DNA of 63,098 nucleotides, counting the filler, from an uncultured Methanosarcinales archaeon (lineage in GTDB: Archaea > Nanobdellota > Nanobdellia > Woesearchaeales > CAYNLP01): the NCBI GenBank assembly GCA_964398115.1. It is 3 parts of 3 records of this genome, joined end to end, with 100 filler letters (N's around TTAATTAATTAA, not from the genome) between each part and the next. Parts side by side here need not be neighbours in the genome. Positions count along the whole stretch, not along the records: positions 30,045 to 58,324 come from CAYNLP010000011.1; 2 more parts are not named here. One strand, given 5' to 3'. Below the pieces are notes generated by a model. It saw only the letters and a list, made by a program, of their open reading frames with translations. It was not told where the DNA came from and searched no databases. The position numbers and the translations under genes were made by a program. Shown in pieces: positions 1 through 63,098 of this stretch (position 1 is its first letter; each line of letters starts with the position of its first letter).

Positions 1-1
1 G

Positions 2-1537
2 AGGTTACCTCACATATTCGATGTATGGTTTGACAGCGGATGCGCGCCATTTGCAAGCATGGGATATCCATATCAAAAGAAAGAAACTTTCGAGAAATAC
101 TTTCCACCTAATCGTATAAGCGAGAGTCAAGATCAAGTAAGAGGTTGGTTCTACAGCTTGATGTTTGTCAGTACTAGCTTATTCGAACAATCACCTTATC
201 AAAAAGTTAGCATGCCTGGTTGGTTGCTAGATGCGAAAGGTGACAAGATGAGCAAGTCGAAAGGTAACGTGGTGTGGGCAAAAGACGCTATTGAAGAACA
301 AGGAGCTGATCCGGTAAGATTCTATTATTGTTGGGACAGCGCCCCTTATAGTACTATGAAGTTTGATTTGAGTACTATAGAAACTGAGGTTTACAAGTTT
401 TTCAACATCTACTGGAACTTACACAATTACTTGCTTTCTCAAAATGTTGAAGCGGGAGAGCCCGAACTTTACGAGAAAGAAGACGAGTGGATTGTTTCAA
501 GGCTTAACACAGTGATAAGAAATTCAAGGAGAGCTTTGGAAGATTTTGAACTTCACGAAGCAGGTAGAGCAATATATAACTTTGTCGTGGATGATCTCAG
601 TAGGAGTTATGTTCAGATGGTTAGAGAACGTTTGGAGGAAGATAATACCCCTGTGGATGTCTTGAACTATTGCTTATTGGAAATTACTAAATTGACAGCT
701 CCTATCATTCCTCATGTGAGTGAGAAAATATATCAAGATTTGAAAGAGATAAATAAGGATTTGGAACAAAGTGTTCACCTGGATAGGTTGCCGAGACCTG
801 GTGAAAGTAATCCTGAACTGGAAGAGATGATGGAAATAGCACAAGACATAATAGCCTCAGCTTTGAGTTGTAGAGATAAGGCACAGATAGGTGTTAGGTG
901 GCCGCTGCAAGAAGTAATACTGGATACGGATGAAAAAGTTGTTGAAAAAACTTTAAGAAAGTTAAGTGACATAATTGAAAGACAGACAAATGTTAGAAGT
1001 GTCGTGGTGAAAAAGGTACAGCCTGATCTTGAAGTTAGCCCTGCTTATGATAAACTTGGACCAGAATTTGGTCAGGAAACAGCAGACGTTGCGAACTTGA
1101 TAAAGAATAGTAAGGAAGAGATAGAAGAAGGCTTGAAAGAGGGTGAGGAAGTATTTAAACTGGAGGATTTTGAAATAAGTAAAGAATATTTAGAAGTTGA
1201 AAAAGTTCCTCCCGAAGGTTTTGAAGTTGCTGATTTCAATCATGGAGCTATTTACTTAAACACGCAACTTACGGAAGAATTGGCAGATGAAGGTTATATG
1301 AGAGAAGTTACGAGACGTGTGCAGCAGTTAAGGAAAGAAACTGGTTTAGAAAAAGAGGATCGTATTGACTTGGTGATAGAAGCTCCTGGACTTGTTGACG
1401 TCTTGGAGAATTATAGGGAGGAAATAATGGATAAGGTTGGTGCTGAAACTCTTGAGATTAGTGAAAGTGTTAGCGAAAGCTATGACCACGAATTAAAGGA
1501 TGAGGTTAGAGATGAAGAATTTACCGTAATGTTTTAA
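2..1537 (+). CDS. ileS: Isoleucyl-tRNA synthetase, C-terminal part (5'-truncated by window edge)
   Basis: DVWFDSG in frame upstream of the ORF start; ESQDQVRGWFYSL; KMSKS motif; archaeal-type C-terminus (IGVRWPL, REVTRRVQQLRK). Confidence 0.95.
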   Translation, partial: RLPHIFDVWFDSGCAPFASMGYPYQKKETFEKYFPPNRISESQDQVRGWFYSLMFVSTSLFEQSPYQKVSMPGWLLDAKGDKMSKSKGNVVWAKDAIEEQGADPVRFYYCWDSAPYSTMKFDLSTIETEVYKFFNIYWNLHNYLLSQNVEAGEPELYEKEDEWIVSRLNTVIRNSRRALEDFELHEAGRAIYNFVVDDLSRSYVQMVRERLEEDNTPVDVLNYCLLEITKLTAPIIPHVSEKIYQDLKEINKDLEQSVHLDRLPRPGESNPELEEMMEIAQDIIASALSCRDKAQIGVRWPLQEVILDTDEKVVEKTLRKLSDIIERQTNVRSVVVKKVQPDLEVSPAYDKLGPEFGQETADVANLIKNSKEEIEEGLKEGEEVFKLEDFEISKEYLEVEKVPPEGFEVADFNHGAIYLNTQLTEELADEGYMREVTRRVQQLRKETGLEKEDRIDLVIEAPGLVDVLENYREEIMDKVGAETLEISESVSESYDHELKDEVRDEEFTVMF

Positions 1538-3009
1538 CTAGGTTTTTCTGTGTGTTGCTTTGTGATAAGGAAGTATAGGAAGAATAACGCTGGTACTATC
1601 ACGACTGCCCATCCAATACCGATAGCCCATCCTGGATATCCACCATATGGTTGTTGGATTTCTGTAATGAAATTCTTGACTAGTAGACCGGTTAAAGCGA
1701 TGGGTATCACAAATTTTATAGTGTAATTCCACCATCTTCCCAGATGCCAATCGCTTGTTTCATTTATCATATTTCGCATCTTGTCGGCTCCGTAAACCCA
1801 ACCAACTAATATAGTTTCTATGAGTCCTATAATAACAAGGTTGTAAGTTGTGAGGAAATGATCAATTACGTCGAGGAAGTGTATCCCTCCTCTTGTGGTG
1901 AATATTATACCTGCTAGGATTGCTAATATGCTTATTATAAAGGCCATGTGGGAAGTGCTCCAACGGTCAGTTTTGTCTCTGACTCCTGTATTTACAGCTT
2001 CTACTAGTGAAAATGCACTATCGATTCCGAGTGTAAGTAATGTTAGGAAGAATAGGATTCCAAAAAGTCCAGCAAGTGGCATTAACTCTAGCGCTTTGGG
2101 GAATACTACAAAGGCTAAGCCAACTCCAGATTCCCCTGCTAGTTCTTTCACAGGCGTGCCGGTTTGTGTAGACATATATCCTAAAATGCCGAAAACTACG
2201 AAACCTGCTAACAAGCTAATGGCAGAGTTTGCAAGGGCAGTTATCCAACTGTCTTGAACCACGTCTTCATCTTCTTCTCTGTAGCTAGCGTAAGCGACCA
2301 TTATGCCGAACGCTAAGCTTAGTGTAAAGAATATTTGTGCTATTGCTTGTATCCAAACTTCCGGATCGAGTAAGGCGCTCCAGACAGGAGTTAAGTAAAC
2401 CGCCCATCCCTCCATGAATCCTGGAAGTGTCATAGCTCTAACTAAAAATATTAGAAGGAAGATTATTGGAAGAGGCACAGACCATTTGACGACTTTACCA
2501 ACACTTTTAGGACCTTTAAACACGCAGAAATATATTAAAGCCCAAACAGCGATAAGAGCTGCAAATATGGTCCAGTTTATCCCCCCAATAACTCCTATTC
2601 CTTCAGTTACTTCTAAAACATTATTAAAGAAGTGTCCTTGAGCATTGCCAGCCCATTCAACTCCAGGAGAAGATATAGTATATATAAGAGACCACGCCAT
2701 GACAGCGCCGTAATAAGAAACGATGATAAAGCTTGTAATAAGGGCAAAAAGTCCTAGTCCGCCGAACTTGGTATGAAGTTTTTCAAAACTTCCAATAGCT
2801 CCCTGCTGCATTTTCTGCCCTACCGAGAATTCTAGCATTAACAATGGGACTCCTATAACAAAAAGAGCTATTAAGTAAGGGAATAAGAATGCTCCTCCAC
2901 CGTATTTACCAGCGAGGTATGGAAATCTCCAAATGTTCCCTAGCCCTGCAGCGCTTCCAACCGCTGCTAGTATGAACGCTAGTCTTGAATCCCAACGTTG
3001 CCTTCCCAA
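1534..3009 (-). CDS. Na+-dependent transporter, SNF/NSS family
   Basis: GSAAGLGNIWRFPY, GGGAFL and QIFFTLSL motifs; many TM helices. Confidence 0.95.
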   Translation of the reverse strand: MGRQRWDSRLAFILAAVGSAAGLGNIWRFPYLAGKYGGGAFLFPYLIALFVIGVPLLMLEFSVGQKMQQGAIGSFEKLHTKFGGLGLFALITSFIIVSYYGAVMAWSLIYTISSPGVEWAGNAQGHFFNNVLEVTEGIGVIGGINWTIFAALIAVWALIYFCVFKGPKSVGKVVKWSVPLPIIFLLIFLVRAMTLPGFMEGWAVYLTPVWSALLDPEVWIQAIAQIFFTLSLAFGIMVAYASYREEDEDVVQDSWITALANSAISLLAGFVVFGILGYMSTQTGTPVKELAGESGVGLAFVVFPKALELMPLAGLFGILFFLTLLTLGIDSAFSLVEAVNTGVRDKTDRWSTSHMAFIISILAILAGIIFTTRGGIHFLDVIDHFLTTYNLVIIGLIETILVGWVYGADKMRNMINETSDWHLGRWWNYTIKFVIPIALTGLLVKNFITEIQQPYGGYPGWAIGIGWAVVIVPALFFLYFLITKQHTEKPS

Positions 3010-3097
3010 CTTCTGTCACCCCAACGATAAATGTTATGTCAGTAGATGATATTTAAATTTTTTGAAATATCAATTGATCATCTTTTAAGAAATAGGT

Positions 3098-3529
3098 TTA
3101 CTCTCCAATTATTTTAACAATGACTTGTTTTGGACGTTCTCCATCCCACTCGCCGTAAATTATTTGTTGCCAAGGTCCCAAGTCTAAGTTTCGGTCAGTA
3201 ATTGGTATAGTAGTTTGATTTCCGAACAATAAACTTCTGAAGTGAGCGGCGGCGTTGTTTTCACTCTCTCTATTGTGCAAGTAGTCTTCTTCTGTCCCTG
3301 GATGTTCTTCCCAAGGAGCTATTTCCTCCATGAAGTCATGAATGTCTTGCCAAAATCCAGGGTCTTCATCGTTTACAAAGATTGAACTAGTGTTGTGTTT
3401 AGAGCTTATAAGGCAGAAACCGTCTTTTATCCCACTCTTTTCAAGTTCTTCCTGAATCTTTTCAGTTATGTTGAGAATGCTCTGTTCATCTTTTGTGTTA
3501 AAAGTTAATTCTCGAGTGTAGCTACGCAT
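3098..3529 (-). CDS. YjbQ/UPF0047 family protein
   Basis: HNTSS, NAAAH and LGPWQQI..EWDG motifs. Confidence 0.9.
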   Translation of the reverse strand: MRSYTRELTFNTKDEQSILNITEKIQEELEKSGIKDGFCLISSKHNTSSIFVNDEDPGFWQDIHDFMEEIAPWEEHPGTEEDYLHNRESENNAAAHFRSLLFGNQTTIPITDRNLDLGPWQQIIYGEWDGERPKQVIVKIIGE

Positions 3530-3532
3530 GTA

Positions 3533-3937
3533 TTATTCCTGATCGCCAACTTTTGGTAATGGGATTGGACTTGGAATGTTCAAATCTTTGCTCATAGTTA
3601 TTGCTTGAACATTGCACTTTCCAAGGACGTAATTGATTATTTCTTTCATCTTTTCTTTTGAGAAACTGTTGTTTTCTTCCCATTCTTCTTTCATTTCTTC
3701 AATGACATCGTCTTCATCTGCGTATAACAGGTTGCCTTTTATTTGAATCTTAGCAACTTCTGGTTCGTAGCTGGAATTGTAAGTGAATTCAATTTTAAGC
3801 CCGCTTTGATCAGTGACTGAGATGTCTTGTTCTTCACAGTCTGAAATAGAAACGTTGTTGTTTATGTTAACCTTGCCTGAAGCAGGTTTCATTTTTTCCG
3901 CGTTAAGTTTAGTATAGTTAAAACCTAGTATAGCCAT
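3533..3937 (-). CDS. Conserved archaeal hypothetical protein, possibly SecB-like fold
   Basis: 134 aa; alternating beta-strand pattern followed by two helices and a PxPxPLP tail. Confidence 0.5.
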   Translation of the reverse strand: MAILGFNYTKLNAEKMKPASGKVNINNNVSISDCEEQDISVTDQSGLKIEFTYNSSYEPEVAKIQIKGNLLYADEDDVIEEMKEEWEENNSFSKEKMKEIINYVLGKCNVQAITMSKDLNIPSPIPLPKVGDQE

Positions 3938-4035
3938 TGTTAATCCCTCTACTATCTCGGGACACCATTCGGATTTATAAATGTTTTGCTGGAGGGCATA
4001 ATTTTTTATACGTAAAAAACCTGAATGTTTTGCAC

Positions 4036-5076
4036 ATGATAGAACTTAATGGTTCTTATGGAGAAGGTGGAGGAGCTGTTCTTAGGCAAGCGATTGCTTT
4101 CAGTTTGCACACTCAAAAGTCTTTCCATATGGAGAACGTCAGAATTGACAGAGAAAATCCTGGTGTGAAAATGCAGCACTTGAAAGCTTTGAATGCTGCT
4201 CAACAAATAAGCAACGCTAAAGTAGAAGGTAATCGTGAAGGAAGTACTGAAGTCACTTTTGAGCCGGAGACTTTGAAAGGTAGCAGTTTAAAAATCGATA
4301 TTGAAACTGCGGGTAGTATTACCTTATTGTTGCAAGCTTTGATGATGCCAGCTGTTCTTAGTTTACAAAAGTTCAAGTTTGAAATTGAAGGTGGTACTGA
4401 TGTGAAATGGTCTCCTCCGATTGATTATTATCAGAACGTTTTCTTACCGCATTTAAAGAAATTTGGAGACGTATCTTTGGACTTACAAAAAAGAGGGTAT
4501 TATCCTAAAGGTGATGGTAAGGTTAAAGTTGTTGTTGAAGGTAATGGAGATCCTGAAATGCCTATAAGATTGGCTGAACAGAAGGAATTGTTTCAGATAA
4601 AAGGTGTTAGTCATGCGAGTCGAGACTTGGCTGGAAGAGAAGTGAGTGAAAGACAGGCTAAAAGTGCTGAGCTTATACTTTCAGATATTGACGTCCCTGT
4701 TGATATAAGGAGGGAGTATAGTCGAACGTCAAGTACGGGTTCTGGAGTGGTTTTATGGAGTGTTTACGGTGATGACGATGGTGTAGATTTTGACAACCCA
4801 GTTATTCTTGGAGGGGATAGTTTGGGTGAGCCGAAGAAGAAAGCGAGTGAAGTTGGTGAACAAGCTGCGAAAGAATTGATGTCTGAAATGAAGAGTGGTG
4901 CTGGTGTTGACAAATACACAGCTGATCAAATAATTCCATACCTTGCTTTCAGCGGTGGTAGTGTAAAAACTAGTGAAATAACTGACCATACTAGGTCTAA
5001 CATTTACGTTGCTGAGAAATTCACCAATGCTAGCTTTGAAATTGATGGACAGGTTGTTAAGTGTTCACTCGGTTAA
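4036..5076 (+). CDS. rtcA: RNA 3'-terminal phosphate cyclase
   Basis: GSYGEGGG, GGTDV, RGYYPKG, DQIIPY and TDHTRSN motifs; start placed at ATG 4036. Confidence 0.95.
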   Translation: MIELNGSYGEGGGAVLRQAIAFSLHTQKSFHMENVRIDRENPGVKMQHLKALNAAQQISNAKVEGNREGSTEVTFEPETLKGSSLKIDIETAGSITLLLQALMMPAVLSLQKFKFEIEGGTDVKWSPPIDYYQNVFLPHLKKFGDVSLDLQKRGYYPKGDGKVKVVVEGNGDPEMPIRLAEQKELFQIKGVSHASRDLAGREVSERQAKSAELILSDIDVPVDIRREYSRTSSTGSGVVLWSVYGDDDGVDFDNPVILGGDSLGEPKKKASEVGEQAAKELMSEMKSGAGVDKYTADQIIPYLAFSGGSVKTSEITDHTRSNIYVAEKFTNASFEIDGQVVKCSLG

Positions 5077-7626
5077 CATGGCTAAGTTTATGTCGTCGTA
5101 TATTTCTCGGATGGCGTAGTAAACACTTGATTTTTCTTTTCCTTCAAAGTCTGCATCGCTGTACGCATCTTTCAAATCATAGTATTTCTCTTTTGCTTCA
5201 TCTAACTTTCCTTTTTCTATCAGCATACGACATTCTTTTATGAGTCTATAAACGTGTGGATTAGTTCTTTGATCTTCTGGTGGTAAGTGTGCTTCTAATT
5301 CTGCCATAGGGTCGCTACTTGCTTTCTTTATATCTCTGTCAAATTTTGTCTCTACTTTCTTTTCTTTCTTCTTTGGTTTTTTAGAAGTTTTAGACTTAGA
5401 TTTAGTTTTTGTTTTTGACTTCGCGCTTTTTTTCATTTCTTGTTGTGCTTGTTCTAACCTGCTTATTTCTTCTTCTAGTTGTTTCTTTTCATCTCTGTAT
5501 GCAGCGGCTGCTTCTTCCTCTGCTTTTCTCTTTTCTTCTAACTTGTCGATGTTTTCTTTGAGCTCTTGAATTCTTTCTTCAGCTCTCCTTTCTTCTTCTT
5601 TTAATTCTTCTTTTCGTTGTTCTAATTCTTTTTCTAATTCTTGAATTTCTTTTTCTCTTTCATCTAGTCTTTGACTAGAGTTTTCTAGTCTTTCTTTTCT
5701 TTCTTGAAGTTTTTGTTCTTTTCTGTTAATCTCGGCTTCTCTGTTTTCTAGCCTGTTATCCCATTCTTCTAATTCGTGTTTTTTACCGTCAAGTTTTTCT
5801 CTTTCTTCTTCAATATCTGAATAGATTTCGTCTTTTCTTTCTTCAAACGCTTGTTTTTCTTCTTCTAGTTCTTGTCGTTCTTGTTCTATCTCGTTTAGTT
5901 TTTGTTCTTTTTCTTGTTCGAACTTTTCTCTTTCTCTTTGTATTTCTTCTCTCTTCTGTTCGAGATCTTCTTCAACTTCTTCTCTTTTATTTTGTATTTG
6001 TTCTTGGAATTCCTGTCTTTGCTGTTCTAGTTCTTCTTCATGTTTTCTCTTTTCTTCTTCTAACTCTTCCTGATGTTTCCTTCTTTCTTCTTCAAGTTCT
6101 TGTTGGTGTTCTTTTCTTTCTCTTTCTATCTGTTGTTGTAATTCTTCTTTCTTACTTTGTACGTGGTCTTCAACTTCTTCATGTCTGTTATTAATATCTT
6201 CCTCTCTCTTGTTAAGGTGGTCTTCCCACTCTTGAAGTTCTTGTTCTCTCTGTTCAATTTGTTGTTGTCTTTCTTCCAACTCTTGCTGTTTCTGTTCTAG
6301 TTCTTCTTGCTTTTTTTCTACCTCTTCCAGCCTGGTTTCATATTCGTGTTTTTCATCTTGTAACTCTCTTTTCCTTCTTTCAAGTTCTTCTCTTTTTTCT
6401 TGCAGGTTGTCAGCAGCTTTTCCTAGTTTTATCTTTTCAATCTCGTTTTGTATTTGTTCATGATGATCCTCTAGTATTTGTTTGAGTTCGTGTCTAGCTT
6501 TTTTATTCCGGATTTTCTCCGCGATTTTTTCATGTTCTAGCGCGTCTTCAACCCAGTTTGCAAAGTCGTTACGGTCTTCTGTCACGTGATGTTGGAATGT
6601 TTCCTCATCCATTTCTTCTAGTGCATTCATTAAGTCGTGGAGATCTTTCAACCTTTCTCCGTTTTTCAATACAAATTGGTGTTCTGGATGAGCTTCTTTT
6701 GAGAAAATATCTTTTTCGCTTATATCTTCAGGATGTTCTATTATTTCTCTTACTAGCTTTTCGAAATCGTCTTCTGCTTCTTTTATTTCTTCAGGGCTTG
6801 GTTCTTCTTCTACTCCTTTTTCTCCTTCTAAACCTAGCATGTCTTCTTTTTCTCCTTCTGCTTCTGGCTCTTCAGGAGGGGTTATTTGACCTTCGTCTCC
6901 AAAGTCTTCTTTACTTGCTTTTTCTAGTTGGCTTTCTAAGTTTTCTTCTGTACCTTCTGGCTTTTCTGGTTGTTTGAAATCGTCTTCCATGTCTTTTTCG
7001 AATTCTTCAGGGTCTTTGGTGAAGTCTATTTCTTCAGAACTTTCTTCTTGTGTTTCTTCAGTACTGGGTTGTTCTATTTCTTCTGGTTCTTGATTTTCAG
7101 TAGTTGGTTCTTCTATTTTTTCGGGTGGTTCTTGTATGTCAGTTTCTTTTTCTGAGCTTTCTTCTGACATTGGTGGTTTTTCAGGTTTTTCTGGAGGTTG
7201 CTGTATGTCAGTTTCTTCTTCAGAAGTTTCTTCTGGAAGTGGTGGTTTTTCTAAATCTTCTTCTGGTTCTTCTATATCTTCTGGCGTTGGTGGTTCTTCT
7301 TCAAACTCTTCAGTACTTGTCTTTTCAGGGCTTGGAGGGGTTTCATCTATATCTTCTTCAATTTCTGGAAGATCTTTTTCTTCTTTTGGAGGTGTGGGGG
7401 GTTTTGTCCCTTCCATTCCTAGTCTTTTCTTAACGCTGTCCATTTCTTTTTCTATTTCGTTTGTCATATTTTCTACGTCTTCTTGAGCGCTTTCTTTGAA
7501 TTTGGGTGGAGATTGTAGTTCTTGTGTATTTCCTTCTCTAGTTGTTTCACCTTCAGAGTCGTCTTTGTTGAATATTTTTGAGAATAAGCCGCCTTTTTTG
7601 TCACTGAGTAATTTGTCGAAATTCAT
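5065..7626 (-). CDS. Large acidic protein: Pro/Glu-rich region, DUF5752-like domain, ~350-aa coiled coil, helical C-terminal module
   Basis: FVLKNG..L..L..L..AL..M....F..HV....NDFANWV pattern; long E/K/R/Q coiled-coil repeats. Confidence 0.75.
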   Translation of the reverse strand: MNFDKLLSDKKGGLFSKIFNKDDSEGETTREGNTQELQSPPKFKESAQEDVENMTNEIEKEMDSVKKRLGMEGTKPPTPPKEEKDLPEIEEDIDETPPSPEKTSTEEFEEEPPTPEDIEEPEEDLEKPPLPEETSEEETDIQQPPEKPEKPPMSEESSEKETDIQEPPEKIEEPTTENQEPEEIEQPSTEETQEESSEEIDFTKDPEEFEKDMEDDFKQPEKPEGTEENLESQLEKASKEDFGDEGQITPPEEPEAEGEKEDMLGLEGEKGVEEEPSPEEIKEAEDDFEKLVREIIEHPEDISEKDIFSKEAHPEHQFVLKNGERLKDLHDLMNALEEMDEETFQHHVTEDRNDFANWVEDALEHEKIAEKIRNKKARHELKQILEDHHEQIQNEIEKIKLGKAADNLQEKREELERRKRELQDEKHEYETRLEEVEKKQEELEQKQQELEERQQQIEQREQELQEWEDHLNKREEDINNRHEEVEDHVQSKKEELQQQIERERKEHQQELEEERRKHQEELEEEKRKHEEELEQQRQEFQEQIQNKREEVEEDLEQKREEIQREREKFEQEKEQKLNEIEQERQELEEEKQAFEERKDEIYSDIEEEREKLDGKKHELEEWDNRLENREAEINRKEQKLQERKERLENSSQRLDEREKEIQELEKELEQRKEELKEEERRAEERIQELKENIDKLEEKRKAEEEAAAAYRDEKKQLEEEISRLEQAQQEMKKSAKSKTKTKSKSKTSKKPKKKEKKVETKFDRDIKKASSDPMAELEAHLPPEDQRTNPHVYRLIKECRMLIEKGKLDEAKEKYYDLKDAYSDADFEGKEKSSVYYAIREIYDDINLAMLTE

Positions 7627-7749
7627 GTTTCAACCCCCTCTTTTTTCCCTTTGCTATCTTTACTTGGTTCAACCTTTATATAAATATCTTTTGTTACTTG
7701 GCAATAATGCTGTATATTTTTAAAAGACCTTTGGTAGAGTAATTGGTGT

Positions 7750-8109
7750 ATGGCAGATTTTGACCGTTCGGATATGAACTCTTACTTGAGGGGTATAGCT
7801 GAAAGGATTGCAAGTTTAGAGGTTAAATCTGAAGAGTTACAGGAGAAGATTAATGGTCAGATCAGGGATATTGAAAGTTCGGGTGAGGAGTTTAGAGAGG
7901 AGCTTGAAGATTTGAGGCGGGAAATGAATCGTGTTCGTGAGGATGCTCGTGAACTTTCTGATAATCTCAAGGCTGTTATTCAAGAATTTAAAATGGTTAC
8001 GAGAGAGGGCGCGTTTGATCGTTTGAAAAGGAAGGTTGATGATTGGAATCTTGAGAAACTTGCTACTCATAAGGATTTTAGGCGTATGGTTGAGGATATT
8101 AAGAATTGA
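7750..8109 (+). CDS. Small coiled-coil hypothetical protein
   Basis: 119-aa ORF with heptad pattern; TATA-like sequence upstream. Confidence 0.7.
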   Translation: MADFDRSDMNSYLRGIAERIASLEVKSEELQEKINGQIRDIESSGEEFREELEDLRREMNRVREDARELSDNLKAVIQEFKMVTREGAFDRLKRKVDDWNLEKLATHKDFRRMVEDIKN

Positions 8110-8956
8110 CTTCTTCTAGTGCGGCTTTTGCTACTTCTATCATCTGGTCTTCTGGTTCTCTGGTGGTGATCCATTGTAGCATTATGCCTGGGTAGGTTAT
8201 TATTTTGAATAAGATGTTGTCGGGTTTTTTATGGGCGAGTTTGATAACTTCGTAGCTTACTCCGGCTATGGCGGGTAGGAGGAGTATCCTGTAGAGGTAT
8301 TTGATCCAGAATCCTGATGTGATGGGTATTATCATGTAGAATAGTATGCTTAGGAGGAGTACTAGGAGTATGAAGCTTGTCCCGCATGCGGGGTGTTCTT
8401 TTGGTTGTTTCTGAACGTTTTCAGTGGTTAGTTCTAGTCCGTGGTCGAAGGCGTTTATGGTTTTGTGTTCTGCACCGTGGTATTGGAATATTTTTTTGAT
8501 ATCTTCCATTTGTGAGATTAGCCAGATGTAGGCTACGAGGATTAGTACTTTGGCTATGCCGTCGATGGTGTTGAATAATAAGTTGTTTGACTCTGCTTGT
8601 GGTATTAGTGATGCTATGCTTAGGGGTATTAGTTTGAATAGTATCATAGCGAAGAGTAGTGAGAATATGATGGTGGCGATGATTTCTGTTCTGGTTAGTT
8701 CTTCCTCTTCTTCTGCTACTTTGTTGGTTGACCAGCTTATTGCTTTTAGTCCGAGGTATACTGTCTCTATCATTATGAATACGCCTCGGATGAATGGCCA
8801 GCTGAAGAAGTGTTTGTTAGTTAATGAGGTGAATCCGAAATCGGTGGTTTCTATGTTTCCTTCGTTTGTTCTGACGGCAGCTGCAGCTTTATCTTTTGAT
8901 TTCATTAGAACGCCTTCTGTTACTGCCATACCCCCCATTTGTAGTCTTTCTGCCAT
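8099..8956 (-). CDS. DUF1385 family membrane protein (putative metal-dependent enzyme)
   Basis: GGMAVTEGV, YHGAEHK, HPACGTSF and TTREP motifs. Confidence 0.9.
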   Translation of the reverse strand: MAERLQMGGMAVTEGVLMKSKDKAAAAVRTNEGNIETTDFGFTSLTNKHFFSWPFIRGVFIMIETVYLGLKAISWSTNKVAEEEEELTRTEIIATIIFSLLFAMILFKLIPLSIASLIPQAESNNLLFNTIDGIAKVLILVAYIWLISQMEDIKKIFQYHGAEHKTINAFDHGLELTTENVQKQPKEHPACGTSFILLVLLLSILFYMIIPITSGFWIKYLYRILLLPAIAGVSYEVIKLAHKKPDNILFKIITYPGIMLQWITTREPEDQMIEVAKAALEEVNS

Positions 8957-9027
8957 GTTTAACCTCACATAAAGCTAGTTTTTATGTCTTTCCAAATCTA
9001 TTTAAAGTTGTACAAGGTCGTTCTATT

Positions 9028-9303
9028 ATGGAGATTTCAGATGAAAAGTTGAGGGAGTATTTTGAAGTGACTGAGGAAGCTTTAGATGTGGCGAGGGATA
9101 ACGTTAATGAGGAGAGAGGAAGTGAGGCTAAGAGGATTATAGACATGGTTGGTCGTTATTTAAGTGATGCTCGTCATTTTGAAGAAAGTGGTGATCGAGT
9201 TAACGCGTTTGCGGCTTTGAATTATGCGCATGGCTGGTTGGATACGGGTGCTGTTCTTGACATTTTTGACGTAAATGATAATAGGTTGTTTACCACTGAT
9301 TAA
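9028..9303 (+). CDS. DUF357 family protein
   Basis: YLSDARHF...GD.VNAFAALNYAHGWLD.G motif. Confidence 0.9.
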   Translation: MEISDEKLREYFEVTEEALDVARDNVNEERGSEAKRIIDMVGRYLSDARHFEESGDRVNAFAALNYAHGWLDTGAVLDIFDVNDNRLFTTD

Positions 9304-10286
9304 CTTTCATATTTTGGGTAAGTGTCGGGTTTCATGTATACTTGATTGGGTTTGACGGCTACGCCTCTTTCTTGATTTTTCATTTCTTTACTGTTTAGTT
9401 GGGCGGTTCCTATCATTATGAGTTCTCCTTTGAGTGTCATGACTGCTACTGTGTCGTCTTCTTTTATTCCTGAGGTTAGTTTGCTTATACCGGGTACTTT
9501 CAAACTCGCTCCATGGCATAAGGTATCTACAGAGGTGTCAAATACGAACACTTGTGGTAGGTGGTCTACTGCTCTCTCCACAGGTTGTATTAGTCTCTTC
9601 AAGGGTATTTCGTTATTTTCTTCTTTCCACACGTGAAATGCATCTTTCAAGTCTTGTAAAGTTCCTAACGTTTCTTCGTTGAAAGGCCCGACTTTTGTTC
9701 TTCTTAATTCGGCCATGTGAGCTCCTGGACCTATTTCTTCTCCTATGTCGTGGCATAATTTTCTTATATAAGTCCCGGCTTGTGTTCCGACTTTGAACAA
9801 CACGTCTCTATCTTTAATTTCTAAAACGTCTATGTAGTAAATGTCTCTTTCCCTTTCTCTTCTTTTCACCGCACTCCGTACTGGAACCATCTGGCTTATT
9901 CTTCCTTTGAATTCTTCTAACACGTTTAGAATTTTTGACTCTTCTATTTCGTCGTGGATGTGCATTAACGTGACGTATTCTTTTCCTGCTTGGAGGAGGG
10001 GGTGTGCCAGTCTTGCTCCTTTGCCGAGCCCTACTGGTAGTACTCCGGTGACTTTGGGATCTAGAGTTCCTGAATGACCAGCTTTGTCTATACCTAGTAT
10101 TTTCTTGACGTAACTTGTGACTTCATGGCTGGTTGGGCCGCTGGGCTTATCTAGGTTGAACATGCCGTACTCTATCATGTCGTGCATGGGTCTTTCGTAA
10201 GGGTCACACCCGAATTTTTCGCTGGTTTCAGCTTTTTCTCTTATTAAAAGCTTTGATTCTTTTCTTTCAAACGGTAATTGTCCCAT
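9300..10286 (-). CDS. cbf5: H/ACA RNA-guided / tRNA pseudouridine synthase Cbf5
   Basis: LDKPSGPTSH, GHSGTLDP and GTYIRKLC motifs; C-terminal PUA domain. Confidence 0.96.
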   Translation of the reverse strand: MGQLPFERKESKLLIREKAETSEKFGCDPYERPMHDMIEYGMFNLDKPSGPTSHEVTSYVKKILGIDKAGHSGTLDPKVTGVLPVGLGKGARLAHPLLQAGKEYVTLMHIHDEIEESKILNVLEEFKGRISQMVPVRSAVKRRERERDIYYIDVLEIKDRDVLFKVGTQAGTYIRKLCHDIGEEIGPGAHMAELRRTKVGPFNEETLGTLQDLKDAFHVWKEENNEIPLKRLIQPVERAVDHLPQVFVFDTSVDTLCHGASLKVPGISKLTSGIKEDDTVAVMTLKGELIMIGTAQLNSKEMKNQERGVAVKPNQVYMKPDTYPKYES

Positions 10287-10382
10287 AATGACGAGAAAAA
10301 GCTAATTGGTTTAAAAACTTTGTCAGTAGCAACCTTTATATAGCACATTTTAGTAAACGCATACACGAGGTGGGAGTTTCAC

Positions 10383-12560
10383 ATGAAGAAGTTACTGTTG
10401 ACAGTCACACTCTTTATATTAATACCAGGAGTTAATGCAGTAAGTGTTAATTTAAGTATTGACTCTCCTCAAACTAATGGTTTCTACACCTCGCCTTTTG
10501 ACGCGACTGCTGAAGCGAATAATTCTAATGCTAATGTAAGTATTTTTTTCAATAATTCGGAATTAGGGAATGGAACGGGCGCAGTAACGGCATCTATACC
10601 AACTTCTAATACAGAAGGAAAGTTTACTATCGAAGCAACGGCTGAATTTAGTGAATCACAAGATTCTGAAGTAAATGATTCTATCAAGATAGATACAAAA
10701 GACCCGCGACTACCTGAAGGCTTATCACCTTCTGACATATTCAATGACACAAAAGTTGGCCATAATAAATCATTTGAAATTAGTCTGAGAATTAATGATA
10801 CTTTCTTAGATTATGTAAGAGCTGGAGAAGATAGTATTGAAAGTATTAATGTTAATCTTTCTGATTCAGGAAGTAGTTGGGAAGTTACTACCACTCCAAA
10901 TGATTTGGGATGTGATGCTAACAGTAATTGCTCAATTCAGATTGAAGCTTTTGATGAAGCCGATAACAATGATTGGTTTTCGAAGACTTTAGAGGTAGCA
11001 GAGACAACAGACGGGACTGATAATGGAACTGATAGTTTCAAGATAAATATTTCTAGTCCTGCTAATGGTTCTGTTTTGGAGAATAGTGTTTTTCCTTTTG
11101 ATGTCACGATTGACACTGGTGGGAAAGGTTTGAGCGCGTGTAATTACTTCTTGTATGATGAAAATAATCTTGTTAATCAAAGTGGTAATCTTGCGGATGA
11201 TGATTTCAACAAAAGTGGACAAGTTCACACTTTGATAGGTAAGAGATTGACTGGCGTGCACGACGGTGAATACAGGTTGAGCTTAGTTTGTCAAAGAGGT
11301 GATGAAGAGGAAGATTATGAGGTTTCTTCTAATTTTGTAGTTGTTGACAGTACGCCACCAAATTTGAAGATGAGCTTTGATCATGTGACTAACACGTCAG
11401 CTAACGTTACTATTAACAGCACTGAGGCTTTCAGGATTGATAGTTTGGAGTACAAAGTTTTAGGTGGTGCTAACGCTACAAGTATTAGCCATGGAGACGG
11501 TTTTGTGAACACGTTTAATTTTAAACTTTCTAATCTTTCTCCTGCTACAGAATACGTGGTTCAAGTGATTGGAACAGATTGGGCGGATAGGAAAGACCAA
11601 ACTGATTTTAGATCTACGGGTAACTTCATGACTGAAGGCGGTGAGGAAAATGAAAGTCAAGAAAAGTCACTTGAGAAAATTGTGGCTCAAGGAAGGAATT
11701 TTACGAATAAAGTTTTGAAAGGTTTGAATTATAGTCATGGGATTTCTAGTATTAGTAGTGAGGAACCCGCGGAGGTTAACATCGGTAATTTTGACATGAA
11801 TATTAGGAAGTTAATTATAAACGTGAGGGAAGATATTAGGAATGTTAAGTTGGACATCCGATCCAGCAATACTTCGCCGTCTTGGTTGAATGGTTCAAGG
11901 CCGAGTAACAGTAGCGTTTTTGAATACTATCAGATAGATGAAGAAAACGCCCCTTCTCATTTGATAAGGTGGGTGAAAATTAGGTTTGAAGTTAGTCAAG
12001 TATGGTTGCAGGATAATGACATTAATACTGAAAGTATCGCGCTTTACAGGTATGAAGGAAAAGATGGTTGGAGGCAGTTACCTACTAGTTTAGAGGATGA
12101 AGGAGCGTTGTTACATACTTATCAATCTTTGAGTAACGGATTCAGTATTTTTGCCGTAGCTGCGGAGAAAGAGGAGAAAGAAAGTGTAGATGAAGCTGTA
12201 AGAGATATAGAGATAGCTGAAGCTGAGGGTTCAAGTAATGAAAGTACGGAAGTTAACACTACTGAACAAGTCCAGACGGAGGAGAGTAGTGAAGAAAGTG
12301 GATTGCCTTGGTATTGGTGGATTATCGGGATTTTTATAATACTGGTTTTGGGGATTTTAACGTATTATGTATCTATAAGTGTGAGTCCTTCAGGTGAAGA
12401 GTTGGAAGATCATAAAGTTGTAAAGGCTCATATGCAGCGTTTGGAAGAGTTTGTAGATGAAGCTTTGAAAAAAGGTTATAGTAAGAAGGACTTGAGAGAG
12501 CGCTTGGTAGAGAGCGGTTGGGATAAGAAACTAGTTGATTTTGTGTTAAGAAGGAAATAA
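10383..12560 (+). CDS. Cell-surface protein with Ig-like domains, PGF-pre-PGF-like domain, TM anchor and short cytoplasmic domain
   Basis: Signal peptide; many N-x-S/T sequons; W..LPT and GFSIFAV motifs; C-terminal TM then KGYS..L...L...GW. Confidence 0.8.
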   Translation: MKKLLLTVTLFILIPGVNAVSVNLSIDSPQTNGFYTSPFDATAEANNSNANVSIFFNNSELGNGTGAVTASIPTSNTEGKFTIEATAEFSESQDSEVNDSIKIDTKDPRLPEGLSPSDIFNDTKVGHNKSFEISLRINDTFLDYVRAGEDSIESINVNLSDSGSSWEVTTTPNDLGCDANSNCSIQIEAFDEADNNDWFSKTLEVAETTDGTDNGTDSFKINISSPANGSVLENSVFPFDVTIDTGGKGLSACNYFLYDENNLVNQSGNLADDDFNKSGQVHTLIGKRLTGVHDGEYRLSLVCQRGDEEEDYEVSSNFVVVDSTPPNLKMSFDHVTNTSANVTINSTEAFRIDSLEYKVLGGANATSISHGDGFVNTFNFKLSNLSPATEYVVQVIGTDWADRKDQTDFRSTGNFMTEGGEENESQEKSLEKIVAQGRNFTNKVLKGLNYSHGISSISSEEPAEVNIGNFDMNIRKLIINVREDIRNVKLDIRSSNTSPSWLNGSRPSNSSVFEYYQIDEENAPSHLIRWVKIRFEVSQVWLQDNDINTESIALYRYEGKDGWRQLPTSLEDEGALLHTYQSLSNGFSIFAVAAEKEEKESVDEAVRDIEIAEAEGSSNESTEVNTTEQVQTEESSEESGLPWYWWIIGIFIILVLGILTYYVSISVSPSGEELEDHKVVKAHMQRLEEFVDEALKKGYSKKDLRERLVESGWDKKLVDFVLRRK

Positions 12561-12588
12561 TTTAAAAGAAGGTTTTTTCTACAGTTTT

Positions 12589-12903
12589 ATGGAAAAAGAA
12601 AAGGTTGCTTCAGCTTTGTGCTATCTCTTTATAGGTTTGTTCTGGTACATTTTTGATAAACAATTGCAGGATGATGATTTTGTTCGGTTTCATGCTAAAC
12701 AAGCGTTTAATTTGTTTTTGATAACTATTGGTGGAGGTATATTATTGCTTTCTGTTATGATGATAACAGTTGTCTTGGCGCCTATAGTGGCTGCTTTACT
12801 AGTGGTTTTGGATTTGATAGGGATATTTTACTCTGTTACTGGACGAAAGGAAGAACTTCCTTTAATTGGAAGTTGGGCTTATAAGTATTTGACTAAAGAA
12901 TAA
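12589..12903 (+). CDS. DUF4870-like small membrane protein
   Basis: ALCY, FVRFHAKQ and ELPLIG motifs. Confidence 0.8.
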   Translation: MEKEKVASALCYLFIGLFWYIFDKQLQDDDFVRFHAKQAFNLFLITIGGGILLLSVMMITVVLAPIVAALLVVLDLIGIFYSVTGRKEELPLIGSWAYKYLTKE

Positions 12904-12946
12904 AGTATTTAAACTGTTACTTGTAAAGTAATAACCGAGGGGGTGT

Positions 12947-13813
12947 TTGAAGGTGGAAATTTTTGTTGACACGGCTGATATTGAAGAAATTAAGGAAGCT
13001 ATAGATTCTGGAGTTGTAGATGGTGTTACGACAAATCCTAGCTTGATTAAAAAAGCTCAGAGAGAGTACGAAATTGAGGATATGGAGGACTACATTTCTC
13101 AAATATTGGATGTTTGTGGTGACCTCCCAGTTAGTTTAGAAGTTACGGAAACCAGTTATGAGGGTATGAAGAAAGAAGCTAAACAGTTGAATAAAATGTT
13201 TAAGCGTAAGGGGAATCACGTTGTTAAAATTCCTGTTAATCCTAGTGATGATTATGATAATCCTGAGAGTTTTGAAGGTTTGAAATTGATTAAAGAACTT
13301 TCTGAGGATGGAATTCCTATTAATACTACGGTTGTTATGAGTCCTGAGCAGGCTGTTTTGGCTGCTAAAGCAGGTGCTGATTATGTAAGCCCGTTTGCTG
13401 GTCGTATTGATGATTACATTCGTAGGACTGAGCATGGTAGGGAGAGAGGTGAAGATTTTGAAAAGTGGGAGTATTATCCTAGTGAAGGTCGTCAGAAAGA
13501 TGATGGTACAGTGGCTCATGACAATGGTGTTGTGAGCGGTGTTGACATGGTTTGGAAAATTAGTCAAATCTTTGACACTTATGATTTTGATTGTAAAGTC
13601 TTGGCTGCTTCGACTAGGAATACGAGGCAGGTTCGTGAATTCATGCTTGCCGGGGCTGATGTTTGTACCATGCCGTTCCATGTGTTAAAGAGTTTGACTT
13701 CTCATTATAAGACTGTGGAGGGCGTGATTAGTTTTGAGAAGGATACAGTGCCGGATTATAAGGAGTTATTAGAGGAGAAGAAACGGTTTTCTATAAACTT
13801 TTCAAGTGATTAA
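12947..13813 (+). CDS. tal: Transaldolase (short TalC/MipB type, with insertions); TTG start
   Basis: FVDTA, GVTTNPS and VKIP (Schiff-base Lys); Glu in SLEV and Phe in SPFAGR favour transaldolase over fructose-6-phosphate aldolase. Confidence 0.88.
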   Translation: MKVEIFVDTADIEEIKEAIDSGVVDGVTTNPSLIKKAQREYEIEDMEDYISQILDVCGDLPVSLEVTETSYEGMKKEAKQLNKMFKRKGNHVVKIPVNPSDDYDNPESFEGLKLIKELSEDGIPINTTVVMSPEQAVLAAKAGADYVSPFAGRIDDYIRRTEHGRERGEDFEKWEYYPSEGRQKDDGTVAHDNGVVSGVDMVWKISQIFDTYDFDCKVLAASTRNTRQVREFMLAGADVCTMPFHVLKSLTSHYKTVEGVISFEKDTVPDYKELLEEKKRFSINFSSD

Positions 13814-13863
13814 CTACTCTTGAATAGAAAACTTTTTAAATCTGTTTGGTTTTTTGCAGGTAT

Positions 13864-15126
13864 ATGCTAAACAAGAAGCTACTATTGGCAACTGTAATAT
13901 TCTCAGTGTTTATAGTATCTTGTCAACCAGGGTCTGTAAATATAAATAATACTAATCAGACGAATGCTTCTTTTGGAACGAACACTTCTGTAAACAATTC
14001 TGAAAACTACACTCCGGATAATGGATATAGTGAGGATAACTTGTCACCTATAAGAGTGGATAGGGGGGTTAAAATAAACGAATCTAATTATTCAGTTGTC
14101 GTAACAGGTGTTGAAGGTGAACTTATAAAGTTAGAACCTGAAGCGATTGATCCTGATGGAGATGTTGTAAGCTTTAATTATACTAAACCATTTAACGAGG
14201 AGGGAGAGTGGAAGACTGAACTTGGAGATGCAGGACGGTACTTAGTTACTGTCAGTGCATTTGATGGTGAGGCAACTACTAGGCAAAAAGTCTTGGTTGA
14301 AATAGAGAGGAAGAATAGAAAACCTCATGTGAGTTGTCCTGATAAGATTACCGTTACGGAAACAGAATACGTTACCATAAACTGTAATATTCAAGATCCG
14401 GAAGGAGATGAAGTCGTTACTATATATAGGGGTTTTATGACTACTAAGAGGTACCAGACAACTTTCGATGATGAAGGAACTCACGAGGTTTATGTGACTA
14501 GCTGGGATAAGAAAAACGTGAATGAGAAAGTTGAAGAAACGGTTAAGGTTGTGGTTAAAGATTTGAATAGGGAACCCAAGGTTAGTTTTGACTTTGGAAG
14601 AGTTATTAATGCTAAAGAAGGAGATGTTGTTAGTGTCCAGCCTAACGTTACTGATCCTGATGGAGATAATGTAAGTATTCAATATAGCGAACCGTTTAAT
14701 GACGATGGTGTATGGAATACTGAAATTGGCGATGCCGGCAAGTACAATTCTAGCGTTGTCGTGACAGATGGGGAAAATGTTGTTAAGAAAGTTTTCCAAG
14801 TTGACTTAGCGGTTAAAAATACTGCTCCGCGTCTTGAAGTTCAGGATGAGATTAGAGTAGAGGAAGGTGACAGAATAACGTTAGATATTCAGACTTTCGA
14901 TAGAGAGGATGACGATGTTGATGTTGAAATTTCTGGATTTATGACAAGCGAGTCTTACACCGCGACTTATGACGACGCTTACCCCGGTGGTTGTAATGTT
15001 AAAGGTTGTACGGCTCACTATACCGTGACTGTAAGAGCTAGTGATGGAAGGTTGGAAAATACTAAAACAGTGGATATCTACATAGAGGATAAGAACAGGC
15101 CTCCTATCTTTAGAAGTCCAGCATGA
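13864..15126 (+). CDS. Secreted lipoprotein with tandem Ig/cadherin-like (DPDGD) repeats
   Basis: Lipobox-like IVSC; repeated D(P/R)(D/E)GD...N(R/T)xP units. Confidence 0.8.
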   Translation: MLNKKLLLATVIFSVFIVSCQPGSVNINNTNQTNASFGTNTSVNNSENYTPDNGYSEDNLSPIRVDRGVKINESNYSVVVTGVEGELIKLEPEAIDPDGDVVSFNYTKPFNEEGEWKTELGDAGRYLVTVSAFDGEATTRQKVLVEIERKNRKPHVSCPDKITVTETEYVTINCNIQDPEGDEVVTIYRGFMTTKRYQTTFDDEGTHEVYVTSWDKKNVNEKVEETVKVVVKDLNREPKVSFDFGRVINAKEGDVVSVQPNVTDPDGDNVSIQYSEPFNDDGVWNTEIGDAGKYNSSVVVTDGENVVKKVFQVDLAVKNTAPRLEVQDEIRVEEGDRITLDIQTFDREDDDVDVEISGFMTSESYTATYDDAYPGGCNVKGCTAHYTVTVRASDGRLENTKTVDIYIEDKNRPPIFRSPA

Positions 15127-15638
15127 TGTTAGAAGAGTTAATTGATAAAATTCTTTTCAAGCAAGAAAGAGTTGGCGAGAATGGCGAGTCTTTTATGATC
15201 TACAAGATCAGGACTATGGACCCTGACGTGGAAGTTTCTGATGAAAGATTAAGAAATGCGTGGAATAATAATCCTTATGGTAAAGTAGAAGATGATCCTA
15301 GAATCACTCCTTGGGGTAAGTATTTGAGACGTTGGGGTATTGATGAAATCCCTCAGTTAGTTAATGTTTGTAAGGGTGAGATGAGTGTTGTAGGTCCGCG
15401 GCCAGTGACACCTGAAGTATTTGAAACTTGGCCAGATAGTTTTCAGGAGAGATGGATTGATTACAAGCCTGGCTTGGTTCCTCCATACCTTGCAGAGGGT
15501 GTTTCTGATCCTGAAGATATTTTAGAATGTAGTATTGAGTATTTTGACAGGAAGGATGAAAATCCTGTTTTGACGGATGTTTCTTATCTTGTGCGAGGAG
15601 TTTATAATTTCTTGACAGGTCGGGTTAAGACGAAATAG
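15123..15638 (+). CDS. Bacterial sugar transferase (phosphoglycosyl transferase) catalytic domain
   Basis: FKQERVG, YKIRTM, DPRIT, IDEIPQL.NV..GEMSVVGPRP and KPGL motifs. Confidence 0.9.
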   Translation: MMLEELIDKILFKQERVGENGESFMIYKIRTMDPDVEVSDERLRNAWNNNPYGKVEDDPRITPWGKYLRRWGIDEIPQLVNVCKGEMSVVGPRPVTPEVFETWPDSFQERWIDYKPGLVPPYLAEGVSDPEDILECSIEYFDRKDENPVLTDVSYLVRGVYNFLTGRVKTK

Positions 15639-15677
15639 TAAAAACTTTTAATGAAACAAGTTTTTTTCTTTTAACGT

Positions 15678-16391
15678 ATGAAAATCAGTTTTTTCGAAGA
15701 ATTTCCTGAAATAGAGAATTTGGAAAAGTTGGAAATGGTTGGTTTCGATACTACTGTCTTTCTGGCTTGTGAAAGCGTTTCAGAATTTCGTGAATTAGAG
15801 GAAAAAGTTAAAGGTATTAATGAAGGTGTTGAGTGTGCTTATTGGCCTGTTTTGAAAGAGAGTGAGGGTTATTGGATGAGTCCTTTTAGCGACCCTGAAG
15901 CTTTGGACAGGGTTATTGATGAACTGCGAGAAGAAAAGGATTTGAAGGTTTTGTGGGATGCTGAACTTCCTTTTTTGCGGAGTAGTCTTTTCTGGAAGAA
16001 TCTGATTTATTTCTTTAGGAATAAGAGAAAGATTAGAAATTTTTTATCTGAGAAGTCTGGTGAATTGACTTTTTATAGTGCGGAATTTTTTAGTCATGAG
16101 TGGTTGATGAAAGCTTTGGGTGTTTCTTTTGATGAAAACGTTATTAAGACTCCGATGTGCTATACTAGTTTTGTTCCTGGTGCGAAGAGTGCTTTGAAAA
16201 AGTTGGATAGTAGAGCTGTGGGTCTTGGCTTGATCGCTAAAGGTGTGGGGCCGACGGATAGGGTTTTTGAGCCTAGTGATTTAAGAGAAGATTTAGAATT
16301 GGCTGAGAGTAATGGTGTTAACGAGGCTATTATTTTTCGCCTTGGGGGTTTGAATGAAGATTACTTAGAGGTTATAGAGGATTTTGTATGA
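15678..16391 (+). CDS. Hypothetical protein, possibly TIM-barrel
   Basis: 237-aa ORF; overlaps the next gene by ATGA. Confidence 0.65.
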   Translation: MKISFFEEFPEIENLEKLEMVGFDTTVFLACESVSEFRELEEKVKGINEGVECAYWPVLKESEGYWMSPFSDPEALDRVIDELREEKDLKVLWDAELPFLRSSLFWKNLIYFFRNKRKIRNFLSEKSGELTFYSAEFFSHEWLMKALGVSFDENVIKTPMCYTSFVPGAKSALKKLDSRAVGLGLIAKGVGPTDRVFEPSDLREDLELAESNGVNEAIIFRLGGLNEDYLEVIEDFV

Positions 16392-17212
16392 GGAAGGAAA
16401 GCTTTGATCTTGGAAGCCACACTGGTTGGGTTTATGATTATTTGGATGAGCCCGTGGGTGATGATGAGGATGAATATGTTGAGAGGGTGGTTGATAAAGT
16501 GCCGGAGATTGGCGATATCGGCTTTGGTGGTTATGCGCAAAAGCAGGGTTTGATGGCTCAGTTAAGAAGTCATGTCTTTAGTGACAGTGGTGAGTTTGAA
16601 GAGTATGAAGTTCCTGAGTACTTGGATATTTTGAAGGATGGTTTGAGGGAGTGTGAGCACTTGTTTAAGAATGATTTGTTCATTTTTGTTTTCCCTACTT
16701 TTAATGAGTTTATTTTGGAGGAGATGAATGGTGTGAGTGGTTATTGTCAGTGGCGTAACACTATTTTATTATTTGTCAATCCTGTTAGTGGGTGGCGTAG
16801 GGCTTTGAAGGAGTGTGTCGTTCATGAGGCTTGTCATGCTATCAGGTTGAATGATTTTGAGTGGGATGATTTGAAAGATGGCTTGGTTTTTGAAGGTTTG
16901 GCGGAGCATTTTAGAGAGTATTTTGTTGGTGGTGAAAAAGCTAATTGGGTTGAAAAATTCACTAAGGAGGAGGCTTTGGATCATTTGGATGAAATAAAAA
17001 ATGATTTTGCCAGTCAGGATCGTGAGGTTTATAAGGAAGTTTTTTATGGTACTGGGGATTATCCGCATTGGATTGGTTATAGTATTGGTTATTACATTGT
17101 TGAAGGATATTTAGAAAGTTTGGAAAGTGTGGGTTGGGAGGAGGTTTTGGAGACTCCTCCTCATAGGATTATTATTGAAAGTCCTTTTACTACTCCACTA
17201 GCCAGGGAATAG
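16388..17212 (+). CDS. DUF2268-type Zn-dependent protease
   Basis: HEACH (HExxH), EGLAE and GYSIGY motifs. Confidence 0.85.
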   Translation: MRKESFDLGSHTGWVYDYLDEPVGDDEDEYVERVVDKVPEIGDIGFGGYAQKQGLMAQLRSHVFSDSGEFEEYEVPEYLDILKDGLRECEHLFKNDLFIFVFPTFNEFILEEMNGVSGYCQWRNTILLFVNPVSGWRRALKECVVHEACHAIRLNDFEWDDLKDGLVFEGLAEHFREYFVGGEKANWVEKFTKEEALDHLDEIKNDFASQDREVYKEVFYGTGDYPHWIGYSIGYYIVEGYLESLESVGWEEVLETPPHRIIIESPFTTPLARE

Positions 17213-18554
17213 ATTTTTTCACGTTTTCGTATGTTTCTTTGTCATCTAGTTTTTTGCAAGAGGCTTTGACTATTCTTTTTAGCCTTTCTGGTTTTTTCGC
17301 GAAGCTTATCATTCGGAATTTCCCTATTTCGCTGTATGGTCCCATATTTCCTGGTATGTTTCCTTCTGGGAATTTTTTATTGTAGAGTGTGTTGCCGAGT
17401 TTTTGTTTTAAGTCTTTGAAAGTTCCTGGATTGGTTTGTACGTTGTAGCTTACGAGTTGGACATTTTCGTGTCTTTCTTGCAGTTTCTCGTATACGTAGG
17501 CTATGGGGCTTGCTCCGGTCATTCTGGCGTTGCATTCTGTTGGGACGTATGGTGGGTGGTCGGTGTCTAGTTGTGGTGTTTTTATGAAGTCGAAACCGAC
17601 GGTTTCTCCTTTGAATCCTCTTCTTCTCATGGCATCGGCTAGTTTCTTTCCTGTTTTGAAGAGGTAGTCTTCGTCTTTTTTTGGTAGTCCGCTTGGGTAG
17701 AAGTTTCCTAGGTGTACGTGGTTTTCATCTAGTACTTGTCCGCTTACTGGGCTTAAGACTTCTATTCCTTTTTTCTTTACTCTGAATATTTGGCTGGGAC
17801 TGACTTCTGCTTCGTGGTAGGGTTCTATTAGGAACTTGTCTGCTTCGTCGTCGTTTTTGATGAACTTTATCGTTTCTTTTATTTCGTTTTTGGTACAGGT
17901 TTTGTTTGCGCTACTGCTTGCACCGATGTTTCCTCGTATGAATATTTTGTCTCCGTATTCTTCGAATGCTTGTTTTAATTTTTTCTTTATCTCTTTCTCT
18001 TTTTTGTTTTCTATTATTTTGTGTGGTAGTGTGGTGATGTCTAGTTCGTCGCAGAGTTTTTTGAAGTAGACTTTGTCGTTAAATTTTTGGCTTAACTTGG
18101 TTGTGGTTCCTGAGTATTCTGCTCCTATGTATTGTGCGAATTCTTTTACGTGGTCGGAGCTACTGAATGGTATTACTACTTTTGGTTTTCCGATTGTGTC
18201 TTTCTTTATCTTTTGGGCTACTTCGCTTTTGAGATCATTGTCTTCTGATAGTCTTTTCATCACTGGTGTGTTGTCTTCACTATCTCCTACAGCTATTATG
18301 TTTCCGGGTTTTGGTCCGAATCCTATTGTGTTTAAGTATTTCACCCATTCTTTGTCGTATTGTTTGTCGTGGATTATGACTTTGTCTTGTTTTCTGGCTA
18401 GTAGTATGAATCGTTGGTCGTATTTGCTGGCTCCGTCTACTTTGTTTAGGATTCCTTGGAGACCGTCTACTCCGTAAACGTCGCCGCTGAGAATTCTGAT
18501 CTTGTTTTTGTATCCAGAGTCGTAGCTTTTTACTGGTCTGCTTTTGAGTTTCAC
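17190..18554 (-). CDS. ATP-grasp fold ligase (PGM1 peptide-ligase-like); GTG start
   Basis: PF..S, NDKVYFK, LIEPY, SPS, GNFYP, GFDFI and ECNARMTG motifs. Confidence 0.75.
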   Translation of the reverse strand: MKLKSRPVKSYDSGYKNKIRILSGDVYGVDGLQGILNKVDGASKYDQRFILLARKQDKVIIHDKQYDKEWVKYLNTIGFGPKPGNIIAVGDSEDNTPVMKRLSEDNDLKSEVAQKIKKDTIGKPKVVIPFSSSDHVKEFAQYIGAEYSGTTTKLSQKFNDKVYFKKLCDELDITTLPHKIIENKKEKEIKKKLKQAFEEYGDKIFIRGNIGASSSANKTCTKNEIKETIKFIKNDDEADKFLIEPYHEAEVSPSQIFRVKKKGIEVLSPVSGQVLDENHVHLGNFYPSGLPKKDEDYLFKTGKKLADAMRRRGFKGETVGFDFIKTPQLDTDHPPYVPTECNARMTGASPIAYVYEKLQERHENVQLVSYNVQTNPGTFKDLKQKLGNTLYNKKFPEGNIPGNMGPYSEIGKFRMISFAKKPERLKRIVKASCKKLDDKETYENVKKSIPWLVE

Positions 18555-18587
18555 GGTTGTGAATGTTCAGATTTAGAACTTTATATA

Positions 18588-18953
18588 TTATGGGGTGTAT
18601 GTGTTTTTGAAGTATTTTAGGAATTTTTCTGTTTTTGGTTTGAGTCTGGGTTTGGTTGAGAGTATGTTTTGTCCTAGTCCTTTGTTTTCTCTTAGGTAGT
18701 TGTTGTATAGTGTTGCCCATAGTAGGGCTTCTCTGGTGTATTGTGCTTGTTCTTCGTCTTTTATTTGTGTTGTGTCTATAGATTGGGTTATCTCTGCTAG
18801 TGTTTTTTTATCTGCTGGTTTTCCAGATAGAATAGTTTCTAAGTGTCCTAAGAATGATTTGAATTTTGGATTGTTTCTTATTTCGATTGTGGAGTCTAAG
18901 TTTATCTCTTCGACTTTGAAGTTTTCTAGTATGTTTGTGTCGTTTTTGAACAT
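18588..18953 (-). CDS. Hypothetical protein
   Basis: 121-aa ORF with TATA-like sequence upstream. Confidence 0.6.
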   Translation of the reverse strand: MFKNDTNILENFKVEEINLDSTIEIRNNPKFKSFLGHLETILSGKPADKKTLAEITQSIDTTQIKDEEQAQYTREALLWATLYNNYLRENKGLGQNILSTKPRLKPKTEKFLKYFKNTYTP

Positions 18954-19035
18954 GTCAGTTTTAGAGAAAAATCTTTTGTTTATAACTTTTTCTATTCTTG
19001 TTTACTTTTGAGTGAAAACAACTTTTTCTAAATGT

Positions 19036-19066
19036 TTATTGTCTATATAGAAGAATAATTAGTGGT
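19036..19066. promoter_or_regulatory. Repeated imperfect palindrome, copy A (TTATTGTCTATATAGAAGAATAATTAGTGGT)
   Basis: Near-identical to the reverse complement of 30728-30758 and similar to 22533-22554. Confidence 0.65.
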
Positions 19067-19102
19067 AAACATTTTTATACCGCTCCATTTTTCCTTTATT
19101 TT

Positions 19103-20629
19103 ATGAATAAATATCACATAATGGTATTGGTGATGGTGTTGCCGTTAGTGGGGGCGCATACAGCACACTTTGAAAATAGTGGGCAACCGTGCAATTTTGA
19201 CAATCCTCAATGGAGAGAGGATTTAAACATTGATGGTGTAGATGTCGAGGCGGATCCTAGTTGTGAACCAGATAATCCTTATGTAGTAGCGAGTGTTGTG
19301 AAAGGTACTAATAAAGTTTCTAAAAATACTTTGATGGATTCTGGTTTGTCTAAAGACGCTGTGGTGAAAGGTGAAGATGTTGATGGGGATGGCGACCCTG
19401 ATAAGATAAACATAACTTTAGAAGTTATAGGTTTGAATGAGGGACGTAATCAAAGCCTTCCTTATGCGATTGCTCCGGGGATACAACCAAGCTTTTGGAC
19501 GTTTGCTCCTAAGACGAGAGGTATGGCTAGTGAGGGTGCGGCTAGTGGATTATTAAGGATGCCTGCTCCGAGTATAAGGGTGGAAAAAGGTGATGATATC
19601 AATGTCATATTAGAAAACACTCATTACATGCCTCATACGATTCATTTGCATGGTGTAGATCATGAATTCTTAGATAAAATGGGGGAAGGTAACGATGGAG
19701 TTCCTCATGCTAGTGAAAATCCTTTGCTTCCAGGGGAACGTAGGGTTTACGATATAAAGCCTAGGGTTACTGGAACTAATTTTTATCATTGTCATGTCCA
19801 GCCAGACACACATGTATTAATGGGTTTGCAAGGCATGTTCATAGTTGAAGAGAATTTGAATAATAACACTTTACAAACTTTAAATCCAGGAGCTGGTAAG
19901 GTAAGGCATGACAGAGGACGTTTGTCAGAATATGACTTACACTATCAAGGTGTTGATAAAGAATTACATGAAATTCCTAAAAGTAGTAATGACGCCGCTG
20001 TCATTGCGAGAAAGATTAATCGTGAGTATGACGTTACTGAGAGAACCTCTGATTACTTTTTGCTTAATGGGAGGAGTTTTCCTTACACGTTGCGTGAAAG
20101 CCAAGTGATTGTGGAGCCGAATAAAAGTTATCGTTTGAGAGTTTTAAATGGAGGTAGTGAAACGATTAGTTTGCACACGCATGGTCACAAGTTCTTGGTT
20201 GATAGTTTAGATGGTGTTGAACTAGAGGATAAGTATTACCGTGATGTTTTAGGTTTGACTGCTGCTCAACGAGCAGATATTATTTTGAACACGACGAATG
20301 ATGGTTTGAATAGTTATGATGAAGGTGTTTGGTTCATGCATGATCATCGAGAGCAGGGTGTTACTAATGATGGTATGAGTCCTGGAGGTACGGTTTCGTT
20401 AATAACTTATGAGAAGTTTTTGAAACCAAATGGGATGCCTACTACTTTCGGTGTTGGTTTAGATAAGTTGTTTAATGAAAGTTTTTATGAACGAGAAATT
20501 CCTGTTTGGGAGGAATATAGTGGTGGAATGTTTGAAGAGCGTAAAGATTCAAACTTGGAAGTGTTATTTCTTTTGCTAGGATTGATTTTTGGAACGGCTA
20601 TTGGTTTGGAGTGGTACTATGAAAATTGA
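19103..20629 (+). CDS. Secreted, membrane-anchored two-domain multicopper oxidase
   Basis: HTIHLHG and YHCHVQPDTHVLMG (type 1 Cu site) in domain 1; LHTHGH and MHDH in domain 2; signal peptide; C-terminal TM. Confidence 0.9.
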   Translation: MNKYHIMVLVMVLPLVGAHTAHFENSGQPCNFDNPQWREDLNIDGVDVEADPSCEPDNPYVVASVVKGTNKVSKNTLMDSGLSKDAVVKGEDVDGDGDPDKINITLEVIGLNEGRNQSLPYAIAPGIQPSFWTFAPKTRGMASEGAASGLLRMPAPSIRVEKGDDINVILENTHYMPHTIHLHGVDHEFLDKMGEGNDGVPHASENPLLPGERRVYDIKPRVTGTNFYHCHVQPDTHVLMGLQGMFIVEENLNNNTLQTLNPGAGKVRHDRGRLSEYDLHYQGVDKELHEIPKSSNDAAVIARKINREYDVTERTSDYFLLNGRSFPYTLRESQVIVEPNKSYRLRVLNGGSETISLHTHGHKFLVDSLDGVELEDKYYRDVLGLTAAQRADIILNTTNDGLNSYDEGVWFMHDHREQGVTNDGMSPGGTVSLITYEKFLKPNGMPTTFGVGLDKLFNESFYEREIPVWEEYSGGMFEERKDSNLEVLFLLLGLIFGTAIGLEWYYEN

Positions 20630-21173
20630 ATACTTCATATTATTCTTAGTTTTGATAGTTCCGGTTCATGGAATTGTTATGAATGAAAATACTGACGAAT
20701 TGCCGAAGGGTTGTGAAGAAATAAGTGGTAGTGAGAGTATTGTGGTAAGAGCGGGGGAAATGTTTGCACGGAATGACTCTGCTATTTTTACTTATGACAG
20801 ACCAGAGGTAGAGGTTGAGCCGTGTACTAAGTTAACGGTTACTTTGGTGAATGAGGATGATGTGAGGCATCAATGGATGGTTCATGGCTTGCCTGGTGAT
20901 ACTTATCCTATGAATATGTTCACGGTAGAGGTGACTGGGCCTGGTAATGAAACGGGTACTTTCATCGTCCCGGGTGAAGATAAGACTTATAGGGTTCATT
21001 GTGGGGTTTCTCAACATGAGGATAAAGGTATGAAGATGCAGTTAGTAGTTGGTGACGGAAGTGGTGATTTAAGTCATATCCCTGGTTTGGATGATTCGGA
21101 CTATCTGTTTTTGGGTTTTGCAAGTTTAGTTGTTAGTTTTCTAGTGGTCGTGTTCTTTAACCGAAACCTTTAA
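20619..21173 (+). CDS. Membrane-anchored cupredoxin (blue copper protein)
   Basis: HQW and C-x4-H-x4-M (CGVSQHEDKGM) ligands; signal peptide and C-terminal TM. Confidence 0.85.
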   Translation: MKIEYFILFLVLIVPVHGIVMNENTDELPKGCEEISGSESIVVRAGEMFARNDSAIFTYDRPEVEVEPCTKLTVTLVNEDDVRHQWMVHGLPGDTYPMNMFTVEVTGPGNETGTFIVPGEDKTYRVHCGVSQHEDKGMKMQLVVGDGSGDLSHIPGLDDSDYLFLGFASLVVSFLVVVFFNRNL

Positions 21174-21193
21174 AAGAAAGTTGTTGTTACTAA

Positions 21194-21646
21194 GTGGTGA
21201 AAATGAAGTCTTTGAGAGACATCGTTGCAATAGCTTCAATCCCAATCGTAATAGCATGCGGTCCGGAACAAACCTTACAAGACGAGGTAGAAAATACCGA
21301 GATAGAATACACTCTAGAGGGAGACAAAAACAGTGGAACTCTAACCGCTAATGCAGGAGATTTAGAAACCACTCTACAAGGTAACTTCAACCACTTTCTT
21401 AATCCACCAGAGAAGGACAAAATTGGAAACGTACCGAGAAAATTAACAGGTCAATATAGGATCAAAGTAAACTTTGACGGAAAAGAATGCTACGTTCCAA
21501 GAGGAGAATGGGATGATGCTTCCATGAAAAAATATGAAGAAACACCTAAATGCAATGAGTACACAAGTCAAATAGCAACAAAAGCTCTACAGTTATCATT
21601 ACAAGATGCATTCCCTGAACTCGTTAAAAACTCTCGAAAACGTTAA
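21194..21646 (+). CDS. Hypothetical lipoprotein
   Basis: Short signal peptide ending IVIAC-G. Confidence 0.6.
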   Translation: MVKMKSLRDIVAIASIPIVIACGPEQTLQDEVENTEIEYTLEGDKNSGTLTANAGDLETTLQGNFNHFLNPPEKDKIGNVPRKLTGQYRIKVNFDGKECYVPRGEWDDASMKKYEETPKCNEYTSQIATKALQLSLQDAFPELVKNSRKR

Positions 21647-21672
21647 ATAAAGGTTTTAACAAATAAACAGGT

Positions 21673-22237
21673 ATGGTAATCAAATTTTTCAAAGAACGTC
21701 GATATTTACTCATTTCAATATTTCTCATCGCGTTAATGCCCTCATATAAGTCATGCAATATTCAAAATCCAGATGTTCTTTCTTATGGATTTCCGTTCTA
21801 CGCCCTAGAAGGAAGTTGGGCTGGAGCATTACCCAATTATAACCAATTATTCTGGTTCGGTCTATTCCTCAACCTTTTAATTTTAGGCGGTTTATACGTC
21901 GTCTTATACTATAAAATGGGTGAAAAAAGTTTTGATAAATTTGTGAAAGGATTTTCGATAATACCTCTTTACTTGGTAGTAACTGGTTTTCTATGGTTTT
22001 TAGAAAATTATACCCTTGGAACATCTATTCATCCGCGCACCAGCTATGGTTTTCTACAACATGGGCGAGGCTATGATGAACGTCGGTAGAGAAGGGATTA
22101 TACAATTCTTCAATTTTGGAGTTGGAGTAAGCGCAGATGGTGCAATGCGGGTTATAGTATTACTTTTTTCACTAGGAATAGGTGCTTTATGGACTTTGCT
22201 ATCAGAAAAAGAAGAAAATGAAATAAGTTTAAGTTAA
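21673..22237 (+). pseudogene. Membrane protein split into two overlapping frames (probable single-base frameshift near 22005)
   Basis: Hydrophobic ORF 21673-22089 continues in the frame of 22016-22237; removing one A from AGAAAATT restores ...WFLEIIPLEHLF... Confidence 0.55.
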
Positions 22238-22246
22238 AGATTGTTT

Positions 22247-22477
22247 TTAGACGCCTTCTCTGTCTTCAGTTCTGGCTTGTTCGTATCCTCGTACGAAACC
22301 TGCTTCGCCAGGAGTTATTTCACCGGCTTCTTCTTCATCTTGAAGTTCTTTCTCCATCTGTTTGTCCATCATGTCGTCCGGTGTGAACTGTCTTTCACAG
22401 TCCAAACATTCAAAAAGGCTTTCGTTGACGGGCGTCACGTTCGTGCTGTCGCAAAATGGGCAGTTTGTTAATTCCAT
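22247..22477 (-). CDS. Small Zn-ribbon protein with acidic tail
   Basis: CPFC...CLDC. Confidence 0.75.
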   Translation of the reverse strand: MELTNCPFCDSTNVTPVNESLFECLDCERQFTPDDMMDKQMEKELQDEEEAGEITPGEAGFVRGYEQARTEDREGV

Positions 22478-22532
22478 GCCCTTGATTTAATCCTTGTCCT
22501 TTTTAAATCTATTGAAAAATTTTACAAAATAA

Positions 22533-22554
22533 TTATTGTCTATACAGAAAAGAA
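22533..22554. promoter_or_regulatory. Repeated imperfect palindrome, copy B (TTATTGTCTATACAGAAAAGAA)
   Basis: Shares TTATTGTCTATA-Y-R-GAA with copies A and C. Confidence 0.55.
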
Positions 22555-22598
22555 TTATTCCCAAACAAATAAAATACTCAAACAATACTACACCAAAT

Positions 22599-23199
22599 AT
22601 GAAAGTTGGAATACTCTCAGACAGTCATAACAACAAAGATAATTTGAAGACTGCCATGAACGGATTGAAAGACTGCGAAGTACTAATACACTGTGGTGAT
22701 CACTGCAACGACACCATGATTAAAGCTTTGTCAAATTTCAATGGAAAAGTTCACACCTGCCTTGGAAATATGGACCGTAGAAGTTTGAAAGAGGTAAAAG
22801 TTGAAGGTGTAAAAATGCATGGGGGGAAAGGAAGTATAAAAGTTGATGATAAAAACGTTTTCTTCAACCATTATCCTAGAAAAGCTGAGGAAATGGCAGA
22901 AACAGGGGAGTAAGTAATGAAACCCTGTTTCTTAAAACAAAATAATTATGAAACAAAACGATGTATTTTGGGGTGTCATCCCCCGCCAAAATATCAATGT
23001 TAAAGTCGGAACAGATATATATAGAAAAGAAGCGGATCATCTGTATCNNNNNNNNNNCGGCCACACCCACATTGCGAGGAAAGAAAGAATAAAAAAGACG
23101 TGGGTTGTAAATCCAGGTGAGATAGTTGGACGAAAAGGAAAACCTTCATATGCAGTATACGATACAGAAAAGGACGAAGTAAAAATCATTGGATTCTGA
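22599..23199 (+). CDS. YfcE/MJ0936-family metallophosphoesterase, interrupted by a >=136-bp insert and an assembly gap
   Basis: SDSH, HCGD, GNMD and NHYP before 22911; GHTH and NPG after the gap at 23048-23057. Confidence 0.85.
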
Positions 23200-23201
23200 A
23201 A

Positions 23202-24134
23202 CTATTTCAAAATCTTGTTTTTAGTCTTGAAGTGTAACTTTGCTACTTTCTCCAAGTCTTGTTCAGAATGTTTTTTCACAAATTCTTTCCCCGCTTCAAC
23301 AACGTTTCCTCCCGCACCTTTCGGCAACTCCACGTTCCAATTCATGCCCAATCCGGAGAGTTTCATCAAGAATTCACTCCTGGCGAGGATGGAAGCCGCG
23401 GCCACAGCCACGTTTTGCTCGGCTCTGACTTCCTGAACTAATCTAACATCTTTACCATGCTCCATCAACTCATCCCTGATATGACTTTCACTACCAAACT
23501 TGTCGCTAATAACCGCGTCCGGCTCCACCCCCTCTTCCAACAAGTCTTCCATCGCACGAGCATGCGCCCAACCCATTAAATAATTCAAATTACCAAAATC
23601 TTCATACAAACGGTTATACGTCTCCGGCGGTAACCTGACAAGGCTGTAATTACACATCCCCTTGATCCTATCCGCCAACTTAGCCACTTTGTCATCACTT
23701 ATCTTCTTGCTATCAGTAATCCCCCACTTCAATAAAGTGTCTCTAGTATCTTTATCTTTTACGTAGACGGCGGCGATGACTAAAGGTCCAAAAAAATCAC
23801 CTTTGCCACTTTCATCAGTACCAATAACGTTGTAGTCTTGAACATCTTTAGCTTTCGACTTTTTCTTCTCCTTAATATCTACCAATTCAGAAACTGCTTC
23901 TTTAACTATTTCCCTACAACTTTTAGAAACTTGACTGTCATCCACCGTAGTACCTGACTTAGACTTGTAAAAACGAAGATGACCGCACGGCTTATCATCT
24001 TTTTGCAGGCGATATTGAATGTGGTGTTCGAACTTCTTCATATCACTAATTTCAAAACCTGAATTTTCGAGTAACACTTTTGCTTTTTCGGAACATTCTT
24101 TAAAATCCAGATTGGACTTCATACTGTAACTCAT
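23202..24134 (-). CDS. rnhC: Ribonuclease HIII
   Basis: IGTDESGKGDFFGPL (GKGD rather than the RNase HII GRG), DSKK, YNRLY, AAASILAR, LPKGA and AKLHF; ~90-aa N-terminal extension. Confidence 0.88.
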   Translation of the reverse strand: MSYSMKSNLDFKECSEKAKVLLENSGFEISDMKKFEHHIQYRLQKDDKPCGHLRFYKSKSGTTVDDSQVSKSCREIVKEAVSELVDIKEKKKSKAKDVQDYNVIGTDESGKGDFFGPLVIAAVYVKDKDTRDTLLKWGITDSKKISDDKVAKLADRIKGMCNYSLVRLPPETYNRLYEDFGNLNYLMGWAHARAMEDLLEEGVEPDAVISDKFGSESHIRDELMEHGKDVRLVQEVRAEQNVAVAAASILARSEFLMKLSGLGMNWNVELPKGAGGNVVEAGKEFVKKHSEQDLEKVAKLHFKTKNKILK

Positions 24135-24224
24135 AGACTGGAACTTAGTAATCTATTTTATAAAAAATTATTCCAAAAAATATTGATGAAAGTTATTTAA
24201 GAGGCTAAATCATACGTTTTAAAC

Positions 24225-24731
24225 ATGATAAGAAACGTAAGAGATGATTTTAAACCGAAAGGATACGCGGAAGAGAGTGAATTTTACCAGGCGCTAGTTG
24301 ACGAAGTTGTAAGTATTTGCAGAGAACATGGACAATTAAATGCGACTGGAAAGTTTCGAAAGACAAATGTAAATAGAGTTGCTAATCCTTTGCAGGAAGG
24401 TTTATATTCTGTCATAGACGAATATCATCCTTTATTCTTGGTAGACTTTGATAGTGTTGTTTCTACCTATTTACTTCCTAAGAGTAGATCAAAAAGGAGA
24501 AAAGATATTATAAGTTTAGTGGAGGAAGCTGATAACGGATTATCCAGTATTGTGTTAGACGACGCAGTTAGAAAGTTCAACTCAGAAGTTAATCAAGTCA
24601 TCATGGCTAATCGTGGAGGCAACAGTACGAAAAGAGAATTGTTTTACACTTCGGATAGTGATTTGGAGGAATTCGTACAAGCCCGTATTGAGGAAATAAA
24701 CGTTAGGTTTGACGCTTCACCACCCTGGTAA
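24225..24731 (+). CDS. Hypothetical protein
   Basis: 168-aa ORF; no motif recognised. Confidence 0.6.
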   Translation: MIRNVRDDFKPKGYAEESEFYQALVDEVVSICREHGQLNATGKFRKTNVNRVANPLQEGLYSVIDEYHPLFLVDFDSVVSTYLLPKSRSKRRKDIISLVEEADNGLSSIVLDDAVRKFNSEVNQVIMANRGGNSTKRELFYTSDSDLEEFVQARIEEINVRFDASPPW

Positions 24732-25505
24732 ATCATCATGTCTTTCTTGTAAAGCTGTCAGAACATCCTTTTGATATCTCCACATATCTTCTAAACTATT
24801 AACTTGTGGGGGGTGAGTTACGAGGTAATCAAGTCCTTCCCTGCCGTATTTATCCAATATAGGCTCTACAATTTCATAACCGGTATGATATCTTAATTTG
24901 AAACTGTTTAATTCATCCAATCCTTGAGACAAATCCAAATGTTCTCGAGAAGAACCTCCATCTTTTTGCATGTAAGTCGCTATACCTTCACTTATCATAT
25001 TTACCGTCATGTAATCCAGTTCAATCTCCTTCCATATATCCTTTGGCCAAATTTTCATATTAGAAAGGCTTATCATAGCAACGGTGGATGTGGTGATACT
25101 TGGAAAGTAGGATTTCGGCCAAGAGACGTTTTTTAATTCTTCACTACGCCTGTCAGCGTAAGCGTGTGCTAATTCATGTCTAAGAACAATACGAGTTTGT
25201 CTTTTTTCCTTTTCTGTAAATTTACCTCTAGAGGTGTCACTCAATATGCTGGGTGCGTATAATGTTATTCTTTCTCTATCTTCATCCTCATATTTTCCGT
25301 TTAGATTTAATTCTTTATGAGAAACCGTTATAGGAGGTGGTTGCAAGTCAATATTGAACGTTTCTTCTTGACTCTTAACTATCTGTTCGAGGTCATTCTC
25401 AACATAATTTTGGAGTTTTTCTGATTCGCTTTCTGTAATCATCGATGTGGTAGCGATTCCTGCACTCGCTAAGCCTGTAATCAACCATTTCTTCCAATTC
25501 TTCAT
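24717..25505 (-). CDS. Secreted or anchored zincin-type metallopeptidase
   Basis: N-terminal hydrophobic segment; HELAH and downstream EGIA. Confidence 0.75.
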   Translation of the reverse strand: MKNWKKWLITGLASAGIATTSMITESESEKLQNYVENDLEQIVKSQEETFNIDLQPPPITVSHKELNLNGKYEDEDRERITLYAPSILSDTSRGKFTEKEKRQTRIVLRHELAHAYADRRSEELKNVSWPKSYFPSITTSTVAMISLSNMKIWPKDIWKEIELDYMTVNMISEGIATYMQKDGGSSREHLDLSQGLDELNSFKLRYHTGYEIVEPILDKYGREGLDYLVTHPPQVNSLEDMWRYQKDVLTALQERHDDLPGW

Positions 25506-25613
25506 TTATTCAACTCCCTGAAAAACTCACCTCACAAATTCTTTTATGAAGATGGTATATATTTTTTTCGAAAAAAAGAGGATTAATAAAAACACACTTT
25601 ATTAAGGAAAAAC

Positions 25614-26189
25614 ATGAATGTAGAAAAGTTGTTAGATTTTTTGAAAGAATGTGAAGATTTGAAAAACGTTTATCGTTCCTTATACGTTTCCGAAGGAGAT
25701 AGGCATGAGAGCACTGCAGAACATAGTTGGCACCTTGCCTTGGCTTGTATGTTGTTTGCAGAGAAGTTTGATGCTGACTTAGAGAAAATGTTGAAACTTG
25801 CCGTTATGCATGACCTGGTTGAAGTAATAACTGGTGATGTTTCTGCTTTTGATTTTGAGGCTAGGAAAGGTAAGGAAGAGAGGGAGAGAAAAGCTGCTAA
25901 GGAATTGTTTGGTGAACTTCCTGAGAGTTTCGAAAAAGAATTTTTTAGATTATTTGAAGAGTATGAAGGTAAGAGTTCTAGGGAAGCGAAGTTGGTTAAT
26001 AGTTTAGATAAGATGCTTCCTATAATTCAAAACATTTGTAGTGGTGGTAAGAGTTGGGAAGTTGATGAAATAAGTTATGAGGATATTGAAAGTATAAAGA
26101 GGGGTCATATGGAGCATGATGATGAAGTTCTTGAAATGTATGAGTTGTTATTGAGAGAAGCAGATAGGAAGGATTTGTTTGCAGATTAA
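25614..26189 (+). CDS. HD-domain phosphohydrolase (YfbR/HDDC2-like)
   Basis: ESTAEHSW, MHDLVE and LDK motifs. Confidence 0.92.
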   Translation: MNVEKLLDFLKECEDLKNVYRSLYVSEGDRHESTAEHSWHLALACMLFAEKFDADLEKMLKLAVMHDLVEVITGDVSAFDFEARKGKEERERKAAKELFGELPESFEKEFFRLFEEYEGKSSREAKLVNSLDKMLPIIQNICSGGKSWEVDEISYEDIESIKRGHMEHDDEVLEMYELLLREADRKDLFAD

Positions 26190-26225
26190 AATTTAAATAT
26201 TTCTTTTCACATACACTCTTTTGTT

Positions 26226-26561
26226 ATGATTGAAAGCTATGATTTTGGACGTATGAACGTTGATGGTGAAAGTCACACGAATGATTTGAAAATTTTTCCT
26301 GAAACGGTGAAAGGTAATTGGTGGCGTGACGAGGGTCACTTGTTACAAGTTCAGGATTTAGAAGATGTTTTTGAATACGAACCTGACTTGTTAATAATCG
26401 GACAGGGTTATAATGGTCGTATGAAAGTTAGTGATGAAGTTATTGAAAGGTTGGAAAGTGAGGGTATTGATTACATTGCTAAGAAAAGCACTGAGGCTGT
26501 GGAAGAGTTTAACGAAAGGCAAGGCGATGGAGTTGTCGGCGTTTTCCATCTTACCTGTTAG
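26226..26561 (+). CDS. Mth938-like (DUF498) protein
   Basis: IESYDFG, WWRDEGH, IIGQG and FHLTC motifs. Confidence 0.92.
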   Translation: MIESYDFGRMNVDGESHTNDLKIFPETVKGNWWRDEGHLLQVQDLEDVFEYEPDLLIIGQGYNGRMKVSDEVIERLESEGIDYIAKKSTEAVEEFNERQGDGVVGVFHLTC

Positions 26562-27211
26562 TTCTTGAATGCGATAACTTTCAAATTTTCATGTTCTTCT
26601 CTATTGTTTCCTCTCGTTTTTACTGTGTATCCTAGTTTTTCTAAAGTGTTCACGACTTGTTCTTCTTTTACAATATGGTGTTTGTGTATTTCGTGTACGT
26701 CTTGGCTTTTTATCTCTATATCTGAGATTAGCTTGTCTCCTTTTCTTTTCATACTTACTTCTTTGAATTCTCCAAAGTTGTCGTTGAAATTGTTAGGGAT
26801 TAAATTTTCGGTGAAGGCTATGTCGAATACTAAAATTTTTGTTGCGTGTTGGTCCATGTTTTCTAGTGCTTTTTCAAAATCTTCTTGTACGTAGCTGAGT
26901 ACGCTGTCCATGGCTATGACTGCGTCGTACTTTTCTAAGGAGAATTCTTTGACATCGCCAACGTGGAATTCTAGTTTGGGGTATTTTTTTCGTGCGTATT
27001 CTATCATGTTCTTGCTTTTGTCAATTCCTATAACTTTGTATCCTTTATCGTTGAGGAGTTTGGGTATTCGTCCTGTACCGCATCCCACGTCTAACACGGT
27101 TTTTACATCATTTTCTGAGAATATTTCGTCTAGTTTTTCTACAGTTTCTTGGTAATATTTTTCAGATCGGAGGTAGTCGTATATTTTTACAAAGTTTTCT
27201 TGGTAGGGCAT
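26558..27211 (-). CDS. Class I SAM-dependent methyltransferase
   Basis: VLDVGCGTG motif. Confidence 0.9.
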   Translation of the reverse strand: MPYQENFVKIYDYLRSEKYYQETVEKLDEIFSENDVKTVLDVGCGTGRIPKLLNDKGYKVIGIDKSKNMIEYARKKYPKLEFHVGDVKEFSLEKYDAVIAMDSVLSYVQEDFEKALENMDQHATKILVFDIAFTENLIPNNFNDNFGEFKEVSMKRKGDKLISDIEIKSQDVHEIHKHHIVKEEQVVNTLEKLGYTVKTRGNNREEHENLKVIAFKN

Positions 27212-27537
27212 TATTTTTTGTAAGGTTTATCTAGGTTATAATTGCTTTGGTTTAGGTGGAGAAAGAGTGCGGCTTTTGAGATGTGTTCTTTTTTTCCTAT
27301 TCTTATCGCTGTTTTGACATGTTCTGAACTTAGTCCATTTCCGTCCCATCTTCCTTTGTCTTCTAGTTTTTTGCAAATGTCTGAGAGTGTTTGCATGTCT
27401 TTCTTAATGCAGTCTCTTAGGAGTTCGTTTTCGCTATCTTTGTATGGTATTGGACTTATTGATTTGTTTCTTGGGAATACTTGTGTGATGTATTGTGGTT
27501 TTAGTTTGTCTAGTGTTTTTGGCCTTGTCATTTTCAT
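27211..27537 (-). CDS. Hypothetical protein
   Basis: 108-aa ORF whose stop overlaps the methyltransferase start. Confidence 0.55.
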   Translation of the reverse strand: MKMTRPKTLDKLKPQYITQVFPRNKSISPIPYKDSENELLRDCIKKDMQTLSDICKKLEDKGRWDGNGLSSEHVKTAIRIGKKEHISKAALFLHLNQSNYNLDKPYKK

Positions 27538-27641
27538 TTTATGGAAGTAACCTTTTCCTTTATAAACTTTGCCTTTTTATTACTTTATAGTGGTTAATAA
27601 TAGTAGCTTTTATATATGTATTTTTCTTTCCATAACAAATA

Positions 27642-28313
27642 ATGACTCAAAGACAACTAAACCTCAATGAAAGAATCGAAAAAGATAACATAACAAAAAT
27701 TAGACACTTAGCCGAAGACAACAAGCCTTTAGAAGAAAGACTAAAAGACGGAAAACCCTTAGTAAAAGGCTTAGATGAATTATTTTACTTTTTCTCCAAC
27801 GATAAACAACAAGAAAAAAGCAGGTTTGTAGTTCCCCAACTAAGAGACGATTATGAAGAAAGACTAGTTGATTATAAAGAACTAACTGATGAACTAGACC
27901 TAGCCAGCACTTTTGAAAGACGAAGATTAGAAAGTGAAAGAAACTTAGATTTCGACAACGCACAAGGATATAAAATTAAAGGAATGAAAGATGGATTCCC
28001 AGGAGGCCATCTCCAAGCCAATATTTTACAGTCTAATCTGAGAAGATACCGAAATAGATCTTTGCTAACACTAGGATTATATGGATTAGGTAGCGTAACC
28101 ATGTTAACTGGTTTATCACTATGGGGAGATCAAGGCCCTTGGTCTGAACTCCTATTAGTCGGAGGTGGCTCAAGTTTAGGAGTTGGAGGACTTGTAGAAG
28201 TAGATAACTACGCTGGTTACGAAAACGCTAAGAAGCAATACAAAGGCATGAGAATGAAGCTTGGAAGAGCAGATAGGTTTATACAAGATTACAGAGAAGA
28301 ATTAAATCAATAA
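27642..28313 (+). CDS. Hypothetical protein with two Gly-rich hydrophobic segments
   Basis: LLTLGLYGLGSVTMLTGL and LLLVGGGSSLGVGGLV. Confidence 0.65.
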   Translation: MTQRQLNLNERIEKDNITKIRHLAEDNKPLEERLKDGKPLVKGLDELFYFFSNDKQQEKSRFVVPQLRDDYEERLVDYKELTDELDLASTFERRRLESERNLDFDNAQGYKIKGMKDGFPGGHLQANILQSNLRRYRNRSLLTLGLYGLGSVTMLTGLSLWGDQGPWSELLLVGGGSSLGVGGLVEVDNYAGYENAKKQYKGMRMKLGRADRFIQDYREELNQ

Positions 28314-28946
28314 TTATCTATCATAATCTAATCGAGCTTGCTCCCTCTTTAAAACCCTCTCCGGTCCGTTATGAGTAGTTTTAGCCTTGACAAAAGGTTT
28401 AAACTCACCATCTTCTTCAACCCACTTTCCAGGCGCTCTCAAAGTATCCATAGTTATAGGAGGAAGATAACTTCTAACCTTTTCTCTCACATTAACTTCT
28501 CCTGGCCAATCTTGTTCTAAAACACCTCTACCACCGTGTTCCATCATTAGTAAAGTTCCGATATCATCATTTCTCAAAGTGTCAGTATTAACATCCTGCC
28601 AGCGGAAAAACCTACTGTGTGAAACTCCAGGAGGGATTATTATCAAACCATACGCGTAGTGATGATCTAAACTATTTTCGCGCCTATACCAAGATTGAGC
28701 GAAGTCATTAACAGCTTGGCCGAATCTGCCAAAGCCGAAACTTTCCTTATCTAGATCTTCCTTTCTATAATCCAAAAGTTCTACTTCCTCACCTTCATGG
28801 ATGTCTACGAAATCACTAGAGCTATATCTAAAAAGTGGCGGATTGTAAATTTGCTCAACTACATCAATCCTTACCTCTTGAAGTATTTCTTCTAAACTTT
28901 CCAAATCATATTTATCAAGTCTAGAGAGTTTGTCTTTTAAACTCAT
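28314..28946 (-). CDS. Hypothetical protein
   Basis: 210-aa ORF. Confidence 0.6.
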   Translation of the reverse strand: MSLKDKLSRLDKYDLESLEEILQEVRIDVVEQIYNPPLFRYSSSDFVDIHEGEEVELLDYRKEDLDKESFGFGRFGQAVNDFAQSWYRRENSLDHHYAYGLIIIPPGVSHSRFFRWQDVNTDTLRNDDIGTLLMMEHGGRGVLEQDWPGEVNVREKVRSYLPPITMDTLRAPGKWVEEDGEFKPFVKAKTTHNGPERVLKREQARLDYDR

Positions 28947-28986
28947 TTCAGCTAAATGCTAGAATATCAACTTTTTAAATTTAACC

Positions 28987-29944
28987 CTAACAAGCGCGGG
29001 TTAGGAAATTGTACAATATGCTATAATATTCATCGATTTTATCTATATTCAAATATTCCTGATCGCTATGGATGTTACCACCTAAAGGATTTGTCAAGAC
29101 CGCGGGTATCCCAGCCTGTGAGAATAATCTTGCATCGCTACCACCATGGTCGAAAGTTAGAACTGGTTCTTCTTCCATTATTTCCTCGCTTACATCAAGC
29201 AATTCCTGAATGTACGGGTTTTCTTCATCTGTTAGGAAAACCGGGGCGCTTTCTAAAACCTCTACTTCAACATTACCGATTTCCTCACATATGCTTTTAA
29301 TCTTATCAATTATCTCACCAGGTGTTTCAAAATCAGTATATCTTATGTCAAAGAGCATTTGTGCCTCGCCAGGTATCTTGTTAGGAGCTTCCCCTCCGTT
29401 CATCATGGACAAATTTAAAGTGCGCTCCCATGAACCGCTTTCGTGAGGTTTGAAATCTTCTTTTACAATGTTGTATGCTTTCATCAATTGCTCCAAAGCA
29501 TTTACTCCTTCCCACGGTCTGCTACCATGACCTCCACTGCTATGAGCAGTTAATTTAACTTGAAGTACGCCTTTAGCTTTAGTAACATACCGGTTTAGGC
29601 TTCCACCGTCGCTTACAATGGCAAAGTCACAATTCAAACCTTGACCTAGTACGTGCCCGACTCCATTGTATCCTCCTTGTTCTTCATCTCCTGTTGCTAA
29701 TAATGCAATGTTTGGCTTGTTTTCCATCTTTGAAAGTTCTTTAACTAATACCATAAGGATGGCTAGTGGTCCTTTGTCATCTAACACGCCTCTTCCATGC
29801 ATTAAATTACCGTCTATTTGGGGTGTGAACAAATTCTCTATGGCTGGAACTACGTCAAAGTGAGCGTTTAATAGAATGGTTGGAGTGGTAGTTTCGTATG
29901 TACTGATTAAAACACTTGGTATGTCGTTTTTTTCAAATCTTTTA
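28987..29944 (-). CDS. M20/DapE/ArgE family metallopeptidase (5'-truncated at contig end)
   Basis: NAHFDVVP upstream in frame; GRGVLDDKG, DEEQGG, GGSDAR and HSDQE motifs. Confidence 0.92.
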
Positions 29945-30044
29945 NNNNNNNNNNNNNNNNNNNNNNNNNNNNNNNNNNNNNNNNNNNNTTAATTAATTAA
30001 NNNNNNNNNNNNNNNNNNNNNNNNNNNNNNNNNNNNNNNNNNNN
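29945..30044. other. Artificial contig linker
   Basis: N-run / TTAATTAATTAA (stop codons in all six frames) / N-run, 100 nt. Confidence 0.97.
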
Positions 30045-30687
30045 CTGTCTCTAAACTTGCACCCCAATAACTCGCCATATTTATGGCACTGTCAACAGTG
30101 ACCTTCGCACCCAGGATAACTAGGGCTAGAGAACCCAAGAACTTCATAACAGTGGCAATTCCCGTCGTCCAAACATCTTCTTCAATCTCTCTCCTCGCTT
30201 CCTCCTCTTCCTCTTCTACAATTTTCTGGATGATTCCTTTTTTGTTCAAAAAGTAAATACTACCTGCATACGCCGCTATCAATATGAATCCATGAATTAT
30301 TGTAAGTTCGGAAGTAAATACTATGATAGAAGTTAGAGCGATACAAATCGCTAAAATTTTCAACAAGCTCATCTCGTCTTTTCTTTTAACTTCTAAAACT
30401 CCTGCCGCAAGAATTGAAATCCCTAATATTAGGGTCATGTTGATAAAACTAGCTCCAAACAAGTTGCCAACGGATAGAGCAGATGCTTGGCTCGCGCTGG
30501 AAATAATGGCAGTGACTATCTCTGGCAAGCCAGTGCTCACACTCATTATTAGGAATCCAACTACGAAATTTGAAACGTTTAAGATCTCGGCGAGTTCAAT
30601 CGCGTAACGGACGGTTTTATCACCCGCTAGCCAAAGCAGGGCTAAGCCTGAAATGAGAATTGATATTTGTGTGAATAAATCAACCAT
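30045..30687 (-). CDS. Na+/Ca2+ (CaCA) exchanger family protein, 3'-truncated
   Basis: STGLPE and GNLFGA alpha-repeat motifs. Confidence 0.88.
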
Positions 30688-30727
30688 GTTTTTGTTTTCT
30701 CCAAAGTGAGTATTTAAACCTGACGCA

Positions 30728-30764
30728 ACCACTATTTATTTTCCATATAGACAATAAAAGTGGT
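30728..30764. promoter_or_regulatory. Repeated imperfect palindrome, copy C (TTATTTTCCATATAGACAATAA flanked by ACCACT/AGTGGT)
   Basis: Reverse complement matches copy A at 29 of 32 aligned positions (manual alignment). Confidence 0.65.
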
Positions 30765-30810
30765 GGGAAGCATAACCTTTATAAAACACTCCCTTTTCCC
30801 AACGCTATAA

Positions 30811-30838
30811 CCCGCTAAGACTACCTTTGGTAGGAGGG
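30811..30838 (+). promoter_or_regulatory. Putative L1 autoregulatory RNA site in the rpl1 leader, overlapping the Shine-Dalgarno sequence
   Basis: CCC-GCTAAGA-CTACC-TTT-GGTAG-GA-GGG forms two helices around a 7x2 internal loop; it ends 5 nt before the ATG; TATA at ~30778. Confidence 0.7.
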
Positions 30839-30843
30839 ACACA

Positions 30844-31491
30844 ATGGATAAAGAAGAAATACAAGAATACGTAGAAAAGGCGAAATCTGAAAGTCCACAA
30901 CGTAACTTTAGACAAACAGTCGAATTTATCATAAATCTAAAAGACCTAAACATGAAAGACCCGGACGACCAAGTAGACTTCTTCGTCCGACTACCAAATG
31001 ACATGGATATGGAAAGAAAAATCTGCGCATTCGTCGGACCAGAACTAGAAGACGAAGCAGAAGAACACTGCGACGAAGTAATTCCACAATCTAACTTTGA
31101 CAGTATAGAACCAAAAGAAGCTAAAAACCTAGCCAAAGAATACGACTACTTCGTAGCACAAGCCAATATAATGCCTAAAGTAGCAAGCACGTTCGGTAAA
31201 TACCTAGGACCACAAGGAAAAATGCCTAATCCAGACGCCGGAAGTGTAGTTCCACCCAATGCAGACCTAGCACCACTATATGAAAAATTACAAAACACAG
31301 TAAGGGTAGAAGCAAAAGACGACCCAGTCGTCCACGTAATAGTAGGAAAAGAAGACCTAGACGACGAAAAACTAGCAGACAACGCATGGTACATATTCGA
31401 CCAACTAGTACACAAACTACCAAAAGAAAACAACAACATCAAAGACAGCTACATAAAACTAACAATGGGACCACCGGTGAAGATGTCATGA
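30844..31491 (+). CDS. rpl1: 50S ribosomal protein L1
   Basis: RNFRQTVE and GKYLGPQGKMP; first gene of the L1-P0-L12 operon. Confidence 0.96.
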   Translation: MDKEEIQEYVEKAKSESPQRNFRQTVEFIINLKDLNMKDPDDQVDFFVRLPNDMDMERKICAFVGPELEDEAEEHCDEVIPQSNFDSIEPKEAKNLAKEYDYFVAQANIMPKVASTFGKYLGPQGKMPNPDAGSVVPPNADLAPLYEKLQNTVRVEAKDDPVVHVIVGKEDLDDEKLADNAWYIFDQLVHKLPKENNNIKDSYIKLTMGPPVKMS

Positions 31492-32502
31492 ACTACCAAC
31501 CCAAAGTCAAACAATGGAAAAAAGACGCAGTAGACGAATTCGCCGAGCTAATCGACGATCACAAAGTCGTCGGAATCGTGAACATGAAAAACCTACCAGC
31601 ACCACAACTACAAGACATTCGAGGCGACCTCAGAGACAAATTCACAATGAAAATGACGAAGATCAGCGTCATGACAAGAGCTATAGAAAAAGCAGACAGC
31701 ACCAACATCGAAGAACTCGAAAATCACCTGGAAGGCATGCCAGCCATGCTCTTCAGTAACGAAAACCCCTTCAAACTATACCAAATACTAAAAGAAAACA
31801 AATCCAGCGCTCCAATCAAAGGAGGACAAGAAGCACCACACGATATCGAAGTTAAAGAAGGACCAACAAGCTTCCCACCCGGGCCAATCATAGGAGAACT
31901 AGGAAGGAAAAGTAGCCATCCAAAACGACACAGTCGTAGCAGAAGAAGGAGAAGAAGTAAGCGCAGAACTCGCCAACATACTAACCAGACTAGGAATCGA
32001 ACCAATGGAAGTAGGACTCGACCTAGTAGCAGTATGGGAAGACGGCGAAGTAATCACAGACGACGTGCTAGACATAGACACAGAACAATACACACAAAAC
32101 TTCAAAACAGCGGCAAGCGAAGCATTCAACCTCGCAGTCAACGCAGGATTTGCCACAACAGAAACAATCAAAACCATGGTTACCAAAGCACACAACGACG
32201 CACTCGGTTTGGTAAGAGAAGAAGACATCCTCACCGACGAAACAGTAGAAGAAATACTGAACAAAGCAGAAGGACAAATGCAAGCTTTAGAAGAAAAACT
32301 CGACCTTGAAGGAAGCCTACAAGAACTCGCGGAAGAAGTAAAAGAAGAAAGCGAGGACAATGAAGAACAAACAGAAGAATCTGAAGAAGATGAAAACGAT
32401 GAAGATGATGAAAAAGAGCAAGAAACCAAAGACGAATCAGAAGACGAGTCTGAAGATAAAACAGAACAAGATGAATCTGGCGAAGAAGAAAAGGAAAGTT
32501 AA
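31488..32502 (+). CDS. rpl10: Ribosomal protein P0/L10, frame broken at ~31904
   Basis: QWKKD, LQDIR, NPFKLY and GPTSFPPGPIIGELG, then EGKVAI...LGIEPMEVGL in another frame; acidic tail. Confidence 0.9.
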
Positions 32503-32543
32503 TATGAAGACAACCTATTCAAAATCAACAGGAGGTAGATAAA

Positions 32544-32894
32544 ATGGAATACGTATACGCTGCAATGTTGCTTCACAAAACTGGTCAAGACGTCACTGAA
32601 GAATCAGTCACTGACGTCCTAGAAGCCGCAGGTGCAAGTCCAGACGAAGGCAGAGTAAAAGCCTTAGTCGCTGCACTAGACGGCGTTGACATAGACGAAG
32701 CAATAGAGCAGGCGGNNNNNNNNNNCGCCCCAGCAGCTCCAAGCGGAGGATCCAGCGGAGGCGCCCCAAGCGGCGACGAAGCAGAAGAAGGAGAATCCGA
32801 CGAAGCTGAATCCGACGAAAGCGGCGAGCCGGAAGAAGAGGACGACGTCTCTGAAGAAGAGGCGGCTGAAGGCCTCGGAAACCTGTTCGAATAA
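32544..32894 (+). CDS. rpl12: Ribosomal protein L12p (P1); contains a 10-N gap
   Basis: [11 protein letters not shown] start; AAEGLGNLF end; GGAGG Shine-Dalgarno. Confidence 0.96.
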
Positions 32895-32949
32895 AAAACC
32901 AACTTTTATTTTTTCCCTTTAATTTATTAAGAACAAAGGCAAGGTGACA

Positions 32950-33873
32950 ATGGCAGAAGAAAATCCAGACTTGGTCAAACAACTAAAACAAGTAAACGAC
33001 GAAGTCGACAAAATAAAAGACGAACTTGACGAGCTACACGAAGAAAAAGAAACAGCTTATCAAAAACGAGAAGAAATAGGTAACAAGATAGCCAACAAGA
33101 TAAACACCCTAACCAACTACAAAGAAGAACGAAACAAACGCACCGACAAAGTACAAGAATACAAAGATAAAAGAGACAAACTAAACGACGAAATAGCAAG
33201 TGAAATTGAAAAAATAAAAGACATGAAGAAAAAACACAAACAACTCCTTTCTCAAAAAGATATCAACAAATCACCCGAAAGTATCAAAAACCAAATACAA
33301 AACCTAGAGTTTAAAATGCAAACTGAGCCAATGAGCTTCGACAAAGAAAAACAAATGAACAGACAAATCAAAGAACTAAAACAACAACTAGACGAAATGG
33401 AAGAAGTAGAAAAACTCGGAAACAAAATCGACAAGAAAAGCAAACACATCGACAAACTCAAATCAAAAGCCAACAAATACCACAACAAAATGCAACAACT
33501 CGCAGAGGAAAGCCAAGACTACCACGAAAAAATGCTCGACCAAAGCGAAATAGTAGATGAACTCAGAGAAAAAGAAGACAAAGCACAAGAAAAATTCACA
33601 GAGAAAAAAGAAGAATACAAAAAACTCAGACAAAAACTTGACCAAAAACTTGACCAACTGCACAACATAAAAGACGAACTAGGAATAGAAACCAAGACAG
33701 AAAGCCCAACCGTCAGTGAAGAACAAAAAATGGACTTAAAAGAAAGAGAAAAACAAGTACAACAAAAAATTAAACAAGGCGAAACCTTAACCACAGAAGA
33801 CCTAATGGTAATGCAACAATCAGACATAAGCGAAGAAGAAGTACAAGCCGTAGCAGAAAACAGTAAAGAATAA
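32950..33873 (+). CDS. Archaeal coiled-coil protein (COG1340-like)
   Basis: Long coiled coil; LEFKMQT and GETLTTEDL motifs. Confidence 0.8.
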   Translation: MAEENPDLVKQLKQVNDEVDKIKDELDELHEEKETAYQKREEIGNKIANKINTLTNYKEERNKRTDKVQEYKDKRDKLNDEIASEIEKIKDMKKKHKQLLSQKDINKSPESIKNQIQNLEFKMQTEPMSFDKEKQMNRQIKELKQQLDEMEEVEKLGNKIDKKSKHIDKLKSKANKYHNKMQQLAEESQDYHEKMLDQSEIVDELREKEDKAQEKFTEKKEEYKKLRQKLDQKLDQLHNIKDELGIETKTESPTVSEEQKMDLKEREKQVQQKIKQGETLTTEDLMVMQQSDISEEEVQAVAENSKE

Positions 33874-33901
33874 ATAACACAAGACTTTTTTCTATAACAA
33901 A

Positions 33902-34111
33902 ATGTCAATAGACGACAACCTAGAAGAAATTGAAAACCAGTATCCAAAACCTCCAATAAGAGAAAGATTAACACCATACATTGCGGCAGGCATGCTAACC
34001 GGAGGCCTCCTCTGGTCAATGGGCGAAACATATGACCTATATAAACAAAAAGCAAACGAAACAGTCAGAGTAATAGCCAACCTAGATGAATACCTTATAA
34101 AACAAAGATAA
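33902..34111 (+). CDS. Small single-TM hypothetical protein
   Basis: 69 aa with hydrophobic YIAAGMLTGGLLW. Confidence 0.5.
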   Translation: MSIDDNLEEIENQYPKPPIRERLTPYIAAGMLTGGLLWSMGETYDLYKQKANETVRVIANLDEYLIKQR

Positions 34112-34146
34112 ACTTTTATAACAAACATAAATTTCTCCAACAAAAA

Positions 34147-34881
34147 ATGTTATACATCATAGGAATAGGACTAAACGACGAAAAAGACATCACTGTGAAA
34201 GGACTAGAAGCTATAAAAAATTGTGACAAAATATATCTAGAAACGTACACGTCAAAACTTCAATGCAGCGTGGAAGAACTAGAAAAATTCTACGAAAATG
34301 ACATTATCAAAGCAGACAGAAAACTCGTAGAGCAAAGCGGAGAAATATTAGAAAAAGCACAAAAACAACATGTAGCACTACTCGTAATGGGAGACATATT
34401 CTCAGCCACAACACACTTCCAAATATACAAAGAAGCAAAAGAAAAAAATATAGATGTAAAAACGATAAACAACGCATCAATACTAAACGCTGTAGGCCAA
34501 ACGGGGTTACAACTATACAAGTTCGGAAGAACAGCAAGCATACCATTCCACAACAAAGACGTAACTGCACCTTATGAAGTATATAAAAACAACCAAAAAA
34601 TTGGATTACACACCTTATTCTTACTCGACTTGAAACCAGATGAAGAAGAATACATGACCATAGGAGAAGCCATACAATACTTGTTAAGAGTGAGCGAAGA
34701 AGACTTCACCCGACAAACACTTTGTATAGGATGCGCACGTCTCGGAAGCAACGACGCAACTATAAAAGCAGGGAATGCGGAAGAGTTAGAAAATGAAGAT
34801 TTTGGAATGCCACCATATAGCCTGATAATACCCGGAGAAATGCACTTTTTAGAAGAAGAAGCACTACAGCTATGGCAGTGA
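34147..34881 (+). CDS. dph5: Diphthine synthase
   Basis: MLYIIGIGL, YLETYTS, GD..SATTH, GLQLYKFG and GLHTLFLLD motifs. Confidence 0.96.
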   Translation: MLYIIGIGLNDEKDITVKGLEAIKNCDKIYLETYTSKLQCSVEELEKFYENDIIKADRKLVEQSGEILEKAQKQHVALLVMGDIFSATTHFQIYKEAKEKNIDVKTINNASILNAVGQTGLQLYKFGRTASIPFHNKDVTAPYEVYKNNQKIGLHTLFLLDLKPDEEEYMTIGEAIQYLLRVSEEDFTRQTLCIGCARLGSNDATIKAGNAEELENEDFGMPPYSLIIPGEMHFLEEEALQLWQ

Positions 34882-34940
34882 TACTACCGACGTGAGACAA
34901 TTCGAAACCTTTATATACACTCTGCGGTTATTTTCAAACC

Positions 34941-35381
34941 ATGGTGGGAAAGAAAGGGATGTCGCCCATAATCGCCACTATTCTCCTCATAGCATTCGCT
35001 GTAGCGTTGGGCGCGATGATAATGACATGGGGTAGTACCATAGTGGCAGGCGATCAACTTGCTAACGTTTGTGAACAAGCCAAAATAGAGATGCGAGGAC
35101 AGCTCTGCTATAAAAACGGTAACGTAAAAATAGATGTGAAGAATTCTGGAACCGAAACCATCCAATCTTTGATTCTTGAAATAAAAGGAGAAGAATATGA
35201 CCAACAGTATGAGCTTAAACAAAAACTAGATCCTCAAGGAGCAATGAGTCAAGAAGTACCGGCGAGTAGAACAACCAATCCAGTAGTTTTATTGATACCC
35301 AAGGTTAAACTGGATGAAGAAAATCAAGCATGTCCACAACCAGCATTTAACAAATCAGGACTTCCACCGTGTGTACAATGA
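34941..35381 (+). CDS. Archaeal type IV pilin-like protein
   Basis: Class III signal peptide KKG/MSPIIATILLIAFAVAL. Confidence 0.88.
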   Translation: MVGKKGMSPIIATILLIAFAVALGAMIMTWGSTIVAGDQLANVCEQAKIEMRGQLCYKNGNVKIDVKNSGTETIQSLILEIKGEEYDQQYELKQKLDPQGAMSQEVPASRTTNPVVLLIPKVKLDEENQACPQPAFNKSGLPPCVQ

Positions 35382-36163
35382 GGATAAGCTTAGACCTTGA
35401 AGAAAGCGTTGAAAAAAACGCTGAGAAATACTTCGAAAAAGCAAAAAAGGCAAGAAAGAAACTAGAAGGTGCAAAAGAAGCATTAGAGGAAAGTAAACGT
35501 AAATTAGAACAAGTGAAACAAGAAGAAATAGAAAAACCCACCAAGGTTGAAGATCGTAAAAAGCGAGAAAAAGAATGGTATGAAAAATACCACTGGTTCT
35601 ATTCAAGTGATGACTTCCTAGTAATAGGGGGACGAGATGCTTCAACCAACGAACACGTTATTAAAAAACACGCACAAACCGGCGACTTAGTATTCCACAC
35701 AGACATGAGTGGATCTCCTTTTGTAGTAGTAAAAGCCGAAGGAAAAGAAATTCCAGAACAAACCAAAAAAGAAGCCGCACAATTCACACTCGCCTACAGC
35801 AAAGCGTGGAAACAAGGCCTACAAACAGCAGACGTCTTCTATGTCAAACCAGACCAAGTAAGTAAAGAAGCAAAAGCAGGAGAATACCTCGGCAAAGGAG
35901 CATTCATGATATACGGAGACACCAACTACGTCGATGTCGAGATAAGCTTTGCAGTAGGTCTCTACAAAGAAAGTGAAGATGACCCTGGGAAAGCAATGGG
36001 AGGACCAACTAGTGCTGTGAAAAAACAATGCAACAAATACGTGGAAATAAAACAAGGAAGGAAAAAAACCTCAGACGTGGCAAAATATATTAAGAAAAAA
36101 ATCAACGCCGACCTAGATGACATAATAAGAATACTACCAGCAGGCGGAGTAGAAGTAAAATAA
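35378..36163 (+). CDS. NFACT-R (RqcH-like) RNA-binding domain protein, short form
   Basis: NAEKYFEKAKK, WYEKYHWF, GGRDA..NE, FHTD..GSP and GAFMIYG motifs. Confidence 0.9.
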   Translation: MRISLDLEESVEKNAEKYFEKAKKARKKLEGAKEALEESKRKLEQVKQEEIEKPTKVEDRKKREKEWYEKYHWFYSSDDFLVIGGRDASTNEHVIKKHAQTGDLVFHTDMSGSPFVVVKAEGKEIPEQTKKEAAQFTLAYSKAWKQGLQTADVFYVKPDQVSKEAKAGEYLGKGAFMIYGDTNYVDVEISFAVGLYKESEDDPGKAMGGPTSAVKKQCNKYVEIKQGRKKTSDVAKYIKKKINADLDDIIRILPAGGVEVK

Positions 36164-36191
36164 TTTCAAAGAAAACTTGTCAAATGACAAA

Positions 36192-37070
36192 ATGGGGATT
36201 TTCCAACAAGCATACACAAGCGCTGTAACCAAAGCGTCTGAGTGGAGCACACAACTAGTTGATATGCTACCCAATATAGTACTAGCTGTAATAATACTAA
36301 TAATATTCTACTTCATCGCAAAATACGCAAAGAAAGGCGTACAAAGAGCCGGCCGCAACTTAAGTGATAACCAAGCCTTGAACAAACTCTTAGGAACCAT
36401 AACCTATGTAGTCATAATATTCTTCGGCCTCTTCATCGCCCTAGGAGTAATGAATCTCGACAAAGCAGTCACCTCACTCCTCGCAGGAGCAGGAATAGTC
36501 GGCCTCGCATTAGGATTCGCATTCCAAGACATAGCCGCAAACTTCATATCAGGTGTGATAATTGCGATAACGAGGCCTTTCAAAATAGGAGACGTTGTAG
36601 AAAGCAATAGTTACCAAGGAACGATAAGAAAGATAAACTTGAGAAGCACAGAGATAGAAACTTTCCAAGGCAACCAAGTCCTACTACCCAACAAGCAAGT
36701 TTTCGGCAATCCATTAATAAACTATAGCGAGAAAGGTGAGAGAAGAGTAGACCTCGAACTCGGAGTGTCCTACGAAGATAACTTAGAAAAAGTGAAAGAA
36801 GTAGCTATAAACACAATAGAAGATTTAGATTTTGTCGAAGAAGACAGAGGAGTAGAACTCTTCTACACCGAATTCGGCGGGAGCAGCATAAAATTCTCAC
36901 TCCGCTTCTGGATCAACTACGCACAAAAACAAGCCAGTTTCCTAGACTCCAAGAGTCAAGCCATAATGGCAATAAAGCAAGCATTCAACGAGAACGACAT
37001 AGAAATCCCATACCCGATAACCACACTAGACTTCGGAGAATTCGACATACCAGAAATATTCGGAGAATGA
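36192..37070 (+). CDS. mscS: Small-conductance mechanosensitive channel
   Basis: GLALGFAFQDIAANF, PFKIGD, PNKQ and IEIPYP motifs. Confidence 0.93.
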   Translation: MGIFQQAYTSAVTKASEWSTQLVDMLPNIVLAVIILIIFYFIAKYAKKGVQRAGRNLSDNQALNKLLGTITYVVIIFFGLFIALGVMNLDKAVTSLLAGAGIVGLALGFAFQDIAANFISGVIIAITRPFKIGDVVESNSYQGTIRKINLRSTEIETFQGNQVLLPNKQVFGNPLINYSEKGERRVDLELGVSYEDNLEKVKEVAINTIEDLDFVEEDRGVELFYTEFGGSSIKFSLRFWINYAQKQASFLDSKSQAIMAIKQAFNENDIEIPYPITTLDFGEFDIPEIFGE

Positions 37071-37207
37071 ATAGAGTATGGAAATAACATCAACTCACAT
37101 CTCTCAAAGTAAAAAAATGTAGGTTTGGGCAAATACTGAAAGAGAGATGCAACAACAAGCTATACACGATAAAAAAATCTCAATACTTTGCAAACGAAAT
37201 TAGAAAA

Positions 37208-37654
37208 TTAATTCTTAATCAATTCTTCAACTTCTTCTTCTAATTCTCTCGCGAATTCGTCGAATTCTTCATCCCACTCTTCCAGTTTTTGCGGGCTGAC
37301 ATCTACGGTTAAACTCTCATCTTCGATCTCGATAATAACCAAACAGTCTTTTTCTCCTTCAGCCAATATAGTTTTAGGACCAACCCGGATGTTTTCTAAA
37401 CCTTGTTCTTTCAAAACACTCGCTTTTTCCTTCAACCTTTCCCAAATCTCTACATATTCTTCTTTTAAACTTTTGATCCTTTCAGTACTAATATCATGTT
37501 CTTCAGCTAATTCTAACACTTTGCTGACATCATGATCCCACTCTTTTCTATCAAACTCTACTTCGGAATCTACTGCTCTTAAAATCTTAAAAGCTTCCTT
37601 TTGTAACTCTTTGTAACTTTCGCCGAAACTTTTCAATTCCTCTTTTAAACCCAT
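37208..37654 (-). CDS. Acidic hypothetical protein
   Basis: ~148-aa ORF. Confidence 0.6.
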   Translation of the reverse strand: MGLKEELKSFGESYKELQKEAFKILRAVDSEVEFDRKEWDHDVSKVLELAEEHDISTERIKSLKEEYVEIWERLKEKASVLKEQGLENIRVGPKTILAEGEKDCLVIIEIEDESLTVDVSPQKLEEWDEEFDEFARELEEEVEELIKN

Positions 37655-37678
37655 AGAAAACATTCATATTTTAGAGAT

Positions 37679-38062
37679 TTATTTAACCTTTCGGGTTAGA
37701 GCACTAGTATAAGCTTGTAAAGAATTAACCACATCTTCATAATCTGAAACTCCCTTACTAAATTCCAAAACGGCAAGGTCCTCCCTCACTTGCAAGTCTA
37801 CATAATCAAAACCATTCTGAGTTAAGAATTTACCAAGTGTAAGAACTTCACTGCCATTCGATTTATCTTTATAGAAATCCGCGGAATAAGTAACTGACAA
37901 GTCACCATCTTTTAATCGAGCATCTGGAAAAGCTACATCTAGTTTATTCACGTCCATGTCAGGATGAAAAATTAAACCTCCTTGATCAAAAATGAAGGGA
38001 GTGAAAGGAACATCTCTTAACTTGTCATCCAAAACTTCTTTATCTTTTTCTAGGTCTGACAT
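37679..38062 (-). CDS. Hypothetical protein
   Basis: 127-aa ORF. Confidence 0.6.
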   Translation of the reverse strand: MSDLEKDKEVLDDKLRDVPFTPFIFDQGGLIFHPDMDVNKLDVAFPDARLKDGDLSVTYSADFYKDKSNGSEVLTLGKFLTQNGFDYVDLQVREDLAVLEFSKGVSDYEDVVNSLQAYTSALTRKVK

Positions 38063-38161
38063 GACTTCTGAAAAAGAGTTTATGACTTAAAATATTTTTA
38101 TTCTGTTGCGCAATCTTTAAATACTAATTTCTGAAGAACATATTATTAAAAAGAGGTGACC

Positions 38162-39877
38162 ATGGAAAACGTCTTCTTACTCTTAGGGATTGCGATAATC
38201 GCGGCAAGTTTTATAGGATACTTCTCCCGTCTATTTAAACAACCACTAGTACTAGCTTATATCATAACAGGATTTCTCTTAGGACCAGCAGTTTTTGGAC
38301 TTATAAGCGATGAGGATCCTGTCCTACTTTTATCTGAGATGGGAATAACCTTCCTACTATTCACAGTGGGGCTTCACTTAGACCTAGATAACTTGAAAGA
38401 ACTAGGGCTGGTTTCATTAATAACAGGAATAGGACAAGTAGCAGTTTTAGGATTATCAGGTTTCGTCATAAGCACTTACTTCGGTTTTTCACCCTTATCC
38501 AGCTTCTACATTGGAGTCAGCTTAGCTTTTAGCAGCACTATCATCATAGTGAAGATGTTGAGTGAACACAACGACTTAAGCAGCTTACATGGGAGGATAT
38601 CTGTAGGTTTCCTCTTAGTACAGGATTTCCTTGCTATACTAGCCCTTGTGATGGTAGCAGGAATGCAAGGAGGAAAGGGGTTAGTGACAGGGTTAAGCGT
38701 CACCCTCCTTAAGGCTGCACTTTTGATAATCGCCGTCAGTGTCTTCACAATATACTTACTTAAGCCCATATTTGACCGACTGGCTAAAAATCAAGAACTA
38801 CTATTCATGTCAAGCATCAGCTACTGTTTCCTACTAGCCATAGCTTCAGACTTCATGGGATTAAGCATTGAAATAGGAGCTTTTCTCGCTGGACTTTCAT
38901 TAGGAACTTTACCATATCATATACAAATAGATCATAAGATAGAACCATTAAGAGACTTCTTCGTAGTAATATTCTTTATAACTCTAGGAACAGAAATGAG
39001 TTTCTCTCTTACAGGAGAATTAGTAGCTCCTCTAATAGCACTATCTTTTCTAGTCCTCGTAGGAACTCCTCTGATAATATTAATACTTATGGGAGCGCTA
39101 GGGTATAAGAAAAAAACAAGTTTCCTCACCGGCTTGACAGTAGCTCAGATAAGCGAATTCAGCCTAGTACTTGTAGCGCTCGGGAAAGAAGTAGGTCATA
39201 TAGGAAGTGAAGTAGTAAGCTTAGTAACAGGAGTAGGAGTTATAACCATAACGGTATCAGCTTATATGATAAAGTACAGCCACAAAATCTATTATCACCT
39301 GCAAGGATACCTAGGTTTTTTCGAAAGAGAAACAGAACTTGAAATCGATCATTCAGAACAAGACTTTGAAGATCACATCATAGTAGTCGGCTACCACAGA
39401 GTGGGTTTCGGAATTGTTAACAAACTTGCAGAGATGGATCAAGAAACTCTCGTGGTGGACTTCGATCCAGATATTATTAAACACCTACGAGAAAAAGGCA
39501 TACCTTGCATTTACGGAGACATAGGTGATCCACAAGTAATTGAAGAAGTAGACTTGGAAAAAGCAGAGATGGTTATAAGCACAGCTCCAGACATGGAAGA
39601 CAACCTGCAACTCATGAAAAAAGCGAAAGAAGTAAACCCAAGTATTATCGTCATAATAGTGGCGGAACAAGTAGAAGACGCATTAGAACTATATGACGAA
39701 GGAGCCGACTACGTAGTCCTACCACACTTGTTAGGAGGAGAACACGCAAGTCTCTTATTGGAAGACATGACAGAAGATGTTGACAACTTAATTGAGAAAA
39801 AACTCGAACACATTGATGAGTTGAGAGAACGGCAAGAAATTCATCCTCATCACGGACACAGCCAACGAGGGATTTGA
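38162..39877 (+). CDS. Kef-type (CPA2) cation/H+ antiporter with C-terminal TrkA-N (RCK) domain
   Basis: FSST, LLVQD, GAFLAG and QISEFS motifs; VGYHRVG and YGD in the RCK domain. Confidence 0.93.
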   Translation: MENVFLLLGIAIIAASFIGYFSRLFKQPLVLAYIITGFLLGPAVFGLISDEDPVLLLSEMGITFLLFTVGLHLDLDNLKELGLVSLITGIGQVAVLGLSGFVISTYFGFSPLSSFYIGVSLAFSSTIIIVKMLSEHNDLSSLHGRISVGFLLVQDFLAILALVMVAGMQGGKGLVTGLSVTLLKAALLIIAVSVFTIYLLKPIFDRLAKNQELLFMSSISYCFLLAIASDFMGLSIEIGAFLAGLSLGTLPYHIQIDHKIEPLRDFFVVIFFITLGTEMSFSLTGELVAPLIALSFLVLVGTPLIILILMGALGYKKKTSFLTGLTVAQISEFSLVLVALGKEVGHIGSEVVSLVTGVGVITITVSAYMIKYSHKIYYHLQGYLGFFERETELEIDHSEQDFEDHIIVVGYHRVGFGIVNKLAEMDQETLVVDFDPDIIKHLREKGIPCIYGDIGDPQVIEEVDLEKAEMVISTAPDMEDNLQLMKKAKEVNPSIIVIIVAEQVEDALELYDEGADYVVLPHLLGGEHASLLLEDMTEDVDNLIEKKLEHIDELRERQEIHPHHGHSQRGI

Positions 39878-39916
39878 CCGAAAGTAATTTAAAAATATAA
39901 AGGGAGAAAGTAACAG

Positions 39917-41476
39917 ATGGTACTAGGAATAAAAGATCGCAGTAAAAAACTCGTAAAATACGGCTTTATCAAAGATTCTGCCAAGGATAAGTATGAATAC
40001 GATGAAACTAAAGGCTACTATGTAAGGAAAGAAGGTGATCCAGAAAACTACGATCCGAGCCACGCCGATGAGGAAAGACATGAAGAAAGCCCTGTCCTTC
40101 CAGGATTCTTCGGACCAAACGTTGAATACGTCAAAACAGGATACCCCGACACTCCTAAAAAATACAGGCTGATATACAAAAGTCCAAGTGCAAGCCTAGA
40201 AGAAAGCTACTACTGGATTCTCGACAGTTTCAGAAGAGACCTAGGATTTCCACACTTCAAGAAAATAACTGACATTTTCAGCGCGAGCGAACAAAGCAGT
40301 ATGTGGGGACAAGCACAACAAAGACTCGGCCTACAGCAGGATAGAGCAAGAGAATACATGGCCACAATAGGAAAAATGACAAAAGACCTCTTCCAACTCG
40401 TTAGAGAATTAAGAATAATAGAAGAAAGACTTGAACTATATCAGAAAGCACCAAAGAGTCATAGCGCAGACGTCAGCCTCAAAGGACTATATATCGACAT
40501 GGTAGAAGGAGGAGCGAAAAACCCAAGCTCGGTATACGGAATAGCACAGCAAGTAGGATTTACAAGTCTACCCGATCTTTTCTTCAACACACATATACAT
40601 GACAAATCCAAAGTGGATGAAAAAGTAGACAATATGAAATACAATACGCAAGTGAAAAACGTGTTGAAAAGAAAACTATACAGCTTCTTAAACTGGAAAG
40701 AAAGAACACATGACGAACTCAAAAGTAGATTCAAATTCACACTACGCTATTTAAGACAACATTGGGGCACAATAAAAATGTATATGAACTGGGTCAAGCC
40801 ATATATGAAAAACGTTCAAAGAATGAGAATGAGCGAAGAACACATGGAAGATGAAGAAATAATAAGCAGTTTCGAAACAAGCATTACCGAAGTAGAAGTC
40901 CTAGCAATGCAACCCAAGAAGAAAGGAATACACCCGTGCGTATTGATAAGCATGAGATACACCACCCAACCAGAGATGAACTACAGCCAAGAACAATACC
41001 AACACAGAGGACCACTCCACATAGGACAGGTAGAGTTCCACCTACGAGCTTATGGATGGACAGAGCACGATATTGAAATGTTCCAAAAGCTAAAGAGAGA
41101 TGAAGACATGGAACTCATAAAAATAATTGACGATAGCGTAGCCGCAGCTATGGACGCTTTAGGAGATGACCTTTACAAATATTTAGACAAGGCAGATGAA
41201 AAACTAGAAAAATACGGTATAGAATGGGGAGAAGAAGAGGAAGAAGAAAGGCCGGAAGGAGGATTTGGGGACGTAGCCAAACCTTTCACAAGCATTTTCG
41301 GAGGTTTTAAAGAATTATTCGGAGCGTTCGGAGTGCAAAAAATGTTTGAAAGCAAAAGCGAAGGTACAAATAGACCTTCACTATCCACAAAGAAAGACAT
41401 TGCCCACGACGTGTTTGCACCAATGTGGATAACCTACAAGAATTACAAGAAAAGTCATGGAATGCTAGCTTGGTAA
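39917..41476 (+). CDS. Uncharacterised 519-aa soluble protein
   Basis: Long ORF, mixed alpha/beta with helical insert; no family recognised. Confidence 0.75.
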   Translation: MVLGIKDRSKKLVKYGFIKDSAKDKYEYDETKGYYVRKEGDPENYDPSHADEERHEESPVLPGFFGPNVEYVKTGYPDTPKKYRLIYKSPSASLEESYYWILDSFRRDLGFPHFKKITDIFSASEQSSMWGQAQQRLGLQQDRAREYMATIGKMTKDLFQLVRELRIIEERLELYQKAPKSHSADVSLKGLYIDMVEGGAKNPSSVYGIAQQVGFTSLPDLFFNTHIHDKSKVDEKVDNMKYNTQVKNVLKRKLYSFLNWKERTHDELKSRFKFTLRYLRQHWGTIKMYMNWVKPYMKNVQRMRMSEEHMEDEEIISSFETSITEVEVLAMQPKKKGIHPCVLISMRYTTQPEMNYSQEQYQHRGPLHIGQVEFHLRAYGWTEHDIEMFQKLKRDEDMELIKIIDDSVAAAMDALGDDLYKYLDKADEKLEKYGIEWGEEEEEERPEGGFGDVAKPFTSIFGGFKELFGAFGVQKMFESKSEGTNRPSLSTKKDIAHDVFAPMWITYKNYKKSHGMLAW

Positions 41477-41509
41477 AAATTATAAACTAGAACGTCTTAT
41501 TCTACCAAT

Positions 41510-42127
41510 ATGGTCAGGCAAGATCATGAAAGACGATTACATCTTCTAGAAAGATTACAGGAAGAAAAAGAAAAGACAGAGGAAGAACTGCAACAACTTG
41601 AAGAAGAAAAGAAGGAAGAACTGGAAAATATAGAAGATCAATTAGAAAACTTGATAGTAGAATTAATGGAGACTGAAGAAGAAATAATTCTTTCTCGAGA
41701 AGAAGATGAAGAAACTGAAGAAGACGAGTCAGATGAATCCGAAGAAGAGCCTGAAAGTTTGGAAGAAACAATACAAACCCAAAGGAGTCAACAGCAAAGA
41801 AGAGAAGGCGGGCCAGTGTATGAGATGAACACTAGCGAAGTTGAAGAAATGGTTCAAAACTTGGGCGACGTATACGATAATGTCAGACAAGCAGTAGAAG
41901 GAGAAGCAGACGAATTCCACGTAGACAGGGCAAGACAAATGATATATGAACTCACAAACGCTCCTGCAGAAGCACAGCAATTCAGTGATGAAGCCCAACA
42001 AGCCATCGCGGAGGATCAAGAAGACCAACAATACATGCAACGACTAAACACCTTAATAGAAACTTTTGAACAAGGAACAGAAAAAGGAATGTACCAAAGC
42101 AATAACAATCAACCTGACCACACATAA
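41510..42127 (+). CDS. Acidic coiled-coil hypothetical protein
   Basis: E-rich N-terminal coiled coil and disordered linker. Confidence 0.7.
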   Translation: MVRQDHERRLHLLERLQEEKEKTEEELQQLEEEKKEELENIEDQLENLIVELMETEEEIILSREEDEETEEDESDESEEEPESLEETIQTQRSQQQRREGGPVYEMNTSEVEEMVQNLGDVYDNVRQAVEGEADEFHVDRARQMIYELTNAPAEAQQFSDEAQQAIAEDQEDQQYMQRLNTLIETFEQGTEKGMYQSNNNQPDHT

Positions 42128-42167
42128 AAGTATATAAACTAATTCTAACATTTAAGAAAAAAAGAGG

Positions 42168-44105
42168 ATGAAATTTAACCAAAGCTACTATCACAGCATG
42201 GACCGAGGATACCATATAGAAGAAGGAGAACAAAGCAGCGACGACCTCGATCCAAATCCCCACGGGGCGATGTCAGAAAGTAGCTACGGAGTAGACGAGA
42301 TAGGATTTGGCAGTAATCCTTTCCAAAGACCAATAGAAGCAGTAAACGCCAGGTTAAAACAAGGAGTCGGATACATCGACATACCATTCTTCGGACAAGG
42401 AAAAGGAAACAAAGAAAGATACACGCCAGAAAGTATTTCTAAAAAAGAAAGAAGAGACATCCGAGAACTCGCAGAGATAAACGAAGCAAAGATAAGCACA
42501 CACGCCAGCACAAACATACAAGGACTAGCAGGACTAAGCCAAGGAGGATTCAACGAACAACAAAGAGAAAACACATTAAAAGAAATAAAGAAAGCAATAG
42601 ACTTCGCAAGCGACATACAAGGCGGACCAGTAGTGTTCCACACAGGAGAATGGCCTAGACCATTTTCAGAAGCGAAATGGAACAAAGACAAAATGTTCGA
42701 AAACTATCCCGAAGAAGAAAACCAAGCCACACTACACATGGTAGACAAAAGAACAGGAGAAGTGAAAGGAACAGTAAGAAAAAGCGACACATTATACGCT
42801 CCAAAATACGCGACTGATGAAGAAGGAAACATTATTGATATAGAAGGAAACCCAATAGACCCAAGCGATCCTGAACAACTCTTCTACGCCAAGCCCAAAT
42901 TCAACGAAGAAGGCGAGCCAGAACTAGAAAGGTTAAAATGGAAAGATATAGAGCAAAGGGCTAAAGAAAGAGGAATAAAACCAGAAGAAGAATTCTTCAG
43001 AATAAACAAACAACAACAACTACTACAATCAGAAGGTCTCCAAGCACACTACCTAGGTAACTACGATGAACTAAGAGAACAAAGAGAAGCAATAAATGAA
43101 GCACTAGAATTTTATGAACAATTAGAAGATAGCATGCCAGAAGAAGAGAAATGGAAAATAATGAAAGAAAGATCGAAAATGCCAAGAGGACTTCAAGACT
43201 TAGGAATTTCAACTTCTACGGAAAGAAAAGAACCATCCGAGATTTTACAACAAGCAAAGGAAAGAATTGATCAGCAACTGGCTCATAGAGAAGAAACCGC
43301 GACTAGCTATAAAATGCAAGCAGAAAGAGCAAGAGAAGATTTTGAAAACATAGAGCCTATAGCAGATTATGGTTTAGAAAAAAGTGCAGATACTGTGGCG
43401 AGAGCGGCAAGGTATGCATGGCAAAAGACCAGGCAGAACAATCCTGAAAGGCCGATATATGTGAGTCCTGAAAGTTTCATGCCTGAACAATATGGAAGTC
43501 ATCCTGATGAGATTAGAGAATTGATAGATCAGTCAAGAGAACAATTCGTGGATGAGATGAAAGATACGTTTGGTGAAGCAAAAGCGAAAGAACTCGCGAA
43601 CGAGCATATAAAGGGCACGTTAGACGTTGGACACTTTAACATGTGGAGGCAACATTTTGATCCTGAAGGTAAGGATTTAAGCCCTGAACAAAAAGAGAAA
43701 GAATTTAACAAATGGTATCTAGAGCAAGTTGAAGATTTGGTTAAAAGCGGTAAGATAGGTCAAGTTCACATAACGGATAACATGGGATTTGACGATGAGC
43801 ATTTAAGTCCGGGAGAAGGAACAGTACCAATTGATGAAGTTATGGACATAATTGAAGAAGCTGACATGGATGACATAATCGTAGAAGCAGGAAGTTTCAA
43901 TCCAGTAGATGTGGTGGAAGACACTTTCAGCTACTTTGGAAGCCCGATATACGATGTGGCCAAAGGAGGGGGTGGAGGTAGAGGTGCAGGATTCCAACAA
44001 GTACATCAACAACATTTCGGCTACAATGCTCCGCCCTTCTATGTAGTGGGAGCATACGCACCAAGTAACGAGTGGAAACTGTGGAGTGAGGTGCAACTTG
44101 AATGA
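42168..44105 (+). CDS. Xylose-isomerase-like / AP-endonuclease-2 TIM-barrel metalloenzyme with ~240-aa insert and Gly-linked C-terminal tail
   Basis: Ligand series STHA, VFHTGE, SPESF, LDVGH, VHITDN..FDDEH and IVEAG. Confidence 0.85.
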   Translation: MKFNQSYYHSMDRGYHIEEGEQSSDDLDPNPHGAMSESSYGVDEIGFGSNPFQRPIEAVNARLKQGVGYIDIPFFGQGKGNKERYTPESISKKERRDIRELAEINEAKISTHASTNIQGLAGLSQGGFNEQQRENTLKEIKKAIDFASDIQGGPVVFHTGEWPRPFSEAKWNKDKMFENYPEEENQATLHMVDKRTGEVKGTVRKSDTLYAPKYATDEEGNIIDIEGNPIDPSDPEQLFYAKPKFNEEGEPELERLKWKDIEQRAKERGIKPEEEFFRINKQQQLLQSEGLQAHYLGNYDELREQREAINEALEFYEQLEDSMPEEEKWKIMKERSKMPRGLQDLGISTSTERKEPSEILQQAKERIDQQLAHREETATSYKMQAERAREDFENIEPIADYGLEKSADTVARAARYAWQKTRQNNPERPIYVSPESFMPEQYGSHPDEIRELIDQSREQFVDEMKDTFGEAKAKELANEHIKGTLDVGHFNMWRQHFDPEGKDLSPEQKEKEFNKWYLEQVEDLVKSGKIGQVHITDNMGFDDEHLSPGEGTVPIDEVMDIIEEADMDDIIVEAGSFNPVDVVEDTFSYFGSPIYDVAKGGGGGRGAGFQQVHQQHFGYNAPPFYVVGAYAPSNEWKLWSEVQLE

Positions 44106-44251
44106 CGTTGCGAGATGCCATGGCAGGTTTAGAAATGAAAGTAAGCGAAAACGTTACCTATGATCAAATACACAACGCACACCTGGGATTGCAACAATAC
44201 GTTACAAGTTATCAAATTTCCGACCTTTGGAGTAAAACACGGTTGGAATGA
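44102..44251 (+). CDS. 49-aa microprotein resembling the C-terminal tail of the upstream TIM-barrel protein (not in ORF track)
   Basis: MTLRDAMAGLEMKVSENVTYDQIHNAHLGLQQYVTSYQISDLWSKTRLE; ATGA overlaps with both neighbours. Confidence 0.8.
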   Translation: MTLRDAMAGLEMKVSENVTYDQIHNAHLGLQQYVTSYQISDLWSKTRLE

Positions 44252-44787
44252 TGGATCGAATTAATCATTTCAAAAGGATTAGAGAAAGATATGACGAAAT
44301 TTTTCAAGACAAAGTAAAGGATGGAGAGGTGCCCATGCGTAGCACCGATTACGGCTTCTTCGGCACCGCCTCTATATTCAATATTTTCGAATTCTTCCAG
44401 AAAATAAATTTAGAAAAATATGACAAATTCATTGATCTTGGAAGCGGAGATGGCCGCGTCGTACTCTTAGCTTCTCTTTTTACAGAAGCTGAAGGTGTTG
44501 AAGGGGATGAAAAATTAGTTAAGAAGAGTGAAGAAATACGTGATGAATTAGGTTTACAAGCAGAATTCCACTGTAAAGACTTCATGAATCACAACTTCTC
44601 AGATTACGACCTAATATTCATATATCCAGACAAAGCTTTCTTCAGATCACTAGAAGAGAAAATAGCACGTGAAGTCGAGGGAGAAGTTTTTGTTTACAAC
44701 CAAGTTTACCAACCGAGAAAGTTGAAAAAAGGTAAAACTGTTTGGGTAAATCAAATGCCTATAATTAAATACGAACCCGAAATATGA
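44248..44787 (+). CDS. Class I SAM methyltransferase (DLGSGDG type, resembling protein-Lys methyltransferases)
   Basis: FIDLGSGDGRVV, GVE and DLIFIY motifs. Confidence 0.85.
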   Translation: MMDRINHFKRIRERYDEIFQDKVKDGEVPMRSTDYGFFGTASIFNIFEFFQKINLEKYDKFIDLGSGDGRVVLLASLFTEAEGVEGDEKLVKKSEEIRDELGLQAEFHCKDFMNHNFSDYDLIFIYPDKAFFRSLEEKIAREVEGEVFVYNQVYQPRKLKKGKTVWVNQMPIIKYEPEI

Positions 44788-44832
44788 CAAACTTTTTATA
44801 TCAATAAAGCAGAGTTGAACTAAAGAGGTGGG

Positions 44833-45699
44833 TTGGAATTGGAGTTTCCTGTTAAGAAACAAAGTTTACAAAACGCAGAAGACTACCCAGATGAAGATAT
44901 AGACATAGCGTATGACTTTGCTAAAAAAGTTCATGAAGAACTCTCTGGATTTATTAAAGCCTTAGTTCTGTTTGGAAGTGTAGCCAGGAATAAAAGCCCT
45001 GCAGATACGAAGAAGAAGAGTGAGTTAGGAGGGAAGATAACTGGTGAAGAAGGTGAAAAATCTGAAAGTAATGATATTGACATTCTGATAATAGTTGATG
45101 ATGTTAGTTTTAAACTTACTAAAGAACTGGTTCAGACCTATAGATTGATGGTTGAGAGGATGGTGAGACGGGTCAGTGATGACTTACACGTTATAACTTT
45201 GAAATTCACAAGCTTTTGGGAGTACGTAAGGTCAGGTGATCCCGTAGCGGTTAATGTTTTAAGAGATGGAGTTCCAATACTTGACACAGGATTTTTCGAA
45301 CCGTTACAGGCTTTGTTAAGCCAGGGGAGGATAAGGCCTAGTCCGGAAAGTGTTTGGAGTTATTTCAAGAAGGCGCCTAAGAGTTTGCAAAGTAGTAAGT
45401 GGCATATCAATCAAGCTGTTATAGATCTTTATTGGGCTGTTATCGACGCTGCTCATGCGGCTTTGATGAAGTTGAATGAGGTTCCTCCTAGCCCTGATCA
45501 CGTTAGTGAAATGATTGAGAAGAAGCTTGTAAAACCGGGTGTGGTAGATGCTAGATATGCTGAGATAATGCAGAAGTTTTATGATTTAATGAAGGATATA
45601 ACTCGTGGTGGTAAAAAAATTGATGGTGGTAAGTATGAAGAATTGTATGACGAGGCGAAGGATTTCGTTGACGAGATGGAAGATTTCTTAAATAGTTAG
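44833..45699 (+). CDS. Nucleotidyltransferase (MNT-like) fused to a HEPN-like helical domain; TTG start
   Basis: LFGS and DIDILII motifs; YWAVIDAAHAAL..PPSP helical domain with no Rx4-6H motif. Confidence 0.85.
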   Translation: MELEFPVKKQSLQNAEDYPDEDIDIAYDFAKKVHEELSGFIKALVLFGSVARNKSPADTKKKSELGGKITGEEGEKSESNDIDILIIVDDVSFKLTKELVQTYRLMVERMVRRVSDDLHVITLKFTSFWEYVRSGDPVAVNVLRDGVPILDTGFFEPLQALLSQGRIRPSPESVWSYFKKAPKSLQSSKWHINQAVIDLYWAVIDAAHAALMKLNEVPPSPDHVSEMIEKKLVKPGVVDARYAEIMQKFYDLMKDITRGGKKIDGGKYEELYDEAKDFVDEMEDFLNS

Positions 45700-46067
45700 T
45701 TTGGGAATTGGTTGTGATAGTGGCATCTGTGAGGGTTGTGACAATGGTATCTTTTAATGTGTGAGAATCCGTAGAAGGGGTTGTATGATGGCTTCATTTT
45801 CTCTTCTCGTGGCTTATTATCTCCGTATGGTTTTTTCCATGGTTTCTTTCCGTAAGGGCTTCTTACTAAAATGTAGGGGCTCATAGCTTTTTGATATCTA
45901 AATCTTTTAATGGCATTTCGGAACTTGTCTTCTCTCAAGTGCTCATTATGATCGAAGTAATTCGAGTATCTAGGATTTTTTCTAGGAATGTTATCTAAGT
46001 GGTAAGCGGCTGTAGCGCTTGCTAAGGTTAAGAGTACTAGTCCGAGGATTATTGTTTTCTTCATCAT
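45696..46067 (-). CDS. Secreted basic Tyr/His/Arg/Pro-rich small protein
   Basis: Signal peptide MMKKTIILGLVLLTLASATAA; GGTGA upstream of start. Confidence 0.7.
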   Translation of the reverse strand: MMKKTIILGLVLLTLASATAAYHLDNIPRKNPRYSNYFDHNEHLREDKFRNAIKRFRYQKAMSPYILVRSPYGKKPWKKPYGDNKPREEKMKPSYNPFYGFSHIKRYHCHNPHRCHYHNQFPN

Positions 46068-46069
46068 AT

Positions 46070-46384
46070 TCACCATATCGGGTGTGTCTTGTATATTCCT
46101 GGGTATAGTTTGGGTCTGTGAAGGTGGTGGGTTATTGTAAATCTTGGTCTTGTATACCATCCTTTTCTGGGATGGTAGTCGGGAGCTCCTTTGTATACGT
46201 GGTAGATTGAATGTCTGTCGTATATTTGGGTGTCGCCCAAGTGAGTCGTGTCGTATGTTGAGTATCTCTTATAAAATACTCCTTCGTCTGGGAGCACGCC
46301 ATATACAGGGGTTTGGTATGCGCTTACTACTGGTATGGCGATTATTAGTAGTGTTAGGAGGTAGTTTATTATTTTATATTTCAC
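46070..46384 (-). CDS. Secreted Tyr/His-rich small protein; GTG start
   Basis: Signal peptide ending IPVVSA; GAGG upstream of start. Confidence 0.7.
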   Translation of the reverse strand: MKYKIINYLLTLLIIAIPVVSAYQTPVYGVLPDEGVFYKRYSTYDTTHLGDTQIYDRHSIYHVYKGAPDYHPRKGWYTRPRFTITHHLHRPKLYPGIYKTHPIW

Positions 46385-46445
46385 ACTAAAAACCTCTTAG
46401 TTGTTACTAAAGAGTAGTATAACTTGTATTTAAAGTTTTGGGTTT

Positions 46446-46700
46446 TTAAGAATCAGACATCAAATCCTTCAAACTAGTACCCTCATCCACCCCATCGATA
46501 TCAACATCAGTATAAATATCCGAAGGAGTCTCCCCCTCACCATCATCAGAGGTAGCTTCCTCTAAATTTTCCCTATACTCCTTATCAACCTTTTTACCCG
46601 TACTGCTAATATCCTCAGCCATCTCCCTAGCATGAGACTCAGAATGAGCAATACCACCTTTCAACAACTTCTCTGCTAATTCATCAACATCCTCTGCCAT
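46446..46700 (-). CDS. Small acidic hypothetical protein
   Basis: GGTGG upstream of the ATG; helical N-terminus. Confidence 0.65.
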   Translation of the reverse strand: MAEDVDELAEKLLKGGIAHSESHAREMAEDISSTGKKVDKEYRENLEEATSDDGEGETPSDIYTDVDIDGVDEGTSLKDLMSDS

Positions 46701-46732
46701 GAAAACCACCTAAACGAAAACGATATATAAAT

Positions 46733-47458
46733 TTATTCCTCATACTCTCTTTCACTCACCATAACCAAACCAATGAAGAAATAAATCAAATAAATGATTA
46801 ACGGGATATAATACATTATAACCCACGGCCACAACGCCAAATCCAAGAACACCATAGGAGTCGCAGCAAAAACCGAAGTCTTCAAAGAATTCTGAATAGT
46901 AACCTTATTCTTACTAGATATAAAGAACACCCAACCCAAAACCGCAAACAAAGCCATAAAAAAGAAATCCTTAATCAAAAATAAAATAGTAACCCAAAAG
47001 ATTATAGCAGGCAACACGAAAATTACCACCTTACTATACAAATTAGTACTCTTATCACTCTTAACACTCCTATAATCCTCGAAAACAGCCTGTTCCTCCC
47101 CAAAAAAGATAAACTTGTTATACATCACACGATCATCAGTAACCAAAATGAATTCATCAGTTAAGTTCCCCCTAGAAAAATCAACTTCAACCTGAGGCTT
47201 TTTCAAAATAGTTATAGATTCATCCAAACTAGCCTCAACATCAACGCTGAAATTGCCAAAAGCTGACAACTCCTTCTGCAAACTACTCTGATAACCTGCC
47301 AGAGAAGGAATCATCAAAACAACAGAGAACAAGACTGACAACAAAACAACGAAGAAAAAATACTTGACAAGATCAAAAAACGGTCTTTGAGCAACTTTCC
47401 TATGCTTATTAGGATTTAAGCTATACCAGATAAGCTTAAAATACTCCTTTAACCTCAT
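46733..47458 (-). CDS. Membrane protein (DUF1189-like)
   Basis: N-terminal TM, extracellular loop and several C-terminal TMs with AATP. Confidence 0.65.
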   Translation of the reverse strand: MRLKEYFKLIWYSLNPNKHRKVAQRPFFDLVKYFFFVVLLSVLFSVVLMIPSLAGYQSSLQKELSAFGNFSVDVEASLDESITILKKPQVEVDFSRGNLTDEFILVTDDRVMYNKFIFFGEEQAVFEDYRSVKSDKSTNLYSKVVIFVLPAIIFWVTILFLIKDFFFMALFAVLGWVFFISSKNKVTIQNSLKTSVFAATPMVFLDLALWPWVIMYYIPLIIYLIYFFIGLVMVSEREYEE

Positions 47459-47492
47459 ACCCCTCTAATTATCTTCACTCATATATAAAACC

Positions 47493-49268
47493 TTATGATT
47501 TCAGAACAGCGCCCTTATCCGCTCTAACCACAACCTCCATACCATCCTCCAACCTTTCAGTAACGCTTCTAACATCCACCAAGACAGGAATCTCTTTTTC
47601 ATTAGCCTTTTCAATAACTTTTTTATCATAATTACTACTCGCCACAAGAACAGCACCAGCTTTGTCAAAAAATTCCTCATAACCACTGTCCAACTTGAAA
47701 AAGACAGCAATATCCCCTTCTTCAATTTTAGAAGCTTCCGAAGGCGACCTACAAATCTTAACCTTACCCTCAACCTTTCCTTTGCTAAACGGATATCCTT
47801 TAACCAAAACCTCACCCATTTTTATAACTCGCAAAGTATTTGTAGATCCGGGCACCCCAACAGGCGTCCCTGCAACTGAAACAATGCTGTCCCCTGGCTC
47901 TGCAAATCCTAATTTTTTTACCACTTCAGAAGCGTTTTCAAACAAACCTTCTATTGTATCAGCTTCTTCTTTCAAAACAGGTTGTACTCCCCACATCATA
48001 TGACATTGACGTACAACCCTCTTCCGAGGAGAAACCACCACTATAGGAACCTTAGGCCTGAACGCGCTCACATTTCTAGCCGTATGACCTGAATTACTAA
48101 AAGCTACGATGCATTCCGCATTTACGTTATAAGCTGTGTCAACCACTGCATGACATACAGAAGTAGTGACGTGACCTCTTGCGTCAAAATTTAAGTTGTA
48201 AAAAGCTTTTTGATAATCAATATCTCTTTCAGCAGATTTTATAGTACTTGCCATAGCCTTAACAGACTCTACAGGATAATCTCCCGTAGCGGTTTCTCCA
48301 GAAAGCATGACACAAGTCGTTCCCTGTCGTACAGCGTTATAAACATCACTCACCTCAGCCCTAGTAGGGGTAGGATTTTTTCTCATACTGTCTAACATTT
48401 CCGTAGCTGTAATAACCGTCTTTCTAGCCTCTAAAGCTCTATCTATTAATCTCTGCTGAGCGCCAGGAACAGAACTATAAGGTATTTCAACTCCTAAGTC
48501 TCCACGAGCAATCATTAAACCATCTGATAAGTCAAGAATTTCAGCCATGTTATTAACGCCCTCTTTATTCTCAATCTTAGAAATTATCTTAATATCTTCA
48601 CCACCATTCTCATCGATAAAACTTCTCGCTTTCACTACATTCTCTGCATTCCGAACGAAACTCAACGCAATGAAATCAGCGCCTTTCTCAATAGCAAACT
48701 TGATATCTTCTTTATCCTTTCTCGAAAGCGTGGGAAGTCTAATTTCAGCATTAGGCACATTAACACCTTTTCTACTTTCTAATTCACCGTTTGTCAACAC
48801 CTTAGTTTTTAAACGACTATCAAAAATTTCAACAACCTCTAACTCTATAGATCCATCATCAATGAGTATCTTCTGACCTTCTTCCACATCTTCAGTTAAA
48901 TAATCATACGTAACATAAATCTCCTCACTAGTACATCTTTCACCCTCTAAAACAGCAGCTTTACTGTCACAAATCAAATCTACAAAATCACCTTTTTCTA
49001 ATTCAATAAATGCTTCTTCATCTTCATCATATCCTTCTACAAAACCCGTCCGGATTTCAGGTCCTTTAGTATCAGCTAATAAAGGAATGAATTTATCTTC
49101 CTCTTTACGAGTCTTTTTTAACAAATTAATCGTTTTTTCATGCTGTTCCTTATTGCTATGAGAAAAATTTAGACGTGCAACATCCATACCTTCTTTCATC
49201 ATATCTGCTAACACATATCTATCATTCGTAGATGGTCCCAAAGTACAAATTATTTTCGTCTGTTTCAT
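47493..49268 (-). CDS. pyk: Pyruvate kinase with C-terminal swivelling-type domain
   Basis: TKIICTLGP, ARLNFSH, DTKGPEIR, KIEN, MIARGDLG and MLSGETA motifs. Confidence 0.96.
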   Translation of the reverse strand: MKQTKIICTLGPSTNDRYVLADMMKEGMDVARLNFSHSNKEQHEKTINLLKKTRKEEDKFIPLLADTKGPEIRTGFVEGYDEDEEAFIELEKGDFVDLICDSKAAVLEGERCTSEEIYVTYDYLTEDVEEGQKILIDDGSIELEVVEIFDSRLKTKVLTNGELESRKGVNVPNAEIRLPTLSRKDKEDIKFAIEKGADFIALSFVRNAENVVKARSFIDENGGEDIKIISKIENKEGVNNMAEILDLSDGLMIARGDLGVEIPYSSVPGAQQRLIDRALEARKTVITATEMLDSMRKNPTPTRAEVSDVYNAVRQGTTCVMLSGETATGDYPVESVKAMASTIKSAERDIDYQKAFYNLNFDARGHVTTSVCHAVVDTAYNVNAECIVAFSNSGHTARNVSAFRPKVPIVVVSPRKRVVRQCHMMWGVQPVLKEEADTIEGLFENASEVVKKLGFAEPGDSIVSVAGTPVGVPGSTNTLRVIKMGEVLVKGYPFSKGKVEGKVKICRSPSEASKIEEGDIAVFFKLDSGYEEFFDKAGAVLVASSNYDKKVIEKANEKEIPVLVDVRSVTERLEDGMEVVVRADKGAVLKS

Positions 49269-49300
49269 CGTGTTTCACGAAAACATTCATTTTTTATAAA

Positions 49301-49795
49301 TCATGTCTTACAAAAAAAGATGTAATCATGCTTATCTTCAACTTTCTCATCTACAATAAACTCCTCGTTTAACAACTCTATTAACCTCTCCACTTTTTCT
49401 TCATTGATACCTTTCTTTAAAACAGTGATTACAAAATTATCTTTTCCCACTCTCTTCATCTCTCTAATTGCTTTGTTTGAATTCTGAAAATTATGAATTG
49501 CACTGACACAGAGGACTATATCAAAAATTGAATTTTCAAAAGGTATTCTTTCAGCTTTGGCCTGAACAACATTCCCATTTGCTTTTTTTAATAATTCAAA
49601 TGAAGGATCTATCCCGTAATAATTACAATCAAAAAAATCTTGTGCTAAACCAGTACCACATCCTACATCTAATAAGTAATCATCCTTTTCCTCACTAATA
49701 AAATCAGATATGTGCTTTAACTTCCGTCTTTGCTCCTCTCCATGAAGTTGATTGTAACTACTTGCGATTTGATCATAATAAGTTTCTACCATCAT
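49301..49795 (-). CDS. Class I SAM methyltransferase
   Basis: LLDVGCGTG motif. Confidence 0.88.
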   Translation of the reverse strand: MMVETYYDQIASSYNQLHGEEQRRKLKHISDFISEEKDDYLLDVGCGTGLAQDFFDCNYYGIDPSFELLKKANGNVVQAKAERIPFENSIFDIVLCVSAIHNFQNSNKAIREMKRVGKDNFVITVLKKGINEEKVERLIELLNEEFIVDEKVEDKHDYIFFCKT

Positions 49796-49954
49796 AGTGG
49801 AGAAAGTAATGAAGTAATTTAAGCTTTGCTGATAGCAATCTTTATAAACAATCCGCTTATTGTTTTCACTGTTTGGGCNNNNNNNNNNAACGTTTTTTAA
49901 AAATATGCAGTTCCGCAACCTTTATAAGAAACTCGTCGTTTCTCCACGACTGGA

Positions 49955-50027
49955 GGGCCCGTGGTCTAGTGGCTATGACGTCTCCCCGACACGGAGAAGG
50001 TCACCGGTTCGACTCCGGTCGGGCCCA
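49955..50027 (+). tRNA. tRNA-Val(GAC); CCA not encoded; C at position 33
   Basis: Acceptor GGGCCCG/CGGGCCC; anticodon arm TCTCC-CCGACAC-GGAGA; T arm ACCGG-TTCGACT-CCGGT; TATA (TTTATAA) at 49921. Confidence 0.95.
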
Positions 50028-50032
50028 CTTTA

Positions 50033-50449
50033 TTAAACATCAACAACTGCTTCTACCACCCACTCATCGTTTTCAACAATCTTCATTTCATCATAAGTAG
50101 GTGCTTTAACATCACCTGCGGTTTCGTAATTTAATATGTCATCACCCATGCAAGTTGCTGTGAGGACATAAGAGTCTTTATTTTCTGAAATCTTTAAATC
50201 CTTAAATTCAGATATGAAAATGTTATCCACATCCCTAATGAACAAAATCTCATCCAAGAAATCATATAGTAAACTCTCTAACTTATCACTCTCCACCTTG
50301 ATTTCTATGCTTTTGACCTTCTTAACTTCATCCACGTCTACCATGATGTTCGTCATTGCCAAACCAGCATTTGCAAAAGCTTCCTCTAATGACTTACCAT
50401 AAGCTTTGAATTGCTCTTCAGACGTGTGATCCATATATTCAAAACGCAT
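50033..50449 (-). CDS. Archease
   Basis: DHTSE, EEAFANA, VKAPTY and VVDV motifs. Confidence 0.93.
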   Translation of the reverse strand: MRFEYMDHTSEEQFKAYGKSLEEAFANAGLAMTNIMVDVDEVKKVKSIEIKVESDKLESLLYDFLDEILFIRDVDNIFISEFKDLKISENKDSYVLTATCMGDDILNYETAGDVKAPTYDEMKIVENDEWVVEAVVDV

Positions 50450-50475
50450 TTTAAGAAGAAATACACAGTTAGGTT

Positions 50476-50583
50476 TTAAAAAAGGTCTGTGCAATCCATC
50501 TTATAACCACAATTAGGACATTTAACCTTGCAATGACTCTTATACATGTCCATACCACATATTATACAATTAAAATCTGGCAT
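50476..50583 (-). CDS. 35-aa zinc-finger microprotein (not in ORF track)
   Basis: MPDFNCIICGMDMYKSHCKVKCPNCGYKMDCTDLF. Confidence 0.85.
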   Translation of the reverse strand: MPDFNCIICGMDMYKSHCKVKCPNCGYKMDCTDLF

Positions 50584-50623
50584 AACAAAGAAGTTCTCAA
50601 AACAGTTATTAAAACTTATCGAT

Positions 50624-51853
50624 TCAACCTTTCAATTCCAAAACATTCATAACCCTTTCAATTGCTAGAATGAAAGCTGCAGTTCCTAAATGAACATCGT
50701 TGCCCTCCGCCGTTGCATGCACATCTTTAAATGCGTCAACCATTTTATCCTTCAAACGATTTTTAACCTTTTCTTCACTCCACTGATAACCTTGTCTGTT
50801 CTGAACCCATTCAAAGTAACTAACCGTTACCCCTCCTGCGTTAGCCAAGATATCCGGAATGCACATTACATCCATTTCATATAAACTTTTTCTAGCCTCT
50901 CTAGTAACTGGCCCGTTCGCTAATTCTAAAACGATTTCTGCGTTGACATCTTCTACATTTTCAGAAGTAATTTGATTAGCGAGAGCTGCAGGTACTAGAA
51001 CGTCACAATCCAGTGTTAACAATTCATTATTGCTTATTTCTTCTCCATCTTCATAGTCTTTTACTCTACCCGTTTCAGCTTTGACCTCATCTACTCTTTG
51101 AATGTCCAAACCGTGTTGGTTATAAATTCCGCCTTTACTGTCCGAAACAGCTACGACATCATAACCTGCTTCATCAGCTAACCTAGCCATCACACTACCA
51201 GCGTTTCCATAACCTTGGATTGCAACGGTAGGGGTTTCTAAACCTCTTTTCTTCATAGCTTCTTCTAGCACGTAAAAACCGCCTTGTGCCGTGGCTGTAC
51301 TTCGTCCTTTACTCCCACCTAATTGTAATGGTTTACCAGTTACCACTCCTTCATTTCCAGGGCCGTTATGTCTTTCGTATTCATCGACAATCCAAGCCAT
51401 TACTTGTTCATTAGTGTAAACATCAGGTGCTGGAATGTCTTTGTCAGGTCCGATAATATCTTGGACTTTTTCGACATATCCTCTTGTTAGATTTTCTTTT
51501 TCTTGTACTGAAAGCTTGTTTGGATCAACTTTGATTCCTCCTTTCGCGCCGCCGTAGGGAATGTCAACTACTGCACACTTCCACGTCATCAAAAAACTCA
51601 AAGCTTTGACTTCATCCATGTCTACAGAGGGATGATATCTTATACCACCTTTGGTAGGTCCTCTTACACTATTAAATTGTATACGGAAACCGTCAAATGT
51701 TTCAACTGATCCATCATCCATACGTACTGGTATAGAAACATGCATTGCCCTTTCAGGCTTCAGGAAAACATCGATAATGTCATTATCCAGCTCAACTTCA
51801 TGAGCTGCTTCCAAGAACATCTGTTTTGCATTCTCCCAAGCTTCATCTGCCAT
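50624..51853 (-). CDS. gdhA: Glutamate dehydrogenase
   Basis: GPTKGGIRYHP, GGAKGG, DIPAPD, QGYGNAG and NAGGVTVSYFEW motifs. Confidence 0.96.
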   Translation of the reverse strand: MADEAWENAKQMFLEAAHEVELDNDIIDVFLKPERAMHVSIPVRMDDGSVETFDGFRIQFNSVRGPTKGGIRYHPSVDMDEVKALSFLMTWKCAVVDIPYGGAKGGIKVDPNKLSVQEKENLTRGYVEKVQDIIGPDKDIPAPDVYTNEQVMAWIVDEYERHNGPGNEGVVTGKPLQLGGSKGRSTATAQGGFYVLEEAMKKRGLETPTVAIQGYGNAGSVMARLADEAGYDVVAVSDSKGGIYNQHGLDIQRVDEVKAETGRVKDYEDGEEISNNELLTLDCDVLVPAALANQITSENVEDVNAEIVLELANGPVTREARKSLYEMDVMCIPDILANAGGVTVSYFEWVQNRQGYQWSEEKVKNRLKDKMVDAFKDVHATAEGNDVHLGTAAFILAIERVMNVLELKG

Positions 51854-51886
51854 AGGAGAAAATAAAATTTTACAAATTTTATAAAG

Positions 51887-52279
51887 TTATTCATCATACG
51901 GAATTACTTCCGCATCCTCATCATTATCTCCTCTTATTTTATTCCCGAAAATATCCCTCTCATCCTCGTCTTCTTCCTCTAAAACATTAACATTCTCCTC
52001 ATCAAACAGTTCAGTTTCATCTTCGTCTTCTTCAAATAAACCTCCAGAAACACCATCATCTTCTGAATTACTGGAATCATCAAACATGTTCATAGGATTA
52101 CCACTCGACTCTTCCTTTTCTTCTTCAGAACTTTCGGAATCATCGAATATTCCAAACATGCCACCACTTTCATCAACCTCTTCAACATCCAAGTCTTCAT
52201 CAACCAACTTTTGTAAGAACCTGATTGTCTTTTGAATATCTTCTTTACTATCCTTTGTAGTATCTATTTTAATCTCCAT
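51887..52279 (-). CDS. Highly acidic, largely disordered protein
   Basis: Short structured N-terminus followed by a D/E-rich tail with (M/L/I)F motifs. Confidence 0.7.
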   Translation of the reverse strand: MEIKIDTTKDSKEDIQKTIRFLQKLVDEDLDVEEVDESGGMFGIFDDSESSEEEKEESSGNPMNMFDDSSNSEDDGVSGGLFEEDEDETELFDEENVNVLEEEDEDERDIFGNKIRGDNDEDAEVIPYDE

Positions 52280-52381
52280 AAAGGTGTTTATCTTGGTTTT
52301 TGCTATTAATAGTTTTCCCTCAAATTTCACCGTAAAGATTTAAAACGCAGAACTACTTCGACACAGGTAGGTGAAAGGGAC

Positions 52382-53812
52382 ATGGCTAAAGAAAAGATGA
52401 AAAAAGTAAACGACTACAAATATGAAGTTGAAAAACAAGGAGATATGAATGTCCCTGCCACTTTCTACATAAATGACAAACTAAGAGATTTAATAGAAGA
52501 GAAAACTATACAACAAACGATAAACATGGCCACTTTACCAGGGATTCTAAAACACTCCATAGCTATGCCTGACGCTCATATGGGATACGGCTTTCCAGTA
52601 GGTGGAGTAGCAGCATTTGACGCAGAAGAAGGAGTGATAAGCCCAGGAGGGATTGGTTTCGACATTAACTGCGGGATAAGAGTACTAGCATCCAACTTTA
52701 CTAGGGATGAAGTCTTACCAAAAATACAAGAATTACTACAAGAATTATTTGACAGAATTCCATGCGGAGTTGGAAGAAGTAGCGAATTAAAACTCACAAA
52801 TGAAGAACTTGAAGAACTTTTAGAGAAAGGACCTGAATGGCTAGTTGAAGAAGGATACGGAAGAGAGGAAGACTTAAAACACTGCGAGGCAAACGGCAGA
52901 TTAAAACATGCAGACGCGAATAAAGTTTCCAGAAGGGCTAAGAGTAGAGGAAGAAAACAAGTAGGTACTTTAGGAGGAGGAAATCACTTCTTAGAAGTAC
53001 AATACGTCGATAAAATATTAGATGAAGAAGCAGCACACGCTATGGGGATAAATCAAGAAGGACAAGTACTGATAATGATTCACAGTGGGAGTAGAGGATT
53101 AGGACATCAAGTATGTACAGACTATCTTAGAAAAATAGAAGACAGCTTTCCGAACATAATGGGGAACTTGCCAGATAAAGATTTAGCCTACGCTCCTATA
53201 AACAGTCAAATGGCAAAAGATTACTTTGGTGCCATGTGTGCAGCAGCTCACTTCGCATGGAGCAACAGACATCTAATGGGACACCATGCTAGGAAAGCTT
53301 TTCAGAAAGTACTAGGAGACGACGGTTTATACACAGTTTACGATGTCGCTCACAACATAGCCAAATTAGAAGAGTATGAAATCGATGGTGAAAAGAAGAA
53401 AGCCTATGTTCATAGAAAGGGAGCAACACGAGCTTTTCCACCAGGTCATCCAGAAATTCCTGAAGACTACAAAGATGTAGGTCAACCCGTCTTGATACCT
53501 GGAAGTATGGGTACAAGCTCTTACATACTTACTGGGACAAGAAAAGGTATGAACGAAAGTTTTGGAAGTACCTGTCATGGAGCAGGTCGAGTCATGAGCC
53601 GTAGAGAAGCAACCAGACGATTTGATAAAAAACAAATAGAAGATGAATTAGAACAAGACAGCATTTATGTGAAAAGCGCTTCAAAGAAAGGAGTTACAGA
53701 AGAAGCCCCTGGTGCTTACAAAGACGTTGACGAAGTTATAAAAGTTGTAGAAAAAGCCGGTATTGCAAAACCAGCCGTTCAACTAAGACCATTAGGAGTT
53801 ATCAAAGGTTAA
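52382..53812 (+). CDS. rtcB: tRNA-splicing / RNA repair ligase RtcB
   Basis: MPDAH.GYG, DINCG, GNHFLE, HSGSRG, HRKGAT and HGAGR motifs; no intein. Confidence 0.97.
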   Translation: MAKEKMKKVNDYKYEVEKQGDMNVPATFYINDKLRDLIEEKTIQQTINMATLPGILKHSIAMPDAHMGYGFPVGGVAAFDAEEGVISPGGIGFDINCGIRVLASNFTRDEVLPKIQELLQELFDRIPCGVGRSSELKLTNEELEELLEKGPEWLVEEGYGREEDLKHCEANGRLKHADANKVSRRAKSRGRKQVGTLGGGNHFLEVQYVDKILDEEAAHAMGINQEGQVLIMIHSGSRGLGHQVCTDYLRKIEDSFPNIMGNLPDKDLAYAPINSQMAKDYFGAMCAAAHFAWSNRHLMGHHARKAFQKVLGDDGLYTVYDVAHNIAKLEEYEIDGEKKKAYVHRKGATRAFPPGHPEIPEDYKDVGQPVLIPGSMGTSSYILTGTRKGMNESFGSTCHGAGRVMSRREATRRFDKKQIEDELEQDSIYVKSASKKGVTEEAPGAYKDVDEVIKVVEKAGIAKPAVQLRPLGVIKG

Positions 53813-54378
53813 TCTCTTAAAACTTCAGCTTCTTCTTTAGTCAAGTCAATTATCTTCGAAGGAGTCCCTTCTATAGGTCCTTCATAAATGCTATAATCAC
53901 AAGCTTTCTCTAACTGGTCATCCAAATCATCAATCTCCTTCATAAAATTACTACCCGTGACATTTGCAGAAGTGGTGATAACAGGAACTTTCATATCTTC
54001 AACTACAGAAGTAAACCAATGATCCGGTCTCCTAACTCCTATAGTGTCAAGTCCAAGATTTGTATTTCGACAGACCGCGTCTTTATTTTCCAAATTCAAG
54101 ATGAAAGTGTAAGGTCCAGGAAGTTTATCAATCCACTCTTCACTTTTTTCGTTAATCTCACAATTTTCTCTAATCCAATCCATGCTGGGAGCGATAACAG
54201 ATAAAGGTCTGGAGAATTGTTCCTTTGCTTTTCTCAAGTCTTTAACTAAGTTTCTGTCAGTAGCGTTACAACCTATACCGTAGACTGTATCTGTTGGGTG
54301 GATGAAAAGGCAATCTCTAAGTTCTCTGACTATCTTTATTCTTTCTTTTTTAAATTCTTGTTTTGTGATTACCCTCAT
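53809..54378 (-). CDS. tsaC: Threonylcarbamoyl-AMP synthase (TsaC/Sua5, short form)
   Basis: PTDTVYG, PGPYT and TTSAN motifs. Confidence 0.9.
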   Translation of the reverse strand: MRVITKQEFKKERIKIVRELRDCLFIHPTDTVYGIGCNATDRNLVKDLRKAKEQFSRPLSVIAPSMDWIRENCEINEKSEEWIDKLPGPYTFILNLENKDAVCRNTNLGLDTIGVRRPDHWFTSVVEDMKVPVITTSANVTGSNFMKEIDDLDDQLEKACDYSIYEGPIEGTPSKIIDLTKEEAEVLRD

Positions 54379-54411
54379 AAGAAGAGGAGGATGTAGAAGG
54401 AGTATAAAAAG

Positions 54412-54546
54412 TTAATCCCCGCGGATGGTGCCGCGGAGAAATTGGATGTAGTCCTCCTCTTCTGTTGGGTTAATTAAGTTGTGGCGCAAAAGGGTGTTTA
54501 CTATGTTTTTTGGGTAGACTTTGCGGTTTAGTTCAGAGCAGAGCAT
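54412..54546 (-). CDS. 44-aa small ORF (not in ORF track)
   Basis: AGGTGA upstream of ATG; MLCSELNRKVYPKNIVNTLLRHNLINPTEEEDYIQFLRGTIRGD. Confidence 0.6.
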   Translation of the reverse strand: MLCSELNRKVYPKNIVNTLLRHNLINPTEEEDYIQFLRGTIRGD

Positions 54547-54653
54547 AATTTCACCTTCGCAGTTGCTTTTGTAGTTGCTCCTGATGTTGTCTTGACTTGT
54601 TCAAACAGTAATTCCTCGATTTCTTCTTGATTGTGCCCATTGGTTGGCATCAT
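54528..54653 (-). CDS. 41-aa small ORF (not in ORF track)
   Basis: AGGTGAT upstream of ATG; MMPTNGHNQEEIEELLFEQVKTTSGATTKATAKVKLCSALN. Confidence 0.55.
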   Translation of the reverse strand: MMPTNGHNQEEIEELLFEQVKTTSGATTKATAKVKLCSALN

Positions 54654-54771
54654 TGTAATCACCTTTTGTCTCTTTTTTTTTCACGGAGGTGCTAGCGCGA
54701 TTATTCTATCCTTGATTTGAGTAGAAATCATTTATAAGGCTCACACGCCTAAATGTCCAGTGTGTCCAGTG

Positions 54772-55368
54772 CTATTTCTGGTCATAAAGAACTTTAACTT
54801 GCTTTTCTAAATCGGAAACAGTGCTGGAATTATCTAAAACGTGATCAAAATCGACTTTTTCCTTCAAAGGATTCCAATACTTTCTATTTTCAACTTCATC
54901 TTCTTCGACTATTCTCGAATGAGAAATTTCATCTCTTTCTTTCCATCTTCTATATCGAATACTATCTGAGCATTTAATCCAATATTTATCGTGGGGTATT
55001 CCAGCACGTTCAGGGAATTGAAGCATTTCTTCCTGTCGGAAAGATGGTATGACTAGTGATTCATCATAATGGACAATGGCTAGATCAGAGAAATGGTTGT
55101 AATTTGACTTTTTCTTTAATAATCTATTTAGTACATCCCCTAAAAGTATTAAATCCGCTCTTTGGTTGGTATTGTAAAAACGTAAGTTATTAGGTAATTT
55201 TACATCTATCTCTTCAGAAATTTCACTTCGGAAAGAATCACTCTTTACTAACGGTTTTAGTAAATGTTCGCTCATGGAGATTTTTCTAGCCTTGGTCAAT
55301 CGTGTTATAATATCTGCAGTAGTGTCTTTTCCACTTGCTGGCTTTCCAGCTATGAAGTGTAATTCCAT
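54772..55368 (-). CDS. P-loop kinase (nucleoside-monophosphate / dephospho-CoA kinase-like)
   Basis: GKPASGKDT Walker A; R..R lid; LDNSS near the C-terminus. Confidence 0.8.
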   Translation of the reverse strand: MELHFIAGKPASGKDTTADIITRLTKARKISMSEHLLKPLVKSDSFRSEISEEIDVKLPNNLRFYNTNQRADLILLGDVLNRLLKKKSNYNHFSDLAIVHYDESLVIPSFRQEEMLQFPERAGIPHDKYWIKCSDSIRYRRWKERDEISHSRIVEEDEVENRKYWNPLKEKVDFDHVLDNSSTVSDLEKQVKVLYDQK

Positions 55369-55460
55369 ATTTAGTTAAGAAATATAAATTGTTTTTTATA
55401 GGCTTAAGTCAGGAATTATTGACTTACACTTATTTAAAACCCTTCTTCTTACAGTTTTAC

Positions 55461-56180
55461 ATGGGAGATTTCATACTGAGTCATGAGGAAAGGAAGAAGA
55501 TATTTAAGGTTCTTACTGAGGAGAAAGAGTTGAATTTTAACAGTATAAAGGACTATACTGGTTTGCAGAGTAATAAATTGAGTTATCAGTTGGAGAAGAT
55601 GAAAGAGAAAAACTTTGTTAAAAAAACTGAAAGTGGTGATTACACTCTTACTGTACGTGCTCAACGTTTAATTCCTTATTTTTCTCAAATATTCAAGCAA
55701 GAAGTTGGTGTGTTACCAGTGGTTTTGGGTATTGTTAGGAATAATGATAAAATTTTGTTGATTAAAAGGAATAAAATGCCGTACAAAGGTTATTGGGGTT
55801 TGTTTGGTGGTAAACAAATAAATGGTGAAACTATACCACAAGCGATTGAAAGGGAAGTTTTAGAAGAGAGTAATTTACAAGTTGAATTTAAGGATGTTAA
55901 TGGTGTAGTTTGTGAAAGAGTTAAGGAAGATGATCGGTTTAAACACACCTTTTTATTGATTATAACAACAGTTGAAGCGGATAGTTTTGACGTAGAAAGC
56001 CAAGATGAGGGTGAAGTGAAATGGTTTGATTTTGAGAAAGTTTTGAATGGAGAGGTTGAGAATGTAATACCTTCTGATTTGCTATTTCTTGAAAGATATC
56101 ATGATAATAGTACGAGTGTGGATCATGTTGTGATGGATGAATCTGGAGATGAACTAGTCTTGAAAAAACAAAATTTATAA
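55461..56180 (+). CDS. Winged-helix HTH fused to a Nudix domain
   Basis: N-terminal ArsR-like wHTH; Nudix box GGKQINGET..AIEREVLEE. Confidence 0.88.
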   Translation: MGDFILSHEERKKIFKVLTEEKELNFNSIKDYTGLQSNKLSYQLEKMKEKNFVKKTESGDYTLTVRAQRLIPYFSQIFKQEVGVLPVVLGIVRNNDKILLIKRNKMPYKGYWGLFGGKQINGETIPQAIEREVLEESNLQVEFKDVNGVVCERVKEDDRFKHTFLLIITTVEADSFDVESQDEGEVKWFDFEKVLNGEVENVIPSDLLFLERYHDNSTSVDHVVMDESGDELVLKKQNL

Positions 56181-56197
56181 ATTATTCTTAAGAGAGA

Positions 56198-57034
56198 ATG
56201 GAAGGTATGAGTGGTCGTAGTAATAACAATAAATACTGGCAGGACAGGTTTGATAACCTAACTGATGAGCTTGAAGTGATAAAATCTAATTTAGGATATT
56301 TCTTTGGAGACAGGTTTGAAAAAGTAATTAGCCAAGATAGTTTGGAGGAAGTTTGGCAAGCTTTATTCACACAATTCTTAAGCGGGAATTTGAAGGAACA
56401 CGTTTGGTTTTTAGACAAGTATGAAAAGAAACTTACCGAGTTTTATAATGAAGTTAATGGAGAAGAATTTGAATCTTTGAGAAGAGGATATGAAATGGTC
56501 ACAGAAGTTTCTTTTAAGATAGCTAGAGAGTTCATAGGAGAGTACGCGAATGTTGAAGACAAGTCTAAATTACAACTTGGTGGTTCTTATAAGACGAAGA
56601 TGAGAGACAACTTCCTTGAAGGGATAGAATTATTTTTTAAAAACGTGCACAAAGCCATTGCAGAGTCTAAAACTATAGATGATAAAAGGTTAAGAAAGTA
56701 TATATTAAATCAAAATATAGGTTTGGGAAAATATTATCGATATAACAAATCAAATAGTGATTACGCTAGTTATAATCGTATTCAAAAATTAAATAGAAAG
56801 GAGTTGAAGAAAGTGTTTAATTTACTTGAGAAAAGACCTGATGTTAAGGAGAGGAGTATAAACAGTTGGATTGATTTAGGTACGAAAAAAGATCCGGTTA
56901 GGATATTGTTGCATGGAAAGAAAGGTGATAGAGAGAATGTTTACTACATATTCCGTAATAACAATACTGAAAAAGAGGATTACAAACGAGTTTTGGGAAT
57001 GGATGCTCGTCGTGTAGATTTTGAAGCAGCCTGA
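56198..57034 (+). CDS. Hypothetical protein
   Basis: 278-aa ORF; helical N-terminus, basic C-terminal part. Confidence 0.65.
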   Translation: MEGMSGRSNNNKYWQDRFDNLTDELEVIKSNLGYFFGDRFEKVISQDSLEEVWQALFTQFLSGNLKEHVWFLDKYEKKLTEFYNEVNGEEFESLRRGYEMVTEVSFKIAREFIGEYANVEDKSKLQLGGSYKTKMRDNFLEGIELFFKNVHKAIAESKTIDDKRLRKYILNQNIGLGKYYRYNKSNSDYASYNRIQKLNRKELKKVFNLLEKRPDVKERSINSWIDLGTKKDPVRILLHGKKGDRENVYYIFRNNNTEKEDYKRVLGMDARRVDFEAA

Positions 57035-57459
57035 TTTTCTTGATAAAATTCTAGTATTTCTTCAAGATAAGGTTCAAAACTTCCTATTTCGTCAGGGGGT
57101 ATCTCGTATTGAGATCCTTTTCCGTGTTCTTCGAAACCTTTCTTGATAAGAAATAAAATCGTCTCGGCTAAGTCTTGATGTTGTTCAAACGAACTTCCAG
57201 GGTTTAAATCGTTTAAAGTCTCTATCGCTCCTCGTGTATCTCCCACCATTGTTATATAAGAACTTTGTTCTCTTCCAAAATAGCCTAGTGATAGTTTCTC
57301 TTTCGGATTTCTCCTTCCAATTTGTAAATGCTGTTTTGCGATTTCAAAAGAGGGAGTTGGATTTACTATAAAGTAGGGCGATTTTTCTTCGTAAGACAAG
57401 TTTGGGGTGTCTTCAAATCTTCCTCTTAAGTTCTCATGTATGTCTCTTAGATCTTTCAT
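56980..57459 (-). CDS. Hypothetical protein
   Basis: 159-aa ORF with TATA-like sequence upstream. Confidence 0.6.
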   Translation of the reverse strand: MKDLRDIHENLRGRFEDTPNLSYEEKSPYFIVNPTPSFEIAKQHLQIGRRNPKEKLSLGYFGREQSSYITMVGDTRGAIETLNDLNPGSSFEQHQDLAETILFLIKKGFEEHGKGSQYEIPPDEIGSFEPYLEEILEFYQENQAASKSTRRASIPKTRL

Positions 57460-57500
57460 GGATTGTTTTCAGAAAATTGTTTTCTTTAAAAAAGTACGTT

Positions 57501-58324
57501 TTATTCGTAATCGGTTAGTTTTTTGGAAACAATAGTGGTGTTTCCGCCTTCTCCAGTTTGTTTTTCAGTCTGGATGAATTTTCCTTCGTCTAACTTGTTG
57601 ATTTTTCTTTGAAATGTTTTGTAAGTGCTTTCTCCACCTTGGTCTTTGTACTTTTGGTATAAGTCTCCAATTTTTTCTCCACTGTTACCTTTGACAATGT
57701 CTAGTATGAATTGCATCTCGTCTCCTAACTCGTCTTTGTCTTTCACTGTGAATTGGTCTAATTTCTTTATCGCTTTCGAAACATCTTCCTTTGTTATTTT
57801 TTTCGAGCTTCTACTTTCTGCGTTTATAGCTGCTTCTTTTAGTAAGAAAATTCCTGATCTGATGTCTTGTATTTGATATGTCTTTTTTATGACTTTATTT
57901 AAAGCGTCTTCTTCCCAGACGTCGTCGTAGAAAGCATATTCTAATCTGCTTTTGATAACGTCTTTTGTTTCGCTTCTGTTGTATGGTTCGAATTCTATAA
58001 CTTCTGGGGTGAGTCTGGATTTAATCCTGCTGTCCATTTGGGCTAGGAAGTCTTCTTCGTTAGTGATTACTATTATGGATTTTTTGTATATCTCTTCTAA
58101 GAGGAAGTATAGAAAGTCGTAGTCTTCTGCTTTGTCTATTTCATCAAATACGAACACTGCAGCGGTTTTATTTATTATATTAGATACTACGTTTTGCAAG
58201 TCGCTAGTTTTCTTATTGTGAGTGAGCCGGTAACCTATTTGTTCGCAGATTTCCATTAATATCTTGTAGGTGGTGTTTTTCTGCCAACAGTTTATGTAGA
58301 TAGAGTGGATTTCTTGAGTTTCTT
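57501..58324 (-). CDS. cdc6: Cdc6/Orc1 family AAA+ replication initiator (5'-truncated at contig end)
   Basis: YINCW upstream in frame; VFDEIDK, RIKSRL, FEPY and DIR motifs; short C-terminal wHTH. Confidence 0.9.
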
Positions 58325-58424
58325 NNNNNNNNNNNNNNNNNNNNNNNNNNNNNNNNNNNNNNNNNNNNTTAATTAATTAANNNNNNNNNNNNNNNNNNNN
58401 NNNNNNNNNNNNNNNNNNNNNNNN
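58325..58424. other. Artificial contig linker
   Basis: N-run / TTAATTAATTAA / N-run. Confidence 0.97.
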
Positions 58425-58426
58425 AC

Positions 58427-58498
58427 GATTATCTAGCCGAAGCCATAAAGGAAAAGGTAGAGAAAGACGACGACGTTCTAGACGAAATACCTGATTAG
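58427..58498 (+). CDS. C-terminal fragment of an unidentified gene
   Basis: DYLAEAIKEKVEKDDDVLDEIPD followed by a stop. Confidence 0.5.
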   Translation, partial: DYLAEAIKEKVEKDDDVLDEIPD

Positions 58499-58501
58499 AT
58501 C

Positions 58502-61372
58502 ATGGTATGGGACGGAATGGCACATAGCAATGGTGTGCAAGGAAGAGAGAAACTACTACAAGTTTTCATAGCTCTACTCATATTTCTACCTGCAGTTTCT
58601 GGATTGAGTATAGACGTTACTGCTCCCGATAGCGTGCGAGAAGGTGAAACTTTAAGAGTAAACTTCACAGTACACAACGCAACGAACGCTAGCACTTACA
58701 TATACAAGAATGACGCTCTTGTGGAAACAGGTACTGAACACATCTGGGATACTGGATTGAATGACAGCGGAATTTATGAGTTTAAATTCAAAGCTAACAC
58801 TACGAACGAATCATCAGAACAAAATAGGACAGTAGAAGTTTTAGAATCAGACACTAGTATCAATATTGAATCACCTCCAAGTGGAGTTATTAATGAAAGA
58901 GAAATAACAATTTCAGCTTTTACTTCAGCCACAAGTTGCACTTACAACATAAATGACGATTATAGTGGAGATTTAAACAAAGATGGTGAAAAATGGTACA
59001 AGACAGTATCGTTAGATGAAGACAGAGTTTATAACTTGACAGTTTCATGTAGTGGCGGAGGAGAAACAAATAGTGAAAACAGAATTTTCATAGTTGACAC
59101 TACTACTCCTATCATCAAGGATACCAGTCCTGATGGTAGTTATACTGGTACACCGGTACCATTAGAAGTCAAAACTAATGAAAACGCGATTTGTAAATAT
59201 AGTCGAAATGATGTTAAATTTGAAGATATGAGTAGTAAATTTTCACAAACAGGAGGGACGAATCATAAACAGTTAGTGGATATACAATCACAAGGTGAGG
59301 CAACTTTCTACGCTGCTTGTAAGGACAGACACGAAAATGTGATGCAGGGGAATTCTAAGATAACTTTCCAAGTTAATTTGAAACCCACGGCAGAAGTAAT
59401 GATAGAAGATCAAGGAAGTCATGATCATTTGAAAACAGGAACTTATCAGGTTAATGTCAAGACGAGTGAACCTGTGATAAATCCTGAATTGACTTATTCC
59501 TTTAGTAAGGAAAACAGAGAAAGAGAAGTAACGCTTCAAGGAGGAGAAACAAGCTGGGAAGGTTTCATATCAATACCGGAAAGCGTTGATAGTGACGTTG
59601 GAAGTTTCAACTTTAAAGCAAAAGACATGACTGATCAAGCCGGTACTCAAATCACCAAAGGTAAAATATTCTTGGTTGACACTAAGCCTCCACAACCTGT
59701 TGAAGACTTCAAAGTTACACAAAAGGGTATCGACGCAGAGCTTGAATGGATATATGAAGGAGAAAATGTCGATCATTTCGCCATTTACAGAGATACGAGT
59801 AAAAATGTCGATAAACTTGACAAATGGGATGAAACTAGTAGGAAAAAATACATTGACAGAAGCGTCTTATTAGATAGAGAATATTATTATAGAGTAGCCC
59901 CCGTTGACAAAGCCGGTAATATAGGCGAGCTTAGTAAAACTATGAAGATAACGATTAAATCAAATGGTTCAACAAAGGAAACTGATCCTAAAGTTATTAG
60001 TAAGTTGAATGAAACACAAAGTCATTTGCAAAGTAAATTATTTGATGTTGAAAACGCTTTGAAGAATTTAAGAAATACTGAAGATAATGCAAAGTTGAAA
60101 GTCATACAACATTTCAATCTAATTGAAAAAGCTGAAAATGCTCGAGAAGAAATAGAATCTTTGAAGGATGAGATTGATAAGTTGAAGATTGTTGGATTAA
60201 GTGAGAAAGAAGCTAAGAAGAGAGTAAAAGTTTTCTTGGAAAACGCTGATGAATCCATGAGTAAAGTGGTTTCCGAAGTTAAAGTTTTAGACAGTACTGA
60301 ACATGAACAAGCACTTTCAGGATCTGACATTGATGAAGCCGTGAATCAAATACTTCTTAGAGAACAGTTGCCAGATTCTCAAAAACCGCGTTACAAACAG
60401 GAGATGAGAACCTTGCAGGATCAAATTGATGTGAATTTACATAGCACCGTAGCCAAGATTAGTTATCTTAACAAACCATCTAAAAAATTGACATTGATAC
60501 ATAAAAAGATTTTATCGGAAAAACGTGTTAACGACGCTATCATTATAGAGAAAATTCCGAAGGAGGTGGCTGCAAACGCTGATTTAATTAATTATGAAAC
60601 AGAACCTACAGTTTTGAAATCCGACCCTATTGTTAAATGGAGTGAAGATCAACTTACCAATAAGGATTTGTATTACCACGTTGATGAAGAGGTTGAATTG
60701 AGTGATGTTAAGTCTACTAAAACTGTGGTTTTGAAACAACCCAGGGTTGAAGAAACTAATTCTAGCAATGAAGTAACTGGTTCTGTAACCGGGAGTGATT
60801 CTTCGAAAAATAATTCTTGGAGTAAAATATTGCTTTTCATTGGTGTATTAATGGCTGGTGGGTTATTGTTTTATTACATTAGTTTTGTTAAGGAAAGCCA
60901 TGTGCATCAACGACATAAGATAGTGCCCAGTAAATCCCAGAATGTGTCTCGAAATAGACAAGGGGGTAACAAACATCCTGAACAAGCTTTACAGATACAC
61001 AGTCTTATTAGGAAGGCTCATTCTGAAGTGAATGAGGTCAGATTTGAAGATGCGTTAGCAACTTATAAACAAGCTTTGGGTAGTTTAGAGGATCAGGATT
61101 TGCATGAAAGATATGAGAAGAAGTTTAGCAAGGATGTAGCTAAGGTTTATGACAAGCTACGGTTGATTTTAAAAGTTAAACATGCACATCACGCGGTTGA
61201 TACAAAAGATTTGAATAAATTGAAGGATGTAATGTTTGAGATAAAAGAATTGTATCATGAGTTAGAAGGGAATAGTGAATTAGCTGAGTATGTGCGTAAG
61301 AGTTATTCTTACTTTATTAATCATTTGAAAAATCTTGACAGGGAAGAGTTTTTCAATAATTTGGAATTATAA
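58502..61372 (+). CDS. Large cell-surface protein: Ig/FN3 domains, coiled coil, TM and cytoplasmic helical module
   Basis: Signal peptide; DTxPP repeats; YYYRVAPVDKAGN FN3 motif; TM near aa 780. Confidence 0.82.
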   Translation: MVWDGMAHSNGVQGREKLLQVFIALLIFLPAVSGLSIDVTAPDSVREGETLRVNFTVHNATNASTYIYKNDALVETGTEHIWDTGLNDSGIYEFKFKANTTNESSEQNRTVEVLESDTSINIESPPSGVINEREITISAFTSATSCTYNINDDYSGDLNKDGEKWYKTVSLDEDRVYNLTVSCSGGGETNSENRIFIVDTTTPIIKDTSPDGSYTGTPVPLEVKTNENAICKYSRNDVKFEDMSSKFSQTGGTNHKQLVDIQSQGEATFYAACKDRHENVMQGNSKITFQVNLKPTAEVMIEDQGSHDHLKTGTYQVNVKTSEPVINPELTYSFSKENREREVTLQGGETSWEGFISIPESVDSDVGSFNFKAKDMTDQAGTQITKGKIFLVDTKPPQPVEDFKVTQKGIDAELEWIYEGENVDHFAIYRDTSKNVDKLDKWDETSRKKYIDRSVLLDREYYYRVAPVDKAGNIGELSKTMKITIKSNGSTKETDPKVISKLNETQSHLQSKLFDVENALKNLRNTEDNAKLKVIQHFNLIEKAENAREEIESLKDEIDKLKIVGLSEKEAKKRVKVFLENADESMSKVVSEVKVLDSTEHEQALSGSDIDEAVNQILLREQLPDSQKPRYKQEMRTLQDQIDVNLHSTVAKISYLNKPSKKLTLIHKKILSEKRVNDAIIIEKIPKEVAANADLINYETEPTVLKSDPIVKWSEDQLTNKDLYYHVDEEVELSDVKSTKTVVLKQPRVEETNSSNEVTGSVTGSDSSKNNSWSKILLFIGVLMAGGLLFYYISFVKESHVHQRHKIVPSKSQNVSRNRQGGNKHPEQALQIHSLIRKAHSEVNEVRFEDALATYKQALGSLEDQDLHERYEKKFSKDVAKVYDKLRLILKVKHAHHAVDTKDLNKLKDVMFEIKELYHELEGNSELAEYVRKSYSYFINHLKNLDREEFFNNLEL

Positions 61373-61411
61373 ACAGTTTTAAATAAGGCTAAAAGAGTTT
61401 TAGAAGAAAAA

Positions 61412-61969
61412 ATGGTTTTGGAAATTTTGGAGAATACTTGGGAAACGTATACTGCTATTAATCCTATTATTCAAAGGATTTTGGTTTCTACACTGATTCT
61501 TTTAATGGGTTTAATAGCTGGTAAATTGGTTGGTAAGTTTGTTAAGCGTTTACTTGCTCAGGTTGAAGCTGACAAGCATATTAAGAATGCTTTGAATGTT
61601 GGTTTTTCGGCTGAAGAAAGCGTTGGTAATTTTGTTACGTACTTCATTTATTTCTTAGCTGTTATTATGGCTTTGGATAGTTTAGGGGTTACCAGCGCTG
61701 TTTTGAACATGCTTGCTGGTATTGTGATTTTATTGTTGTTGGTTAGTGTAATTCTAGCGATTAAGGATTTCGTTCCTAATGCTATGGCGGGTGTTATGAT
61801 GAAAATGAAAGATGAGTATTATGAAGGGTCGGAGATTAAGATTAAGAACATTAGTGGAGTGATTGAAGAGATTGGCGTGTTAGAAACTCGTATTAAAGGT
61901 GAAGATGGGGAGTATATATTGGTTCCTAATAGTGTCTTTACTAAGCATGAAACTTTTGTGAGAGATTAA
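61412..61969 (+). CDS. Short MscS-family protein
   Basis: Three TMs; KDFVPN; G.IEEIG..ET...VPNS. Confidence 0.85.
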   Translation: MVLEILENTWETYTAINPIIQRILVSTLILLMGLIAGKLVGKFVKRLLAQVEADKHIKNALNVGFSAEESVGNFVTYFIYFLAVIMALDSLGVTSAVLNMLAGIVILLLLVSVILAIKDFVPNAMAGVMMKMKDEYYEGSEIKIKNISGVIEEIGVLETRIKGEDGEYILVPNSVFTKHETFVRD

Positions 61970-62229
61970 GCTTCTATTAATTCACTTTCTAAAGCTGCTA
62001 GTTGGCTGAGAATACTCCATATTTGTGTTCGGACAAATTGTGGTATGTTCACGTCTTCACTAAGGTCTTCTAATTCGTTTTGGGCTTTGTTGATGACGAG
62101 GCTCAGCTCACCTTCTCGGTTTTGAAATTCTTCGATGAGTTCGTTTAGAGTTTCTTCTACGCTTTGAGGAACTTCTGGATCGTTCTTTAATTGTTCCAGC
62201 GAGCCGATGACCTCGTCAACGTTTGTCAT
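61966..62229 (-). CDS. UPF0147 family protein
   Basis: DPEVP and DVNIPQFVRTQIW motifs. Confidence 0.9.
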   Translation of the reverse strand: MTNVDEVIGSLEQLKNDPEVPQSVEETLNELIEEFQNREGELSLVINKAQNELEDLSEDVNIPQFVRTQIWSILSQLAALESELIEA

Positions 62230-62232
62230 GGT

Positions 62233-62565
62233 TTATCCCTGCATGTTGCCCATGAGTTCTTGTTGTAGGTTTTGAGCTTTTTCTTTAAGTTGGCTTTCTT
62301 GGTTTTCTAAACTTTTGCTTCTTTTTTCAAGTTTTTCTTTCTTTTCTTCTAATTCTTCTCTTAAACTGTCTTTGTCTCGGGAAACCATGATGTTTCCGAT
62401 TATCTTGTAAGCTTCTCCTTCTCCTTCAAGCTCGTCGAGGGCGCTTTCGACTTCTACAAGTTGAGATTCTGTCATCTGCTTTTGCATTGAGAAGTTCTGC
62501 ATGTTTTGCTCCATTTGTTGGAGCTGACCGATTTTTTGTTGCATATCTTCTTTTTCATCACTCAT
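62233..62565 (-). CDS. pfdB: Prefoldin beta subunit
   Basis: Coiled coils flanking YKIIGNIMV; conserved gene context. Confidence 0.93.
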   Translation of the reverse strand: MSDEKEDMQQKIGQLQQMEQNMQNFSMQKQMTESQLVEVESALDELEGEGEAYKIIGNIMVSRDKDSLREELEEKKEKLEKRSKSLENQESQLKEKAQNLQQELMGNMQG

Positions 62566-62571
62566 TGTATC

Positions 62572-62799
62572 TTAAACCTCTTTCATTTTTTCGTAAACTT
62601 TGAGTTTTTTTGCGATTGCATCCAGGACTGCTCGCAACGCGCTTGCGTCTTGAGCATTTATCTCGAATACAATTTCTTCATCTCGTCTTAATACTTTATA
62701 GTTTGCACGATTGTTTTTGAAATCTTTATCTTCTGCCTCGAAAACTTTGTAGATGTTGTCTGCATCGCCCTCTGCGGTGAGAGTGGCTTCGTATTTCAT
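62572..62799 (-). CDS. pcc1: KEOPS complex subunit Pcc1
   Basis: I.AQDASALRA motif; lies between rpo12 and pfdB. Confidence 0.85.
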   Translation of the reverse strand: MKYEATLTAEGDADNIYKVFEAEDKDFKNNRANYKVLRRDEEIVFEINAQDASALRAVLDAIAKKLKVYEKMKEV

Positions 62800-62933
62800 C
62801 GTGCTTTTACAGTGGTGGGTTGTGTTCTTTCTTTATAGATGATTTTTGACCCACAATATACGCATCTGATTTTTTTGCGGATATGTTTTTCTTTGATAGT
62901 TTTGTTACAGTCGAAGCATTTGTATTCACTCAT
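62796..62933 (-). CDS. rpoP: RNA polymerase subunit P (Rpo12) (not in ORF track)
   Basis: MSEYKCFDC...IRCVYCGSKIIYKER...VKAR. Confidence 0.93.
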   Translation of the reverse strand: MSEYKCFDCNKTIKEKHIRKKIRCVYCGSKIIYKERTQPTTVKAR

Positions 62934-63098
62934 TGACGGACACCTCTTCCTTGAAGCTTTCTTCCAAGTCTGTTCTAATATCTTCTGTTTCTTTAACTTC
63001 GTATGCTTTGTTTGTGAAGGTAGTGTCGCATTTTCTGCAGTGCCAGATCCCGACTGCTTTTCTTTTCACTTTTTTGTATTTGCAGTATCGGCATTTGA
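62926..63098 (-). CDS. rpl37ae: Ribosomal protein L37Ae (5'-truncated by window edge)
   Basis: KCRYC...VKRKAVGIWHCRKC motif. Confidence 0.93.
   Translation of the reverse strand, partial: KCRYCKYKKVKRKAVGIWHCRKCDTTFTNKAYEVKETEDIRTDLEESFKEEVSVNE

Follow-up and report, generated by a model that had tools for sequence, protein, structure and literature searches.

A saw-tooth of third-codon-position strand skew along a small DPANN genome, and its possible origin in many fixed sites of replication initiation

What makes a strand of this DNA drift from A/C-rich to G/T-rich over several kilobases, whichever way its genes point, and then flip abruptly back? The earlier note raised this question for a stretch of 63,098 nucleotides (hereafter, the window) and ascribed the pattern to many fixed, bidirectionally acting sites imposing a mutational asymmetry that decays with distance. 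The source analysed is the small genome of an uncultivated DPANN archaeon (Woesearchaeota-type), represented by a single metagenome-assembled genome (MAG) of 67 contigs and 1,002,954 bp with low depth (~5x in public runs). Three of its contigs (C10, 1–29944; C11, 30045–58324; C37, 58425–63098) make up the window, set apart by N spacers, with 10-N scaffold gaps at 23048, 32716, and 49879. Skew was expressed per ORF as KM3, the third-codon-position keto skew (G+T minus A+C, plus strand), with D as the difference in KM3 across a junction; the genome-wide set comprised 1076 crudely called ORFs. The window contains the following features.

59–18953, both strands: rising ramp on C10 through 18 ORFs, KM3 +0.13 (59–1537) to +0.84 (18588–18953)
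18954–19102, no strand: partial drop in a divergent spacer, KM3 +0.84 to +0.37 (at 19103)
21119–21220, no strand: sharp drop 1 (change-point support interval), KM3 +0.44 to −0.32 at 21173/21194, D = −0.60
21194–27537, no strand: ramp of a 6.4-kb domain (C10 21183–27589), KM3 −0.32 to +0.65 (27211–27537), near-linear, r2 0.81
27514–27653, no strand: sharp drop 2 (change-point support interval), KM3 +0.65 to −0.39 (at 27642), D = −0.79 to −0.80
27642–29832, no strand: beginning of the next ramp, KM3 −0.39 to +0.11, interrupted by the end of C10
29945–30044, no strand: N spacer, artificial join of C10 and C11
30732–46389, no strand: long ramp on C11, KM3 −0.47/−0.72 (30.7–37 kb) to +0.32 (45696–46160)
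46317–46445, no strand: sharp drop 3, KM3 +0.32 to −0.68, D = −0.84 to −0.86 (change-point support interval C11 16273–16339, i.e., window 46317–46383)
46446–58256, both strands: 12-kb ramp, KM3 −0.68 to +0.52 (57501–58256)
57501–58324, minus strand: second Orc1/Cdc6 paralogue, at the ramp top and running off the end of C11
58502–62565, no strand: partial ramp on C37, KM3 +0.08 to +0.55

Genes on both strands presented the codon usage that had been described by eye. Plus-strand genes at 15678–17212, said to use T/G-ending codons, presented KM3 values of +0.50 and +0.61, and for the stretch at 30844–36163, said to use almost only A/C-ending codons, plus-strand genes at 31386–36163 presented values of −0.42 to −0.72; the mirror image in minus-strand genes was also found (+0.75 and +0.84 at 17190–18953 versus −0.68 and −0.60 at 46446–47458). 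Pfam-confirmed genes in the C10 ramp include a plus-strand transaldolase (+0.50) and a minus-strand Cbf5 (+0.48), while the strongly negative part of the C11 ramp (30.7–37 kb) includes the ribosomal L10 gene, and the 46446–58256 ramp contains pyruvate kinase (minus strand), RtcB (plus strand), and archease (minus strand). Three of the five listed flips (21190, 27600, and 46445) are sharp drops, and the partial step reported near 19040 corresponds to the fall between 18954 and 19102; the flips at 22530 and 30780 are invalid as stated, since KM3 is −0.06 before and −0.13 after the former, and the latter lies 0.7 kb inside C11, beside the artificial join, where it is unmeasurable with 1.5-kb flanks. 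The third contig, described as a ramp from A/C to G/T, does rise, but begins near zero rather than A/C-rich. Sharp drop 1 sits between two plus-strand genes separated by just 20 bp, and sharp drop 2 is located in a 104-bp AT-rich divergent spacer. The partial drop is spanned by one public-run contig (18043–19171), whereas no bridging of the sharp drops at 21190 and 27600 was found among the listed independent contigs from public runs.

Across the genome, the saw-tooth was confirmed far beyond chance. KM3 ranged from −0.84 to +0.84, and strands alternated between G/T-rich and A/C-rich every 5–50 kb by gradual rises and abrupt falls, with 36 distinct drops versus 14 distinct rises at |D| ≥ 0.5, and 20 versus 5 at |D| ≥ 0.7. 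The 1689 differences between 500-bp bins had a skewness of −0.73 (contig bootstrap 95% interval −0.95 to −0.45) and included 28 drops below −0.6 versus 6 rises above +0.6. Drops were pinned to ~100–200 bp near promoter-bearing spacers (median support interval 123 bp), and ramps were monotonic over at least 10 genes. All 14 domains bounded by two drops (5.6–55 kb) start negative, and 13 of them end positive; slope per kb falls with domain length (Spearman −0.96), and in place of the proposed decay over distance no fixed length was found, as the ramp stretches to span the distance between sites. Above 30 kb, domains are composite (r2 0.20–0.63), and plateaus of 25–30 kb at about −0.5 and +0.5 occur on C8 and C9. 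One origin/terminus pair is insufficient for such a pattern, as had been argued; many fixed sites, each sharply localised and acting on both sides, structure the skew. No motif common to the 36 drops was found, the only enriched 8-mer being compositional.

The data support the skew as a mutational property of the DNA strand, independent of transcription direction. Plus-strand KM3 is positively correlated between neighbouring genes on opposite strands, with r = 0.74 among convergent pairs (n = 175) and 0.53 among divergent pairs (n = 153), or 0.79 (n = 23) and 0.25 (n = 22), respectively, when only homology-confirmed genes are used; 143 spacers of 80–400 bp track the flanking KM3 in all four orientation classes (r = 0.77, slope 0.36), while codon positions 1+2 track it with a slope of only 0.18. 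The direct coding-strand effect is ~0.08–0.15. Ramps run from ~−0.7 to ~+0.7 with mirror-symmetric base frequencies; at their extremes, one and the same strand has a C/(C+T) of 0.13 and a G/(G+A) of 0.80, whereas both ratios are ~0.36 in neutral zones, and the extremes have a slightly higher GC3 (0.40 versus 0.36). These values indicate real protection of the spared strand. The saw-tooth is not explained by codon selection, expression, sequencing error, or rearrangement mosaics. Skew variation was much weaker in the eight sampled relatives. A congener (G001) presented a weaker, partly syntenic version, in which two syntenic blocks, including one opposite-strand gene, share the sign of the skew but reach roughly half its amplitude; the C11 block at 30732–46389 is syntenic with this congener, with the same sign and about half the amplitude.

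One sign change of the skew coincides with a predicted canonical ORB/cdc6 origin, located as follows.

C8:385–690 (outside the window), no strand: predicted canonical oriC with four ORB-like dyads, directly upstream of orc1/cdc6

The dyads (core TTCCAnATGAA, three of four with a GGGG string) are inverted around an AT-rich stretch, and orc1/cdc6 is followed by the PolD DP1 and DP2 genes. The two 1-kb flanks have KM3 values of +0.73 and −0.16 (D = −0.89), and flanks of 1.5 kb give a D of −0.70 (rank 22 of 851 junctions); coding-strand KM3 climbs from −0.76 in cdc6 and reaches +0.61 at 12 kb. The A/C-rich strand is the one whose 5′-to-3′ direction points away from the predicted oriC, the reverse of bacterial polarity, in which the leading strand is G/T-rich. 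The ORB origin of congener G001 presented the same all-position polarity; the cdc6-DP1-DP2 operon of another relative (G018) is likewise A/C-rich on its coding strand, which counts against the replication-based reading given below. Because drops favour divergent promoter-bearing spacers and a coding-strand effect exists, the drop signal, oriC included, is partly confounded with gene orientation. Full ORB-plus-G-string elements were found just at oriC and at C19:12640, the latter a ramp top without a drop; no ORB element was found at 33–34 of the 36 called drops; of the remaining ones, two have half-site clusters and one lies near the lone ORB. ORBs flanking an AT-rich unwinding element, as in Orc1/Cdc6-ORB origins, were found only at oriC and not at most called drops. 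Five intergenic clusters with three or more copies of the ORB half-site (GTTTCA/TGAAAC) per 100 bp were identified; among the three with measurable flanks, two coincide with strong drops (D of −0.68 and −0.82), whereas D at the third is +0.18. The spacer immediately upstream of the second cdc6 paralogue presented no drop, and a strong drop with an ORB-half-site cluster lies on C14, ~1.9 kb beyond the start of this paralogue; the end of C11 overlaps the start of C14 by 786 bp at 92% identity, a strain-level overlap between contigs.

Judging from sequence, we give a probability of about one half to the reading that the saw-tooth records strand-asymmetric mutation that depends on the direction of replication forks, which would start at many fixed sites and terminate at scattered positions. 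Forks would initiate at each sharp drop and travel outwards; the strand whose 5′-to-3′ direction points outwards (the leading-strand sense) would drift to A/C and its complement to G/T, as either the leading-strand template or the nascent lagging strand undergoes net C-to-T and A-to-G change. Forks from neighbouring sites would meet at variable places, so that the share of rightward and leftward forks, and hence the equilibrium composition, would shift gradually from one site to the next. Besides the predicted oriC, the remaining 30–45 drops per Mb would be initiation sites. Of the mechanism initially proposed, the mutational, strand-of-DNA character stands, and one site is the predicted canonical origin; ssDNA exposure at loading or nicking sites does less well, as an either/or fork direction fits the protected poor strand at ramp extremes better than extra exposure. 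Several drops lie in spacers of 0–34 bp, too short for a classical archaeal origin, which counts against initiation there. No archaeon is known to use more than about four origins.

An unlikely alternative is that the asymmetry is linked to transcription, with transcripts that start at promoter-bearing spacers extending many kb outwards, across genes on both strands, as polymerase density falls, so that the template gains C-to-T and A-to-G changes or the non-template strand is spared. Drops do lie at gene starts (20 of the 36 divergent, 14 co-directional, and only 2 convergent), and between co-directional genes they occur at 15.3% of the 131 spacers of at least 80 bp but at only 3.9% of the 256 spacers of up to 30 bp, a ~4x difference; coding-strand KM3 is below −0.3 in 142 and above +0.3 in 49 of 368 homology-confirmed genes, and it climbs from 5′ to 3′ within genes, the 3′ third being more G/T-rich than the 5′ third in 104 of 148 genes of at least 450 codons (p = 8e-8). 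However, the sign does not follow the gene, as convergent neighbours share a common plus-strand skew, and the 49 contrary genes, e.g., transaldolase, would need dominant antisense read-through from promoters 4–10 kb away. The coding-strand KM3 of orthologues in relatives is, moreover, barely conserved (correlations of 0.23, −0.005, 0.13, and 0.15). Transcription-associated bias as known from E. coli and mammals also enriches the non-template strand in G/T, the opposite of the polarity here. Damage to the non-template strand is cited in an excerpt of PMC12999951.

It is quite unlikely that fixed sites are repeatedly broken, nicked, or used for helicase loading, after which 5′-to-3′ resection or unwinding would leave the 3′-ending strands on both sides to deaminate as ssDNA, less so with distance. 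This explanation, among those offered in the earlier note, suits the sharpness of the sites and ordinary ssDNA deamination without sign inversion, the strand with its 3′ end toward the site being G/T-rich; yet the other strand, expected at baseline, is spared ~seven-fold relative to neutral zones, GC3 near the sites is higher rather than lower, slope scales with domain length, and the 25–30-kb plateaus and the lack of a site motif at the 36 drops also count against it. We regard as very improbable a model that keeps bacterial polarity, with drops as fixed fork-convergence (termination or barrier) sites and initiation dispersed within domains, e.g., by recombination-dependent replication. Sign inversion would then be unnecessary, and bacterial polarity is seen in relative G027, where the ORB/cdc6 origin (~213.6 kb) lies near the cumulative KM3 minimum (228.6 kb), at an amplitude of ~0.1; origin-independent replication in archaea is also mentioned in the excerpt of PMC12999951. 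However, the predicted canonical origin is on a drop instead of an upward crossing, and genes point away from drops, so that forks would meet most of them head-on (within strongly skewed regions, the regionally A/C-rich strand is the coding strand of 205 of the 345 genes). Least credible is that a genome with strong two-replichore skew has been turned into a mosaic by many inversions, translocations, or foreign insertions, or that assembly chimeras produced the pattern: synteny with the congener breaks at one drop, sharp rises exist, and strain-level overlap occurs between contigs of this fragmented MAG, but inverted blocks predict equal up and down steps and flat blocks instead of the excess of drops and the monotonic ramps observed, ORFs and protein-family matches are unbroken, and 44 of 46 (run X1) and 32 of 32 (run X2) pieces from the public runs match at ≥99% identity.

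Compared to known systems, the saw-tooth resembles prokaryotic replication-associated GC/TA skew in being independent of gene strand, strongest at third positions and in non-coding DNA, and changing sign at a predicted ORB/cdc6 origin; it differs in that its sign changes dozens of times per Mb rather than twice, in its ramps instead of plateaus, and in a polarity inverted with respect to bacteria. Mammalian N-shaped skew domains show sharp jumps at fixed origins and a linear return; the combination of one sharp and one gradual flank, with slope inverse to domain length, is found here as well, but with mirrored polarity, over 5–55 kb rather than at Mb scale, in an archaeon, and with far higher amplitude. 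The term for these domains is used in PMC4729899 and PMC4319821. The vertebrate mitochondrial strand-displacement gradient, attributed to C and A deamination, is comparably extreme at silent sites and likewise graded along the molecule, but stays on one strand with no sign change, unlike the ramps here, which are symmetric about zero and repeated many times. A precedent for the inverted polarity comes from Haloferax volcanii, in which cumulative GC skew, both at third positions and in non-coding DNA, peaks locally at an origin, according to an excerpt of PMC12999951; skew is weak and mapped origins are few there, and that excerpt describes no kb-scale saw-tooth. The same excerpt gives archaeal skews as three to four times weaker than bacterial ones, whereas the amplitude here reaches 0.8.

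Replication from many fixed sites can be put in more specific, and more doubtful, terms: tentatively, this 1-Mb DPANN chromosome may be copied from roughly 40–50 fixed sites spaced 5–50 kb apart, few with ORB boxes and most at promoter-bearing spacers, with stochastic termination between them. If true, this would represent a eukaryote-like replicon organisation, recorded in the sequence by unusually strong strand-specific mutation with inverted polarity.

The MAG of this uncultured archaeon (G000) totals 1,002,954 bp in 67 contigs, with a G+C content of ~38%, and is represented in the window by the following features:

1–29944, contig C10
30045–58324, contig C11
58425–63098, contig C37
23048, 32716 and 49879, three 10-N scaffold gaps
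49955–50028, + strand, tRNA-Val (GAC), within a minus-strand gene run

Adjacent contigs are joined through N spacers. The protein families predicted in the window with Pfam (Cbf5/dyskerin-type pseudouridine synthase, RtcB, archease, prefoldin, ribosomal L10/P0, and an Orc1/Cdc6 lid domain) mark the host as an archaeon. ORF calling was crude, keeping the longest ORFs of ≥80 aa that do not overlap (1076 genome-wide), and strand skew was measured as KM3, i.e., (G+T−A−C)/n at third codon positions, read on the + strand throughout. Two long antisense ORFs on the minus strand (30732–31442 and 33892–34143), both within strongly skewed + strand genes, lack the usual first- and second-position purine bias and are probably spurious.

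KM3 per ORF climbed from +0.13 to +0.84 between 59 and 18953, fell partially to +0.37 at 19103, flipped from +0.44 to −0.32 at 21173/21194 (between two + strand genes separated by 20 bp), climbed to +0.65 by 27537, and flipped to −0.39 at 27642. Contig C11 rose from about −0.5/−0.7 at 30.7–37 kb to +0.32 at 46160, flipped to −0.68 at 46446, and then ramped to +0.52 at 58256, while C37 ran from +0.08 to +0.55. The saw-tooth that an earlier note had described by eye was thus recovered, with flips at 21173/21194, 27642, and 46446 and the partial step that it had placed near 19040; the gene sets that it had contrasted by codon usage also agree numerically, and many of these genes, on both strands, are Pfam-confirmed. 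Its step at 30780, with an artificial contig join only 0.7 kb away, is not valid as stated, and its single ramp from A/C to G/T on the third contig holds for the climb to +0.55 and fails for the start, which is near zero (+0.08) rather than A/C-rich. No flip was found at 22530, where KM3 is −0.06 before and −0.13 after. The 56-bp spacer at the third drop (46390–46445) includes an almost perfect hairpin (stem of 8 bp, loop of 6 nt, AAACC and GGGTTT flanks), which resembles a terminator or protein-binding palindrome.

One rival explanation of these steps is a mosaic produced by rearrangement or assembly. The assembly was compared with public sequencing runs (Logan contigs, depth ~5x): an identity of at least 99% was reached by 44 of the 46 X1 pieces and by all 32 X2 pieces, and X1 covers each of the 30 bins. 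Read continuity over the steps, which the earlier note had proposed to confirm, was obtained in part; among the contigs listed, one bridges 19040 and none bridges 21190 or 27600. One X1 contig matches the window only over 33 bases (22528–22560) and diverges on both sides, coinciding with the flip claimed at 22530, where KM3 shows none; this match may represent a short repeat or a strain-level rearrangement.

Genome-wide, reverse-complementing leaves the saw-tooth shape unchanged, which makes contig orientation irrelevant, and the asymmetry of the shape is significant. The 1689 successive differences between 500-bp bins had a skewness of −0.73 (contig bootstrap 95% interval −0.95 to −0.45), with 28 drops below −0.6 vs. 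6 rises above +0.6; a 1.5-kb matched filter found 20 drops and five rises among steps of at least 0.7. At the level of gene junctions (n = 850), D (the KM3 change across a junction) was −0.5 or lower at 48 and +0.5 or higher at 19, representing 36 distinct drops and 14 distinct rises. KM3 was correlated genome-wide between adjacent genes on the same strand (r = 0.72 for 281 ++ pairs and 0.79 for 301 −− pairs) and between opposite-strand neighbours (r = 0.74 for 175 convergent and 0.53 for 153 divergent pairs), bearing out the earlier claim that gene orientation does not explain the skew. When the comparison was restricted to the 379 of 1071 ORFs for which the fetched portions of four relatives contain a homologue, r was 0.76 (70 ++ pairs), 0.91 (66 −− pairs), 0.79 (convergent, 23 pairs), and 0.25 (divergent, 22 pairs). 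Superimposed on this was a smaller, additive effect of the coding strand, coding strands being A/C-richer by ~0.08–0.15 (KM3 vs. strand, r = −0.30).

Several observations point to mutation rather than selection as the origin of the skew. Third-position GC and TA skews co-vary (r = 0.83), codon positions 1+2 track KM3 with a slope of only 0.18, and spacers of 80–400 bp (n = 143) track the KM3 of their flanks in every orientation class (r = 0.77, slope 0.36). Coding-strand KM3 of orthologues correlates weakly with that in G000 (0.23 for 42 pairs in G001, −0.005 for 55 in G002, 0.13 for 268 in G027, and 0.15 for 227 in G018, all relatives), indicating that the skew is not a property of genes or their expression. 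A sequencing-damage or bisulfite-like artefact was ruled out by the concentration of the signal at third positions, by intact frames and protein-family matches, and by the concordance of the two runs. At the extremes, + strand composition reaches T 0.52, G 0.32, A 0.08, and C 0.08, or the exact mirror, in genes of either strand; C/(C+T) on one strand falls to 0.13 and G/(G+A) climbs to 0.80 (both ratios are ~0.36 in neutral zones), with GC3 slightly higher at the extremes (0.40) than in neutral zones (0.36). Read as transitions only, this would mean that the damaged strand gains damage while the opposite strand loses it, and an either/or process fits better than extra exposure over a symmetric baseline; the purine fraction shifts from 0.59 to 0.40, so transversions also contribute.

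Likelihood change-points placed the drops within ~100–200 bp of gene junctions (median support interval 123 bp, which is too narrow because the two-level model ignores ramps); the junction fell inside the support interval in 19 of the 36 drops, and some change-points lay 80–240 bp into a gene. In 104 of 148 genes with at least 450 codons, the coding strand was richer in G/T over its 3′ third than over its 5′ third, indicating that the ramp continues through genes. Of the 14 domains delimited at both ends by a drop on the same contig (5.6–55 kb), all start negative and 13 end positive, and slope per kb scales inversely with domain length (Spearman −0.96, n = 14; domains >30 kb are composite); plateaus of ~25–30 kb at roughly −0.5 and +0.5 occur on contigs C8 and C9. 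Motif discovery on the steps, which the earlier note had proposed, was run on the 36 drops against 289 control spacers and yielded no shared motif; the sole strong k-mer, AAAAAGAC (10 of 36 drops vs. 6 of 289 controls), follows local skew in its 156 genome-wide copies, and its enrichment is therefore compositional. The single family-B DNA polymerase gene (C21:5332–7671, minus strand) starts at a strong drop (D = −0.82).

One drop coincides with a predicted replication origin. The relevant loci are:

C8:3–374 (minus strand) and C19:1–825 (+ strand), main orc1/cdc6, split over two abutting contig ends, with the PolD DP1 and DP2 genes next
C8:385–690, outside the window, candidate oriC directly upstream of orc1/cdc6; four ORB-like dyads, three with a G-string, inverted about an AT-rich stretch
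C5:2427–2495, ORB half-site cluster, D = −0.68
C14:2949–2992, ORB half-site cluster 1.9 kb past the start of the second cdc6 paralogue, D = −0.82
C2:16713, ORB half-site cluster, D = +0.18

The dyads at C8:385–690 are, by their resemblance to the consensus, putative origin recognition boxes (ORBs). Support for this identity comes from ORB-like elements upstream of cdc6 in G001, where the arrangement (L113:3450–3870) is the same as at the G000 locus, and from an inverted ORB-like pair upstream of cdc6 in G027, found by direct reading, which revealed only AT-rich repeats in G018; a search with the G000-type ORB pattern, covering G027 and 800 kb of G018, gave 0 matches. C8:385–690 is a predicted canonical archaeal oriC. 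KM3 is +0.73 within 1 kb on its cdc6 side vs. −0.16 on the other side (D = −0.89); with 1.5-kb flanks, D is −0.70, ranking 22 of 851 junctions. Away from it, coding-strand KM3 is −0.76/−0.67 in cdc6, then −0.47 and −0.22, and reaches +0.61 at 12 kb. The sole other full ORB genome-wide (C19:12640) lies at a ramp top with no drop. ORB half-sites form eight clusters in the genome, five of them intergenic; two of the three with measurable flanks are on strong drops. No clusters of GTGTGAA with at least four copies were found. The 3′ part of the second cdc6 paralogue is at 57501–58324 in the window; the end of C11 (57495–58324) aligns with C14:1–786 (786 bp at 92.4% identity), and the two are probably one locus in two strains, which would make these contigs neighbouring, the alternative being two paralogous Orc1/Cdc6 genes.

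The spread of 1-kb KM3 is 0.371 in G000, 0.178 in G001 (same genus), 0.103 in G002 (same family), and 0.076–0.157 in six genomes of the same order. The strong skew is accompanied by a large compositional shift (G+C 38% in G000 vs. 50–57% in G001 and G002). In two syntenic blocks (C3 60–68 kb and C11 1–15 kb, i.e., window 31–45 kb), G001 has the same sign at about half the amplitude, including at an opposite-strand gene; in a third block (C3 18–37 kb), its skew does not match. The strand that leads 5′ to 3′ outward from a drop is A/C-rich, the reverse of the bacterial leading-strand rule. A 2026 survey (PMC12999951) places an origin of Haloferax volcanii at local maxima of cumulative GC skew, in third positions and non-coding DNA, an inverted polarity like that of the G000 drops. 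The ORB/cdc6 origin of G027 (~213.6 kb) is close to the cumulative KM3 minimum (228.6 kb) with an amplitude of ~0.1, i.e., with bacterial polarity, so the strong process in G000 is not merely the background of its relatives at higher amplitude; in G027, the extremes of gene orientation fall at 88.5 and 709.5 kb, away from those of skew at 228.6 and 589 kb. In G018, a complete 1.3-Mb relative of which 800 kb were fetched (C1, 1–400 and 560–960 kb; L033–L052 and L074–L093), + strand third positions are A/C-rich in nearly every 10-kb bin, for genes of either orientation and with no sign change at cdc6 (764 kb), which is odd for a bidirectionally replicated circle. Neither G027 nor G018 settles the polarity of G000.

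The best-supported reading, to which we give a probability of about one half, is a mutational asymmetry linked to the direction of replication forks, in which the drops would be fixed initiation sites, many in number, and termination would be spread out between them; the saw-tooth would then be a mirror-polarity analogue of mammalian N-domains. The fork-direction model accounts for the independence from gene strand and the signal in silent sites and spacers, for the sharp drops, gradual rises, slope–length scaling, and plateaus, for the sparing of one strand at the extremes and the drop at oriC, and for the modest preponderance of genes oriented away from drops (205 of 345 genes where regional skew is strong; 142 vs. 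49 among strongly skewed confirmed genes). Its weaknesses are that 33 of the 36 called drops lack an ORB element, that some drops are in spacers of 0–34 bp, and that the drop signal is in part confounded with gene orientation, also at oriC; the coding strand of the cdc6-DP1-DP2 operon in G018 is likewise A/C-rich. One to four origins are known in archaea, and the origin density that the model requires has no known precedent. Long-range transcription read-through is a rival for which the same junctions are relevant: genes flanking the 36 drops are divergent in 20, ++ in nine, −− in five, and convergent in two, the drop spacers resemble AT-rich promoter regions, and drops between co-directional genes are ~4 times as frequent in spacers of at least 80 bp (15.3% of 131) as in those of at most 30 bp (3.9% of 256); opposite-strand neighbours nevertheless share their skew. 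Fixed break, nick, or loading sites with resection are a second rival, and fixed termini with dispersed initiation a third, against which stands the drop at the predicted oriC.

No obvious repair loss lies behind the high amplitude. NucS, EndoV, and PolB are each encoded by a single open frame, as are the PolD subunits. A family-4 UDG gene (PF03167), which may or may not be intact, is represented by two matching pieces at C3:43874–44373 with a 10-N scaffold gap between them and stop codons just before the gap; a UDG match is absent in 14 of 31 relatives, and those sampled (G002, G003, G007, and G027) have far weaker KM3 variation than G000.

The saw-tooth of G000 belongs with replication-type skew, and its silent-site skew is comparably extreme to that of animal mitochondria. 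No description of kb-scale saw-tooth skew in an archaeon was found in the open-access papers searched. Strand-specific mutational skew in archaea is argued to be generally weak in the 2026 survey (PMC12999951), a generality to which G000 runs counter, its skew being extreme and switching sign dozens of times per megabase; amplitude and number of switch sites contradict current generalisations on archaea. Codon-usage and GC-skew tools can mislead on such genomes, e.g., through spurious antisense ORFs in strongly skewed stretches, and the spread of 1-kb KM3 provides a simple statistic for spotting further cases. Should the switches be initiation sites, the genome sequence would in itself be a fork-direction map of an uncultivated organism and would imply dense, largely ORB-independent origin usage in an archaeon, a directly testable reading that, if true, would bear on the emergence of eukaryote-style multi-origin replication. 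Whatever the cause, a site-anchored bidirectional process that rewrites codon usage at kb scale, and in part amino-acid usage too, represents unexplained biology.

Follow-up and report, generated by a model that had tools for sequence, protein, structure and literature searches.

The locus described here raises the question of whether a 49-codon open reading frame (micro-ORF), lying between the gene of a TIM-barrel enzyme and a methyltransferase (MT) gene, encodes a small protein of its own that is related to the C-terminal tail of the enzyme preceding it. It belongs to an uncultured archaeon of the Woesearchaeales (assembly GCA_964398115.1) and was analysed within a stretch of 63,098 nucleotides, filler included, to which we refer as the window. 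The original prediction had placed the micro-ORF exactly between its two neighbours with ATGA overlaps at both ends, and the sequence confirmed this arrangement: its ATG overlaps the TGA of the enzyme gene, and its TGA overlaps the ATG of the MT gene in a second ATGA (Table 1). Upstream extension is blocked by an in-frame TGA at 44099-44101. Additional in-frame ATGs occur at 44120 and 44135, so the true start could be later, and the peptide would measure 38-49 aa depending on the start used.

Table 1. Features of the micro-ORF and of the genes around it, with positions counted along the window
Feature	Position	Strand	Basis or remark
519-aa protein, no assigned family, first gene of the conserved cluster	39917..41476	+	
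205-aa acidic, coiled-coil-like protein	41510..42127	+	ORF; no family match
645-aa xylose-isomerase-like TIM-barrel enzyme with large insertion	42168..44105	+	PF01261, E=1.6e-16
Gly-rich linker, enzyme residues 600-608	43965..43991	+	read from sequence; pLDDT <50 at 597-603
Conserved 37-residue C-terminal tail module, enzyme residues 609-645	43992..44102	+	conservation over 120 family members
Shine-Dalgarno-like GAGGTG	44088..44093	+	read from sequence; 8 nt before micro-ORF ATG
Micro-ORF, 49 codons	44102..44251	+	fills gap between TIM-barrel gene and MT gene
Tail-like part of micro-ORF, residues 20-49	44159..44248	+	BLASTP, Smith-Waterman, anchored tail profile
179-aa DOT1-like class I SAM MT	44248..44787	+	PF08123, E=2.2e-8
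288-aa Pol-beta-type nucleotidyltransferase-like (NTase-like) protein	44833..45699	+	weak PF18765 and PF01909 matches

The micro-ORF has the features of a gene. Its overlapping start, its position on the same strand as its neighbours and the absence of any terminator-like site between the genes on the + strand suggest that it is a translationally coupled member of the operon. The GAGGTG element in front of it is only suggestive as a ribosome-binding signal, since the hexamer is also dictated by the Glu-Val codons of the enzyme's tail; it is also found ahead of two other genes in the window, one of them the NTase-like gene. The codon usage of the micro-ORF is gene-like, with a log-odds score of 10.1 that corresponds to the 23rd percentile of real gene windows and is reached by 2.1% of 679 open off-frame windows. 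An RNA reading of the region was discarded because no Rfam family matched it, its fold z-score of 0.32 indicated no RNA structure, and no terminator was found. A single-sequence AlphaFold2 model predicted two helices for the peptide (pLDDT 78.5), although a model built from one sequence carries little weight.

The enzyme upstream belongs to a large family of the Woesearchaeota/Nanoarchaeota, of which 176 homologues were found. Its PF01261 match scored 61.2 bits against a cut-off of 31.1, and Foldseek supported the barrel fold; in the AlphaFold2 model, predicted with a mean pLDDT of 89.3 and about 95 for the barrel, the best fold match was 3wqo (MJ1311), followed by ketose 3-epimerases and endonuclease IV. 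MJ1311 (PDB 3wqo), a D-tagatose 3-epimerase-like protein, was also the only solved structure found by sequence, and it shares the segment H.HDN.GyDDEHL.G.G with the enzyme; it differs in having 293 aa with neither the ~260-residue insertion nor the conserved tail, and its function is also unassigned. Nine residues of the enzyme (H112, H158, E435, D486, H489, H534, D543, H545 and E573) are invariant or near-invariant in the family, and they would fit the ligand pattern of the trinuclear metal site of E. coli endonuclease IV (H, H, E, DxxH, H, DxH, E). The Gly-rich linker before the tail is not conserved in the family. The tail is common to all 81 enzymes of the loci compared, and its mean top-residue fraction of 0.71 places it 39th among 609 windows of 37 residues; the barrel averages 0.64. 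In the predicted monomer AlphaFold left the tail unplaced, with pLDDT below 50 for residues 624-645. The conservation of the tail together with its non-placement supports the proposal that it forms an autonomous module, and among 815 ORFs no other large protein was found to carry it. Ten of 120 family proteins show a terminal Glu-to-His switch, and a search for residues co-varying with it across the 120 proteins gave nothing that points to a docking site.

The C-terminal part of the peptide resembles this tail. The last 30 residues of the peptide are colinear, end to end, with the last 37 of the enzyme, and BLASTP aligned the two to both C-termini with 20.4 bits, 12/37 identities and two gaps (E=2e-4 as a single comparison). 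The Smith-Waterman score of 43 against the last 75 aa of the enzyme was equalled by none of 20000 shuffles of the peptide, and against the whole enzyme the score was reached by 17 of 3000. As originally seen, LWS and the terminal LE are kept while the DNA of the two copies aligns weakly; the HxxH motif, which had been counted among the conserved features, failed as one, because position -33 of 120 family tails is mixed (R in 49, H in 43, Q in 9), only the His at -30 being conserved (105/120), and HxxH is absent from the peptides of the three related loci described below. Within the window the similarity is suggestive and not conclusive: although the peptide is the best of 1684 six-frame ORFs against the tail, the runner-up scored 41, and a local HMM of 119 family tails gave it 7.1 bits and E=0.64 among 1685 ORFs, which is chance level for a 63-kb window.

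It is the comparative data from related loci that settle the homology of peptide and tail. Stretches of GTDB genomes encoding relatives of the enzyme numbered 332, and our locus counts cover 80 of them, or 81 with the window. In three of the 80 (L050, L071 and L079) a 42-43-codon ORF starts 2 nt after the enzyme stop and ends in WSxxxLE-stop. Free copies directly behind the enzyme gene exist in 4 of 81 loci and at three separate places on the enzyme tree, a recurrence in line with the original prediction; the low count weighs against the small-protein reading. A search of 734 kb in six frames with a regular expression for the tail end returned seven matches outside the enzymes, four of them directly after an enzyme stop, where the Poisson expectation is 0.033 (P(>=3)=6e-6). 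The local HMM missed the peptides of L050, L071 and L079 among six-frame ORFs and was replaced by a profile of 119 family tails anchored at the C-terminus and built without the window's own tail, under which the four micro-ORFs rank 1-4 of 13828 small ORFs (33.8, 30.3, 29.0 and 24.5; next-best 21.2), the window peptide being third. A second, independent full-length alignment came from L050, whose peptide matches its own tail with E=8e-5 and 11/37 identities (4/5000 shuffles) and scores best against the tails of its own clade (top 5 of 81). Each of the two peptides carries the form of its clade, W..IE..Y.G in L050 and aromatic..[IV]H..H.G in the window. The peptides of L071 and L079 share only their last 7-9 residues with their own tails, and for the L071 peptide BLASTP detected no match to the tail of its enzyme, which counts against the tail-copy reading. 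Read-through or frameshift fusion to the enzyme was rejected, since the peptide lies in frame -1 in the window and +1 in L050, L071 and L079, and no family member has two tails.

Further copies proved scarce. A search with the alignment of the four peptides added only P0124, and downstream of the enzyme in 77 loci no decayed tail copies were found, two further above-null scores being stop-ridden chance matches. The expectation that close relatives would carry the ORF was disappointed: L001 (51% enzyme identity), the nearest relative compared as DNA, lacks it, as does L073, the sister of L071/L079, and both absences count against the small-protein reading. P0002-P0005 are closer by protein, being 51-62% identical to the enzyme by BLASTP. 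For the window peptide a word-index protein search found only its own copy, and a full HMMER search of 1.84 billion representatives returned this copy and two repeat proteins, leaving no recognisable homologue, again a point against. P0122 and P0123 were dismissed as spurious, their score being built from 7-14 repeats of a short chance match, and the ESM Atlas scores of the window peptide (0.82) were noise.

The pattern of divergence between orthologues gave a mixed answer to the proposal that the peptide is under selection. Between L071 and L079 the micro-ORF has neither indels nor stops in 42 codons and includes an identical block of 36 nt, and its non-synonymous rate (16/103.8) lies below the synonymous rate of the flanking gene (178/432, p=4e-7); within the ORF, on the other hand, dN/dS is 0.51 and not significantly different from 1 (p=0.22), which speaks against the proposal. 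So does the pace of change, the peptide evolving about six times faster than the enzyme in this pair (dN 0.17 vs 0.028, the latter for the whole gene), while the tail has a dN of 0.009. The peptides of L050 and P0124 align without a gap, are identical at 34 of 43 positions and keep both outer blocks intact. A toxin-antitoxin pair is inserted just after the micro-ORF of L079, and a segment of ~20 nt similar to the micro-ORF end is repeated at the MT start; WSxxxLE-stop is kept by the copy on the micro-ORF and lost in the copy at the MT start.

The enzyme gene sits in a conserved cluster. A homologue of the 519-aa protein was present in 61 of the 64 loci in which over 2200 nt precede the enzyme gene, and the protein is 49% identical to its L071 counterpart; it had no Pfam, NCBIfam or PDB match and no usable ESM Atlas hit. 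An ORF of likewise 205 aa lies at the position of the 205-aa gene in L071 and L079, its sequence similarity not being significant. A sequence search found no PDB match for the NTase-like protein; 63 of 80 loci encode a homologue of it, in most cases immediately after the enzyme gene. The MT gene is uncommon, lying near the enzyme in 10 of 80 related loci (11 of 81 with the window), and its product weakly matches DOT1L structures and a model of archaeal protein-lysine MTs. Its best match in the PDB is an RNA methyltransferase.

The product of the micro-ORF is thus probably a genuine small protein, working through the same binding partner as the tail. The explanation that we favour, and hold tentatively, is that it is a translationally coupled microprotein, a diverged paralogue of the tail, that competes for the tail's putative docking site. 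Its most likely origin is a duplication at the junction with the downstream gene, in which the 3' end of the enzyme gene would have been copied. Its translation would be coupled to that of the enzyme, with the ATG overlapping the stop or following it by 2 nt and the last codons of the enzyme supplying the Shine-Dalgarno-like element, and in the window it would pass ribosomes on to the MT gene through the second ATGA overlap. The tail itself may be a conserved flexible segment that docks in trans, on another subunit or on another protein of the cluster. The peptide keeps the two outer blocks of the tail (aromatic-xx-[IVE]...-G, and hWSxxxLE at the carboxyl end) while the near-invariant middle block, YIVGAYxPSNEW, is degenerate, so that it would fill the docking site without bringing the enzyme along and could serve as a competitive, microProtein-like modulator of the enzyme.

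The most serious rival, which we nevertheless consider rather unlikely, holds that the micro-ORF is a relic of partial duplication or illegitimate recombination, such as might have accompanied the arrival of the MT gene, that it is at most a spacer, and that its peptide is inert; nothing but chance would keep the frame open, or else the dependence of the downstream gene on ribosomes that reach it by this route. By chance alone, 9.3% of the off-frame windows of 48 codons in this genome lack a stop, and the absence of a significant within-ORF constraint, the fast divergence and the patchy distribution fit a relic as well. So do the lack of a well-placed Shine-Dalgarno-like element of its own for the MT gene, whose start overlaps the micro-ORF stop, and the presence of this gene in three of the four micro-ORF loci (hypergeometric p=0.007, or 0.04 with the sister pair collapsed). 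The MT gene of L001 abuts the enzyme gene or, as the frames suggest, starts within that gene's last codons, an arrangement from which a duplication could start. Against a relic, however, all four copies are intact and start within 2 nt of the enzyme stop, with no broken copies found; the WSxxxLE end also survives in L050 and, after the insertion, in L079, where there is no following or overlapping gene; what the orthologues conserve is precisely the outer blocks; and codon usage remains that of a gene although about 70% of the amino acids differ from the tail. Origin from an integrative element that displaced the 3' end was rejected, because the remnant would then sit at the far end of the insert and not directly after an intact gene. 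That the ORF is spurious and its resemblance to the tail a coincidence is scarcely credible: the close runner-up in the window and the weak HMM score speak for it, but the top four ranks under the anchored profile, the positional enrichment and the second alignment in L050 stand against it.

Two other readings give the neighbouring enzymes a larger part. Chemoreceptor C-terminal pentapeptides tether CheR, and by analogy the DOT1-like MT might dock on, or modify, the end of the tail, with the peptide as adaptor, decoy or substrate. We regard this as improbable. In the window the micro-ORF is translationally coupled to the MT gene, and in L071 it runs into the start of that gene; the enrichment of MT genes at micro-ORF loci and the weak protein-lysine MT matches would also suit this reading. 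The tail, however, occurs in 81 of 81 enzymes and the MT gene near only 11, L050 has a micro-ORF with no MT gene within 4 kb, eight loci have the MT gene without a micro-ORF, and none of the Lys or Arg residues is shared by all four peptides. Still less probable, to the point of being very doubtful, is a RiPP-like system with the tail as self-substrate and the micro-ORF coding for a precursor peptide, modified by an MNIO-like barrel, a borosin-like MT or both. Its appeal would lie in analogy, a metal-type TIM barrel standing beside a small peptide and an MT, and both MNIO and split-borosin systems exist. The suggested MNIO identity of the enzyme was not borne out, as a Pfam scan at E<=0.1 gave PF01261 only and no DUF692, and the borosin reading fared no better, since the MT matched DOT1 and class I models only, presumably a different family from that of the borosin alpha-N-methyltransferases, and the tail is on the TIM barrel rather than on the MT. 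Moreover, 77 of 81 loci lack a peptide gene, the cluster showed no gene for a protease, a transporter or a recognition element, and the core of the peptide varies freely with only its ends kept.

MNIO enzymes are TIM barrels of a fold related to that of this enzyme. They have small peptide genes as neighbours, as here, but the closest structures to our enzyme are instead those already named. Split borosins and enzyme-fused RiPP substrates likewise offer a peptide that is both fused to the C-terminus of an enzyme and free-standing beside an MT, with the difference that here the tail is universal in the family and the free peptide rare. Another parallel is with the microProteins of plants and animals, which are described as small, single-module proteins related to part of a larger protein and proposed to occupy its interaction surface (PMC9638782). 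The window peptide agrees with that description in size, as a single module below 20 kDa (42-43 aa in the other three loci), and in its relatedness to a larger protein, given the colinear tail alignments in the window and L050 and the ranks under the tail profile. Unlike microProteins, it is archaeal, its gene lies directly downstream of and coupled to that of its parent, and what has been copied is a disordered C-terminal tail, where microProteins copy a folded dimerisation domain. In the FragFold study, a fragment of a bacterial protein could bind a native interface and inhibit in vivo (PMC11831152); those fragments were made in the laboratory, whereas here the fragment is apparently encoded as a separate gene, more than once.

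A broader scheme, which we rate as rather unlikely, would combine these elements. The 519-aa protein, the acidic protein, the TIM barrel and the NTase-like protein may form a four-gene machine of Woesearchaeota/Nanoarchaeota whose portable docking or substrate peptide is the tail; in these minimal genomes the last 100-150 nt of the enzyme gene would have been duplicated repeatedly, each time bringing a ready ribosome-binding site and a coupled start and giving birth to a microProtein that regulates the machine in trans, with the MT wired in in some lineages. If the favoured explanation is correct, the micro-ORF would offer a clear-cut natural example of a small protein derived from the 3' end of the gene next to it and kept by genomes that shed whatever has no use, and the mechanism of its origin could be read from the sequence. 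It would mark the tail as a key interaction element of an abundant uncharacterised enzyme family and of a four-gene cluster, and the peptide would be a ready-made bait for the partner of the tail and hence for the function of the cluster. Short ORFs in the gaps of DPANN genomes may then be recognisable by their likeness to the ends of neighbouring genes.

The window carries six closely packed genes on the + strand (39917-45699), among them the micro-ORF, which lies between the gene of the TIM-barrel enzyme and that of a methyltransferase (MT). As originally described, it fills this gap exactly, its ATG overlapping the TGA of the enzyme gene and its own TGA overlapping the ATG of the MT gene. 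An in-frame stop codon stands directly 5' of its ATG, additional in-frame ATGs occur at 44120 and 44135, and a GAGGTG hexamer, which also precedes the gene of the nucleotidyltransferase (NTase)-like protein, lies 8 nt 5' of the first ATG; since the hexamer is dictated here by the Glu-Val codons of the enzyme's tail, it is only suggestive. Within the micro-ORF, a 22-nt imperfect direct repeat (77%; 44148-44169 and 44196-44217, 48 nt apart) encodes two similar octapeptides and could reflect an internal duplication or chance. The N runs of the window, masked or unresolved stretches totalling 206 bases, include 23048-23057, 29945-29988, 30001-30044, 32716-32725 and 49879-49888, plus others.

Features of the window around the micro-ORF
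Feature	Coordinates	Strand	Remark
519-aa protein, no family assigned	39917-41476	+	first gene of run
205-aa acidic protein	41510-42127	+	
645-aa xylose-isomerase-like TIM-barrel enzyme	42168-44105	+	PF01261, E=1.6e-16
micro-ORF, 49 codons	44102-44251	+	
179-aa DOT1-like SAM methyltransferase (MT)	44248-44787	+	
288-aa Pol-beta-type NTase-like protein	44833-45699	+	
590-aa pyruvate kinase	47493-49268	-	C-terminal PEP-utilising mobile domain
tRNA gene	49955-50027	+	sole Rfam match in window

The enzyme belongs to a large family of 610-710-aa proteins of Woesearchaeota and Nanoarchaeota, for which a protein search returned 176 matches and the GTDB genomes 332 loci; we analysed the best 120 of the 176 proteins and examined 80 of the 332 loci (L001-L080). 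MJ1311 (3wqo) is the only solved structure related to the enzyme by sequence, and a fold search placed 3wqo best, followed by ketose 3-epimerases and endonuclease IV. An AF2 model of the enzyme based on 120 sequences had a mean pLDDT of 89.3, with ~95 in the barrel and values below 50 at residues 597-603 and 624-645. A set of invariant His, Asp and Glu positions may correspond to the ligand pattern of endonuclease IV. All of the best 120 proteins end in the same type of tail (the last 37 residues), in which F(-37), H F G Y (-30 to -27), Y I V G A Y x P S N E W (-21 to -10) and L W S E V P L E (-8 to -1) are each conserved in ~70-97% of the 120, and mean conservation is higher in the tail (0.71) than in the barrel (0.64) or the insertion (0.49). 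Because the tail is highly conserved yet not placed in the monomer model, it may be a segment that docks in trans. Its last residue is Glu in 110 proteins and His in 10; the His-ending members have Phe in place of Trp at -10, and a scan of the barrel across the 120 proteins found no change compensating for the Glu-to-His switch. The enzyme's N-terminus (residues 1-16, 42168-42215; consensus MxFxxxYYxxxDRxY), conserved in the family and with pLDDT <50, might act together with the tail.

The original prediction that the peptide copies this tail was supported by BLASTP, which aligned peptide residues 20-49 with the enzyme's last 37 residues (12/37 identical, E=2e-4) as far as the C-terminus of both proteins, and by Smith-Waterman comparison with the last 75 aa, whose score of 43 was reached by 0/20000 shuffles; with the whole enzyme as target, 17/3000 reached it. 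The peptide tops the 1684 six-frame ORFs of the window compared with the tail, the second-best scoring 41, and a local HMM from 119 family tails gave it E=0.64 among 1685 window ORFs. Judged from the window by itself, the likeness would rate as borderline to good.

Similar ORFs were sought in six frames of the 80 loci and the window (734 kb) with the regular expression W[ST]xxx[LMFIV][EHDQ]-stop. Seven matches lay outside the enzymes, four of them directly 3' of the enzyme stop (window, L050, L071 and L079), the expectation for this post-stop zone being 0.033 (P(at least 3)=6e-6). The ORFs of L050, L071 and L079 comprise 42-43 codons and start 2 nt past the enzyme's TAA. The L050 peptide aligned with its own enzyme's tail over 37 residues (11/37 identical, E=8e-5, 4/5000 shuffles) and carries the W..IE..Y.G form typical of its clade, from which all five tails scoring highest against it also come; the L071 and L079 peptides match their own tails over the final 7-9 residues only, and BLASTP failed to align the L071 peptide with its tail. 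A C-terminus-anchored profile of 119 family tails, the window's tail left out, was run on 13828 stop-to-stop ORFs of 25-150 aa, and the four micro-ORFs took ranks 1-4 (scores 33.8, 30.3, 29.0 and 24.5; fifth 21.2). A chance likeness between peptide and tail is ruled out by these ranks, and we give it almost no credence. When the tail was sought in 815 larger ORFs, it scored in the 81 enzymes only, and a stop-tolerant scan for decayed copies downstream of the enzyme in 77 loci gave true matches in the window and L050 only; L067 and L043 scored above the null and were rejected as stop-ridden chance alignments. On an enzyme tree of 78 of the 81 sequences (three partial ones dropped), the micro-ORF loci occupy three positions, those of the window, of L050 and of the pair L071/L079. 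A further protein, P0122 (854 aa), consists of ~14 tandem 59-residue repeats, most with WSATRLE, and resembles a tandem DNA repeat read as protein; it was rejected as a homologue, its match coming from the repetition of a short chance likeness.

We tentatively favour, at slightly under an even chance, a translationally coupled, tail-derived microprotein: the micro-ORF would be translated by coupling to the enzyme gene, and the peptide would compete with the tail for the tail's putative docking site. Its main rival, which we consider rather unlikely, is a relic that has kept an open frame either by chance or to serve translational coupling with the MT gene. A relic accounts for the patchy distribution and for the weak dN/dS. 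The L071 and L079 peptides are 69% identical with no indels, and their dN/dS of 0.51 (dN 0.17, dS 0.34) is statistically indistinguishable from 1 (p=0.22). Their enzymes are 93.6% identical (dN/dS 0.047, dS 0.60), the peptide non-synonymous rate is far below the enzyme synonymous rate (p=4e-7), and a 36-nt block, KFFYPEIMYSSC, is identical in both micro-ORFs. The codon-usage score of the window's micro-ORF (10.1) falls inside the spread seen for real genes (mean 14.1, sd 6.9) and is reached by only 2.1% of 679 open off-frame windows; of all off-frame windows, 9.3% are open. What a relic leaves unexplained is that all copies are intact and start at the enzyme's stop, and that the outer blocks (an aromatic-xx-[IVE]... 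-G block and the C-terminal hWSxxxLE) are kept even without an overlapping gene. At the protein level, the L050 peptide and that of P0124 are identical at 34/43 positions, gapless, with both outer blocks kept. In L079, insertion of an MNT (Pol-beta NTase)/HepT toxin-antitoxin pair (4589-5499) has separated the micro-ORF from the MT gene, and a ~20-nt segment resembling the micro-ORF's end is present again where the MT gene starts, which would fit duplication of the junction; as read by eye, the copy attached to the micro-ORF retains WSGLRLE-stop and the other only the MT's reading.

The 519-aa protein, the ~200-aa acidic protein, the TIM barrel and the NTase-like protein form a conserved Woesearchaeota/Nanoarchaeota cluster: the NTase-like gene follows the enzyme gene in 63/80 loci, and 61 of the 64 loci with sufficient upstream DNA have a homologue of the 519-aa protein, which in 55 of all 80 loci is encoded in the enzyme's orientation no more than 1.5 kb 5' of the enzyme ORF. 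The MT gene occurs in 10/80 loci and in three of the four with a micro-ORF. That the peptide is an adaptor or substrate of the MT agrees with the coupling of the two genes and conflicts with L050 and with the tail's universality; we regard it as improbable. The RiPP-like precursor of the original prediction failed the family tests and is very improbable. Absence from close relatives, which that prediction named as counting against the peptide, was found for the nearest of the 80 loci: the micro-ORF is missing from L001 (51% enzyme identity), where the MT gene appears, with frames read by eye, to start within the enzyme's final codons. Tandem duplication across an L001-like enzyme/MT junction would give the window's arrangement.

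A search of the literature on Woesearchaeota/DPANN xylose-isomerase-like TIM barrels and MJ1311 found nothing on the enzyme family or such peptides. The proposed action of the peptide follows the logic of microProteins (PMC9638782) and that of inhibitory protein fragments (PMC11831152); new here are its archaeal setting, its probable birth from the 3' end of a gene, its coupling to that parent gene and the fact that it recurs.
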